Shown here: one piece after another, positions 1 through 64,000 of the stretch
Layout of the letters: every line of letters begins with the position of its first letter
Position numbering within the stretch: position 1 is the first letter of the stretch
Assembly: GCA_965235115.1 (NCBI GenBank)
Contig: OZ249436.1
Location: forward strand, 28,584,001-28,648,000
Length of the DNA: 64,000 bases
Source of the DNA: Laetmonice hystrix
Taxonomy: Eukaryota
Reading direction: 5' to 3'
The notes under the pieces: model-generated
Database searches by the model: none
Seen by the model: the letters and a program-made list of their open reading frames with translations, nothing else
Told to the model about the DNA's origin: nothing
Program-made: the position numbers and the translations under genes

Positions 1-290
1 TCGTTGAGAGATCTTTGGAAACCGTTGCCCAGTCGCCGTTGAACGTGACAATTCGTAGCTAGGTCTTCGAGTTGTCATTATTTCATCCCGATTCATCACG
101 ACTTAAAATAAATTTTAGATCTTGATAGAACGGCATGGAACGTAGTACAATCGGCTTTGGTGGGACTGGGGCTTAATTTTCTGGCAATTGTCCTACGATA
201 AGCCAGGAATGAACAACGAACTATCCCGATTGTTCCCCGACTATATTCCCGACTGAGCAACGTTTGACCTACGATATAGCCCCGATCTGA

Positions 291-540
291 GCATGGCGTG
301 GGTGGTCTAAGCAGACTGCCTGGCGCGGGTGGTCTAAGCAGACTGCATGGCGTGGGTGGTCTAGCAGACTGCATGGCGTGGGTGGTCTAAGCAGACTGCA
401 TGCTTGGCGTGAGTGGTCTAAGCAGACTGCATGGCGTGGGTGGTCTAAGCAGACTGCCTGGCGCGGGTGGTCTAAGCAGACTGCATGGCGTGGGTGGTCT
501 AGCAGACTGCATGGCGTGGGTGGTCTAAGCAGACTTGGCG
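291..540. repeat. Minisatellite, 27-bp unit gcatggcgtgggtggtctaagcagact, about 9 copies
   Basis: Direct tandem copies visible with small variants. Confidence 0.95.
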
Positions 541-2793
541 ACCTCCGACGCAGTTAATTTGCTCAATCATCTTCCGCCCGATGATTTTGTAGCTTTTGCT
601 ATCGAGGAGTGTCCTACACTAATTTAGAAGTCATTACCGTCAGTGGCAAGCAGAATTTGTGTGATTCAAATGAAGTGGACAAGTGATGTCCACTTCATTT
701 GTCGGAGGAAGTGTTTCACGGTTTTCCCCCGAGAGCCTTATCATTTATCAGGACCCTACTGCCGGTTATTCAAGATGTCCAATGTAGAAGCGAGTCATTA
801 AAACCATTTGACAAACCGAAAAATTCTGAGAATAAAAGAATCAATAAGGATCAGATCTCAGGCGTACATACAAAGTAATATGTTCGTGTATTAAAATCTT
901 AGTCGTACGTTTTGAAACATGGCGGCGATGAGAATCTAGCGATCTAAGCAGATTTAAGTAGAAGATATGGGACAAAAATAGATCTGTAGGGAAGTTTGTT
1001 ACGGAAGCTTACCTCCGACTTGGGGACAGTATTTCTACAGCCGTGCCTCATTGAAAAAATACAAACGGCATTGTCGGTTTATTTCTTTTGATTTCGCGTG
1101 CGTCCTTTCATTCTGTTTTTCCTTTCCTTATAAAACCATAGAAAACAGTCTTTCCTCCCAGCATGTGTAAAGATAAAAAGGGGACAGTCGCCATGTTTCT
1201 CCGGTCCAGCGGGTCTCTCCTTCCTGTTGGGGAAGCCATTGAAGATGCTGCATCAAGGGCGTCTTCAATCCCCAGCCGGACTTCACCAGCAGACAGTAAC
1301 CTCCTGCAGTTATAACATTGATGATACGTCTATAAGGGACGTCGTAAGTTGATATAACTGAAGCCCTGTAGTCTGTAGACTTGATTTAAAAACACCAGAT
1401 GATGGGTTCGAGTGGATCAGAATTGGCTTGACCGAGTACACCTGTTATATAACTGATGTGCCGGAAAGGGCAACCTTCTCTGCGGTGATGCGCCAGAATC
1501 GCCAAAACGGTTAGGAAAATCAATTAAAAAAAGCTCTAATGCAGATGTGAAAAGGTTTTATTTCAACTATAGGAAATCCTGGGAGTAGCCTCTCTCCTTT
1601 TTTAGGAAGTCGCACCATACGATTTTTATTAAGGCTGATGCTTTTATTAAGGTTGAATATCTTAAGATATTGCTGAAGTCTAGAGAGTTAGTCAGCATGC
1701 CATGAATTTATATGCATAATATATGTATTCCCGATTCAACATAGGCCTAGGAAACTTAGTGTGTGACAAATAATTTATCGGAACTGACCATTGTGTAGAT
1801 GAATAATGACAGAAACGAAAGGCAAAGGTTCCAACACGGTAGTGGTCTCTAGCAGTATTACTGTCGCATAGTATCGATGTCGGCGTACACAATGTATACA
1901 TACAGGTGATACTCGTCACATATCAATCATGACGGCGCAGAATGCCGCCAGAGACAACGTATGTGTCGGGTTTTCCATACACAGCACCACATCCGGTCTG
2001 CGAGTAGGGGGATGTGATAGATGGCGCCACTTAAGCTGTAAGAACCTGTCCTGATTGGAAGTGTAAATGCAGCGTTAGCGGACGGGTCGGCGCGCGACAC
2101 AACACCCATTCGGTTGAGTTATTCTGATGGGTGTGGCGCCAAGATGAGGCTTATAGAACCTGATTGGCTGTTTTAAGACGTGATGTTTTCCTATTCTTCT
2201 TAACGAACCGCCCTCGATAGTGAGTAACATATGTGTCCCAACAGCCATTTGCCTCCTTTCCTTTTAGGTTTCGCGCAGTAAGAATGAATGGTTGACTTGG
2301 TAGACGTTAGGAGAAAGCTAACATTTCTGAGATCATCTATCTTTTGTCTTTTGCGAAATGTACAGAAATCTTGTTACGTGCAGTAGAATTGGTAACCGCA
2401 GAGTATTGTGGGTAGTGCAGGGGTGTTAAAATGTTTACCAAGAATCAGTGGTTATATATGCCGAGACGATGACATAACAAACGTATAAAAAGGATAAAAT
2501 GAGATAAATACATGTAAGACTGGATATTTCTGTTACAACCCTGAATGAAATACTCCCGTACGACACTTCACTCACTCAATCATCAGATGAAAGTCTTCAG
2601 CAGAACATCAAGCTTTGTCCTGGAAACATTAATCTTAAAGAGGTATTACTTTAACATATAACTCTGAAACTTCCATGTTTCGTATCGACAATGAATATCA
2701 GAGAGATATCCAGTTACAGACAGTACATGTTTGGTTGCGCCCAGATTGAGGCCAGACCGGCGCAGGATATAATTACTTGCCCTTGATAACGTT

Positions 2794-3202
2794 GAGCCGG
2801 GCATACACTGTACACTTTTTCCACGATCCGACCCGACGCAACTAGTCGGTGCCTGTTGCGCTGAATCGGATCAGGGTGAGCCGGTTAGTGTAGTCATACT
2901 CCCGGCAGAAATAGGGGCGAGTCTCTGTCACTCTCAGGGGTTGTCGTAAGATTTGGTGTTTGAAAACTTAGCTCGCGATTATCGGGCCTAATCTGGTTGG
3001 GCCGATCTGTTCGGAGTTGATATTTTCCACTCCAGTCGGATACTCGGTCTAGTCGGATTTGTTCGGTATTAGTCGGTGTAGTGTATCCACCCTAGTCGCG
3101 GGGAGTCGGTCATATAGACCGACCGACCCAGTCAGGGTCAGTTGGCGCCAGCTCAGTCGGGTCTGATCCGATCGGCAGAAGACTGCCAGTGTACTCCGGT
3201 AT
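2794..3202. mobile_element. Putative MITE / non-autonomous DNA transposon with degenerate TIRs
   Basis: Left ccgggcatacactgtacactttttcc vs reverse complement of right end ccggagtacactggcagtcttctgcc; interior rich in tcgg/ccga motifs. Confidence 0.55.
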
Positions 3203-3473
3203 TAACATTGGAAACAAAGGTCTTGATGTCGCTCGATTTAGCCAGACGTATTGAACATACGCACATGGCCACCCTATAGGATCGCGGCAAGTTTCGGTTG
3301 TACTTCCCCAATGATTTGTAAAGTAAATTTAGCCGATTAGATCAGTTTTCTATGTAGCTCTGTTATAATCTTATTTCCTTTATCTTTCCGTGGAACGTAC
3401 AGTCATTTTTTTTATCACCGACAACCTGTATAGTGTATAGTTACTGTATACTGACTATATCGACGTTCACCAA

Positions 3474-3628
3474 TCAGGCCCGTCTTATTAAGGTCTGGTT
3501 ATAGTAACGATATCGTATATTTACATAGGACTGAATGACAGACCAACTTTAACTAGTGGCCTCCCATTCACTTTATAATAACTCAGCGATATCGTTAATA
3601 ACGAGACAATAGTAAGACAGGCCCCTGA
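3474..3628. mobile_element. MITE (about 155 bp) with about 40-bp imperfect TIRs
   Basis: tcaggcccgtcttatta...taacgatatcg pairs with cgatatcgttaat...gtaagacaggcccctga. Confidence 0.75.
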
Positions 3629-4984
3629 TCTGTAGGCTGGCAGAGTGGACAGGCATATCGACCGGTATCAGATAAACCTCTTTAACAACTTAGGAAAGGG
3701 GGGATTCACTGGGTCACTGTAAACATTATAAACTATAAACTTTGAAAAGTTACCACTTCGTTAAAAAGTCAACGTAATGCTATGTTCATGAGCGATGCAT
3801 GGAAAATTTAGTGGATGGCAGAAATATGGAATTGAATCAGATAAAATAAAAAAGGCAGATTCATTTGTTTTCTTTTGTTAAACCTAGTCACAAAGACCCT
3901 TGCTATGTTGTACAGATTTTATGTATTGTTGACATATACTGATAGGGAGATAAGGGAGCAGTTTACAACACTATAGGTGTTAGCTGGTATGCGCGGTATG
4001 CCCGGAACCTCTTTGTATGTGGTATTCAATCTCCCAAACTATTGTTGTGGAGTCATTTCCCCCCCCCCCCCCAATCGGTATACTAGATAATCAGGTTCGT
4101 GTAGGCCTACCTTTGCCACTTGTAGTGTTGGTGAGTGACACGACAGGCATGACGACACCCGGTAGTGGCAATGATCATAATGGGACCGGGTCCTGGCCGC
4201 CGAGTGCACCATACTATAGGAACACCGTTTACATATAGGTTAACTTGTCCAAACTAGTACACTGGACTGAGAACATGCCGGAGAAGTTTAGCTCAAATCC
4301 GTGTCAATGGGAAGACTTGGCCCACACTACGACGCCCTGCGGGCATCAAGTAAGGAAAAGCTTAGGAAGGGGATCGACGTAACAGACAACTCCAATGGGC
4401 AGAGTCCCTCATTGAACGACCGGCGAAGGCGGAGGAACATTTTGGTGGACATCCCGACCCCACAGCTTGGCCCGGAACCCTGTTGGCCTAGGTTTCACAG
4501 GTTGTCCACCGTTGCCGTGGTAAGAGCTTAGGGTGACTGTGAATGGACAGTTGCCAGTAAGATCTGCGTACATTTATCGCTAGGCCAGTGAAAGTATGAA
4601 TTGGTTTTAAGGTCATATCGCTAAAATTTATTATTATACACAAGTATCTAGAGAAGTTCTCCAAAATAATTGAACTGCCATCCTATTTCAACGAATTCAA
4701 TGTTTTATTTGTTAAATTATCGAAAGACAAAATGCAGCGTTTCACAAACTTGTCTTGGGCCAGGCCCATCGTGGAGTACCACTGCATCTCCGCTGGATTT
4801 CAGAATGGCACCTCAAGTTAAACGTGGCTGTTTTTCTTCCGCGTAGTCTAGACAAGAAGTTGGCATTATGTCAGTGCTGCCAGGGCATAATGTTCGATAG
4901 GCGTTTCACCAAAGGAGTCAGTGAATTGGAGGTTTTACACCCTGTCGACAGTATTTCAGTCATATTCATGGCAATAGGAACCAT

Positions 4985-5190
4985 TTAATTCAGTCAAGGG
5001 GCCAATTTTACCCCCGAGTCCTGGGGGGTGGGGGGTGATGAGGATGAAGCGAAAAAGAAACCTGATACCGGGAGGCAATCAGCTACTCCTTCCGAAAAAT
5101 TGCAAGGGTTCTTTTATATGCCCAGTCGCACAGACACGGCTGGACCTACCAAAGCCTTTGATGACCCAGTTGCGAATCACTGGGAAGGGT
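4985..5190 (-). mobile_element. SINE-like fragment resembling a conserved metazoan SINE central domain (MetaSINE-like)
   Basis: Minus strand reads ...ccgtgtctgtgcgactgggcatataaaagaacccttgc...gagtagc, recalled as similar to invertebrate SINE cores; not verified by search. Confidence 0.45.
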
Positions 5191-7379
5191 CAGTGAGGAA
5201 AATGGTACCTGAAGCACCTGAAGTACCTGACACTCGACCACTTCCCCATACCAGCCCTCGCTCCATTTGTCGCTTTTTACGAACAGACAGGGGTTGAGCT
5301 GAGGATGTAAAATTTAACATTAAGATGATGTCGTTATTGTTGGGTAAGGAGGGACTCACTGTTCAGTGTTTTTTTTTCTATTTTTAAAAAATTATTAGTA
5401 ATTGAAGGAATAATATTGACCAACCAATATTATGTGTATCAGTGACCATAAATCTATTTATATCTAATTCATTTAGCCAATTTTAGATTCGGTATGATGT
5501 CATGAAAACTACCGTGCAGTTGAACTGAAAATGAAAGTTGCCGTGTATCACTGTACTTCTGGTTGGCCGTTGGCATTCTAGACTAGTTATAAACTGAGTA
5601 ATACTTGTGTACCCGGCTCTATTTACTGCCTACCTTTAATTCTGGAAATAAGTACTAGAATATGCGGGATCAGTAAATAAAAAGGAACTATCTTACTATT
5701 CGATCTCCCTGCAGAGTCGTTCAGGGAGTGCCCATGTATAATTTTGTCGTTGTCTACAGCATCACATCAATTTCGAATATTATTTTATGGACATGAATAC
5801 CATATCTCTACGTGAGATAGTTTAATCGAAATCAGTTTTATATTATGCATCAACACAATTTGTTATGGCAACTTAATCACCTGTGTAGTCAATTTCAATG
5901 GTAGTAAATCGTTTCAGAAAATTGGGACATTGGGGAAATGATTTCTAAACACGGTCCCCATGTAGTTTCTGATTAGAGCAATAATGACAAGGCTCATTAG
6001 TTGGTGTAGAGTAATTCTCATAATAAAACGGAATGAGTAGTATTTACCCGGTATGACGTAGGCATTCTCCTTCTCTTGTGTATCTACACCAGTACATCTC
6101 AACGTTGATGTGTCGAACATTAAAACAGGGGTTAAATGTTCCTTATAAGGAGAAGAAGGAAGTTTCATATTGACGATGTCCTGTTATTCTTATCTTAGAC
6201 TTTAGAAACGTGGAAGAAGATAGAGTCTTAACCAATCGAAATTCAGTGAAAGATTAAACATCTCTGAATGCTAGTTACCGCTGTTTGCCTTTTTGGTCGG
6301 ACAATTCACAGTGAGGTTTCTAAGGTAGTGACCGTAGTGTTAATCATGAAATGAAATTGATTTACACTCCTTCCCCATTTCTCCCAGTTTACCAAGGCCT
6401 TCTGGCCAACACTACAAAAACTACCAGCAGGCCACTAATAGTGAAAGTGTTTTTAGTTAAAAATAATGCACACGACGAGCCATTGAAACGTTGGTGAAAT
6501 TACCTCATTCCCACCCGTAATTGTCAGCCGTTGTCACAGGGTCTCCAGAGACAATTTCTTTGATTGTGTTTTCCTTTACATGGTGATGTTTGCTCGCTTA
6601 TGAGCCTTGTGAATCACGGTTGTTCACTCAAATCTAACTGAAAAAAAATCAGCTGCATCGAAATTACTACCAACGGACCGTATTGTTCGCGTGTGCTGGC
6701 GATGACTGCGTTGGTTTTCAGACGATAGCTTTTAATGATGCTGGAATGGACGGAGACCTTTGGAATTAATTTGTTAAAACGACGTGAATTATCTGACAAG
6801 GATTGGCTGAGAGTACACTTATGTTTTGTCTAGGACAGAGCCTGACAGAATCTCTCTGATTCGGATCGAGTCGTTGTAGCGCCGGTTCGGCGGTTAGGAT
6901 CAAAGAGTTAAAGCAATGCTCCACTTTTCCATTTTTTTTATTCTTACGATCTATTTCCGACAATTTTTTGGGTGACTTATAAATTTTGAAATCTACGTAA
7001 CATCTAACAAAAGGCAATATGCAACTAGAGCGTGGCTGCTCGACTCCTTTCGTGTGGGATCTTACATTATCATCAGCCCCGTCATGTCAATATTGAAACC
7101 ATTGTCTTTTACACGTAGATCCAATTTACTGTGAAAGTCTTCCACCAGAGCAGGATTGCTAATCAATTGATGATCCAGGTAGTTTGAGCAGGCTTGGAGG
7201 ATTGAAAGAGAATGGGAGATTTGTAGACTAAAGATAGTAGGAAGTAGACTGTACGGAGAAGTAGCTCTAATCTTGTAGCTTAGTGCACCAGATAAAGATT
7301 GTAATTTGATTATAAACAGCATAGTGATGAGCCCAATGCTCCCATAATAGGAATAGGGGGTTCTTTCAATATTGTGGCA

Positions 7380-8140
7380 TCATGCCATGTAAGATGTCAC
7401 GCCTACTTTTTTCAGGGGTATGAGTTTGATATTTGCTAAAACAGTAGAACCAAATTTATTTATCTTCGTGTCCGCTTGTCTCAAATAGCAAAAATGGTGG
7501 GCTATTATTCCAAAAATATTATATTCCTTTGAAGTCAGAAATAAGGGTTTCACTTTGAGTTTGAAAGACCAAACCTTTGAGCCAATGATTCCACCCTTTA
7601 TCATCGCAGTATCACTCGGAATTAATGTTGTTGATATCGTACTTTGGAATCTGTTGCATATTTCCTGAAAAACTTGGAGGAAGATCTGTGCTGTAGAATG
7701 GGCCGGCCAATTTGGACCTGTCAGTGATTGTGCCGTAATGGAAAGACGCGATGCCTCCGGCTTTGTCAGTGCCCTGGAGAGTTTGGGGGGAGACTTGGAG
7801 TGTCAGACGCTGTTATTAGGCAGGATCCTGAGAGATTCGGGAGATGAAAGGGCTTAGAGATGTACCTGTCGGCCGGGGAATCATGGAAGTTCCTGTAAGC
7901 AGGCCATAAAACAAGACAGGTTGATGAATGTGGAGGACTTTCCAGCAGAGTGTCTGTGTATTTGGTTTGATGACGAAGATTCTATCGTGATTGATGCCTG
8001 GCAGGTGGTAGTTATCGGTAGACAGAAACTTGATGACCTTTTTATACCTTGAGCTATTGTGAGAGTTGGTCATCATCAGGCGCGTAGGAACTGTAGGTAA
8101 AGAAGAGGCCCCGGTGGTCTGGCTGTCCCAGGGAGGCCTG
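7380..8140 (-). mobile_element. Decayed piggyBac-like transposase fragments
   Basis: Minus-strand peptides RYKKVIKFLSTDN...DRIFVIKP, SMIP, and ...RFQST..LIPSDTAMIKG..GSKVW resemble piggyBac DN..DRLFKIRP / DESMIPFKG / G.KVW motifs; many stops and frameshifts. Confidence 0.5.
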
Positions 8141-10006
8141 TAAGGTGGTATTGTGGTATGGGGAGGGGGAAAGGAAAGATACTTCAGCCCCCACCCACCC
8201 ATCCCCGACATTTTTTATATTGGTGGGCTGTTAGCCCCCTGCACCCTAGTTGTGAAAGCCTCTGAAAGATTAATAACCATAACCAATTGCACTTCGTGAC
8301 GTCTGTGGAGTGGTAGGTTGCTTGGGGTGCCGATTTTCTCACTGCAAGTCAAATATTGCGCGTGTTAGAATAGAAAACAGAAGACACTTTAGGGAACCTC
8401 CGGGTACACATTGTATATGGCTTGTGAAATGAGTAAGCGGCGTCTTTTGTGGATTAAGATAACATAGCTAGCTTTAAGTACAAAGGTTAGATACAAGATC
8501 AAAAGGACAGTGTCTGTCGCTGCATGGCCTGCATGTCCTTGCTTTGCAGGCCGGAATCACCATTGATTGATTACATAAGTTGGCTTCACAAGTTAAAACA
8601 CGCTGAGCCTTTAGTTGCCAGGTAAATCTGTGTATAACAAGGGACCTTGAGATGTTCATACAGAGGTCGGTTCGTAAGAAGGAGCTAGGGATGCTAACAT
8701 GTACATCAAGGGCCGTGCATGTGGCAGGGCCGATGGATCGATAGGATTCCAGAGGAGAAATATAGAAAACAGCGTCTTTTTGCTGTGTGGAAAAAAAAAA
8801 GAAATCTTTAAAATTGTTGTTTGGAGGTTGGTTCGATATTATTGGCAGGTGGGACAAGTAAAGGTTGTTCTGTTCTTATTCTCACGGGTTGCGGTCTTCA
8901 GAAACGCTTTGTCTCGACCGCTACATGTGTTATTCACACTAAATGTAACTATCTGATTAATGCGGTTGTCATTGCCTGATGTGTTGAATGGATGGACATG
9001 GGTTTTTTTCTGGAATATGTTGGATGGTAGGAATGGAATGAAATGTACCAGCAGATTGTACAATAATATTTGTATTTTCCTGGAAGAATAGGCACACTTT
9101 TGTTGCCTTTGTGAATATGCGTAACAGCTGAGAATAGAACTGTCATAACTGTGTTAGATCAAAGCCTACTTCTGCTATTCTTTCTGTAAGCAAGGAGACA
9201 AGGAAGCAGTAGATGTTTTTATTACATTAAGCAACCGTTTTTTTTAAATATTGATGTCTTCTGGGGAATTTTTGAGAATTTTGAGCGATCGTAAGAGATT
9301 CTTTCATCTTTCGATACCGTAATATTTTATATGCCTGCAAGGACTGAAATAGTTCAAAAAATTCGTTCGCTCTACATGGACTAATTGTCAGTGTGGCATA
9401 AATATCCTCTTACCCACCTTCTCAGGAGGTAATTCCATGATAATTTAATTGATTTCTCATCACTGCCACATTTGGTTGATATTTCCATGTACCTTTTAGA
9501 TGGTGACTTGTATTTCTATTGGTTTATTTCTCGCCTGAGCTATAGTTCTCTCGTAATATAACTGTTGACGTTAAGCCTGGTGGCCAGGCTGTGTGTTTAG
9601 TATCGCACGCACCATGGAAATGACACTAAAAGGATTGGTAATGACAGATATAAAGGCAAAAAAGATCATTATTGAGGGAATTAATTAGAACCGATGATGG
9701 AGCACGCAGAATTAATGAATGTTAGATGGATCCGTAGAGAATTTTAGTGAGATGAATGCCAAGCCATATATTTTAGGATATTGTGCGAGAAGAGTATTTG
9801 TGATAGCAGTGGTATGTTGGAGATGTTGGCACCGCAGTTGAATAGGTTACTAACAAGTTGATGATAAGGCAGGAATGCTTATTGGGACAGGACCTTTTTG
9901 TAAATATCACTTGATGTTTCTTTTGTTTTCACATCTGTGTCTTTCTCACAACACGACCATGTGGGAACAGTTGATGGTAATTTAAACAAGTGGCGAATAA
10001 TAATTA

Positions 10007-10378
10007 TGTTCTCAGTATTGATATGGCGTTATTGCTCTCACTCAATGTACTGCTAGTTCTCGGTATTAATATGGCGTTATTGCTCCCACTCAATGTACTG
10101 CTAGTTCTCAGTATTAATATGACATTATTGCTCCCACTCAATGTACTGCTAGTTCTCAGTATTAATATGGCGTTATTGCTCCCACTCAATGTAGTGCTAG
10201 TTCTCAGTATTAATATGACATTATTGCTCCCACTTAATGTACTGCTAGTTCTCAGTATTAATATGACATTATTGCTCCCACTCAATGTACTGCTAGTTCT
10301 CAGTATTAATATGACATTATTGCTCCCACTGAATGTACTGCTAGTTCTCAGTATTAATATGACATTATTGCTCTCACC
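10007..10378. repeat. Minisatellite, 48-bp unit tagttctcagtattaatatgacattattgctcccactcaatgtactgc, about 7.7 copies
   Basis: Near-perfect tandem copies; explains the repetitive ORFs 9990..10442 and 10004..10381. Confidence 0.97.
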
Positions 10379-10696
10379 CAATATCCGGCTCCTTGAGTAT
10401 ATATCGGATGGGCCAGAAAAAACAGGAATCCTATTTACTTGACTATATAGCGTCTACAATTTACATAGTTTGCCCATGATATTTGGTGCATGATATGGCA
10501 TGGTTGTGGCGAAAACTTCAGGCATATAGGTTAAGTGGTAAGGAATCAAACACCACATGTCGAAAACTGCAATGCCGGAGAGACAATAGATTTCAGACCT
10601 ATTTCAGTTGATCTGGCCGGCCACCTGTTTTTGACAGGTGGCATTTGATTGACATATGTCGCGTCATTCAGACAGAGTGGCACCAACCCTGACTAA

Positions 10697-10815
10697 AGGC
10701 AGGTTGACACTAAGGATTACCCGGGTCAGTGGTGGTGAGGTAGTATCTTCACATACAGCTCACCACCACCATCCCGGGTAGTACCCGGGAGAAATCCTCA
10801 GTGTGAATCTGCCCT
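10697..10815. mobile_element. Short MITE with about 30-bp TIRs
   Basis: aggcaggttgacactaaggattacccggg pairs with cccgggagaaatcctcagtgtgaatctgccct. Confidence 0.75.
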
Positions 10816-11948
10816 CAGACGTGCTGCACCATGTTAATTACCATACTCTGGCATGGCTGTTTTTGACATGCAGTTTTGAAAATGACACTATCTTTAGACG
10901 TTTTGACCTATTTATCTGAAATTTGTACCACACGCCCCAATTAACCCTATAATATCACGTGATGACATCGGTATATATGAAAATTATAGAAGTTGCACAG
11001 AAGGCCCACCCGATATAAACAGCAAAAGAAGTTAGAAATCCGTATTAAGCTTATGTGACGAAATGACTAAAAAAAATTGGTTTGGCATAATCGGTCGGCA
11101 CGCACAGTCCCGTAACGGCCGACTGATCGTCAACATTGAAGTGCTGTTTGCACACCATCCATTTATAGCAACATGTCTGTGTGCTCGATCTTGTGAAAGA
11201 TTACATAATGATTTTGTTCCACACGTTTCTGTGTAAATGTTAGAAAATGGATGTTAGCGATATAAGCGGGCGAGTGTAGGCGTGTGTGTGTGTGTGTGGG
11301 GGGGGGTTATTGTGAAGTAGTACTGGCATCTGATCTAAGAATATACAGAATGGGGGGTTCATATTCCAGAGTTGTCAAAGTTAGCTGATGACGGTATAGC
11401 ATGCTATAGAAATGGCAAGCGACAGGCTTGCTAAAAGTTCACATCGTTCCTGCTGTTATACTACTGCGCAATTTAATGAAATCAAGCGTAATTATGATAA
11501 TTGAATAAATGCTGAGTTGGACTCTCTTTCATAAATTGTGTACAGACACCATTTAAACGTTTGTTTTCATGGGTTTTCTAAGTTCTAACGCGGATTTAGG
11601 AGATGAAGACCTTCTGTAATGGTACATACAGCTTTTCAGTTACTTCCAGTTAGCAACCAACCAACATGACCGCTGTGGTCGGAAACGACCGAATATTGTA
11701 TTTGGTGTGATCTGTCATCTGATTTGTGGTTCCAGTATTTGCCAGGATGTGACAATGACGACTTTTGTTGTTGTTGTTGAACGTCATGATTCGGGTATCA
11801 GTAGGTACTTGATTGATATCACCACTGGGCGTCAAAACAATTGCCAAGTCGATGGTATTCATACCAGGAACTAACTGCACTGTTGATGCGGTAATGATGC
11901 TGAAGAATCGTCATAATATTATGAACTATTATTTCTCTCTACTTTCAG

Positions 11949-12028
11949 AGTCAGAGATCCTGGATTGAGCGGGTGTTCTACAAGAGGGAATGCATCAAGT
12001 TCATAGCTGTCAATAAGGAAAAGACAAA
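11949..12028 (+). CDS. TRPM3: TRPM exon: N-terminal [27 protein letters not shown]
   Basis: tttcag acceptor, aa|gtaag donor; matches the TRPM3/7 N-terminal SWIE..F.KREC motif; phase joins 23588. Missing from the ORF track. Confidence 0.9.
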
Positions 12029-15000
12029 GTAAGATTGGTTTTGAAGTTCTGTATTATGTGTCAGTAGTCTGAATGCATTCTGTGCACAAAAGAATGAAAT
12101 ACAATATTTCCTTAGCACAAAGTCTCGAGACCGGTTCTGGAATGTATTTCTGTCAGACAGTGAGTTAGCATGACTTCTTGCAAACTGACCTCTACTATCG
12201 GTAATGGTGGATTTCCGGCTGTGATTGTCCCTGCCAGTCTGCCGTTTCCTTTTTCTCTGTTATTTTGATCCATGAAATCAGGAGCACCTTATGGCATATA
12301 AATAAAGTCAGTCAGCAAGTGTAAAAAAAAGGGATGATCTTCTTACCAGTTTATCTGAACCACAGCTAGCGGAAAGGCCCAACTGAGGAAACAGTCCTTT
12401 TCCGACCATATTATGGCTGTATTTTATTTATGTACCTCTGTTTGGGTTATTTTGACGTGTTGACGGATGCTTTGACACGGATACATTAATACAGAAAGTT
12501 GAACTAGTACACAGTAGCCGCGAAACTTGAGCTGAACATTCCCATATGTAAACTGTCTTTCAGTAACGCCTATATAATATAGGCTGGACGCACTCTGATT
12601 ACAATATTAAGGCATGTCTAGTAGAAACGTGCGGTTTTGAGCTGTACATAGGGAAAGAAACCGTCTCTAACCGGTTTCATGAGGAACTGCCTGACGCAAC
12701 CTTTATAGGAAAGAATATACAGTTCAGTAGACAGGAAGCAGACCATTCAGACTACGAGTGGCCGAATTGTTGCTACATTTCCTCATGTATTGGGGCCATA
12801 GGGAAGCTACGGAAGCCTTGTCCGTGAAGCTTCACGGTGCATGCGCTCGATGGGGGCGGATCGGTAACTTCATAGAGGTCACACCAACAAACGGACGTCC
12901 CCATTAGGCTAGGTTTCCATAGGAGTTCACGCTTCACGTGTCACGGCTCACGTTTCACGGTTTACGCGTGAATAGAAGAATGTACAAGTCAGTTTCAAGG
13001 TGCAGGTTCCATAGGCGGTCACGTGTCACTCTCCACTCTCATGTCACGAGTCACGCGTGAACGTACAGACACAAGGAGGTAACAACCCTAGGGGGCCCTT
13101 TTAAACTAATTCGCCAAAAATTTTCATTTGAAATCTGTGTTTCTCTCAGCACTGTTATACTAACGTGAAATCAAGATGAATGAGGGGGTAATTTAGAGTC
13201 AGTATTTATCAACATTTACTTTTAGTATTGAGAAGAGAGCCTCCAGTCTTGTGTCTGTTAATGACCAGTGTAAGTCGAAACTCAGGGTATAGATTTACAC
13301 TTGTCCGGCCCTCGTCGGAGATTCGATCCTTCCCGTCTGCTATCAGGTTGTTACTTGTTAGATATTATGTTGTGGTCGTTATACATGATGTTGCACGTTA
13401 CAGCTGTTCACTAAACATATATTATAATTTAAAGTTGAGTTGTGCTCAATGCCGGCAGTATGAGGCTCCCACTGTAATCAAATTGGGATACTACAGTTGT
13501 GGATGCCATTTAAACGATGCTGTTCAGACCCCATCGACTGATAATTGCTGTGTATAAAACCTGATAGCACCTCACATTTTCGTCAATAAACATCGAACAA
13601 TGTGTAGTGACATGGCATTTGCAAAGTCGTGCGCACTTTAAAAGATCGAAAGCAGTTCTTTAACAAGTGAGACCTACTCTTTGAAAGTGCGTATGTCATT
13701 GGAATGGAAATTGGTATAAATCTTGTTATCTTCTGCAATATGAGGATTCTTTTTATACCGCCCCACCAACAAAATACATGTAGAGTCTAGCGTTTTTACA
13801 GTTTGAATTTTAAAGGAGACTTTGGCTGAAGGCGTGATGAAGGCGTTATGAAAACTATGTAATGTTCGAGAGAAGAGATGTAAAAGTACGTAGAATAACG
13901 CCCAGTAATGTCAAATGGTCAGTGAAAGAGTAAATCTGTCAAATATAAAACAACATGCTCCTTTGTCACTGCAGCATGACATAATGTCAAGGTACCAGCT
14001 ACCTTTCTGTGTCGGCAAAAAAAGGAAAGAAATTAATTAGGTCACGACACATGTCGGCCCAGGGTCTTAAAGGCACACGATACTTCAAAACAAAACACAC
14101 ACACGAAACAGCTCTGAGTAGTTGTTAACTGAATTGTTACATTGAACGGTCAGTTCCCAGTGTGACCACAGTCCCTGACCTGGTCGAAGTATTGTTATTT
14201 AACGAGAAGGCGATGACTTGAGAAGGTGTGGGTAGGTAATGAACAAAGCCGTTACTGGCCGGCGCCGAGTCCAGAGGTAGAAAGACCTCATCTAGATTGA
14301 GGTAATGATCCTGACACTGTTCTGATCTCCACCCGTCTGATCATGCCCCTATTGCCTCCATTTGTACGGACCGGTCTCCTGGTGTGATACGATGGGTCAA
14401 TTAACACCCTTTCCCAGGGCTGGTGCCTGTTGGCCGCTGTCCTCGATGGAGGAGATTGTATTATACGGGGGATCCCCCAGTCATTGCATTGCTTTGGTGA
14501 ACCCCTCCCTAATTCGAAAGCTAGGAGTGTTACGAAACGATTGGTTGTAATGGTCACTGAAATGCCCCCTGAGACTTCAAGCTATTTACATCTGAATGCA
14601 GGTTTCCCAAGATCATGTTTAGACAAGGGTGTCCCGTGCCCATGAAATGGTTCAGACGGACTCTCCATTGTCATTCCTGCTGACACTGACTGAAGCTCTG
14701 AGTGCCACATACCTACAGGAGCATAACTTTCGATCCACACTATACATTTTCTTTCTGTTTGCAATGCTTCTGGCTTTCGAATGAGAGCTTAATCAAAGCA
14801 AGGCGATGACTATGAGATGTCCCTCAGAAAAAAAAACGCCGCTAATTTTGGAATATCCCTCGTAGCAGAAAGGTAATGACAAAAGGACAGAGCCGCTGGG
14901 CTCGGGCTTACATGTACCGTGTAAGCTTACTTAACAGTGTGGAAGGAATGCAGGTCTGCCGGAATGTACGTCCGCTGGACCTGGATTTCCTGGTTATGCA

Positions 15001-18000
15001 GGTTCTAGGTTATCAACTTCGTGGTATAAGACAATATAATTAAACACATACAAATGGATTAGAGTTAAGGAATAGGATAGCATAGCATTATGACGAAATA
15101 TTTAAAAAAATACAACATCAGACTTCAAATCCTAGGAATGCAGGTCCATCGGACTTATACTTCAGGGATAGCAGGTCTATCGGACCTGCATTTCAGGGGG
15201 ACTTGGATTCCTTTTACACCTGCCATACACACTCCGTCCCGTCTCAATCATTCCATCCAACTGTTTTTATGCATTGAAGCCCCCATTCAAACTGGCTTTA
15301 CCGGACTCAACTCAACTCTATCAAACTAGTTTCACCCAGCCCGACTTCATTTCTACAAGCACAAGCTGGCTCTGCCTGGCTTTGCCTGGCTCTGCCTGGC
15401 TCAAGGACCTTTAGGTTACGTCGGAAAAGTCCAATTTTCCACCAAATAATCAACGGTTCGCCAAAAGTAGAGGCGATTTGTTGGCTGTTGAAGAAAAGGC
15501 TGTCCTAATCCTAACTGTTATTTATTACCACTATACCTTATTAGCGTCGGTCAACGCATTTACTTATGAGACGTCAGGAAGTCTGCTATCACGTGTAACT
15601 CATACTCATTTAATTCCCTAGCGTATGTACATGTATGCACGTGCCCCCAATCCCGAATAGATACTGTATAGATTTGGACCAAATGAGCACCATGTTTTAC
15701 GTGTGTACATAGAGGTAGTGTGATATCATGTTATTTGGTATCGGTGTATACATGTACAAAAAATGTATATGGTTGGTACTAGGAGGAAACCTGTTAAGAC
15801 CTTTCATCTTTCTGTCATACTCACAAAACAAGCGCACCATTGCCGTAGGTGTTATTGCCTCATTCCATCTTAATGTACCAAGATCTGGCGTACTTTACGT
15901 GAAGTTGTGGTATAAAGAAAGCATGAGTACTGTGTAATATTAGTACGCTCCCAATCTAGTGTTCTCTGCTCGTGCTCGACATGTGCCTCTAGGTGTTTAC
16001 TCTCCCAGCTCTCGGAAATGAAAGCTTAAGAAATTCCACTGTACCAATCCACTGCTACTGTACCAATCCACTGCCGTGTTTCATTTAGATGGAAACAGCG
16101 GGTTTGCTCTTTGGATTGCTTTAGCCTTCTTACTGAAACTCCATATGAAGACTGTGATTACAAGGAACGCCGTGTGCGTAGGAGTTGTGGACTTGGCAAA
16201 TACAGATGTCGTGCTCTTCTGATCCGGGCAATGATTAGAGAATGGAAGACATACCTACGAGTGCTGAAGGACTGCTTCGAACAGGAACAAACAGCTGTGT
16301 TATACCTAGTACAGCGAGGGTGGAACGAACTAGTTCTAATTCATTGACAAAAAATCTTCAAAATGAATGCGCAGTTTCTTTCTCTGTTTGAAATGTCTGC
16401 ACTCTTTCTTGAAGATGTTATCAGTTGTGTAGACTGCGTTTATTGGTGTGCCAGGTCGTATGTGCCTCAAACTGTAAAGTACTTTTAATTATGGAAAGCT
16501 TTAATATGGTTATATTACATGTACATGTACCCATCTTTCGCATGTCTTGAAATATGTAATGTAGGTAATCACTCCATTTAATTTATATTCGCTTTGAATT
16601 AAACATTTATTGCAATTCGGCCCGAAAGACAGCTTTGTCGTTAGCAGTTTAGAAGCCCTGTTATCCGTTTACGTGACTGCAGTATGACACATGCTTTTAA
16701 AAACGTTTTCATTTGACAGAAAATATCGACCTAATGATAGAGCATCCCATACATCATCATTCTGACTGTCTTGTTAATTTTGTTTTAAATTTTATTGCAA
16801 AATGGATGCAATGTATCTTCAAACTCAGGTGAAGAAAGGATGTCTTTGTAATGCCTGCTGACGATTAATACATAATTAAAGCCATAATTAGTAATTAGTG
16901 TTGAAGAAGACGTAATTAGACGAGGAAGGTTAGACAGCCAACATCCATCTTAAGACTTTTTTTTAATTTTTTTTTATTTTTTGTGTAAACCTTTAATGCT
17001 TTTCCACATGATTTGTTCGCAGCTGTTATGATATGATCGACTTTGATTTGGTTTTTTACCTTTAATTTCACACTGATGATGTGTCCTTCGTAGCACGTCC
17101 AAGAATATCAGAAGGTAACGTGACAACTTATTTTGATCGTAGAAACAAAAGGACTCAATCACATAGAGTACACTACATACACTGATACTGCAAGTAATAA
17201 GCAATGCAAGCAAGATGCAAGTGAACGCTAAGAAAGATCTGTTTCAGTGACACATAAGCTAGACCTTTGGATTTAATCGTATTATGATCAAATCTAAGAA
17301 GTTCATGCAAGGGGGCTGGATGAGGCGGGTACTTTACACGGGCGCTTTACACGAGCCTTTAACCTCAGACCCTCGCACACAGGGCCCACACTGAAGATAT
17401 CAGTATCTACTGTCAGACCGGCTGGCTGGGCCCAGTTCTTTCAAAACTTAAGTCCTTGCTTAAACTTCGGCGGAGCGCTTCTGATTGGCTGAGTCTGTTT
17501 CGACCCGCTGACCAGATGTTACGTTTAAACAAGAATTTATGTTTGGAAAAAGTGGGACCAGGTGTGCTTTGTTCGCTTACTTGGCATACTATAATAGCTT
17601 TTCAAAAAATTGCTTTTCTGTGCTGTAAGTTTGAATGCGGTTTGACTTGAAATTATTCGTTGAAAGCAAAGAAATACAATACTCGTCACCTGAAGCATTG
17701 TCATTGGAACACCTGGGCACAGTGAAAGGTGATCATCTCTAGTTTTTATCTTTTGTGTTTTTCTCCACCTATCAAATGTTGCAGCCACAGTTGATTTAAC
17801 CCTAACCCACAAAGATCACTTTGCATCTCCTCCGTTATATTCATTTGCAGCCTTCTTTATTCACCATGCGTTTATTGTTTTCAAATATCACCCGATTTCA
17901 TTATTTGAAGGTCTCTGTCCCAACACTGCAAGAGGTATGTGTTACTTTTTTCCACCATGTATGTTTGGGCCTGTGATGATGGTACCCCGCTTGGATAAAG

Positions 18001-21000
18001 ACAAAAACGAATGCGTTTGTCGTGTTAAGAGAAGCCTGCAATGCCACTAACAATCTCATTTGACAATGGCAAGGAGTTTTGTGTGTCAAAGGTCAGTTGT
18101 GCCTGCAGCATTATACTGACAGCATGTGGAAGGAAGAAGCCCTACACACAACGCATGTAAATGGCACGTGACATCTGACACTCTTGTTCTTTCGGGGAAA
18201 CTTGGGCTCATGTAGGCGTAAAACAAAGTTCACACCAGTTAGTGCATATTTCTCATGAGCTGACATTTTGAAGCCGTTAACTTTCTGAAATTCTTATATT
18301 CGATTCTTAAATTAATTGCCTTTATGTAAATGTATACTTTATTGAAAAATGTAAATAGGAAAGGACATGTTGAGAATTAGAAGAATGATGGGTTGCTGGC
18401 CTGAAGTGGTATTATTATTCCAAAGGTTTCCTCTGAGGAAGAGACCGAGAGGCAGAATGGATCCCTTCCAAATTAAGCACTCCCTGTGACAAGTTTGGAA
18501 TTAGCAACAAGCTGCGGTGATCCTTCGCCTATCTCTAAACAAAATATTATTCTACTTTTGATGTATTCTTACTATTCTCTCCCTTGATCTTTCCTTTCAC
18601 TTTAAAGGAGTCCAGGTTATCACAGAAAGATGACCTATGAATATGATATGAACCATCGTTTAGTTGGCTTGGCCTGATTTCCTCATACCAAGGCGAGAAT
18701 CGAAACTGGTATGGAAGGCATGTACCCCCCCCCCCCCCTACAAAATCTGTCTTAACTTGGCCCTACTAGTCGTGCATACATTGGATGGATGCACCATGTG
18801 TCCCCTGGATGTCCCGTTTAGGGCCAAGTTAACTTAAGTTCTTGATTATCATATCTGGATGCAGAAATGTTAACATTCGCCGTTACGAATGCGACATGAT
18901 CGATGTGTGAGACAGATGACATTGTACACGTGCAAAAACACATTTTATTATACCCTTCTTTCTAGCAATCAGTTTCTCTGACAACCAGATAACTTAAATT
19001 TTGAAAAACCGTGCCAAGGGCTTGCGCCAGATTGGAACCTACGTTGGGGAGGCAATAATAACGAAGGGGGAAAATAATATAGGATGTTGATAAAACCCCT
19101 GGTATATTTCTGCACATTTGTAAGTTCATACGTATCATACGTGGAAAACGACATATTATCACCTGAAGGTCATACAATGATGCCAATAAGCAGATAGACT
19201 GTAGCAAGGTCTACGGCGCACACGCAATCATTCCCTTCCCAAAAAATTACATCATCCTTTTTAGTTACAAGTGTCTGCATGACTTCATTATCTGTGCTTC
19301 GTAGCTAATGGTAGTATAATTTGGATGGTCAGCGATGGCGTGATTTTAATCCGGGGAGTGCTTGTGTGACGCATTTCAAAATAACCGACGACCCCAGTCG
19401 TTTTGAAATATCAGGACTGACCTTAATTCGCACATGATGTTGTAGCTAATTTGGTGATTAATGTTGATGGGATAACGACTACGTTTCCAAGTAAAAAGAT
19501 TGTCTTCCTTATTCAATGAAACTAGAATTTCCAAGTAATGCGGAACTTTGGCCAGGCACTTTTCTGGGACACCCTGTGAGGCATGTGCTGATAAATTGTA
19601 AACCCTGTGGTAATTGTCAATAGTTTCTACGTGTACTTATTTCTGAGGTAACCTCCTGCATGGGTGTGAATTATAGGCATGTAGTCCGCTATGCTATGGC
19701 TTAGGGAAAGGAACAAGGACTAAAAGATACTTTCAGTTTTATCATAAATGTCAACTTTAATTTCCTTTGGTGAGAAACACTTTATATTTTACCATATTTT
19801 AGTTTTTTTTAAATCCTGCCAAATTACCTTTTGTTTAACTTCCTAATATGATTCGACGATATTTATTTCGAATGAACCAGCGTGATTAAAAAAAAAAGTA
19901 ATAAATATACGAATATGGCGGGCGCAACCTTGACCTTCAAAATGCTTGCAATCCATATATTTTTCTGTCACTGTTCCGTCTATGGTAAAAGTTGAAAGAC
20001 TCGTATGTTATTCATTTTTTCTCAGAACAAGGTTTGTATTTTGAGTATGCTTGTAGTAAATTAACTTCTTTGTTTTAGAGAGTGGAACTTTGTAACATAA
20101 TATCGTCGAGCGCAGAACATATTTGAGATTGCGTAACCTTGATCCATTGCTAGATTGCAACAGGCGCTGCGTTCGCCATAATGATATCACCTTTATTTGC
20201 CATAAATGATCAAGTGCGAGGAGCTCAGCAGGCTCGGTTGCCAAGTCTTCTAAAGTGAGAGGACAGACTCCCATTGACTATATGACCCATACCCATGGCA
20301 TGGAGATTATTTTGCGAAGGTGGGACAGGGCAAACTAAATGCCCCTGCCCCGACCAAAGTGAGAGAGCCTCGCTCTGGGGTATTGGTTAGTTATCCTACA
20401 GGTGGCGCTGTAGCTGCACGGCATCTAACACCAGGCGGTACCAACAGTGCCCGGAAAGTTATACTAGAACTCCTGCCAATGTTAATAAATCCCATTCTTC
20501 CCATTATGTTATATCTATATTCTTCCACAGACATACACCAAACGTTATCACATTCATTTTAAAGGTCTAGATGTACACTTTGCCCGTTTAGTTCACTCTA
20601 TTGTAGTTCTCGACGTTTCAACCACCTAAGAGAACATTTCCTGGGCGTCAGGAGTCGAACATATATCACAATATATACTAGTAGTTGGTATTTCGTACAA
20701 TGAATTAAGTAAGCATGACGCTTAGAGAGCTGGTTGATTCCAGGCTGCAGACCATGCAATTTAAAAGTGTGACACTTTCACGACGCCATTCCAATGCTAC
20801 TTGGCGTATCAGACTTGGTCATAAAAGGAAGATGATGCCGACTTAATTTTTTCTTGAGAACATGGAATGGGAGATCATGATTCAATTCGCAGTCACTCAA
20901 GGGAGTCTTTTGACTCATTCGGTGTTTTTATGCCTGTCAATTTACTGTGGATTCCAAGGATTATAATAAATTCACATAAGTACAAAAATAAGCAAGTTCT

Positions 21001-24000
21001 GAAAACTGATGAGACTTGGTGGCAGTTTCATTAGGAATGTATCAATTAGAATGCCAACATTCGGATTTCCTCTGAAGGTCCTTGCAACTTCTCATTAATT
21101 ATCTATGGTTTTATTTTTCTTTCAGAATGTTTAATTAATCTGTTTTAAAATAAGCGTGTGCTAGTGGAACTGATTGTTTGTGGTATTGATACTCACATTT
21201 CATATATGTTGAAGATTATATCAGAACGCCAACCTGAGGTATGTGAACGTTTAGCCTGTCGTGCTACAGTAGGATGGACTGTTCAAACGTCGTGCACACT
21301 GTGGCACTGCAGCACTTCAATGTTCATCAGAGCATTTGATCACAGTGATTCACTTGAGCTTTTTGTGGCTTCACGTCATCGCTTGACCATGGTTGCGCGT
21401 CTTCAAAGCACACACCATGAAGTTGCACGCATTATGCTAGAACAGTTGTATGGTTGTGGGTGAAATCCAGCAAAGTGTATGTAGGAAAAAAGGAGAGATA
21501 GATGTCACCGTCCAGCTGCTAGTGGCATTATTATCTCCATGTTGGGTTTTAGGATAAGATTTTGTACAGTGGTGAGTCGGATATAATCCGACTGAAGTGT
21601 AGACTCTATACTTTAGCACAAACTTGAAACTGCATAATGATTTCAAAACCTGAGCACATATCTTACATTACCCATTCTTATACTCAGCTTTTCATCCTAG
21701 AATTATATAGATGATAATTATCTGATTAACTGGTCGGCAGTTTCCAGTGATAGAAGATAGTACATTTACCAATGCAAATCATTTGATTAGGTTAACAGCA
21801 CTTTGATGTTGGTGGTAGTGATTTTGTTCATTTCCGCTATGTCGTACCTGAATATTTTGAACGGACACAATAAAAATTATAACACTCCGCTGATTGAAGG
21901 GTAGAGTTTATAGACACGATTATAATCTGGCATAGTTTCAGCAGACTCAGCAGTGCCCTGAACGGAGGGATGCACGTATTAACACCATGCCCTGGTTGTG
22001 TCCCGTCCGACAGTATGTTGCACTCTCTTTACACGGCCATATCTACTACTGCATCACCTCGCCCTGCCCCGGCCAAGCCATTTGTCCGGGGCAAACAAGA
22101 AACAGTAGGAGTTATCATGATGCACAATTGGTGACAAAAAGAGTGGCCAACTTTGAATCAGCGTATGGTATATTATTATTAATAAGTAAAGACACTTTGA
22201 AATTGCTCAGTTGGCGCTGTTCTGCACCATGGGTGGTAAATAGCAGCAGAGCGGGGATGTTCCGAAAATAACTAGGTTGGTGTAGATATGTGAAACCGAG
22301 TACCTGTTTGCACTCGATGCCTCTCCCAGAAACCACGACACTACCTCCTGTGTACACGGCAAGATGGGAAGATGCACCCAGTGGCCAGCAAAAGTTGTAT
22401 TGTGGATACACTGTGTCCACTTGAACTGTTACCGGTCTGTAGAGATTTACGAGGACCCTAGCTCAACCCAAACATTTTAAACACGGAAATGTATCGGTAA
22501 AGGTTCCCAATGGGCCTACTTAAGCTACGGAGAAAGGGCAAGAAAATTAAGGTGAAGGTTGCCACGATTGTAGAGAGGAAGACGTCCAGCCGTTGCTCTT
22601 ATCATTTGGAATATAGGAACCATCTACTAAGGTAGGGACTTCAGGGTGTGTTCTGCAGGAAGCGTTAATGGCAAGACTGCCTTAAATCATTTTGGTTGTT
22701 GACATAGGCTGTACAATTCTGTCGTCATAGTTAAGTGAAGGGTCTTGCTTCAAGTCCCTTTTCTGGAGCCTAGTCCCTTAACTGGAGTTCTAACTTGTGA
22801 GGTGACTAACGTATTTGAGTGTGCCAAATACCGGGCAGACGGATTTGTAATCCTCTTGGTATTGGCGGCGATAGCTTAGGGGGCAAAAGGTGGGAATAGA
22901 TTGGCATATGGACCCGACGTCGGCTGTCTTTATTGGCCATTTACTATTGCCCTTAGGGTAAACCAGTCAGCCATATTTCACCAGAAGCTGTGTGGCGCCA
23001 ATGACTAATGAGCAAATATACGTGACAGTATGACCCAGAGCCATACTTCTCAATTGTCGCACCAACGCCAGTATTTAAACATTAATTCTGTAGAAGGGTA
23101 TGGCGGGGAGGAAGATCGTGTAAATCACACGTATATCTCATGGGTCTATTTACATAACTCAAGAGTGGGTACGAATGTATCTTTACCCTGACAGAACTTC
23201 TGGTTATAAATATGTGACGAATACCAGCATTCTTGATGCTGAGCAGTCTGATTGGCTAAGCCGCCTCTTTCACTCTTTGGTATTAAATGGCTGCAGACAG
23301 AAGGTCAATTCAGTATTAGCATAAAGCAGAATCAGGCATTTATTTACGCTCCTCCGACGTAACGTCGGAGTGGCGGGAATTGCGATCCGTTACCGCCCAC
23401 TCTCTCGACTGAAGAGATTGATGTAGATTATGAACGGCCCCTCCCGTAACTATACACCGTAGACGTAGAGTAGACTAGGTCTATGCTATACACAGTGTTT
23501 CCTTGCCTGACCCAGGCGTGCGGTACGGTGATCTTCACGACCCCGTATGACCTCAGCATTTTGTAGCGTACTCGACGTTATTTTCAGATGTGGGTGCGGA
23601 CGTCCTCAGACGAAGCACTTCTACCTGCGCAACACCGCCTCTCCAGTCCTGTCCAGTGGGGAGGCCGAGAAATGGAACGTCCAGCGGCACACCGAGCTCT
23701 CCCCGACCGACGCTTACGGCACGATAGAATTCCAGGGTGGCCCCCACCCAACCAAGGCCCAGGTAACTATTAAACAATTCCAGGGTGGGCCTCGCCCAAT
23801 CAAGGTCCCGGTAACTATTAAACAATTCCAGGGTGGTCCTCGCCCAATCAAGGTCCCGGTAACTATTAAACAATTCCAGGGTGGCCCCACCCAACCAAGG
23901 CCCAGGTAACTATTAAACAATTCCAGGGTGGGCCTCGCCCAATCAAGGTCCCGGTAACTATTAAACAATTCCAGGGTGGCCCCCACCCAACCAAGGTCCC

Positions 24001-27000
24001 GGTAACTATTAAACAATTTCAGGGTGGCCCCCACCCAAACTAGGCCCAGATAACTATTAAACAATTTCAGGATGGACACTACCAAACCAAGGCCCAGGTA
24101 GGCCTAACTATTAAACAATTCCAGGATGGCCCCCACTCGGCCATGGCCTAGGTAAGCCTAACAATTAGACATTTCCAGGGTTGCCCCCACCCAGCCAAGG
24201 CCCAGGTAACTATTAAACATTTCCAGCATGGTCCCCACCCAGCCAAGGCCCAGCTAGGCCACTATTAAACAATTACAGGGTGGCCCGACCCAACCAAGGC
24301 CCAGGTAACTATTAAACAATTCCAGGGTGGCCCCCACCCAACCTAGGCCCAGATAACTATTAAACAATTCCAGGGTGCATGGCCCCCACCCAACTAAGGC
24401 AACTATTAAACAATTCACTCAGGTAGCTAGTTAACAATTCCAGGATGGCTGTCGCCCAACCAAGGGCCATGTAACTATTAAACAATGAATTCCACCCCAC
24501 CCCCCACCCCCCAACCAAGGCTGAGGTAAGTATTAAACAATTCGCCGGTTTTCCGGCGAACCGTTGAATATCGTTTTTTTAGGGGGCGAAATTGATTTTT
24601 TTTAGCAGATTCTTGATCATTTTGAAGAAATCCTGGCGAGAATTCGCGTGGTATTAACGATTATAAGCGATTGTCTTCGACTATACTGTTCGACTACTTG
24701 CCTCCGACGATAGTCATATTCGGTGGTTCGCCGAGAAATTATGTCCTCGCACTTGATAAACTATTTCACGGCGAACCGTCAAATATGGAAATTAGGCCCA
24801 AATAAGGTAATAAAATGGTTCATTGTCGCAGTGTTCACGTATGCATAGCCACTTGTTGAATATTCACGCCGAGAATAGGCGTTTCCCGGCGAACCAGCGA
24901 ATATGCGTCAAATATGCAATAGAGTCTCTTGGGATCGACTTACCTGTAAGGCGTCGAATATGCCTTCCTATATCGCCAGAAATTACTGTTAGCGTCAAAA
25001 AGATTCCAACGTATACCGTATCGTATTCTATATTAGCGATTCCCATAAAAACTTTAAGGACGTTTGAGAAAAGTGCAAAACTTCAAGTACGTTTTTCGCA
25101 GCTCCGTCAAAACCCCATGTTCGACGGTTCGTGGGGAAACGCGACGATTATTCCAGGGTGGCCCCACCCAACCAAGGCCCACGTAGGCTAACTAGACAAT
25201 TCATGGGTGTCACCCACCCAAAGGCGGATCCAGAGGGGGACACAGGGGGCACGTGCCCCCCGTTAGCTTCACTAATTATAGGCCTACACGGCTATAGCCT
25301 GCTCATTTTTAATTAATTTTAACACTGACGGTGTGTCTCAGGGAAACCCCGAGCAATTATGTAGGCCTATACCTCTAAAACTCTCATTCAAGAGCATGAG
25401 CTTTAATTAGTAATGCAAACAATCATGAATTGCTCTTCTGTACCCGCCCCCCTTTAGTGAAATCCTGGATCCTGAATCCGGGGTAACCTCCAGCTAACCA
25501 ACTCCCACGTAACAGGATTCTGGGATGTCTCCAACCCACCCAAAGCGTAGAAATTACATTCGTGTTTGTACGTTCCAAATATTTCCAAAGGATTATGAGG
25601 TTCTAATTCACTATTTTACTCGGTGACCATGATATTAATCTGGGCGTGATTGTTATCTCCATTGTGTTCCAGTATGTCCGAGTGTCCTATGACACTAAAC
25701 CCGACCTGATCCTACAGCTGCTGCAAAAACAGTGGGGGCTCGAGCTGCCCAAACTCCTAATATCCGTCCACGGCGGCATCGCCAACTTTGACTTACAACC
25801 CAAACTGAAGCGAGTCTTCCGCAAGGGTCTCCTGAAGGCTGCCAAGACGACCGGCGCCTGGATCGTCACCGGCGGTACAAACACAGGTGGGCCTGGGGAT
25901 GGGTGCCTTGGGGAGGGCATGGCCTAGTCGCCTTATCTTAGGCTGAATGCAGGGGACCGTCATGTGTAGTGGAAGGAAACGGGGTGCCTGGGGCGGGCGG
26001 AGGCAGCCTTGGGAACTGAGGTGGATTACATTACCGCGACAGGAACCGTTCGTATATAATGGGGGCAGGGCGCTGGGACAGGCACAGGGAGGGCGCGTGA
26101 TATCGGGTGGAATAAATAAGGGTGACAGCGAACATTAATATATTGAAGAAAGGGAGGGGAGTGCGTATTCGACGTAACTTCTTATAGCTATTTAAGTGCC
26201 TTACGTCGCCATTTAGCCGTATTAGTGAAACGGAAAGTGACAAGTAATTTGAGGGAGCATTCATCAAAGTCATTAAACGTGACTTGAAATGTAACTTAAC
26301 CCCAATGGATTCTATTTTTTCGTAGTCCTCCTTGGTTAACCACAACTGGGACAACGTCAGAGCCGTTCGGCGTGGCCAGTCTCCAGATAAGAGGTCCGTT
26401 TTTTGGTTGTTTTCTTTTGTGCAGGTGTGATGAGACACGTCGGGGACGCCTTGGGGGACACCCTGGTACAGGCTCGCAATAACGTCGTCACCATCGGCAT
26501 CGCTCCGTGGGGCGTTGTACACAACCGCAACGACCTGATCGGCAAGGATGTGAGTGGTTCCCTATGTTAGAAACTAACGCCGACACATGGCTGCACAGAC
26601 CTCCACCTCACACTCACAGCTGCTGTGTGGATGTCACATGGCTGCACAGACCTCCAACACCCACAGCTGCTGTGTGGATGCCACATGGCTGCACAGACCT
26701 CCAACACCCACAGCTGCTGTGTGGATGTCACATGGCTGCACAGACCTCCAACACCCACAGCTGCTGTGTGGATGTTACATTTTGTCCTCACTCAATGATT
26801 TATACAAAACTCTAACAAAAACTGCACTCATGGGTAATCACTATGATGATTTATTCCGCAAAGCAGCATAAACGTTTCGTATTTTACGTTAATTTTTTTT
26901 AAACGTCTGGAATGGCTTTTTGAGAAGTCGTAGAAGTTTGAAGCATGAATATAGAAAACAGTGATTGTTTCAAGGTATATCAGACCTTCAGCTCTCTATA

Positions 27001-30000
27001 TTAAATCCCAATATTTTACTGCATAAATAACAAACGTCGAAAGAGATTTTTATATGGGAGGAGGATTATTTTGTGTCGCATTCTTCATTTGAATTATTCT
27101 CCTTCCATATTTACATAGTCGTTTTTTGGGTGATGCTGAACAGTGGCGGATTCAAAGGGGCCACCCCCCCCCCCACCCCACCCCCACCCCCAATTTTACC
27201 CGAGCAATGTTTCATATAGATGGGAGTAACTCTTGCCTATTTTGTGCTAATAAAAATAATTGAATCTCTTTGAAAGATTTGGGAGAAATTTCTACTCTCT
27301 ATGTTCAGAAAACACGTCTCTGGCGTTCCTGACAGAAAGATTCTAGGGGAGGGCCACCAGACCCCCCCCCCCCCGAATATGGGCTGCCTTCGGTAGCCAC
27401 CGATTGTCCACCAAAAGGTGGGCCCCAAATTTCCTGAAATCCTGGATCCGTCAGTGTTGAATGAGTTCAATCTTTTTAATGCAAACTATTGGGAATCAAT
27501 CTCTAATTGCTTTTTATGTAAAAGTGGTTTAACTGGAGAGATTTTGAGGATCCAACTTTATAGTAATGTTCTACCAAATCTAGGACCGATGGAAATTATT
27601 TTTAAATAAATTATGTGCGTAACGTAAAGTAAATTCGTAATTGTAAGCATTTTTGTGCCGATGCAAGCGTTGTGTGATCTGCACAAGAATAATCAGCTGC
27701 TTTCAACTTAGATAAAACATAACATTGCAACATATAAAAAACGGACTGCGGTTTTAATGCTGATATACAGTGAACCCGAAAGGTTTTTTTTATCAAGCTC
27801 TCTGACATATCCCTTGAAGTGTCTGCTTTTCCTTTCAAATATTTTTTTGTTTTCATGGAGTAGATGTAAGACGTGGAGTATAGTATAGTTTTTTGTAGCG
27901 CACTGTGTGTACGCATCTATTAACACATAGCCATGTTTATCCTGTTGTAGGTGCCCTCCAGCAAACAAAAGGTAGTCTAAATATGAAGTTGTTTGTGGCA
28001 CTGTATAGATGGTATTCAGTTGGCCATCTGTCTCGTGATGACAAACCGATATCTCATGAATAACTTTGGTAGTATTATTATATTTATTAGTATTAATATT
28101 ATTATCTTTTTCTTTTTGTTTTTGTCTGTGTGTTTTGTGTTGCATGCGTATACTTTTGCGGGCTCTGTGAAAACTTTCTATACGTGACGTATGATAAATA
28201 AAGATTGTTGTGTATATAGCCATTGTGACTTTCAGAATATGTAATATATGTAATATATCCAAGTAACATCGATCCTGGCAGGAAAAGTGCCAGAGGTACT
28301 TATAGTGGGGGCTTTACCCCCACCTTTCATAAGTTTACTCTGATCCGATTGAAATAGTTTGTTCTTTCCAAATGTACCAATTATACACGCTGAATGAATA
28401 ATGGTCCTTAATGAACACCGCGACCGTAAAAGACCGCCGGTGGTTGCAGATACCCTGCGGGTTTGATAATTGATCAAAGCAGGCCTTGGTCTTACCGCAC
28501 ACCATGAAGGAATCGCATTATTTAACTAAAGTACGCATCAGTCTACATCTCACCGAAACACGAAAGATGATATATACACATGCTTTGGACTGCATGATTG
28601 AGCTTATCACTGAGGTGCCATCCTCAGAAGAAACCCTATCCACATGAACGAGTGCTCTCAAGAGAAAGATAATTTTCGTTGTTTATGAAATGATATAACA
28701 CTGCGGTAACTATAGCTGAACGGTTGAGACAATTATCTTTTCAGACGGTCACACCCTATCATGCGATTGCCTCGCCGAAGACCAACAATGTTGTGCTCAA
28801 TAGCAATCATTCATACTTCATTCTTGTCGACAACGGCACGGTTGGCAAGTATGGTGCAGAGATATTGCTACGGAAGAAGCTCGAGAAATACATCTCTCAA
28901 CAAAAGATCATGACCAGTAAGCATTCGTCATCGGCCATAATTGCGAGTTGTTTGGCAAGCGCCAAAGTCTTTTGAAGATAATGAAGCTTCAAGTGTGAAT
29001 GTATCTAAATATAAATCATGTAATGGCAGGCATGCGGTTGTTATACATAATCAACAGGGTATTTGTTACCGGTGCGACAAGTGCATTGCCCCCGCCCTTG
29101 ACGTGTGAAATTGTAGACACATTATGCAGCTGATACATTTGTTCCATAAGAGGCCTGTAGCTGTAGTGTAGATCGAAGCTTAGTCGAAAAGTTTATGACT
29201 CCGCCACTGCGGGCCGCCGCCTAAAGGGGTGGGGTGGGGGGGGGGGGGGTCATGTGGCCATGATCTTTGGCAGCGGTTCCTAGTTATCATTAGTTCTTTC
29301 ACACTACTTTCTGAATTGACCATGTTGCGCCCCCCCCCCCCCCGTTTTAAGATTCCTCTGGGACCCCCACCTCCTAAGTTTCGTGCGTGTTCTCGTTTGA
29401 CAGGGAGTGGCACCAAGAGTTACAGCACGCCAGTGGTCTGTCTGATTCTCGAGGGAGGCACCAACACCATCCGTACCGTGCTCGAGTGTATCACCGACTC
29501 GCCGCCCGTGCCCGTTGTTGTCTGTGATGGAAGCGGACGTGCCGCCGACTTGTTGGCATTCACACACAAATTCGCTCAAGACGATGGGTACGTGTGAACG
29601 TTCGTGATTCCAAACAGGCCCGCGAGGTGGCGCGCGGTGTGGTGCTGCCGGTCACCGCTAGGGGGACCCCGGCAGTGACAGTGGGCTGGTTGGGTGTTGT
29701 GCGGTCTCGTTAACAGCTTCTTGTTCAACCCTTTGTCGTATTACAGGAAGGATCGCAGACTTATGGAAACTCTGGGAAAGCCCTGGAAAAATAAAAATCT
29801 TTTCTGCTCCTGGAAAACCTCAAAGAAATGAATTAGAATCTTGCAAACTCCTGAAAAATTGGCAGTTATTTTGTATCAATATTTCTTCTGGTGTAATGCT
29901 CATATTTGTGTTTTCTTTTGGAGACTGCACTTACTGCAGCAGTCACAATGTCTTGCCGAGAGACTGCTATAAAGAAAGTATTAAAAAAATGCATTTTTAT

Positions 30001-33000
30001 CGTGGAAAACTGATACAGTTTTGGTGTCCTCTAACTCTGCGATCCCTGCCTAGGCCATAGAGGTGTTTTGTTTTTGTCACGGAGTTTTGCTTTGTCACAC
30101 ACCATGTCACTTCATTTCGTCTGCCGTTGTAGTCCGCTGTTGGGGGTGAACATAATGGATCAGTCAGTTCGCACAATGTAGTACTGTGTCAGGCTGTTGT
30201 CAGTTTTATTGTGGTCGCTCATACGTATGACTATTTTTTTGCGGTATTTTGTCAACAATATATTTATCCTTTATTTCTCTATAGCAGTACAGTATGCCAT
30301 GGGCTTTGCATAGCCTTCAGATATTTCCGAATAATTAAGCAGTATTCTACGTCTATAAGCCGCCCCCCCCCCCCCCATTCCCCTCTCAGACTTTGAAACC
30401 AGATACACACTGGTAACATCTACAACTTACAGTGACACAAAAAGACTGCAGAAACGCAAGAATCAGATCTCCAAAAAGCACAAGGTAACCATAGGAACTC
30501 AGAACGGAAAGCTTGTCGAAGAGGAGTTACGGTTACTACGGCAGCAAGGATCAAAAACAATGTAAGAATCTTTGGAGGCACAGTGGCCAAAGTCGATGTG
30601 AGATTTCGCTTGCAAACTCGACCTAACCATCCCGCCCCCAAGTCGCTTTCCGGCAGTGTTCCCCGAGGAGGACCACGTGTGATTTCATAGGACTAAGGTG
30701 CCGGTGCATGTTACCACTGTTTAGGGAGAAAAAGCAAACTTATTACCGGGGAAACGTTGCTTTTTGCAGAATATTGTACGTTGTTATTGTTAACTGTATT
30801 CTGAGATGTTTGTTAGGTATAATGTTTGCAGCACTGCTGTAGAAACGCTTAGCACTGAATACTCGTGTGACCTCATAGAGAAAAATAACTTTTATTATTC
30901 ACCGAATGTTTAAGATTGATGAAGGTATTATAGTAATTAAGCTGTAATGTAGAATATTCCTACGCTGTTCTAAAGAAAGTACTGTTATCATACGCTTGCT
31001 TATTCAGCATGTCAAATGTCAGTAATAGCACTGTATATTATTAAACTGAAACAATGCACTAAACAATCATTATACAAAAACATTGGCTCAGCTGGTTCGT
31101 CCTATAAATAGAACTGTATGATTCACAGCTGTGCGTGTTACCCCACTTTGAAACAAGGGCACAGAGCCCCGTTTTTCAAACTTTAAAGTTCACACGGGGG
31201 CGGTTTTGAAGGCGGTCCAGCAGGGTTTTGAACCTAATGACATCGCCTAGATCGCTATTGATAAGTCTGGGTTTCCATAGAGGTCACGTTTTCACGTGTC
31301 ACGCTTCACCGTTCACTTTCTTGACGGTTTCCACCAAGTTCACGTTGACGTTTCACGTCAGAGAAAACGAGCAAGTTCGTTCATTGATTCACGCGTGACT
31401 CGTGACATGAGAGTGGAGAGTGACACGTGACCGCCTATGGAACCTGCACTTTGAAACTGACTTGTACATTCTTCTATTCACGCGTGAACCGTGAAACGTG
31501 ACACGTGAAAACGTGACCTCTATGGAAACTCAGCCTAATGTGCGCTGGTTACACGGTTTAGGAAGCTGGTGTTTTCACCTACTTGTCACACATTTGTGTC
31601 CCACCGCCGTCATTTTGGGCGGTTCAGTACACTTTTGAACCGTGCTGAACCGCCTTCAAACCCGCCCCCGTGTGAGGCCTGTTAATTTTGAAAAATCGGA
31701 TCCAGTACATTTAATGATATGCTTAAATGAATCTGCACTAGGGTACTAGGCTATTTGTAGGGAGGTTCCAGATGGCAGTAGGCCCATTGACTGGTCAGCT
31801 GAAAGCCAGCAAAATAAGGGATGACTTGCAAATTATAATAATGCATTACTTCTAAATAGAAATACAATAACACAAGTTTTAACTGCATATATACAGATTA
31901 CTTTCATGCATCTTTGGTATATATTTTTAGCAAAGTTTCTTGAGTGTTGAAATTTGTGTGTCCCTCAGATAATTATTGACCGTTAGGACCAATTATTGGT
32001 ACGATACCGGAAAACACATTAGTTGCAAACAAGTTTCAAGAAATTCATGTTGCCCTTGTCATTTTTAGTTTACAATGTTCCATTAATATTCTCTGCAACT
32101 ATGCTAGATAATTTTATTGTTTCACCAACATTTGTTGCCATAGACCGAAGCACCCCACAAGAGTTGAGGTGGTGTGAGTGATGATGCTATATTTGTTGAA
32201 TTCTCTGGACTTTGTATTGTTAGGACGATGCCTGAAACACTGCGAGACCAGCTCATTCTGACCATAGAGAAAACCTTCCAGTACTCCAGAGAGCAGGCAG
32301 AAAAACTTTTCATCGAGCTCATGCTTTGTGTCAAGAAAAAAGAACTTGTAAGTATAATAATTTGCCCTTGCGATCAAATACTGTACATCAGGTATTTTTC
32401 GCGTGTGTTTTAATTTTGCGTTTTCAAAAAAAAAACCGCGAAATTAAGAAACGCCAAATAAACACTTGGAACTGAAGTCACGGCGTGGCGGATTCTCCTA
32501 AACGCCAATTTAAGAAATGCTAAACCAGCCAAAAAATTTTAAAAACGCGAAATTTTTAAAAACGCGAAATTAAAGTGATACATGTATACAGTAAAGACTG
32601 TTATATGAAGCATACGATTGGACAACTTCCCGTTTTCTACGAATTTAGAAGCTGGTAATAAACTTTACGGAGATTTTTAACATCCTCCTTTTAGAGAATA
32701 AATGGAGCCTTGTAAAGAGAATACGAAATCCAAGTTTTTCTCCTCCAGATTACTGTGTTCCGAATGGGTGAAGGGAGTCAGGACATTGACCTGGCGATCC
32801 TCACAGCACTGCTCAAAGGTAAGTATCGAGACGGGCGTGTTTGAAACACGACCCCGGTCTGTAAGGATACCTACCTCTATAGATAATACTTACCTATCGA
32901 CCCCGCCTCTACATAAAGCATGTCTTTTTAAAATACTAAGCAAAAGTGATATGTGATGGTGCTTTCAAGGAATAAAGGACATCTGATTGCGTAGGATCTG

Positions 33001-36000
33001 TTTGCGACCACCTGTAAACTTCAGTATACCCTATCCGTGTGTTGAAGGCCGACATGCATAGTTATTTTTGACAAGTATTTAATTTATTTTTATGGTTGAT
33101 TTTTAATGTCCAGTGGATCTAAAATATCATTAAACTTATACTATATATACCATGCAGCTGTAGACTTTATGACATAGGATAATTGTGTTGTTAGAGATTA
33201 ATAAAAATGGTATTTGTTAATCGCCCTAGTTTAATCACAGAATTCCTTACAAAAGTAGATTAAACGACCAATAGTTTTAGTACTCATTAACATCTGATTT
33301 TAGAGGAAGTCTTAAAGGGACATAAATAATATATCCATTAGCAAACTCGAAAATACAAGTAACGTCGCCCATTGATTGTAGCCATGATGCAGATATAGGC
33401 ATAAGTATTTTGTCTGACAGTGGCCACAAACTTGAAGATCTTAGAAGTTAAATTAGCCTCTTTAAATTCTGTCTAAATTAGTTCTAAAGAGATTGCGTTT
33501 CTTTTTTCATATTTGTGACCACTGCCAAACCAAATGAATATGTCAACGTAATCATATGACACTCGAATTAAAACAGTGGTTATTGGGGAGAAGGGGTGGT
33601 GATGGATATATTCTTTACATCTCTTTTAGTAGATTTAGAAACAGAGTTTGAGGCTGCCTTTTTTATTTGAAAAGAAATTGTTTTAAGAGTTGAAAGTCAA
33701 AGCACCCATACAAGCAAATCAGTTAAAATACTGCGTATCCCTGATGATACTGCCGACGTAGAAACGTATTTGTTGGTGTGGATTTTTCTTTCTTTCTTTC
33801 CTTACTCGAAGCTAGTATCCATTGAGAGATTTAAAAACACAAAGACTCATAAACTGTGGTTATCACTCTCCACTGTTTGCCGTCTTCACCACTGTATGCA
33901 GAATTGTGTGAGTAGACAGATCTCTCCGTTTGGTAAGCCAAGGGTGTTCGCGCCTTGCCTGCCACACCTATCACTCTTGCTGTTAAGTGTTGCCGTCCCC
34001 TTCATGTTGCCGACTGCAGACAGAACGTACCACTGAGGGACATTTTGTCATGAACGTCTGCTTCACGCCCCCGTGAGGACAAATCAGTTCTGACAGCGAC
34101 CAGTCTGATGGCCGCTGAGCCCCCACAATCAGGGTTCCCACTGGGTCTGTTTGTTTATGTATTAATTGATAGAATGGAATTTAGAACTGGGGGAAATATT
34201 TTGAGAATAGCGGAGGGAATACTGATTTGAAAGTGTATAGCTAAAAGGAGGTGTTTTGTTCCTGACGAAACAGAACTGAATGAAAAGGTCATTAATTTAC
34301 GTAATGTTGAACGGAGTTGGCTGTTTTGATTTTTTACAACTGTTTGACGTTCGTCCATAGCGGGTGGTTTTGATAAACTCGGTATTTCAAGAAATCATAT
34401 TCCTATTACTGAATCGTCCACCGGATAAATCATTGTTTTATATTCATGAATTTTCATGAGGGTACATCTTCGTCTATCGGGATATCACTTTTGTTAGACA
34501 CAATGCTGCCACCTAGCGGTGAGCAGCAGCGTATAGAACGTTTTGCTAAAGAGGCCCATTACGAAAAATCTAAATCGTACATAATGCCGATTTTGAACTC
34601 TAAAAGGACAAAGGAGTCCGAAAAAGACAATTCTACCATTAAACTTACTCTATTGCTGTATATTGACTGCTGTTCAATAAGTAAACTTGAAACGGTGTAC
34701 ACCGTTTCTTTTTCTATAGGTTTATAGGTAGAATTTTCTTTTTCCAGGGTCTTTCTTCTTAAGAAAGAAAATCGGCATTTGGTATTTTTTAATAATTTTC
34801 ACAGAGTATCTCTTTAAGACCACTGTGGGAGCCCTGAAAATTGAGGTTCTGTTCAGCGGACATGGCTGCTGCTGGCGGTTTTCCTATCACTGAGATTGGG
34901 TCCCGCAATAGTAAGTGGGAAATTGTCTGAAAAAGACATAATTCTCAGGAAAATATGCGTTTGATTTATAAACCTTACGTTTTATTAGTTTTTTTTTAAC
35001 AAATTGGTTGAGATATTTTAAAAGTTTCAATTGCACACATTCTGGAAATAGCATCATACACAAAAACCTGACCAAAAAACACACACAAAACCGACTTTTT
35101 AAAGGATTAATGATATTAGGCCTACTTTTATGGAACGTCACAACACAGATCTTCCAAAATTAGGCAGTGCCAATAACAAGATCCAAATGTACAACAAGGG
35201 ATTAAATATCACATATGTGAGCAATTTTGTACCCTGTATTGTCATTGCATGACATTATGTATCTGGTGAGCGTGATATCGTCTCCAAGCCGTCCGTTCGT
35301 ACCTCCTCTCAATGTTATACCGGTTTGTTTGTCCCCAAACAGCAGCACGAAGTTATACTCCAAGCTTTTACAGTTTACCCGTGCTGACCTCTGGCGGTGT
35401 AGCGACAAATCATCCTGTTCCAAACCACAGAGTTGATGTTCAACAACACGCCATAGTAGGGAGGGGTTTTTTTGTGAAGAACCAGAATGCCTGTACCATA
35501 AGGAGGAACATCTATTCGAGAAAACTGTTTCTTGTCGATCGGAATGATTGCTCTTTTGTATTGAATCAGTTATAGACGGTGTATTTGTGATCGTAGTTCA
35601 GACTGCCATTGACTCGTGTGGTGCCATCTAGTGTTAAACGCGGTATTCTTGCTGCCCAGTTTCGGCATTGTTATTTTGAACATCTTGAGCTAAAGCGTCA
35701 GGGACAGGCTGTAGTCATATATCTGATTTTACTTAATGTATTTGTTGAATAATTCATTGGCCAATTCTGTAATACAAAATAGATTTTAAAAAGTAACTTT
35801 TATTCTCTCTCGAAAGATCCACATAGAAGGTTTAGGATAGATAAGGTTGTTGCCAGGTAAGTTGGTTCAATCCAGCTTGAACCCTGTAAGGTCTAGTGTT
35901 GTAAATCTGGTGTGAAGCACTCAGACCAATAGGTGGACGATTCGTATCTTGCACTATAATACTGGTATTCATGTTGTAATTTTTTTTCGGATGGACAGGA

Positions 36001-39000
36001 TGATTTAAACACCGTGCGATTTTTTTTCAGTTTCAATTCAAAACGCATAGTTTCTTGTCAATAGGCTTCCTTTTAAGGCATTATTATTCTCCCAGCGAGA
36101 CAAGTAGTTACACTCCCTTTATTTAAAAGTATTAATTATAATTGATTGCAAGTTTATTAAACAATACATGCACATATAATACCCAATTTTCATCTGGAAT
36201 TTTTTTTAAAGGACAACATAAAAATAATGATACTGAACCCGGTCTTATGCAGCCTGAAAGGTATATTTTGTATAGTATCCTCTATATATATGTATATTAT
36301 ATGTTTAGATTGAGCGCAGAAGGACATTTGACTGCAGGTGCCCGATGAGACTTCATCTGTGTCCGGTACTCAGTTCTCATACTGATGTGTTTCAGGCCAA
36401 AATGCCAGTGCTCCAGACCAACTGAGCCTTGCGCTGACGTGGAACCGAGTTGACATCGCCCGTAGTCATATCTTCGTCTATGGACAGGAGTGGCCGGTAA
36501 GAAAGAAGTGCAAATGATTCCTTCCATTTCTTGTTTTAACCTTATTAAAATCGTTATTTTAAATGTATTATGACAACAGGGAAGGATAAACTACACTTAT
36601 GCTGATTCGCCTCAGAGATAAATTTCATTCAGTGTTTATCTACCACATTAGATTAATATTGTTGTGAACTCGTAAACAATAACTTATATTTTTGTGAGGG
36701 GAAATTTTTTTGTTATTAATTTTAAATTATTGGGTTTGGTTTTATTGACACAGAATGATATTAAAATATGAATAGAGAAGAGAGTGGTGATATGAACAGG
36801 TATTAAACAGATTCTTAAGTACAGCTAAGATTGTATCATTGATGTATGTTTGTAACAGGACTGGGTACGTACAACCAGCCCGACTAGTTCGTTATAAGAA
36901 GGTGGTTGGGATGGAATGAATCTTTATCTCACATCTGTATGCTCAGCAATGTTTGTTAAATAAGAAAAGCACATAAGTAAATAAACAAAAAATATTTTTT
37001 AAAACACACACAAGAATACCCTATACTTTAGTAAAAACAATATGCGTTTCTTTGCGTTCTTGAAGGTTTATACATGTCCTTGAATGTTGATTTCGAACGA
37101 CTTTGAAAACGCTATAACTAATATTTTCGCAATACAAATTTACATTCCTTTAGCATGCGATGTTCGATTCTTCACATTGAAGAGCATAAAACTAATGGTT
37201 GAAGGAAAGTTTGTTCTTGTGTTCAGACTTCCTTCCAGAAATTTGCTCAGTTTATGCTCCAGCTGCACCGGTTTCATCATTGCTTGGTCGGCAGCTCTCA
37301 GAACATTGCTATGGAAGAGGGCTATGTGCTCAAAGAGAACTTGTTTCATGCTTCTGAAAGGTTTTGGTGTAGAAACTGGATAAGGGTTGTTTCATAAAGT
37401 GTTTGAATGTTAGACTAGCCGTCATGAGGGGTACATTGGGCATCCTTGACGATCGAATGGAGACACTAGAGGCCTCAACGTCATATTTATCAGAGGACTT
37501 TAGAGTGGCACTCTGGAACTCTCTTCTCAAGAGGAGGAGAAGAGGGTTAACTGGGGGCAAAAATGTGACATAAAAAATCTGTTCGTAAACAGATATATAT
37601 TTTCTTGTGGTACTGTATATCAAGCAGACCATGTAATGAAGCCTTTGAACAAACTCTCATATAGACTTTTCTCGCTTCTTTCCTCTTTATTTTCCTCTAA
37701 TAGCTTGAATTCCAAAAATTCTGTAACGTTTATTCCATCCCCTATCCAGGGGATGGGATCTAGAAATTGTCTGATTTAGGTTTACGAGTAGTAGTTTATA
37801 GTAGTAGTACTAGTAAGTAGTAGTAGTAGTAGTAGTAGTAGTCATAGTTTTTTAAGATATCTTAAACTTGGTGGACATAGTCACCAAATGTGATGTTGCA
37901 ATGATTCATGACGTCATGACGTTATGACGTCATTCGTGTTCTGATTATTAGGACGGTTTTCAAGGTCAATATGGAGACTTTCTAATATCTCAAAACTAGT
38001 TCACTCAAATCCCGCTATGCGCCCCTAGCGCTGAAAGCCCACTTCCGCCGACACTGGTGGGACTTCTGATGTCAACATCCAGTAGGCCTACGACACACCG
38101 CCATCGTGGTTTAACAACGACATGTCTAGTTTCACCATGTTCTTTCGAAGATGTGCCAGACTTGGGATGGCCTGGTGGATTTATTCGAGTACCCGCGTTG
38201 TGTGTGTTGTGTGTTGGGGGGGGGGGGGGGGGTGTCAGTCCGCCTCGTGAATGGATGCATGAGTGTGAATGTCTGGGTTTACATCCGGTACACGCTTCAG
38301 TATAGTAAAAGGGCTTATTTCATTTTGTTCAGCGCTTCAAAGGCTTGTTTTATATGTTGTGACGATAAAGGTTAATAGTCCTTATTTGCATCCTACCTGA
38401 TAGGGCCTTATAAATAAAACTAAAATGGGATTATTGGAGTCGGGTCAGTGTCACGGGTAGTGAAAATAAGGATAGAAGTGATGAGAAAAAGACACATTTG
38501 TGTCCCAGTTTGATTTGCTGTGATTAAAATTGGATGGTTGTTTAGTCCTCTTCAATATGTATGTCCGTGTTTTAGGAAGGGGCCCTGGACCAGGCAATGA
38601 TGGATGCCTTGGTAAACGACCGTGTAGACTTCGTCAAATTACTTCTAGAAAACGGAGTCAGTATGCAGAAATGGCTGACCATCCCGCGGTTGGAGGAACT
38701 ATACAACATTGTAAGTCAGGTCGCTAAGGCGTTCACTGTCTTTGTAAGCTGGTCGCTGTACGCGCTTCATGTCAGTGCTAACTCTCGGTCGGGGCCATGA
38801 CGTCATGTTACGTCATTGCCTTAGGACAGGAGTCTTTTTCTTATTCTATTTATATTTCGAATAATATTTGAATATCTTTTTTATTATAGACTAGTCAAGT
38901 TGACAGATCATGTTGACAGAATTTGTTTTAAGAATATAATTTCATTGTCTGTCAGCGGTAAAGGCAGCACCGGAGAGTTTTACTTCACTGTAAGTAACAA

Positions 39001-42000
39001 TACATGTATATCAAGGAGAGTACAACAGGTATCCTCTGTTGGCACATTCCAGAAACAAGACCCGACAAGTACCCTGCGATACCTGATCAGAGAAACCAAA
39101 AAGGTAAAATTTGTGCATATTTGGCATAATTCAATATCATTATTATTATTATAAACGTAAATTGAGTACTTTGATGTTATTCTTAGATTGTACAATACTG
39201 TGTACCCATATCATTAAAATGCAGGTCACAGTAACTCCAGCAGAGACCCATAACTCGACAACATTGTAGCAGTAAAGCAAATTGCCATTGTCACTGCCTT
39301 CAGCTATCCCAAGTAATTGTAAGATTATCCAATTTTTGTCGTTTCATAAAAGAAGCATCGAACGAGAGGCCCTGGTTCAAAGGAATGCCCTTTGTAGTCT
39401 ACTTTTCAGATGGTGCAGTTTAGATAATAGTTTATTTCCTGGAGCAGCATTTTAGAAACGTATGCTGTAGATAATATCTTGAATTCATAGTCTCAGTATA
39501 CGCCTCTTTTTCTTTGTGAAACACCAGAATCTGCCGCCGGGTTACAAAGCAACGCTGTTCGACATTGGAATAGTCATTGAGAAGTTGATGGGAGGGGCCT
39601 ACAGATCATCCTACTGCCGCCGAAAGTTCCGAACTATGTACAACGCTGTGATGCGAAAGGTATGCCTTCAAAGTCTCACCCCAAGCCCGTTGTCATGTAT
39701 ATATTTTATTTTTATTTGTAGAGAGAAAGAGTTTCAGGTGACACGACTAAAGGCAGCGTTGCATGATTTGGTCTGCCAGCTAACAGCTGTCCTATTCTTC
39801 CAGCCTACACACGATCGAGTGTAGTGCTATATCACTTGAAGAAGTATCTTCTTCTTCAAAAGTCTTGACCAGATGTTGGGATCTCTTGTTTCCTGTATGA
39901 AGTCGGTAGGCAAATCGATCCATACAGCTATGTGTGCATGCACGTAGTGTGTTTTAAAATAGGTGCGGGGCATGTCGTGTGTAATAAGATAATTTCACCC
40001 GAAGTAGGTAAATAATTGGATATTATGTATCATGTTTGAACAAGTCAGTCAGCTTTCTGATATTTTACTATGAGCAGTTCTTCCAGCCTTTGACTTGATT
40101 TTGCTCAATGAAAACGTAAAGGTGATATTGACTTAACATTTGCAAAGAAGGTGCAGCAGACATGTCCAAGACATGTGTAAAATTCCCTTGGTATATAGAT
40201 TTCCTGGACGTGTAACGTTCTGATTCAGAAAGCTGTCCAAAGTGTATAGACACGTATTTATCAGTAGGTACAGCTTCTAGGCCGCAGTAGTGAAACAGTC
40301 GTGTCAGTTCCCATGGAGTGTGTAGGCCGGGTCTTGTATTGGAATGTAGAAATGGCGCTGCAGCACATGTACACTCAGTGTCGTGATTTGATTGGACGTA
40401 TATTTCATGCCCTCCTGACGTTCGTGACGTATTACCATGTGTTTCTGACGTGACGTACCCCGCCAACGTTTGTCGACGCGGGCCGCGACGTGGTCCCAGC
40501 CAAGGCCGACGCCGTTGTGTCTAGTCTAGCTGTGTCTCGTAAATGATGTAGTACTACATTGGTTGAACGTTTGCACTCTTTGCTTTCTTTGACTGCACTC
40601 AGTCTGCCTCGGGGAACTTAGGAGCACACACACCGGCTGGAACCCCTGTCATGGGCAGAAAGTTCCGACTGGACTTCCACCGTGGAAGCTCGGCACCCTC
40701 TTCTCCTCTTCCTCAAATCAAAACTTTCAAATCTGAGAGCAGTCTGAATGCCTTCGCGTCAAGAGGAAGCGGAGAAAAGAGCCCAGTAGAGTCCAGCCAT
40801 TTGTGTCCGCAGGTTCGAAACGGTTACTCTAGTCTTCAGTACAGTGTCAAGGATGCATTTTGGGAATGTTGGCCGAATGTAACCATTGAGAGAACGACAT
40901 TTGTAGTCTCCAATACCATGCAGTTTTCATAACCTTAGAGTGAATATTTCAGATTGTATTTTTCCTTTGTGTCTGTTTTGTAGAGGTGTGAATGGTTATT
41001 GCTGATATTTGGTTTCATATTTGCTTTCAGAATTTCGTTGTCCTACTGAGCTTTTCAAATGTAATGGTTCCTGCAGATTCAGTATTGATTTCCATAGGTT
41101 TTGTCTTCATTGCTACATTAGAGTAAGAAGTCCAGTATAGTTTAGATGTGCGAGCCCTTGATGAACCATTACCTACCCTTATAATAGCTTTGCAGTTGCT
41201 GCAGTCTTACACCCTAGATTTCTTTGATCTTATTCCAGTTGTTTCCCAGTCAGCAGCATGCATTGATGGTTGATGACAAAGAGCGATATTTTGTTTTTAC
41301 TCCGAATGACGCTTCACGTTTCTCAGCTCTCAATCTGCCGTACCCTGCTCAGCCTGTTTTTCAATCCTCGAACATGAAGAACGGTGCCGCAAATGTGAAA
41401 CTATAGATAACAATATAATGAATATACGGTTATTATTTCTATGTGTACTTAGAGAAATATTCGTAAATTTATCAAAAGAACATGAACTTCATCTACCAAT
41501 ACTGTAATAGGGGGAGTAGACCGAGAGCTTGTGGAATGAAGAGGATGTTTTTATTTCACTTCAAATACCTGTTTTCATCCAGCGACAGCAAACATCGTTG
41601 TGCCAAGAAGTAATAGCATCCGGCATTCAACAAGTTATGATCATTGATTTTAAAAGGCTACAATACATTCATATAGTCATTCTTGAAATGAAAGTCAGTT
41701 CGTCTTGTATGTGTGTGTACCATTGTTTTTAAATTGCATACTATTACAGACATCTCAGGACATACAGGACAAAATGAAGCAATCTTGGTTTCAGACGAGC
41801 TCCTAGACTGATTTGCGGTTCATAGCCATTGTTTGTCGCCTCATCTTTCTCCATTTGCAATCAACGATGTTAACCTATCTATTATCATCTTCACAATAAT
41901 GTACCTGCGCATTTCATTTCGATTGGAAATTGTTATTGTAAAGTAAGCCCCTCCTCAAATGTCAGTGTAAGTGTGCTTTTGAAAATGAGACAAGTGAGTG

Positions 42001-45000
42001 CACGCAATTATAAAATTGGCGATGGATAATGAAAGGCTACGTCTTTCTGAATTAACGTTCGCTATCATTGATAGAAGGCGATGATATACCAATGTTGTAC
42101 GGAGACAGGTAGAATATCATTGCATTCAGGGCGGGTTCTATGATGTCCACACCTACTCCCTCCCATATTCACTGCCTCTGCCCATGTTTAGCTTTCCATA
42201 ATGTTCTCTGTTTGACAGAATCTGACGTTTCCCCGTCTTTCTTCTCGTTCTGAGATGGTAGTACATTTTCATATATATGTAGTTTAAGTTGTTGTTATTA
42301 AACCTGTAGGAAGAGATTATTTGTTCATAGTGGTTGCCTGTCGCGGCATATTATGATCTGTGTGGTTGACACAGACTTTGGGATTTCTCTTCTATACAAT
42401 CTGTCTATTGAAATAGACGAGTTTAATTATTTGGGTCTACGTGTGTTTCAGTTTATTAAAGTTCTAAGTCAGTTATACCCTAAGGTATTACACATATAAT
42501 CTTTATGTGACTGTATATTATGTAGTGTATAAGAGCCTAAAATATAATAAATAATGTAATGAAAAGAGTCTGCAAAGGACTTCAATTACGATGGTTCTGT
42601 ATATAATCGAACAATCCAACCATCTGACAGAATATTTTGCATAATATCTTAAATTTCATCAATTCTTTATTAATGACTGATCTTTTAACCAGTGAATCAT
42701 ATTAAGAGTATCATTCCTTGGTGAGACATCCAGTATAGAAAACTTTTTAATTCTTGTAACGTAAATGTTAATAAAATTATTGGTAGCCGTTGTCTGAGGT
42801 AAGAAGGTGCAAGGCAGTAGTAAGGGCGACATGTAACGGAACTCCAGTGACATGTAACATACTTAGAGATATAGCTAGCAGAGTTGTCCGATGATGAGGT
42901 TGGTCGGTTCCCTGTGTGCTCTTGCTGCTACTGCTGCTAACTGCTGCTGCTTGAAACCTAATGCCGTCCTTGTGGCTCTCTGTATCCTCTTTGCTCCGTC
43001 CTCCACTCCATCGGTCGGATTGACAGTCAGCCTCCCAGGTGGCTGCTCAGGTATGTCCAGGCACCAAGTCTAGCACTTGTACCAAGCAGGCCACCACTCG
43101 CCTGGCACGCATTATAGAGACAGAAAAAAAATACCATCCCAAGTTCAATTTTATTCCCCATTTATTAGATATCTATCATGGCATGGTGACTGCTTATTGT
43201 AGCCATGCCCCCCGTTGAAACCCGAGTGGTCGCCCCTGTATTACTTTATGTAAGGTGGCGTTTAACCTCATTAACTTCATTACATATAAAGGTCTCCTTT
43301 TTTTGCGAATTTAACAGTGCTATCTGTGATCGTTTCGTCATCATATCTGTTCATATTTTATTGTATAATTTTATATTATATTATATTACATGTATATTTT
43401 ATTATTTCCTTCTAGTAGATTTGCAGGTAATCTCCAGTCACTCTATCCCTAGCATGTCATACGATTGATGTCCATTAAAACCCTTTGTACCGGTAGTTAT
43501 TTCTCTACCATATATTTCTCTTGATCTTTGATCTCTATCAACCTAGATATTGTCGTTGTTAGCCCCAGGTGCAAACTTAGAAGGTTGCGCAGAGAGATCG
43601 CTGGTGACGCAAGTGAGCAGTCCCGTACACAGTGTGTGAATCTGTGAATTTGTGAATCCATGCATGCGGTGATACGTTGCCATGTATTATTCAACCTCAG
43701 GCTTGCCACTCTGTGAATGCTGGACGCCCTGTCTTGATATAATACATATATTGTAAAAACACCACTCTTTCACACACACAAACGGAGAAAAACACTGCAG
43801 CTGCCATGGCAACAAATGATGTCGCCTTGACAACTTGTGCACCTTTTAGTATAAGGTTATCAGTACTCCCCCCATTTTACCGACTCTGTTTGTGTGTTGA
43901 TTTTGGAATAAACAAATGAAAGCGACAAAGATGTCCTAGTCGTGCGGGTATGTGTCTGTCTGTGGAGCTATCTTGGTTTTCAGTCGGTACTCCGTCCAGT
44001 ATTCTCACTGAATGTAGACTAAAGTCTTGTTCCAGACATGTTAAACACCTTGTCTTCTGCTGACTGCTATGTCCATATTGCTGGCTATGTCCTTCGCATG
44101 TGTATACACTACCGGTAGCCGTCTTGTCTCTGACAGTTATATATAAACCGCTCTTTCTACGTTTTCCTCGGTGGCCCTCAGAACGACCTGACTCCCCGGA
44201 AGGTTCAGTTAGAAGTTGTGGTAGGTTTGACAAGTCGCCCACACACCGCTTGCCCGCTCTTGTCAGCGCATTATTAACAGTACTGGCCGGTTCGGCTGGC
44301 GGCTGCCAGTTTTGATTTTTTTCTCTCCTGCTATTTATTTCTCAGTAATTCATATGACTGGAATGGTAACCGTTGTGAACATGATGTATATGCTGTATTT
44401 TCAATGTATGCTATGCCGCATATGGTGCTACTTCGTCAGACAGATCATCCATGAAAGATGCCTTTAGATAAACGGCCGTTTCTAAACCAGGTTCAGTGAC
44501 CGGAATTAAATGTGTTCTTAGATATGAAAAGAGTGTTTGACGCATAAAAACATGAAAGGGAAATATTTTAACCGGTAGTGGACCTGAATTATTTCAGTTA
44601 TTATGGATGGCCGAAGGCTTATATCAAACATGGGTGGTGTGTGTGACGTAGTCCAACCAGAACATTCACCTACTGCCCTCCTTAACTCAGTGGGCTAGCT
44701 AGCGAGAGAACTCTAGGCGCTTAATCGGAATGGGACAATTTAAACCGGAACTGTCCAAACGCAGAAGGATTGGAAAACATGAGGGCCATTGTATAAGAAA
44801 CTACGTTGTTATGGATGACTTCAGATAATTATTATTCTGTAGGTTTTTCCTCGTATCAGAGCATCTTCCTTGTTAGGTTCCAGTGCAGCTTGCGCCAATT
44901 TTAAATGTAGATTGTATCAAGCTTTCAAGGCATGGACATTTACTTTTGCAGGACCAGTAAATTCCAGTGGAAAAAAATTCACTTTGCTCTAGTTGAATTA

Positions 45001-48000
45001 TGTACATGCATTATAAATCGAAACTTTTTTTCTGTAGCAGGAATTATGTATTATTTTCGTTATCCTTTTCCCCCTTAATTTGCCCATTAAAACTTGTGTC
45101 AGTTGAGAAAACGATATAATGGCATTCAGATAGTCATCATATGTTCTAGTGCCGGTTTATTTCTATGATCTTAGTCATGCCAGTTTCGTGGTGTCGAAAT
45201 TGAGGGAACATTTGTTTAGACAAAAGTGTGATTTGATGTTGAGCAGGAATTGGTCAGCTTAATTGGCGGACTTGTTTCATTCCTACGACTTAGTTCAATA
45301 AAGTCTGCCTGACGTCGGATATTACTGCGCAAATCTTTTACAGCACTTTTTTTCTAAATCTACACCATTTAGTCATCAAGCACATTATTGAGAATGGCTC
45401 TTTATTAATGGTATTTGAGCACCTGTAGTCCACGTTATTAGTTTGGCATTAGAATCACACACAAAGTAGTACTAAGATGCTTTTATTACTGAGCTTTGCT
45501 ACGGTAGTGGTGATGTGCCAGTATTACAAGGGACAAATACAGAAAGGATACTTTTCTATGATTAAAACATATTGGCAGTCGTATGGCTAACATGAATTAA
45601 CGAGGAAAAGCTATTGTAAAAAACACATTGTATCTGTACCGCCATGATGCGATAGAACGAAAGTTCCGTTATAGACCTTGCGTAAAAACTCAAAAGGATA
45701 AAAATCTAATGTGTAAAACGCTGGCCTAAACGCCATCACATATATAAATAATTGATTTATAACACTGAACTTCCCCCACGAAATTCACAGAGCTCAGCCA
45801 GAGCGCTACATTGATGTACAGCGTCGTCTCATTCGAGATTCAGTTTGCAGTTAGGAATTCAAAAGTTGACATAATATGTTATGCTTAATAGTCTGAGTCA
45901 ATGTGTACTACTAAACATGATAGCTTCCACAGCAGGATAAACAACCATTCAGAATGATGTGTAAACATAAAAGTTTTAGTTTACTATTATTCCATTATTA
46001 CAGATAATTTGTTTTCTTCAGGGTCATCACATAGGAAACATTGTAACCGAAGTACCAATGCCTGTTGAAATGTCGGTCCAGGAAGTTTTCAAATACCCAT
46101 TTAACGAGCTCATGATTTGGGCCGTGCTCATGAAACGGCAACGGATGGCAAAGTTCATGTGGCAACACGGAGAAGAGGCCCTCGCCAAGGTAAATCTGGA
46201 CCATATTCAATGCATATATTTGTGTAATTGCGACGGGAGTATTTATTGGAAAGGATCAAATAGTTTGAACCCATATTCATACTCTTCGCCTATCTGATAG
46301 GACGTAAGAATGATGGCCCTTGCAGGCTTGGTATTCGTAAGTGTGCTAAGAATTAAGTTCCATTCCCAGCTGGATAAGGAAACGAGCAAGACTCTCCCTT
46401 CTCCCTTTCTTACACCGTCTCTCCTTCATCAGTTTGCTTGCCCTAATCGCTTACCGTAGTTGTATTCTCTTGCTCTTGTATTCCCCTGGGCCCGTAGGCT
46501 CTGGTCGCCTCAAAGCTCTACAAGAGAATGGCTGGCGAGGCCGCCCAGGACGAGCTTGAGATGGATATCTACGAGGAGCTGCGCGGCTTTGCCAGGTCAG
46601 CATTATCACCCCCCCCCCCCCCCCCACCGTCCATGTCGGGATATATGGGTTGGACCCCGACTAGGCTGGCCTGGGGACGCCAAGAACAGGATCTGACAAT
46701 GGTCTAGACCCCATGTTGATTGTGCTGCTGTGGCGGGATGTTTAAATCCACCGGTAATCCCCTTCTCCCACCCACCTAATACCAGTCAGCAACGTAAGAT
46801 GTCGACACTAGGAGGTCAAGCTTTCCATGGGGATTGATTGATTGAAATATAATCAGGCCACGTCTCTGGCTGATGGCAACGCTGATCCTGTTGAGGGTTC
46901 GGAATGCAGGTCGGATCGATGATGCATTGAACTCAACCTAATATATATAGTATACGTCGATAAAGAGTTTTGTTTCATACACATACAAACATACTTCACT
47001 TCAAGTGGGCCCCTTTAAGAAGAATTTAACCTGTCATATCTGATTGATGGATTAAAGAGATGTTGACCTCAGGTACAAACATATCTGACTGTATACATGG
47101 TATCTGTTTCCGCAGTGAGTTCGCAAACCTGGCCTTGGAGTTATTGGACCATTGCTACAAGACGGACGATGACTTAACCCAGCAATTGCTCACCTACGAG
47201 CTTCAGAACTGGTCAGAACAAACTTGCCTCAGTTTGGCTGTCTGCGCTTCACACCGCGAGTTCATCGCGCATACTTGCTGCCAAATCCTGCTTAGCGAGA
47301 TGTGGATGGGAGGATTGCGGATGCACAAGTACACATTCATCAAGGTTAGAGTCTACACTCTACAGGCTAAAAGATTTTGATCATTTGAGATTCTTAGTTT
47401 AGAGATGCCAAGGATGGGGGACTTGGTTAAAGGAGTCTTGTGATGAAACAAAAACCTATGTAGCTAAGATCAGGGCCATCTTTTTTTAAACACAGGTGCT
47501 TGCTTGAGGTTAGCGCTTCTAAGCAGACCGGCCAGTCAGAAGTGGAAGCAAAAACCTAAGTTTTGAAAATCGGGGCCCAGATGATTGAGTCATGGGATTG
47601 AATTGGATTTTAAATCGAATTGAATGTATTTTAAAGTGCTGGTCGGTTGACATAATTGGGTTATTGGCTTCCTTTTAAGCCAGAACACCCTTGGTAAGAA
47701 CAATACGTGCAGGGTACTACCGATGTGTCATGTGTGCTTCCCTTGGTTTTCAGGTCATTCTCGGGATAATATTCTTCCCAACGATTACCTTCATGGAGTT
47801 CAAGTCCAAGGAGGAGCTTCAGCTGATGCCGCAGACCATGGAGGAACACATCCAGGACCTGGAGGATTCTGACTCAGATACCTCCTCGCTCCACTCGGAT
47901 GGCGATGACGACAGTCACGCTGTGGTGGGTGTAACCCTCAAATAAACAGAACCCTCAAATTAAAAAAGAAACCTTCAATACTGATTTGAAATTTCTACAA

Positions 48001-51000
48001 AACATCCTTAAGCTATGCTAGCTGTAGAGACATGTTATCATACTCTTACCTGGATTTGAAATTTATTCCTTTATAGATACCAAAGAGTTCAAAGACCAAG
48101 AGTTGGTCAATGGTTAGTACTTATTTCATCATCTGAAGTGAAAAAGGTGACACCATATCAAGGGCCACCTGTGATTCGGTCTTCCTGCACTGACGTTATG
48201 GAACATTTTGTAGTAGTCTAGAGTGCGATTTAGAATAATAGACGGCATAGATTACCGAGTTCACTTGTGTACATACGTATAGCAAGGTGATTTGATAGTA
48301 CATAGTATACACCCTCTATCCTTGAACCCTGAAGAGAAAGATGAGCATTGAAGTATCGTAACCCTTGAAAAATTGCTCCACGTATTGTGAACCTCGGAAA
48401 TACTAGAAGATGCTGTTAAAAGTGACTCGTCCGTTGTTTTATAATTCTTACTTAAAGTATCTATATTGAAAGAAAACAATTAGAGTTAATTCAATTACAC
48501 ATGTATATAAGGTCCCAACGTATTTACAGAATTATGTATAATGACATTTGACGGCCGTTGACTGAAAAAGGGTAGTATCTTTTGCTTGTTATTGCTAGTA
48601 ACATACAAGTATGTCTGTTAACAACTTGGGGCAATTGTTTGACATTGGTAGGTACGGGTAGACTCTGTGGTCGTAAGAGAAACATTAGTAGACGTATCTC
48701 ACCTTCAGTGATACTCCTATAGTACCAGCTGCACTTGAATGCCCAGGGCCCGGTTTGTCAAAACTTTATTTCGCACTTAAGTTTTAACGCTTACATCAGA
48801 GGCGTTAAGCTCAAACTTAATCAAGAACTTAAGTTTTGAAAAACCTAGCTCTTCTCACACTGACTGCTTGCTGGACGGGTAGAAAAGGTACCTTCCCCAT
48901 GGGTGATCAGAATACGTGACGGGTCTCCCGGGTTACAGCTAAAGTTCCTAATCACATTTTACCTCAGGGATGTTTTAATAGGATACTGCACGAAATGAGA
49001 GGGGGTAAAATACGCCTAAGATGCGTAATCAGGCTCATTAGAGGACTAAGCCAATTTAAATTTCCTAATAACGTTTCACGGCGCTGTAATCATGGGCAGC
49101 TGAAATGACGCGTCTGGTGCTGCTCGCCCGCCGCCATTGAAGTCATATCATATGCACGTGAATCCTTTTGTTTTCTCTCAGCAATGAGATGCTAACGTCG
49201 GGTCGTTTTCTGGAGGGACTCGACAGAGAGCTGTGTATGCGTTAATTGAGACTGAAGCTTGAAGGGTATTGACGGCGCTGTTTTACAGACAGTGCTGGGA
49301 TTGCATTAAGTTAGAAATGTTAACCAGTACCTTGGGCTGGCAGAAGTGAGAAGCTTTCCAACGCAGAGTGGAAAGAAAACAGTGAACATCGCATATATTT
49401 GATTTTGATTTTGAATACACATGAATGTGAAGCCCCTGAGAATATACTCTTCTGATGGAAAAATTAGCATAGGTGATTCGGAAGTGACAAGAAGTCGCTA
49501 TATATAGGCTCTCAAAAGAAGCCAATCGTACCATTGATTGGTATGCACCAGCGTGTTTCAGGGGGGACTGACAATTATATATCAAAATGTGTGGTCGGCC
49601 ATTTCTGACTTGTCTTGATTGGCCATGTATGATTTTCTATCAGGGTTTCTTAGGGGACTTATGGCTATCTTAGGAGTAGGTTTTTTGAGGGAATCCCCCC
49701 CCCCTAAAAAAAGGTTGGCAGGAAATCCTGCATATATCCGTCTCTTTTACCGCTTTGTAGGCAGTTATGTGTGAATTAGAGATTTGAATCCTTGTCTAAA
49801 TATTAGTCCCTCAGGAATCGATCAGGATCAGTCATCATTTAAGATTCTTGCGGGTTGAGTCAGGAAAGGTACAATTATGATTTAGATATCGACTGTGGGC
49901 GTTCAGTCAGTTACCCTTGATTCAGACCTCAAATGTGGGCATAGAGTGTCTGCTGTGGTAGCCAGGTTGAGTCAGCCATTGCATCTTTGATTTAGTTCCC
50001 AAATGTGGGCATAGAGAGCCTACTGTGGTATCCAAGTTCAGTAAGTCAGTTACCCTTGATTCTGACCTCAAATGTGGGCATAGAGAGTCTACTGTGGTAT
50101 CCAGGTTGAGTCAGCCATTGCAACTTTGATTTAGTCCCCAAATGTGGGTATAGAGAGCCTGCTGTGGTATCCGAGTTGAGTCAGCCATTACATCTTTGAT
50201 TTAGTCCCCAAATGTGGGTATAGAGAGCCTGCTGTGGTATCCAAGTTGAGTCAGCCATTGCATCTTTGATTCAGTCCCCAAATGTGGGCATAGAGAGTCT
50301 GCTGTGGTAGCCAGGTTGAGTCAGCCATTGTCCCCAAATGTGGGCATAGAGAGTCTGCTGTGGTATCCGGGTTGAGTCAGCCATTGCATCTTTGATTTAG
50401 TCCCCAAATGTGGGCATAGAGAGTCTGCTGTGGTAGCCAGGTTGAGTCAGCCATTGTCCCCAAATGTGGGCATAGAGAGTCTGCTGTGGTATCCGGGTTG
50501 AGTCAGCCATTGCATCTTTGATTTAGTCCCCAAATGTGGGCATAGAGAGTCTGCTGTGGTAGCCAGGTTGAGTCAGCCATTGTCCCCAAATGTGGGCATA
50601 GAGAGTCTGCTGTGGTATCCGGGTTGAGTCAGCCATTGCATCTTTGATTCAGTCCCCAAATGTGGGCATAGAGAGCCTGCTGTGGTATCCGGGTTGAGTC
50701 AGCCATTGCATCTTTGATTCAGTCCCCAAATGTGGGCATAGAGAGTCTGCTGAAGACGCCTGCCATGGCCATCAATGGGACCATTCTCAACCCTGACCTC
50801 AGCATGACCTTCAGGAAGAAGAGCAGCCCCCTCAGGCTGGGCAAGAAGATCTACGAGTTCTACACAGCGCCTGTTACCAAATTCTGGGTGCACACGGTCA
50901 GTAATTATCTCATTTTAACCCACTACCCCCAACTGCCCCCCCCCCCCCCCAAAAAAAGAGAAAAAAATGTTCTCGCTATCACTGCAGTTTTAAAAAGAAA

Positions 51001-54000
51001 CGTAATGAAATGGCAATGTCGTCCTTATTGAGGCATATGATATCAGTAGGATGCCATAATCATGATATCTTCCATTCTTCTGATAAAGGTAATAATATAG
51101 CAGTGGGTGGAGGGTCCCTTAGTATGCAAGTAGTATTTGTTTATAAGACGCAGTGTATGAGCTGATACTAAATTATCAATCTAAAGATAAAGATTCCATT
51201 GAGAGAGAAGAGTGACTTATATTGTGTGTGTGGTTATAGCTGGGTTACATCGCTTTCATGATGGTGTTCACGTACGTGGTGTTAGTACGTCTGTCTACGA
51301 TCCCGTCATGGCAAGAGATCTACATCATATCTTATCTCTTCACAATGGGAATCGAAAAGATGCGTGAGGTAACCAATGAATACTTGTCTGACGTATATAC
51401 AAAGTGTTCATGATAAAGCCTGCCATTAAAGGTTGCATGTTTGACACCAGTCTGTAGTAACAAAAGCATATTTAAATCCATTTGTGTTTTCCTCGTATTT
51501 TCAAAGTAAATGCCATCCCCCAGTTTGAATGTTGCAATTTATTACGTGCGTTTTCTTTGCAGATAATAGCCTCTGAACCAAAGAAACTTGTACAGAAGTT
51601 GTTGGTATATTTCTCGGAGATATGGAATTTGTCGGATTCAATAGCCATCTTGATATTCTTTGTGGGGGTAGGTCTACGCTTGTATCCGCCCACACAAGGT
51701 CACGGTCGAGTCATCTACTGTGTGGACATTATATTCTGGTATGTCCGCATCTTGGATATCTTCAGCGTCAACAAATATTTGGGACCCTATGTCATGATGA
51801 TAGGGAAAATGGTAAGCCCAGTGTGTGTCAGAAATGCAAAAAAATAGGCTCCATTGGTAAAAATGTCATTTTCTTTGGTTATTCTTAAGACGAGCAAAAT
51901 TAATGATTACAGGTTCATGCCGGATAGCTCATAAAAAGTATGATGTAGAAATACAATATACATGTAGTTCGAATAGTACCGAGTAGGTCAATATTCATTG
52001 TGGAATACATTAGACTTTTCTTGGAAGGCGCGCCTCTTGGATCCAGGATCTTGCCCATGGAGACAGGCTGACTTGCCCGACTTTTCGTTAATAGCGCTAG
52101 AGAAGAATTGCCCGCACCTGGGTCCCTTTCCTATATATAGCTTTGTGTTTTCTACCAGGTGAAAGATATGGTCTACTTTATTGTGATTTTGCTGGTGGTG
52201 CTAATGTCCTTTGGCGTGGCAAGGCAGGCAATACGATATCCGTACAAGGATGCAAGCTGGGAGCTTGCCAAAGATATTTTTCTAAAGCCGTATTTTATGA
52301 TCTATGGCGAAGTGTATGCAGACGATATTGACCGTGAGTAGGCTGTACATTTTTCATAGATAGGAACAGTAGTAAAACTAAAATCAGATCGCATATATGT
52401 GATGTATTATTTCACTTCATAATAATTAAAAATATATGGAAATGAGTTAAAAAGCCTATGGTACTTTGGAGCCTAAATCTTTCTCGGTAAAGGAAAAGAA
52501 AGCTGGGATAAAAACTTATGCATCATTTATGGGTCCGTTTCTTTACTTGTTGCTATGAATGTGTGTTTTAGCGCCGTGTGGGATAACGGAGGGGTACGAG
52601 GAGTGCGTTCCCGGAAAATGGATCACCCCAGCTATCATGGCCATATACCTGATCGTGGCTAACATCCTTCTCATTAACCTTCTCATAGCCGTCTTCAAGT
52701 TCGTACCAGCTACATATTGAAAAAAAAATCTTTGACAGACGAAAAAACAATCGTATTTACATCGGTATTCAATGAAGCAGCATAATCATGTAAAATACTG
52801 ACAGACAGCTTTCAGTTTTTGAGGACAGATTTATGTATCGAGGGTAACATAAATTGGTGTTTAAATAAGTTTGAATGTATAAGATCCTCGTCCATAATTC
52901 CAATTTATGAGTCCGCTTACATTCTATACGACGCCGATGTCGGTCAGCACGAATACCCTGCAGCCTTTAACTATCCGTTTCTAATGTTGCTTGCAGTAAT
53001 ACATTCCACCAGGTGAACGCTATCTCGACCCAGGTATGGAAATTCCAGAGATATTCATTGGTCATCGAATACGAGTCGAAGCCCATCCTCCCACCACCCT
53101 TCATTCTCATCTGCCACATTTATCTCATCTTCAAATATCTGATACAACGCTGTAGGCGCAAGCGGGAATACTTTGACAACGGATTGAGTGAGTACAAACT
53201 GCCCGCACGCATTGCAGTTTATTTCTTTAAAAACCTTCGGTGTCTGGCAAGTATATGTGTGTAAGGGTCTTGCGGGGGAGGGGGACTTATGTTGACAGAT
53301 TGTGTAATGTTTATTTTATGCTGTTTCCACAGAGTTGTTCCTGAGTGACGAGGACGTGGAAAAGGTGCATGATTTTGAAGAAGAGTGTGTAGAGGATTAC
53401 TTCAGGGAGAAAGAGATGCGGTTTCAGTCTTCTACCGACGAGCGCATCAGGTTAACGTCAGAACGGTGGGTACTCGAACGTAGACATAGAGATACACACA
53501 TTGGTTTCATCAGTGCCTGGCACCGCATGATTCACACATCAGGTTAACGTCAGAACGGTGGGTACCAGAACGTAGACATAGAGATACACACATTGGTTTC
53601 GTCAGGCACCGCATGATTCACACATCAGGTTAACGTCAGAACGGTGGGTACCAGAACGTAGACATAGAGATACACACATTGGTTTCATCAGTGCCTGGCA
53701 CCGCATGATTCACACATCAGGTTAAAGTCAGAACGGTGGGTACCAGAACGTAGACATAGAGATACACACATTGGTTTCGTCAGGCACCACATGATTCACG
53801 CATCAGGTTAACGTCAGAACGGTGGGTACCAGAACGTAGACATAGAGATACACACATTGGTTTCGTCAGGCACCACATGATTCACACATCACGTCAGAAC
53901 GGTGGGTACCAGAACGTAGACATAGAGATACACACATTGGTTTCGTCAGGCACCACATGATTCACACATCAGGTTAACGTCAGAACGGTGGGTACCAGAA

Positions 54001-56778
54001 CGTAGACATAGAGATACACACATTGGTTTCGTCAGGCACCGCATGATTCACACATCAGGTTAACGTCAGAACGGTGGGTACTCGAACGTAGACATAGAGA
54101 TACACACATTGGTTTCGTCAGGCACCACATGATTCACACATCACGTCAGAACGTGGGTACCAGAACGTAGACATAGAGATACACACATTGGTTACCTGGC
54201 ACCACATGATTCACGCATCACGTCAGAACGGTGGGTACCAGAACGTAGACATAGAGATACACACATTGGTTACCTGGCACCGCATGATTCACGCATCACG
54301 TCAGAACGGTGGGTACCAGAACGTAGACATAGAGATACACACATTGGTTTCGTCAGGCACCGCATGATTCACGCATCACGTCAGAACGGTGGGTACCAGA
54401 ACGTAGACATAGAGATACACACATTGGTTTCATCAGTGCCTGGCACTGCATGATTCACGCATCACTTCAGAACGGTGGGTACCAGAACGTAGACATAGAG
54501 ATACACACATTGGTTTCGTCAGGCACCACATGATTCACACATCAGGTTAACGTCAGAACGGTGGGTACCAGAACGTAGACATAGAGATACACACATTGGT
54601 TTCGTCATTGCCTGGCACCGCATGATTCACGCATCACGTCAGAACGGTGGGTACCAGAAGGTAGACATAGAGATACACACATTGGTTTCGTCAGGCACCG
54701 CATGATTCACGCATCACGTCAGAACGGTGGGTACCAGAAGGTAGACATAGAGATACACACATTGGTTTCGTCAGGCACCACATGATTCACGCATCAGGTG
54801 AACGTCAGAACGGTGGGTACCAGAACGTAGACATAGAGATACACACATTGGTTTCGTCAGGCACCGCATGATTCACGCATCAGGTTAACGTCAGAACGGT
54901 GGGTACCAGAACGTAGACATAGACATACACACATTGGTTTCATCAGTGCCTGGCACCGCATGATTCGTGCGGCTTGTAGGAGGCCTTGCATGGGTCTTTT
55001 AAAGCTCTACTGGCGAAGTAATTTGAGGACATCTAATTTAATAGAAAGATAATGCATGACTTGCGATAGCACATACTTGACAGGATCCCTTGTTAACTAT
55101 ATAGTTTCTTTGTTTTAACAGAGTGGAGAATATGTCTTTAAGGATGGACGACATGAACCAGAAGGAAAATGCCATGAAGTTGTCGCTCCAGACTGTAGAC
55201 TACCGCTTGGCCAAACTGGAGGAGGTCGCCCTGCAGACGGCCGAATCTCTCTTTCTCCTCCAGCAACTAGTGACCTCCAGCCGAGTACTCCAGCACCAGA
55301 TGTCCTCGGACGTGGAGGCGGAGAGTTCTGGAGGAGAGAGCTCCACAAAGACAGAGGGGCAGAGTCCTCCGTTCGTGTTTCCCGGGGGGAGCGTGCCGCC
55401 GCAGGTTCCCAAGAAGTACCGGATGAACGAGGACCGGTTGCGGCCGTTTACCGACTACAGCCAGGCGGGTCAGCGCAAGCCGTTCTCCCGGGCCGTAACA
55501 CTGGGCGCCCCGCTCTCCGGACCCGACATGGTGCCGTCCAACTTCAGGGTGGCGCGCCAAACGTCCATGTTCACACGCCAGGCGTCTATATTCTCACCGC
55601 CGCCGCCAGAACCCAAACCCAAACCCAAAGCCTCTCAAAAGAGCCTAAGCGGGCCCCACTTGGGCTCCGAGTTGTACTATAGAAGGAGAAGCAAGGCCCT
55701 TTCAAGGTTGCGCAACCAGGGTTTAGTAACCAAAGCATTGAAGGAAGAGGAGGAACCCCATAGTAAAAAACGGGATTCACGGGTTACATTCAGTGACCCT
55801 CCATCCCAGGAGCAGAGTCCTTGCCAGCGTAAGGCCTTCTCACTGGATGCTGTAGACACGCTCATGGTGGAGCAGGACAAGCCGGCCGACCAGGCCAGGC
55901 CCGACAGTACGCCGGCCAGCGCCACCCCTGGCTACCCGGCCAAGGGGCCCGGCTCCCATGGGTTACATCTGGCCTCTCACATGCACATGCATCGCCAAAT
56001 ATCGTCTCCAACACCGCCAGTGTCAATACCTCCCCGGCGGCAGGCAACCCCCCCGTCTAGCCTACCGAACGTAGTGACCATGCCCAAGCCGGCCGGGCCG
56101 CCCGGCATGGCGCCCATCACACCCATAGTGACCCCCAATCGTTCCGACTATACCACCATCACCGACGAGATTGATACCTCCGGCGTTAACTACACGTCGC
56201 CCATTGGATCCCCGCAGACGCCGCGCCGTATCTTCTTCGGCATCGACGTCAACGTGGACCTGTACACGAAGAAAGGCAAGCCGCAGAAAACGGCCATCCG
56301 AACCGAGGCCGAGCAGCTGAAGAACGCTGAGGAAAGCGAGCATGCTGAATTGGAACTGGTGATCCGCAAGAGAATGCGACAGATCTCGCTGACGGAAAGC
56401 GACAGCATGAGTGATATTGCCAAACATATCGTCCAAGAACTGGAATGCAACCACGAGGAGAAGGTGGAGGAACCCGGTTACCATAGCGACGAGGGCGAGC
56501 CTTCCCATTGGCGGGAAGAGAAGGTCGCGTCGAGCATTGCCAAAGTGAACTCGGAACCTCTGTTGTCCAAGTTTGGCGAGGACGAAGAGAGGTGTACCGG
56601 AGGTGAAGCTGTCGTCGGCAGTGGTGGTAGGCCTCGGCTGAGTAGAGCCAAGACTCTGAGCGGCAGTCCCACGGACACCGACCCCCTCAGCCAGTCCACG
56701 CCGGCCGCCACCTTCTACTGGCCCGACAACAGCCCCAAGGCCAAGCCCAAGCTGTCCAAGAGGGAGACGAAATGTTGA
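11949..56778 (+). CDS. TRPM3: TRPM3-like transient receptor potential melastatin channel (TRPM1/3/6/7 clade, no kinase domain), 24 core coding exons, 5' start exon not located
   Basis: join(11949..12028,23588..23762,25673..25886,26425..26549,28745..28916,29404..29587,32224..32347,32749..32818,36396..36496,38576..38710,39053..39103,39528..39659,46022..46189,46498..46595,47116..47344,47754..47924,50723..50896,51240..51368,51563..51811,52159..52333,52572..52698,52997..53187,53333..53465,55122..56778) = 5064 nt, all GT-AG, phases consistent. Motifs: [90 protein letters not shown] box WKFQR. Symbol denotes the closest vertebrate paralog, not proven 1:1 orthology. Confidence 0.93.
12907..13062 (+). 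mobile_element. Truncated copy of the PIF/Harbinger-like MITE at 31265..31535, in the opposite orientation
   Basis: Near-identical to the reverse complement of 31389..31535; preceded by tta. Confidence 0.85.
13228..13360 (+). mobile_element. Possible 3' remnant of a LINE ORF2 (Rex-Babar/L2/CR1 group)
   Basis: Peptide SGYRF....[10 protein letters not shown] resembles the LINE C-terminal SFFP.AIRLLN motif. Confidence 0.35.
14170..14560 (-). mobile_element. Possible decayed LTR-retrotransposon (Gypsy-like) integrase fragment
   Basis: Peptide QPWERVLID....PVRTNGGNR resembles the rve entry motif P(F/W)ERV.ID..GPLP.T..GN. Confidence 0.35.
17426..17561. mobile_element. MITE of a ggccc...caaaacttaag TIR family; related copies at about 47471..47580, 48744..48851, 59211..59328
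   Basis: ctgggcccagttctttcaaaacttaagtccttgcttaaac pairs with gtttaaacaagaatttatgtttggaaaaagtgggaccag; similar ends at the other loci. Confidence 0.7.
23588..23762 (+). CDS. TRPM3: TRPM exon: CGCGRP...[30 protein letters not shown]
   Basis: ttttcag acceptor, cag|gtaact donor; MHR1 motif PTDAYG.IEFQGG. Confidence 0.93.
23728..24540 (+). repeat. Tandem array (48-bp unit, about 16 copies) made of the last 35 nt of exon 23588..23762 plus the first 13 nt of its intron
   Basis: Unit aattccagggtggcccccacccaaccaaggcccag|gtaactattaaac; further degenerate copies at about 25151..25220 and 25480..25560. Confidence 0.95.
24541..25150. mobile_element. About 610-bp non-autonomous DNA transposon inserted into the 48-bp array
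   Basis: Imperfect TIRs (ttcgccggttttccggcgaaccgttgaata / tgttcgacggttcgtggggaaacgcgacga); flanks rejoin as tattaaacaa|ttccagggtgg, one array unit. Confidence 0.7.
25222..25473. mobile_element. MITE of the ggcggatccag...ctggatcc family
   Basis: Ends aggcggatccagagggg and aaatcctggatcc; related to 27141..27456. Confidence 0.6.
25673..25886 (+). CDS. TRPM3: TRPM exon: [12 protein letters not shown]...[10 protein letters not shown]...[12 protein letters not shown] (MHR1/2, SLOG fold)
   Basis: ttccag acceptor, cag|gtgggc donor; strong TRPM motifs. Confidence 0.95.
26425..26549 (+). CDS. TRPM3: TRPM exon: VMRHVGDAL...[20 protein letters not shown]
   Basis: tgtgcag acceptor, gat|gtgagt donor; HVGDAL and IGIAPWG motifs. 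Confidence 0.95.
26584..26776. repeat. Minisatellite, 47-bp unit cacatggctgcacagacctccaacacccacagctgctgtgtggatgt, 4 copies
   Basis: Tandem copies starting about 35 nt after the donor at 26549. Confidence 0.95.
27141..27456. mobile_element. MITE with cagtggcgga / tccgtcagtg termini
   Basis: Terminal inverted repeats and G/C-run subterminal regions. Confidence 0.7.
28745..28916 (+). CDS. TRPM3: TRPM exon: TVTPY...[38 protein letters not shown]
   Basis: tttcag acceptor, a|gtaagc donor; [16 protein letters not shown] motif. Confidence 0.95.
29404..29587 (+). CDS. TRPM3: TRPM exon: [10 protein letters not shown]...[19 protein letters not shown]
   Basis: gacag acceptor, gg|gtacgt donor; conserved motif. 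Confidence 0.94.
31163..31705. mobile_element. Nested MITE complex: inner PIF/Harbinger-like MITE 31265..31535 (TAA flanks) inside MITE about 31186..31680, possibly inside a third element
   Basis: Three concentric pairs of inverted repeats; inner TIR about 50 bp (gtttccatagaggtcacgttttcacgtgtcacg), middle about 40 bp (tcacacgggggcgg.tttgaaggcggt.cagca), outer about 20 bp (tttttcaaa..ttaa). Confidence 0.8.
32224..32347 (+). CDS. TRPM3: TRPM exon: [41 protein letters not shown]
   Basis: tttag acceptor, ctt|gtaagt donor; resembles the corresponding TRPM3 helix region. Confidence 0.92.
32379..32593. mobile_element. Tc1/mariner-type MITE (tactgta...tacagta)
   Basis: TA-flanked inverted ends with internal ttcgcg / cgcgaaatt repeats. 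Confidence 0.6.
32749..32818 (+). CDS. TRPM3: TRPM exon: [24 protein letters not shown]
   Basis: ctccag acceptor, g|gtaagt donor; [12 protein letters not shown] motif. Confidence 0.94.
33408..33535. mobile_element. Short inverted-repeat element (MITE-like)
   Basis: tttgtctgacagtggccacaaacttgaa pairs with ttcatatttgtgaccactgccaaaccaaa. Confidence 0.55.
36396..36496 (+). CDS. TRPM3: TRPM exon: [33 protein letters not shown]
   Basis: tttcag acceptor, ccg|gtaaga donor; WNRVDIARS motif. Confidence 0.95.
37200..37520 (-). mobile_element. Possible decayed pogo-like DDE transposase fragment
   Basis: Minus strand gives NDETG followed, after a frameshift, by [11 protein letters not shown], resembling the pogo N.DETG..LEHK motif; heavily degraded. 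Confidence 0.3.
37787..37845. repeat. (TAG)n microsatellite, interrupted
   Basis: gtagtagtag runs. Confidence 0.9.
38576..38710 (+). CDS. TRPM3: TRPM exon: [45 protein letters not shown]
   Basis: ttttag acceptor, att|gtaagt donor; [13 protein letters not shown] motif. Confidence 0.95.
39053..39103 (+). CDS. TRPM3: TRPM short exon: [17 protein letters not shown]
   Basis: ttccag acceptor, aag|gtaaaa donor, phase 0/0; occupies the position of the TRPM3/7 'TL..LVRDVK' segment. Confidence 0.85.
39528..39659 (+). CDS. TRPM3: TRPM exon: [44 protein letters not shown]
   Basis: accag acceptor, aag|gtatgc donor; NLPP.Y and LMGGAYR motifs. Confidence 0.94.
40603..40812 (+). CDS. Candidate cassette exon (70 aa, Ser/Pro/Gly-rich: [25 protein letters not shown]...HLCPQ)
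   Basis: Pyrimidine-rich acceptor (ctttgctttctttgactgcactcag), cag|gttcga donor, 210 nt, stop-free in phase 0 matching both flanking exons; no homology recognised. Confidence 0.6.
42219..42257 (+). CDS. Candidate 39-nt micro-exon ([13 protein letters not shown])
   Basis: ttctctgtttgacag acceptor, atg|gtagta donor (weak), phase 0/0, no stop. Confidence 0.35.
43027..43050 (+). CDS. Candidate 24-nt micro-exon (SASQVAAQ)
   Basis: About 125 nt AG-free, TGC-rich upstream zone with gctaac branch-like motif; strong cag|gtatgt donor; phase 0/0. Confidence 0.55.
44182..44220 (+). CDS. Candidate 39-nt micro-exon ([13 protein letters not shown])
   Basis: Pyrimidine-rich acceptor ...ttttcctcggtggccctcag, gtg|gtaggt donor, phase 0/0, no stop. 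Confidence 0.45.
46022..46189 (+). CDS. TRPM3: TRPM exon: ...[34 protein letters not shown] (MHR4)
   Basis: ttcttcag acceptor, aag|gtaaat donor; highly conserved motif. Confidence 0.95.
46498..46595 (+). CDS. TRPM3: TRPM exon: [33 protein letters not shown]
   Basis: cgtag acceptor, ag|gtcagc donor; ALVA.KLY motif. Confidence 0.92.
47116..47344 (+). CDS. TRPM3: TRPM exon: [15 protein letters not shown]...[19 protein letters not shown]...[21 protein letters not shown]
   Basis: ccgcag acceptor, aag|gttaga donor; conserved motifs. Confidence 0.95.
47754..47924 (+). CDS. TRPM3: TRPM exon: [32 protein letters not shown]... (pre-S1)
   Basis: ttttcag acceptor; [14 protein letters not shown] resembles invertebrate Trpm; donor gtg|gtgggt chosen for phase 0, so the 3' edge is less certain. 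Confidence 0.88.
48077..48112 (+). CDS. Candidate 36-nt micro-exon ([12 protein letters not shown])
   Basis: ttcctttatag acceptor, atg|gttagt donor, phase 0/0 compatible with 47924 and 50723. Confidence 0.4.
49900..50752 (+). repeat. Tandem array (70-bp and 56-bp units, about 13 copies) made of the intron 3' end plus the first about 30 nt of exon 50723..50896
   Basis: Unit ...gagtcagccattgcatctttgatt(c/t)ag|tccccaaatgtgggcatagagagtctgctg; unit starts at 50135, 50205, 50275, 50331, 50401, 50457, 50527, 50583, 50653, 50723. Confidence 0.95.
50723..50896 (+). CDS. TRPM3: TRPM exon: [13 protein letters not shown]...[22 protein letters not shown]
   Basis: KIYEFY.AP..KFW motif, acg|gtcagt donor; the acceptor is the last unit of a tandem array. 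Confidence 0.9.
51240..51368 (+). CDS. TRPM3: TRPM exon: S1-S2 ([16 protein letters not shown]...[22 protein letters not shown])
   Basis: ttatag acceptor, gag|gtaacc donor; hydrophobic helices, PS.QE and IEKMRE motifs. Confidence 0.94.
51563..51811 (+). CDS. TRPM3: TRPM exon: S3-S4 (IIASEPKKL...[36 protein letters not shown])
   Basis: ttgcag acceptor, atg|gtaagc donor; S4 and S4-S5 linker strongly TRPM3-like. Confidence 0.96.
52159..52333 (+). CDS. TRPM3: TRPM exon: S5, pore helix and selectivity filter ([16 protein letters not shown])
   Basis: taccag acceptor, c|gtgagt donor; YGEV filter motif. Confidence 0.96.
52572..52698 (+). CDS. TRPM3: TRPM exon: outer pore loop and S6 (PPCG...[32 protein letters not shown])
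   Basis: ttttag acceptor, aa|gttcgt donor; S6 motif NLLIAVF. Confidence 0.95.
52997..53187 (+). CDS. TRPM3: TRPM exon: TRP domain (NTF...VWKFQRY...[10 protein letters not shown]...DNGL)
   Basis: ttgcag acceptor, a|gtgagt donor; TRP box WKFQR and LPPP. Confidence 0.96.
53333..53465 (+). CDS. TRPM3: TRPM exon: [28 protein letters not shown]...[10 protein letters not shown]
   Basis: ccacag acceptor, cg|gtgggt donor; HDFEE.C.E.YFREK motif. Confidence 0.95.
53444..54966 (+). repeat. Tandem array (about 78-92-bp unit, about 18 copies) made of the last about 20 nt of exon 53333..53465 plus the intron start
   Basis: Unit catcaggttaacgtcagaacg|gtgggtaccagaacgtagacatagagatacacacattggtttcgtcaggcaccgcatgattcaca; fills about 90% of the intron. 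Confidence 0.96.
55122..56778 (+). CDS. TRPM3: TRPM terminal coding exon: tetramerisation coiled coil plus about 500-aa low-complexity tail
   Basis: tttaacag acceptor; RVENMS.R...SLQTVD.RLA.LE coiled-coil motif; 551-aa ORF ending TGA. Confidence 0.93.
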
Positions 56779-59700
56779 GGGTCGTTAGACGTAGGATATT
56801 AGAAAGTGATACTTATCGTAGGGGATGAAGTACCTCAAGAGTGGAGAATCCAAGCAGGTCCCTAGTAACAACGTCTTTGTCGATGTTGATTGTAGACAGA
56901 GCAAGTAAACCGGCCAGGAGCTCTAGACCAAGCTCAATACAAAACCCTTGATGTACAGATCCCATAGTTACAAACACAGATTACTGAGTACAATAGACAT
57001 TAGAGACACGATAGGAGAACAAAAACATGATGTAATACACCGACCAACTATCGTGTGTAGAATACACCTTATACCCAGGACAGCTCAATTAGACGCTTTT
57101 TTCTCACAGAGTCGCCATGTTTAAGATCACTGTTAAAGAAATCATGGCTTGGGCGTGCACGTCTTCGTATACGGACTGATCTCAAAACAAAACAGAAATG
57201 CAATCCAGTGTTTGCCAAGTACTTTACTGTTACATGTTTAGGATGGCCATATGTACCCATTTTAATGTGATAGGTAGCATGGAGTCGAGGAACGTGCTAT
57301 TATTATACATGTCCACACAAATGAAAATGTTTTGGAATGGTGTATATATACTGCAAAGAAGGATTTGCAAATTGGTCGTTTTAATTTATTATCGCGGGAC
57401 CGCCGAATGGTGGTAGGGATACCGGTGTAGCAGCTGAGACCGACTTGGCATTGAACGGGTATTGTCGTTAATATCTACAAATGTAACTCGACCTGTACCA
57501 CCCCCAGATTACGGGTCCCGTGGAACATAGAAGATTCTGGGTGGTCCGGCATGTGACCGCGAGTCGTGTCTCGTACAAAGAATATTCATGTTTTATCGAC
57601 TATGCATTTTTTTCTTCAAACCAGACATTGACTTCAGTTTAAATCATGACAGCCTACCAAAAAAATAAGCTGGGTTTCATACTCGTGCAACTGAATTGTG
57701 AAGCAATAGATTTGAAAATCATCTCGCAATATAATTTTACTAAGGTTATAATCAGGTGTTTGATACTAGTCGTCGTACAATAAATTGTATACCCACAGCT
57801 TGATCTACGGAAAGTAAAGATTGACGTCAAAAGACAATGTTCTTCAGGGGACAGGTATGGAACGCGTGTCCACACAAACAGGTGGCATTGTTTGTACATA
57901 GTTTGTTGGTTCCATATGATTATCATTATTATTACTGGTAACTATTGGTGTACAGAAGACAGAGAGACAGCCGACCTGGTCAGTGTATGATAAACCCTAT
58001 CACATCCAGCAATTCAGCTGTAGCATAGTGTACATTATGCTATGGCCCAGGCAGTATGAAATGCAAAATTATTGTAAAATATCGATGTTGTTCAGTACCA
58101 AGTTTATGTAACGGGCGGCATTCAGCCTACAGTAAATGGTACATATCGTTAAGGCGAGATCAATCATGGTGGGAGATGTCGAAGGACATCAGTAACAACT
58201 GTCTTAACTTTCATGGCGACCCACCGCCTAAAAATGTTTTTTTTAATGACTGTAATAAATGGATCAATTCAGCTGCTGGGCCAAGGCACAGAAAAGGTTA
58301 GTCTTTGTCGTGTCACTCGGAATATAAACATGTAGGGCCCAGTTCCTATATTGAGAGACGTGCAAGCAGTCATGTCATTAGATTTAAAGGATGACTACAT
58401 CATGAATATTACTTAAAATGGTATATATTTTGACAGTGAAACAAAAACTGAAGTGAATGTCATAAAAGGTTCACAGGTTATAGCAAACTTTCCGGTTTTC
58501 AAGCTTCAAGATGTCTTGAGGGGATTAACGGCAGTGGCTTTTCTATTCACCGGAACTGTCCTTGATGGAGAAAACATTTTGTTCACCTTTCTTTTATAGA
58601 AGCTGGGCCCAAGAGACGTGTTCAAACCACCTTTTATGAGCCTTGAAGTATATAATTTATATGAGAACATTTTCTCACTGTGATGCATAGTAATACTGAG
58701 GCCGAAGTGTAGAGCCTCATGGTGGTCGTCACCCGCCCGGTGTAGAAGGCATGACAAGGTGTTCCCAGTCCATCAGATCGTTTGTAGAATTTGCTTCACA
58801 ATACGCATGTAATCTTTAAAAACGTAACGAGTGCTGTCGGATAACAGTTGACAACCATCATCAGAAGGTGTAGGTTTTGAATATTTCAACGTTCTGGTGT
58901 CGAAATGATTAAGTTAAATGTAAATTCTATGGAAAGATTTACGACTGGTGATATGGAATAGGAAACCGAGAGTATTTTCCAAGCATGTGTTAACAATATT
59001 ATTGGGACGCACAACGAACTGTTACCGGTCAAGACTCTACCTAACGAGTAAAACACCCTTAAATCATTTCCCGTTATTCATTCCCCAAACCCTGTCAAAA
59101 AAAAACCAAATTGCATGTTTTAGGCCTTATTGCCTCCTTTGTATGATCTATTACCTATATTGTCTCCCTATTATCGCATACTTTGTATTGGATTGGATAT
59201 AACAAAGCATGGGGGTCTACTGGGTTTGCTTAAGTTCTTGCTTAAAGCACATAACGATTTTGATTGGCAAGTCAAAGCAGACCAGCTTAACGTTAAAGGT
59301 TAAGATTAAGCAAAAAGGACCGGGCCTACTGGTGAATTGGTTTTGGAATGTGCCGGTTGAGGCGATCTCATGTTGTTGATCTTATACGGGCCTGGTGAAG
59401 ATATAGCCCGATCATACATGTATACATACCTGTATATAATTTATTTGCGACTGACAGATGTGTGATATCATATCAGTTATACCGTCGTGTGTAGGAAGCG
59501 TTATGAGTGAAGGCCGAGGGTGTGTCGAATCATGGGTGAAACTCTCTTCAGATGGTGAGAAGATTTCGTGTCGCATTACATTAGAATAGTTCTGAAATAT
59601 TCCTACATACTAGGCAGATCGGGCGAAGGCTGAGATGTGAGACTAATTAAAGATTCTCAGTTGAAGACAGAATTGGAATGATCACCAATACGCGTAAAAT

Positions 59701-61109
59701 ATTTTTTTACAAAGATGAATTGGAAAATCTCGCACTTTGAAAGCAATTGGTTCGTCACTCTGGCCTATATCTTACAAAATTTCTGGATCTGCCCTTGGCC
59801 CACCTTTAGTTTCTCAACGTGATTTGGTTTTGATGAACCCAAAGTTCTAACAACTGTCGGCTACATCTTGATTGACGTTGCTGCCCGTGGTTCATGTGTA
59901 TCCCCCTGGAGCGCCGGGAATCAAAACTAGACTCCACTAATGGCTGACCACGGCCGCGTTGGGGGGTAGAACTCTAAGAGCCGCATTGCATTTGGTGCGC
60001 GCCTTGCCGACCCCGAACCGTCTCCAGACCAGCAACTCATCCCCGAGGAGCCCGCAGTGAATGAGCATCAATCCTTCCGCCGAGGCCAGTCCGACCCTGA
60101 GGGGCAATTCGATCCATATCCGATTACACAATGGCAGGCGTTGAGACGCGAGCCCTGCAGCACGGCAGGTAGTAATCCACCTCCTGGACAGCGCCGCCGC
60201 CGCGAGCTACAGCCCTGATCAAGATGTCGGTAAAGTAGAAAATACAATCAACCAGCTATTGGATGTACTAACATGTATAGCGTGTACGAATGTACCTCGA
60301 GAGAATGGCTCCTGTGGGTGGAGCCATGTTAAGTAGTATGTAGGCTGGCATTGAGGTGTGTAATTATTAGGTTAATTTGAATAATATTGGCTGTGAATGA
60401 ATGAACTGCAGAAGTTGGAAGTGATAGATTCCGAGTGGTAACCATGGCTAAACGTCCTTCCTCCCATTCCCATTTGGTGTCATTCTGAACACACCTTGGG
60501 CTCCTCATCATACCGCCCATACATCGTACCGCAATAAATTAATCAGTAATAACACCGTTATAAAAGGTCCTTTGCTTAATTCGGTGCTCTTTTTTTCAGA
60601 CGGGCAAGGTTCTATTTTTATTTATCTTTTTTTTTCTGCTTCGGGAAGGAGGTTCTGAACTCGATCTGCTAAGATGTAAGAAGTATGTAATAAGGGAAAG
60701 GAGAGGGGGGGTTAGGTAGCGCGGTCCACGGAAACCCTCTAACAGTCCATGCACATCTGTCCAACAGTCTGGCTGGGGCCACGCCCGCTCGCCAGGCCGC
60801 TGTCTGGTAAACGCCTTGTAATAATACCGCCCCTATTTTCCTAAATGTCCCGTGATGGTCTTTAATAAACAACAGCTCTGTCCAGTCAGACACTCAACAT
60901 TTGCCTCAGTGTATAAGAAAATTAATAGTAGTTCTTTGTCCGGAATGTGAATTAGGGCCAGAAAGTACCGTATCATACCAGGTTGTGGACAGAGGGTAGA
61001 TTGGGGAAGCCATTACGATGTAGAGACGGCTATGAAAAATAAAATGTTACCTATAATAATATACCATGTTGGTGTTGTATTTTTCTCTTCGTTTGAATTT
61101 GAGTTCTGC

Positions 61110-61895
61110 GACTATAAATCCCAGGCAATCTTATAAAATCTTATAAAAGTCCTGCCACAAGTCCTGGGTGGTCATGGGTAGTACTAGTCCTCCATAATTC
61201 TCCATAATCGCACGACCAAATTCCATCGCAGGGAGGTTGTTGATCATGTGCAACAACCTCCCTGCGACTGAAGTTGTCTCAGTCTGTCGCAACCTAGTCG
61301 TCAGTTGTCGTGCGATGGTCGTGTGATGGTTTGGGGACAAATCTCTGGTGGTCCTTCATTGTCGTAGGAAACTGTTGTCGTAGGACAACCGCACGACTGT
61401 CCCCCACCACTGGCACGACCTGTCGTGCGACCAGACCTGATTGGAAGACAAGTCGTGCAACTGGAGTACAAGTCGTATGACTACCTGTGAGTTGTCCTGC
61501 GCTGTTTCAGCCACTGGCCAAGACTAATCAGCGGGGTATATAGGGGCCTCAGTCTGCAGGCATGTCAGCATCCACCTCGGGTGCAGCCCTGCTCCACAGT
61601 GCACCCCACGGTCGCGGGCAGTCTCTCTCAGTCCCACGAGCAGTCACAGGAGGTCGTGGCCAGTTGTGCGACAGGGCCTTATCACTCGTACGTGGTCCTG
61701 GGTAATCGTGCCGGAGTCGGGCGATTAGTGGTGCTATCAGTCGTAACAGGCTTTCTACAGGTCTCACGACAGGTCTTACAATGTGACCGGTACTTTCAAA
61801 TCGCAAAAAAATATGGACGACTACCCACGACCAGCCCTAGTCGCACGAATGAACTGATCGCAGGGAATCGCAGGCCCTAGTGGGACCTAGGCTTT
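61110..61895. mobile_element. Probable non-autonomous DNA transposon (tcgt/cgac-rich), one Harbinger-like end
   Basis: Dense cgacc/gtcgt motifs ending agtgggacctaggcttta; matching left TIR not found. Confidence 0.45.
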
Positions 61896-64000
61896 ACCTA
61901 TCGAGAAACTCCCTTTTATCGAAACGCAGCCTAAAAGCAGATGAAGCAGCAATGTTGACATTGGGCACCTAATGTACGTGCTAAACAAAATCTTAGTTTA
62001 ATAGCGAATTGAAAAGATTTGTATGTACGTATACAAGTTATTAATTAGGAGGAGATTTATGTATGGCGTAAATAGTTTAATACCTTTTAAATGGGAAATT
62101 TTATCATTACTCCAGCAATATTTATCAAGTGAAAACGCTTTAGATCATGAAGTAACGGTTTGGGTTTTCATGGGCACACACCGGAGTGATGGTTGTAATG
62201 AGGACCAACACTGAAATATTAACCTCGCCTGATGTTTTAGTATGATATATTATTTACATTTTTGCAATTTGTTCTCTAATAATTACCCTGAGGCGCTGTG
62301 GGAAATTGAAGCCAGCGGTGAAGTTACCATCTAATGGCGGGACTAAGTTTATGGAAGGAACCAGCTGTAATGTGATGTAATAAGCGCGACCATGTTTGAA
62401 TCAGTCATTGGAGGGGAATTAGGGATAAGCGGATTGCTATAGATGAGAAGTAACAGGAGGTATGGGCGAATGGACCTTTTGTATAGGATGCACTATAATA
62501 ATAATGGACTATTTTTAGGATGGACATGAGTATAGGATCTCTGCATATGGCTTCTCCCATGTCCTTTGTATTTGTAATAGTATTATGTGTATTACTGAAG
62601 AAAGGCCCCATCATTGGCATATATATACGACTATAACAAAAGGTTTCTCTCCGCAGTCAGACTGGCCAAACCAATAAAATGGTATGAGCCTACTCGATTT
62701 TACAGCCCTTCATTGATTGGACTGACTTGAATCGTCCTCTCGCCCTGCTAACCCGTTCACACACGTGTGGTCGAGCAAAATCTGCTGATCGATGAACATA
62801 TTTAAATAATGCTGTCCAGACCTTGACCGACCTGCATTAAAGGCCAACCTCTTCCCGAAAATAATACATCTTCTAATGGTGTAATATAGTTTGCTTGTAT
62901 CATGTACATTTATTCTCCCAATGCTAATACGGCTCTGTGACAAAAAGGCCTTGCAGGGCTTTCAGGACTCGCAACATGGGTAATTCCACTCCTTATTTGT
63001 CTATTTGTCATCACATCGAGGTAAAGTCCTGAGTCCACTCTACTAACCTTTACAAAATCGTGCCTGTCACATCAGTGAACGTTGAACTATCAAGCTTGCA
63101 TAGATGGGTATTATACCAGGCGTGTTCCTTTGCGGGTTTATATAACAATGCTGTGAAAGGGGCCTGGAACGTCACTTCAACCGATTCCTCACATTCCACT
63201 TCTAAGCCTGAACGCTGTAGAAGCTCTAAGTTACTACATCTCAGAGTGTTTTTGGAGGACATAGATTGCTAGCAATAATATTCATGTTGCACCTCTCCTA
63301 CAAAGGCTCTGGTAAAATGGCTTCCAATTCTCTCCATTTTGATGACTAAGCACATTATTGTCATTGGATATTGATCCATGACGGTTCTTAATGGGGCTCG
63401 ATTTCATGAAGTATTGCCATGCACATGCGCCAGTTTTCAACAGAGTGTCATCCAAAATGGCTTACACGTCCTAAATGATTGGGGAATCCATATCGAAATT
63501 GAAGCTCTGGCCGTTTGGCAGCATTCTCGGTTCACAAACTAGTTGTCCCGCGCTGCACTTGGTTCAGTTGCGTGCAACTTGTCCTTCGATTAAAAGTCGT
63601 AGTAACAGCGGCGACAGCCATTTATTGACCTTCGTAAGTGCCAAGTTACGTGCCAATATTATGACGAACTGTTTTTATGTCCCTTGGCTTTGAGGAAACG
63701 CAATAATTTACGGCATATACGATCCTATATGTAAGGCCTACGATCCGGCCAACGGCCATGAAATGTAGTAGTGTCGGGATATCTTTCGTAGCAAGGCTTT
63801 CGGACACCATAGATTACATGTGTACAACACACCGAACGGCCTATTTTATACGAGAGATAATTATCACACAGGATCATAACGCCGACTCCTTGTTCATTTG
63901 AGCACTCTTTAACGTTCACAGATCTGTGAACGTACCCGAATCTCATGAAGCGTCGGTACCACCACCGACAAGGTATATAGAAAGCAATTTGAGTGTTCAA

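Follow-up and report, generated by a model that had tools for sequence, protein, structure and literature searches.

The window, which is the whole stretch of 64,000 nucleotides of Laetmonice hystrix DNA analysed here, carries a TRPM3-like cation channel gene, modelled by homologue searches, tblastn and manual splice placement (Table 1). In a quick maximum-likelihood tree of 23 proteins, its product pairs with that of the annelid Capitella (SH-aLRT 99, a long-branch row) and stands apart from Branchiostoma. Micro-exons proposed by the aligner at 29030-29071, 39722-39737, 44884-44906 and 49815-49868 were unsupported and were excluded from the model.

Table 1. Features of the TRPM3-like gene and its tandem arrays, in window positions
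Feature	Positions	Strand	Description
TRPM3-like cation channel gene	11949..56778	+	24 coding exons within the window, one 1687-aa open frame; small extra exons possible
Exon 2	23588..23762	+	final 35 nt form the exon part of array 1
Array 1, donor mirage	23728..24538	+	48-nt unit (35 exon + 13 intron); donor 23762/23763; 16 units
Interspersed element in array 1	24541..25148	.	other copies 63-74% alike over most of their length; imperfect 40-nt terminal inverted repeats
Displaced array 1 unit	25150..25221	+	beyond the insertion (E 3.5e-9); a partial unit may also be present (E 0.53)
High-copy interspersed element	25219..25472	.	254 nt; at least 39 other copies at 92-96% among those listed; 1044 candidates
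Array 4	26584..26780	+	47-nt unit x4.1, all intronic; begins 35 nt past donor 26549, which it leaves uncovered
Array 2, acceptor mirage	49851..50752	+	70-nt unit (40 intron + 30 exon); putative acceptor 50722/50723; 14 units
Exon 17	50723..50896	+	acceptor inferred from frame and profile alignment
Exon 23	53333..53465	+	donor used in one contig of run X4, joined to 55122
Array 3, donor mirage	53445..54966	+	78-92-nt unit (21 exon + ~65 intron); donor 53465/53466; 18 units

Six tandem arrays with a period of at least 20 and at least 2.8 copies were detected in the window with TRF, starting at 291, 10008, 23728, 26584, 49917 and 53443. As an earlier note on this DNA had claimed, three of the six lie on junctions of the gene model and a fourth (26584) begins close to one; the three straddle exon-intron boundaries, namely two donors and one acceptor, the latter being putative. 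The 24-mer at the junction recurs within 3 kb for 3 of the 47 TRPM junctions, which are those of arrays 1, 2 and 3 only. Array 2 comprises one additional degenerate unit at 49851 and three 56-nt variant units that lack the acceptor. When exon 2 and array 1 were used as query, all 15 matches fell at their own locus and none at other loci, unlike a transposon or dispersed satellite. The earlier note also saw significance in the coding copy being the terminal unit, with the array extending only into the intron. This is a correct description of the anatomy but carries no weight as evidence, since any tandem unit spanning a junction would give it once the exon-proximal site is used. Two arrays lie upstream of the first located TRPM exon, at 291-535 (27 nt x9) and 10008-10382 (48 nt x7.8).

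The donor of array 1 is supported by 90% identity over the exon joint against a nemertean homologue. The provisional acceptor of array 2 was placed by reading frame and a spliced profile aligner in a poorly conserved region. For array 3, one contig of run X4 (depth 6.6) splices 53465 to 55122 over GT..AG, which corresponds to the first donor of the array. Run X4 was taken as RNA based on its exon-centred cover and this GT..AG joint, and its contigs drop rare isoforms; another X4 contig stops 5 nt beyond donor 47924, short of the array 2 acceptors. Intron 2 gives an indication of age: array 1 must be old because an interspersed element with such diverged copies sits within it, and the two later insertions suggest that the intron was short when the array arose. 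Both elements are non-coding, with 24541-25148 belonging to an old family and 25219-25472 to a young one. An origin of array 1 by 5-nt microhomology was considered and dropped, as what looked like the far end proved to be a unit that the insertion had cut, and degenerate array 1 units from 25476 onwards (64%) were not confirmed by profile search.

Within the window, which was picked for its pattern, a post hoc count has three of the four in-gene arrays straddling a junction, against 0.3 expected gene-wide (p 0.001) and 0.7 within-intron (p 0.005, or ~0.016 after removal of the two later intron 2 insertions). A larger sample was taken from the dynein heavy-chain genes of the same genome (960 kb; one gene family, one individual). 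These were modelled with the spliced profile aligner, which recovered 46/46 hand-placed TRPM splice sites together with some extra micro-exons, the first splice model having been trained on those sites. Confident introns numbered 491 in the discovery set (101 arrays) and 253 in the held-out set (46 arrays), 744 in all (147 arrays); three of the held-out blocks that contain confident arrays carry on genes of the discovery set. One of the 12 discovery blocks (D05; weak homologues, no arrays) was left unaligned, D08 was modelled in part, and 17 arrays within gene spans were excluded as their introns fell below the confidence filter. An array was scored as straddling when it included at least 5 nt of exon. 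For the null distributions, every array was reduced to a single unit, which was then given a random position either gene-wide or within the array's own intron. Four predictions were fixed before the held-out blocks were fetched.

Straddling was observed for 47/147 arrays (21 donors and 26 acceptors), against 25.6 expected gene-wide (1.8x, p < 0.001) and 39.1 expected within-intron (1.2x, p ~0.055). The enrichment over shuffled positions, proposed as a genome-wide check in the earlier note, is in this sample clear gene-wide and marginal within introns. Among held-out arrays, 17/46 straddled, against 9.6 gene-wide (p 0.006) and 14.1 within-intron (p 0.19), and the predicted excess over the latter null did not appear. 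The excess sits in the three array-richest genes (39 vs 17.8), other genes giving 8 vs 7.8. A predicted surplus of acceptors over donors among straddlers failed, with 21:9 in the discovery set and 5:12 in the held-out set.

The arrays are locus-specific: a comparison of 151 units gave 11 alike pairs, every one within one gene and none between different genes. Array load tracks GC3 (rho 0.75) and the GC content of non-array intron sequence (rho 0.78) over 19 partly non-independent blocks, and its correlation with distance to the chromosome end is not significant (rho -0.37, p 0.14, 17 blocks). In L009-L013 (C18, 0.27 Mb from the contig end) and L024-L028 (C13, 1.1 Mb), 42% and 50% of the sequence is locus-specific minisatellite, and three other dynein blocks have none. 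Separately, the open frames at L027:5476-6822 (-) and L036:9090-9998 (+), both in dynein introns, look by eye like reverse-transcriptase fragments.

The positional signal is not confined to the junction itself. Arrays that end less than 50 nt short of a junction, leaving it uncovered, number 49 vs 29.5 expected, an enrichment equal to that of the straddlers, and arrays 100-300 nt from junctions are depleted (13 vs 22.9 within-intron, p 0.004). Together these argue for a bias toward exon edges rather than toward the splice site. As predicted, near-junction arrays were also in excess in the held-out set (35/46 vs 22.2, p 0.0003, and vs 30.2, p 0.03). The suggestion in the earlier note that repeat expansion is seeded at splice junctions by some process is therefore weakly supported: the gene-wide excess favours it, the within-intron excess is marginal and the equal enrichment of non-covering arrays speaks against it.

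Transcription, splicing or nucleosome edges could be coupled to a mutational process that duplicates sequence at exon edges, chiefly in the branch-point and pyrimidine zone at the 3' end of introns. Coverage by units is highest 10-30 nt upstream of acceptors (3.0x gene-wide, ~2x within-intron), and 48/147 units include the base lying 22 nt before the acceptor, against 14.6 gene-wide and 21.9 within-intron. The signal at this position is also found outside the rich genes (15/43 vs 5.7) and in introns with a collapsed length of 150-400 nt (23/54 vs 9.4), and the acceptor-side peak survives masking of interspersed repeats (4.7% of intron sequence in the sample). Donor-side coverage is weaker (28/147; 48:28, p 0.03). 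The replicated near-junction excess points the same way, as do the straddlers with at least 20 nt of intron, which number 43 vs 27.3 after exclusion of forbidden starts. However, position 22 was chosen post hoc from pooled data, the held-out set alone gives 13/46 for acceptor and donor alike, and the acceptor surplus among straddlers reversed between sets. Array ends can also be drawn to junctions where unique intron sequence has been lost: six introns with arrays shrink to 15-70 nt on collapse, shorter than the 81 nt to which array-free introns go down (one doubtful 55-nt call aside). Later insertions, as in TRPM intron 2, in turn stretch intron interiors, and such losses and insertions could make part of the acceptor-side peak. 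Short direct-repeat density has no peak at junctions, by a measure skewed by long low-complexity introns. Taken together, we consider a dedicated process of this kind possible, though unlikely.

Pure geometry would require no positional bias at all, with minisatellites arising at random in short ancestral introns. The within-intron null, at p ~0.055 overall and p 0.19 for held-out arrays, is compatible with this, as are introns below 200 nt, where 25 straddlers compare with 24.7 expected. It is contradicted by the gene-wide null, rejected in both sets, by the depletion at 100-300 nt and by introns of 200-400 nt, in which straddlers are in excess (16 vs 9.4, p 0.009). The within-intron null moreover ignores the straddlers with short intron parts, which are missing from the sample. 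We therefore regard chance placement by itself as rather improbable.

These missing straddlers amount to a strong depletion. Only 1 of the 26 acceptor units holds less than 20 nt of intron, against 10.3 expected (p 1.5e-5), and the other 25 hold 23-71 nt; in the exception, the exon part is rich in T and includes a branch-like motif. The seven excluded arrays that overlap an exon start likewise contain 36-72 nt of intron per unit. Held-out acceptor units go in the same direction (0/5 vs 2.1, p 0.06). Of the predictions fixed beforehand, at least 20 nt of intron in more than 90% of held-out units held for acceptors (5/5) and fell narrowly short overall (15/17). Donor units are short of small intron parts as well (3/21 vs 9.2, p 0.003). 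Because all 25 planted control arrays, each with 6-16 nt of intron, were found again, the shortage is not a detection gap. YTRAY is the branch-point consensus, and in 615 array-free introns a YTRAY-like motif peaks 20-31 nt upstream of acceptors, with the nearest upstream AG at a median of 30 nt. The floor of ~23 nt of intron thus coincides with the branch-point-like peak and the AG-free zone. Were a unit to lack branch point and pyrimidine tract, splicing would take the first AG, the copies would become exonic and the allele would be purged. The alternative raised in the earlier note, namely that expansions survive only in a certain orientation, is directly supported as far as a filter is concerned, but the filter acts on the content of the unit and not on its orientation.

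The additional splice sites within the arrays were examined for signs of use. In array 1, GT is kept by 10 of the 12 listed decoy donors. The first two, in frame and stop-free, would add 16 or 32 aa and score at the 27th percentile vs the 63rd for the real site; two distal decoys outscore the real site. In array 2, 8 of the 12 upstream copies retain AG, and use of any of the 12 would lead to an early stop. All 16 listed decoys of array 3 retain the donor context, and use of any would give a stop at aa 1162. Across the dynein arrays, AG is retained in 314/346 and GT in 414/474 copies (87-91%), about what a unit identity of 94% predicts, hence selection on decoys is not apparent. That one site is picked among many near-identical ones, as the earlier note held, is borne out at array 3, in the one RNA-like contig. 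At two acceptors of block D01 (L009-L013, block positions 16844 and 46709), the decoy AG is kept in 0/12 and 0/9 copies. Several acceptor units in L014-L018, L024-L028, L034-L038 and L075-L079 regenerate AG/GT, with an exon that begins with GT, and resemble recursive-splice sites.

An intron composed entirely of repeat was encountered on C13. At L028:4999-5380 (G000:C13:1135499-1135880, -), a 382-nt dynein intron consists from GT to AG of ~12 copies of a 30-33-nt acceptor unit. Its unit comprises 20 nt of exon and 13 nt of intron, the intron collapses to 15 nt and its position is absent from the 10 paralogues aligned there. It may be either an intron that arose from an array or an array that took the place of an older intron.

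It is very improbable that the arrays in general have a function in splicing, as decoy banks, cassette micro-exons or recursive sites, or are introns being born. In favour of such a role are the in-frame insertions that the first two array 1 decoys offer, the in-frame AG located 27 nt before the GT in each array 1 unit, a potential 9-codon cassette, and the all-repeat intron on C13. Yet these internal AGs rank at the 3rd-17th percentile among real acceptors, the decoys of arrays 2 and 3 all yield early stops, and X4 displays the normal joint only, at array 3. Unit length modulo 3 has no frame bias (15/20/15), GT and AG are not retained in surplus, and 20/43 introns of the C13 gene are unshared with paralogues anyway. 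Neither intron gain nor alternative splicing was seen at the three TRPM arrays.

An assembly artefact is extremely unlikely: public contigs (four runs, one sample) do break at arrays 2 and 3, so that full array lengths are those of the assembly, but different units show their own patterned sets of variants, an old interspersed element splits array 1, and DNA-run contigs link unique flank to the distal ends of array 2 (49561-49977, 0 differences) and array 3 (from 54894).

Minisatellites of this anatomy are known as mirages, reportedly first described by Canestro et al. in 2002. PMC3087553 places amphioxus mirages in Adh3 and in the globins BflGb6 and BflGb9, at both types of boundary, with normal splicing and length instability; the mechanism is called unclear and an intron-gain model is proposed. 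Further cases in troponin C and PGBD5 are given in PMC3902484. The earlier note knew of no named system for the pattern, a statement that these mirages overturn: the TRPM arrays are members of an already named kind. In both, a tandem unit spans the exon-intron boundary, donor and acceptor types occur, and many but not all copies retain GT or AG. For splicing in the TRPM gene, one X4 contig displays the normal joint at array 3. Unit sizes overlap (10-160 bp in the amphioxus passages, 48-92 here), whereas copy number differs (3-6 in BflGb6 vs 14-18 in the TRPM arrays), as does the host, an annelid according to our tree instead of a cephalochordate. The enrichment test and the unit-content rule were made here and are absent from the mirage passages of PMC3087553 and PMC3902484. 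Neither an annelid mirage nor an enrichment test was found in the literature searched, most subscription papers being outside it.

The VNTR in intron 7 of human F7 is comparable, as its first unit spans the junction and is followed by identical pseudo-donors. According to PMC1557585, these downstream donors are functional and the most upstream one alone is used; array 3 likewise uses its most upstream donor, as judged from the one contig of depth 6.6. F7 is a single donor locus with 5-9 copies, in contrast to the acceptor arrays and the 47 straddling arrays in 744 sampled introns found here. Intron gain by tandem genomic duplication, the Rogers 1989 model as described in PMC3087553 (see also PMC3265369), shares with our arrays the duplication of sequence with splice signals. 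It differs in that the copies here fill pre-existing introns between conserved exons, with no new intron or exon in the window. Moreover, the three mirage introns contain unique sequence beyond the arrays and have only one end duplicated, unlike a Rogers-type gain.

The most likely explanation is that the arrays are neutral minisatellites with a modest exon-edge bias, passed through a splicing filter. We assign a probability of roughly 0.7 to their being locus-specific mirages without function of their own, exon-edge-biased and splicing-filtered. This reading draws on the amphioxus mirage anatomy, first-donor use in F7, the X4 joint, the dynein counts and the short-intron depletion. A stretch of 30-120 nt would duplicate in tandem and expand by unequal exchange or slippage, frequently in this genome and mostly in GC-rich, probably high-recombination regions. 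GC-linked array load fits recombination-driven minisatellite turnover, given a putative link between GC and recombination. By the counts, seeds fall within ~50 nt of exon edges more often than expected; with ancestral introns being short (median ~234 nt), about a third of arrays take in a junction. The exon-proximal copy is probably used throughout, as in the array 3 joint, leaving the mRNA unchanged and the other copies spliced out. Duplications that move branch point and pyrimidine tract away from the terminal AG would be purged, as the strong depletion suggests, and surviving acceptor units would keep ~23 nt of intron or more. Three observations stand against the explanation: the exon-edge bias comes without a direct-repeat peak, the straddling excess is limited to the three array-richest genes, and the shortage of donor units with small intron parts lies outside the branch-point argument.

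A bolder and doubtful proposal is that in this annelid the birth of minisatellites favours exon edges as well as the branch-point and pyrimidine zone, running at two to three times the random rate, via a transcription- or splicing-coupled route. Splicing would then filter them at ~23 nt, and some arrays, such as that on C13, would have replaced or created whole introns.

Whereas the three arrays in the window are ordinary examples of their kind, the straddling statistics and the unit-content depletion in 744 dynein introns are new here. A genome-wide test would be most worthwhile for the unit-content rule and the 3'-end peak. Mirages were hitherto described gene by gene in lancelets and at a few human loci, and are here frequent enough to count. 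If the dynein rate holds genome-wide, this annelid would carry thousands of natural splice-site competition experiments. The scarcity of acceptor units with less than ~23 nt of intron is a natural readout of the length of sequence that the spliceosome needs at the 3' end of an intron, and it puts the choice among identical splice sites within reach of large-scale tests by RNA-seq.
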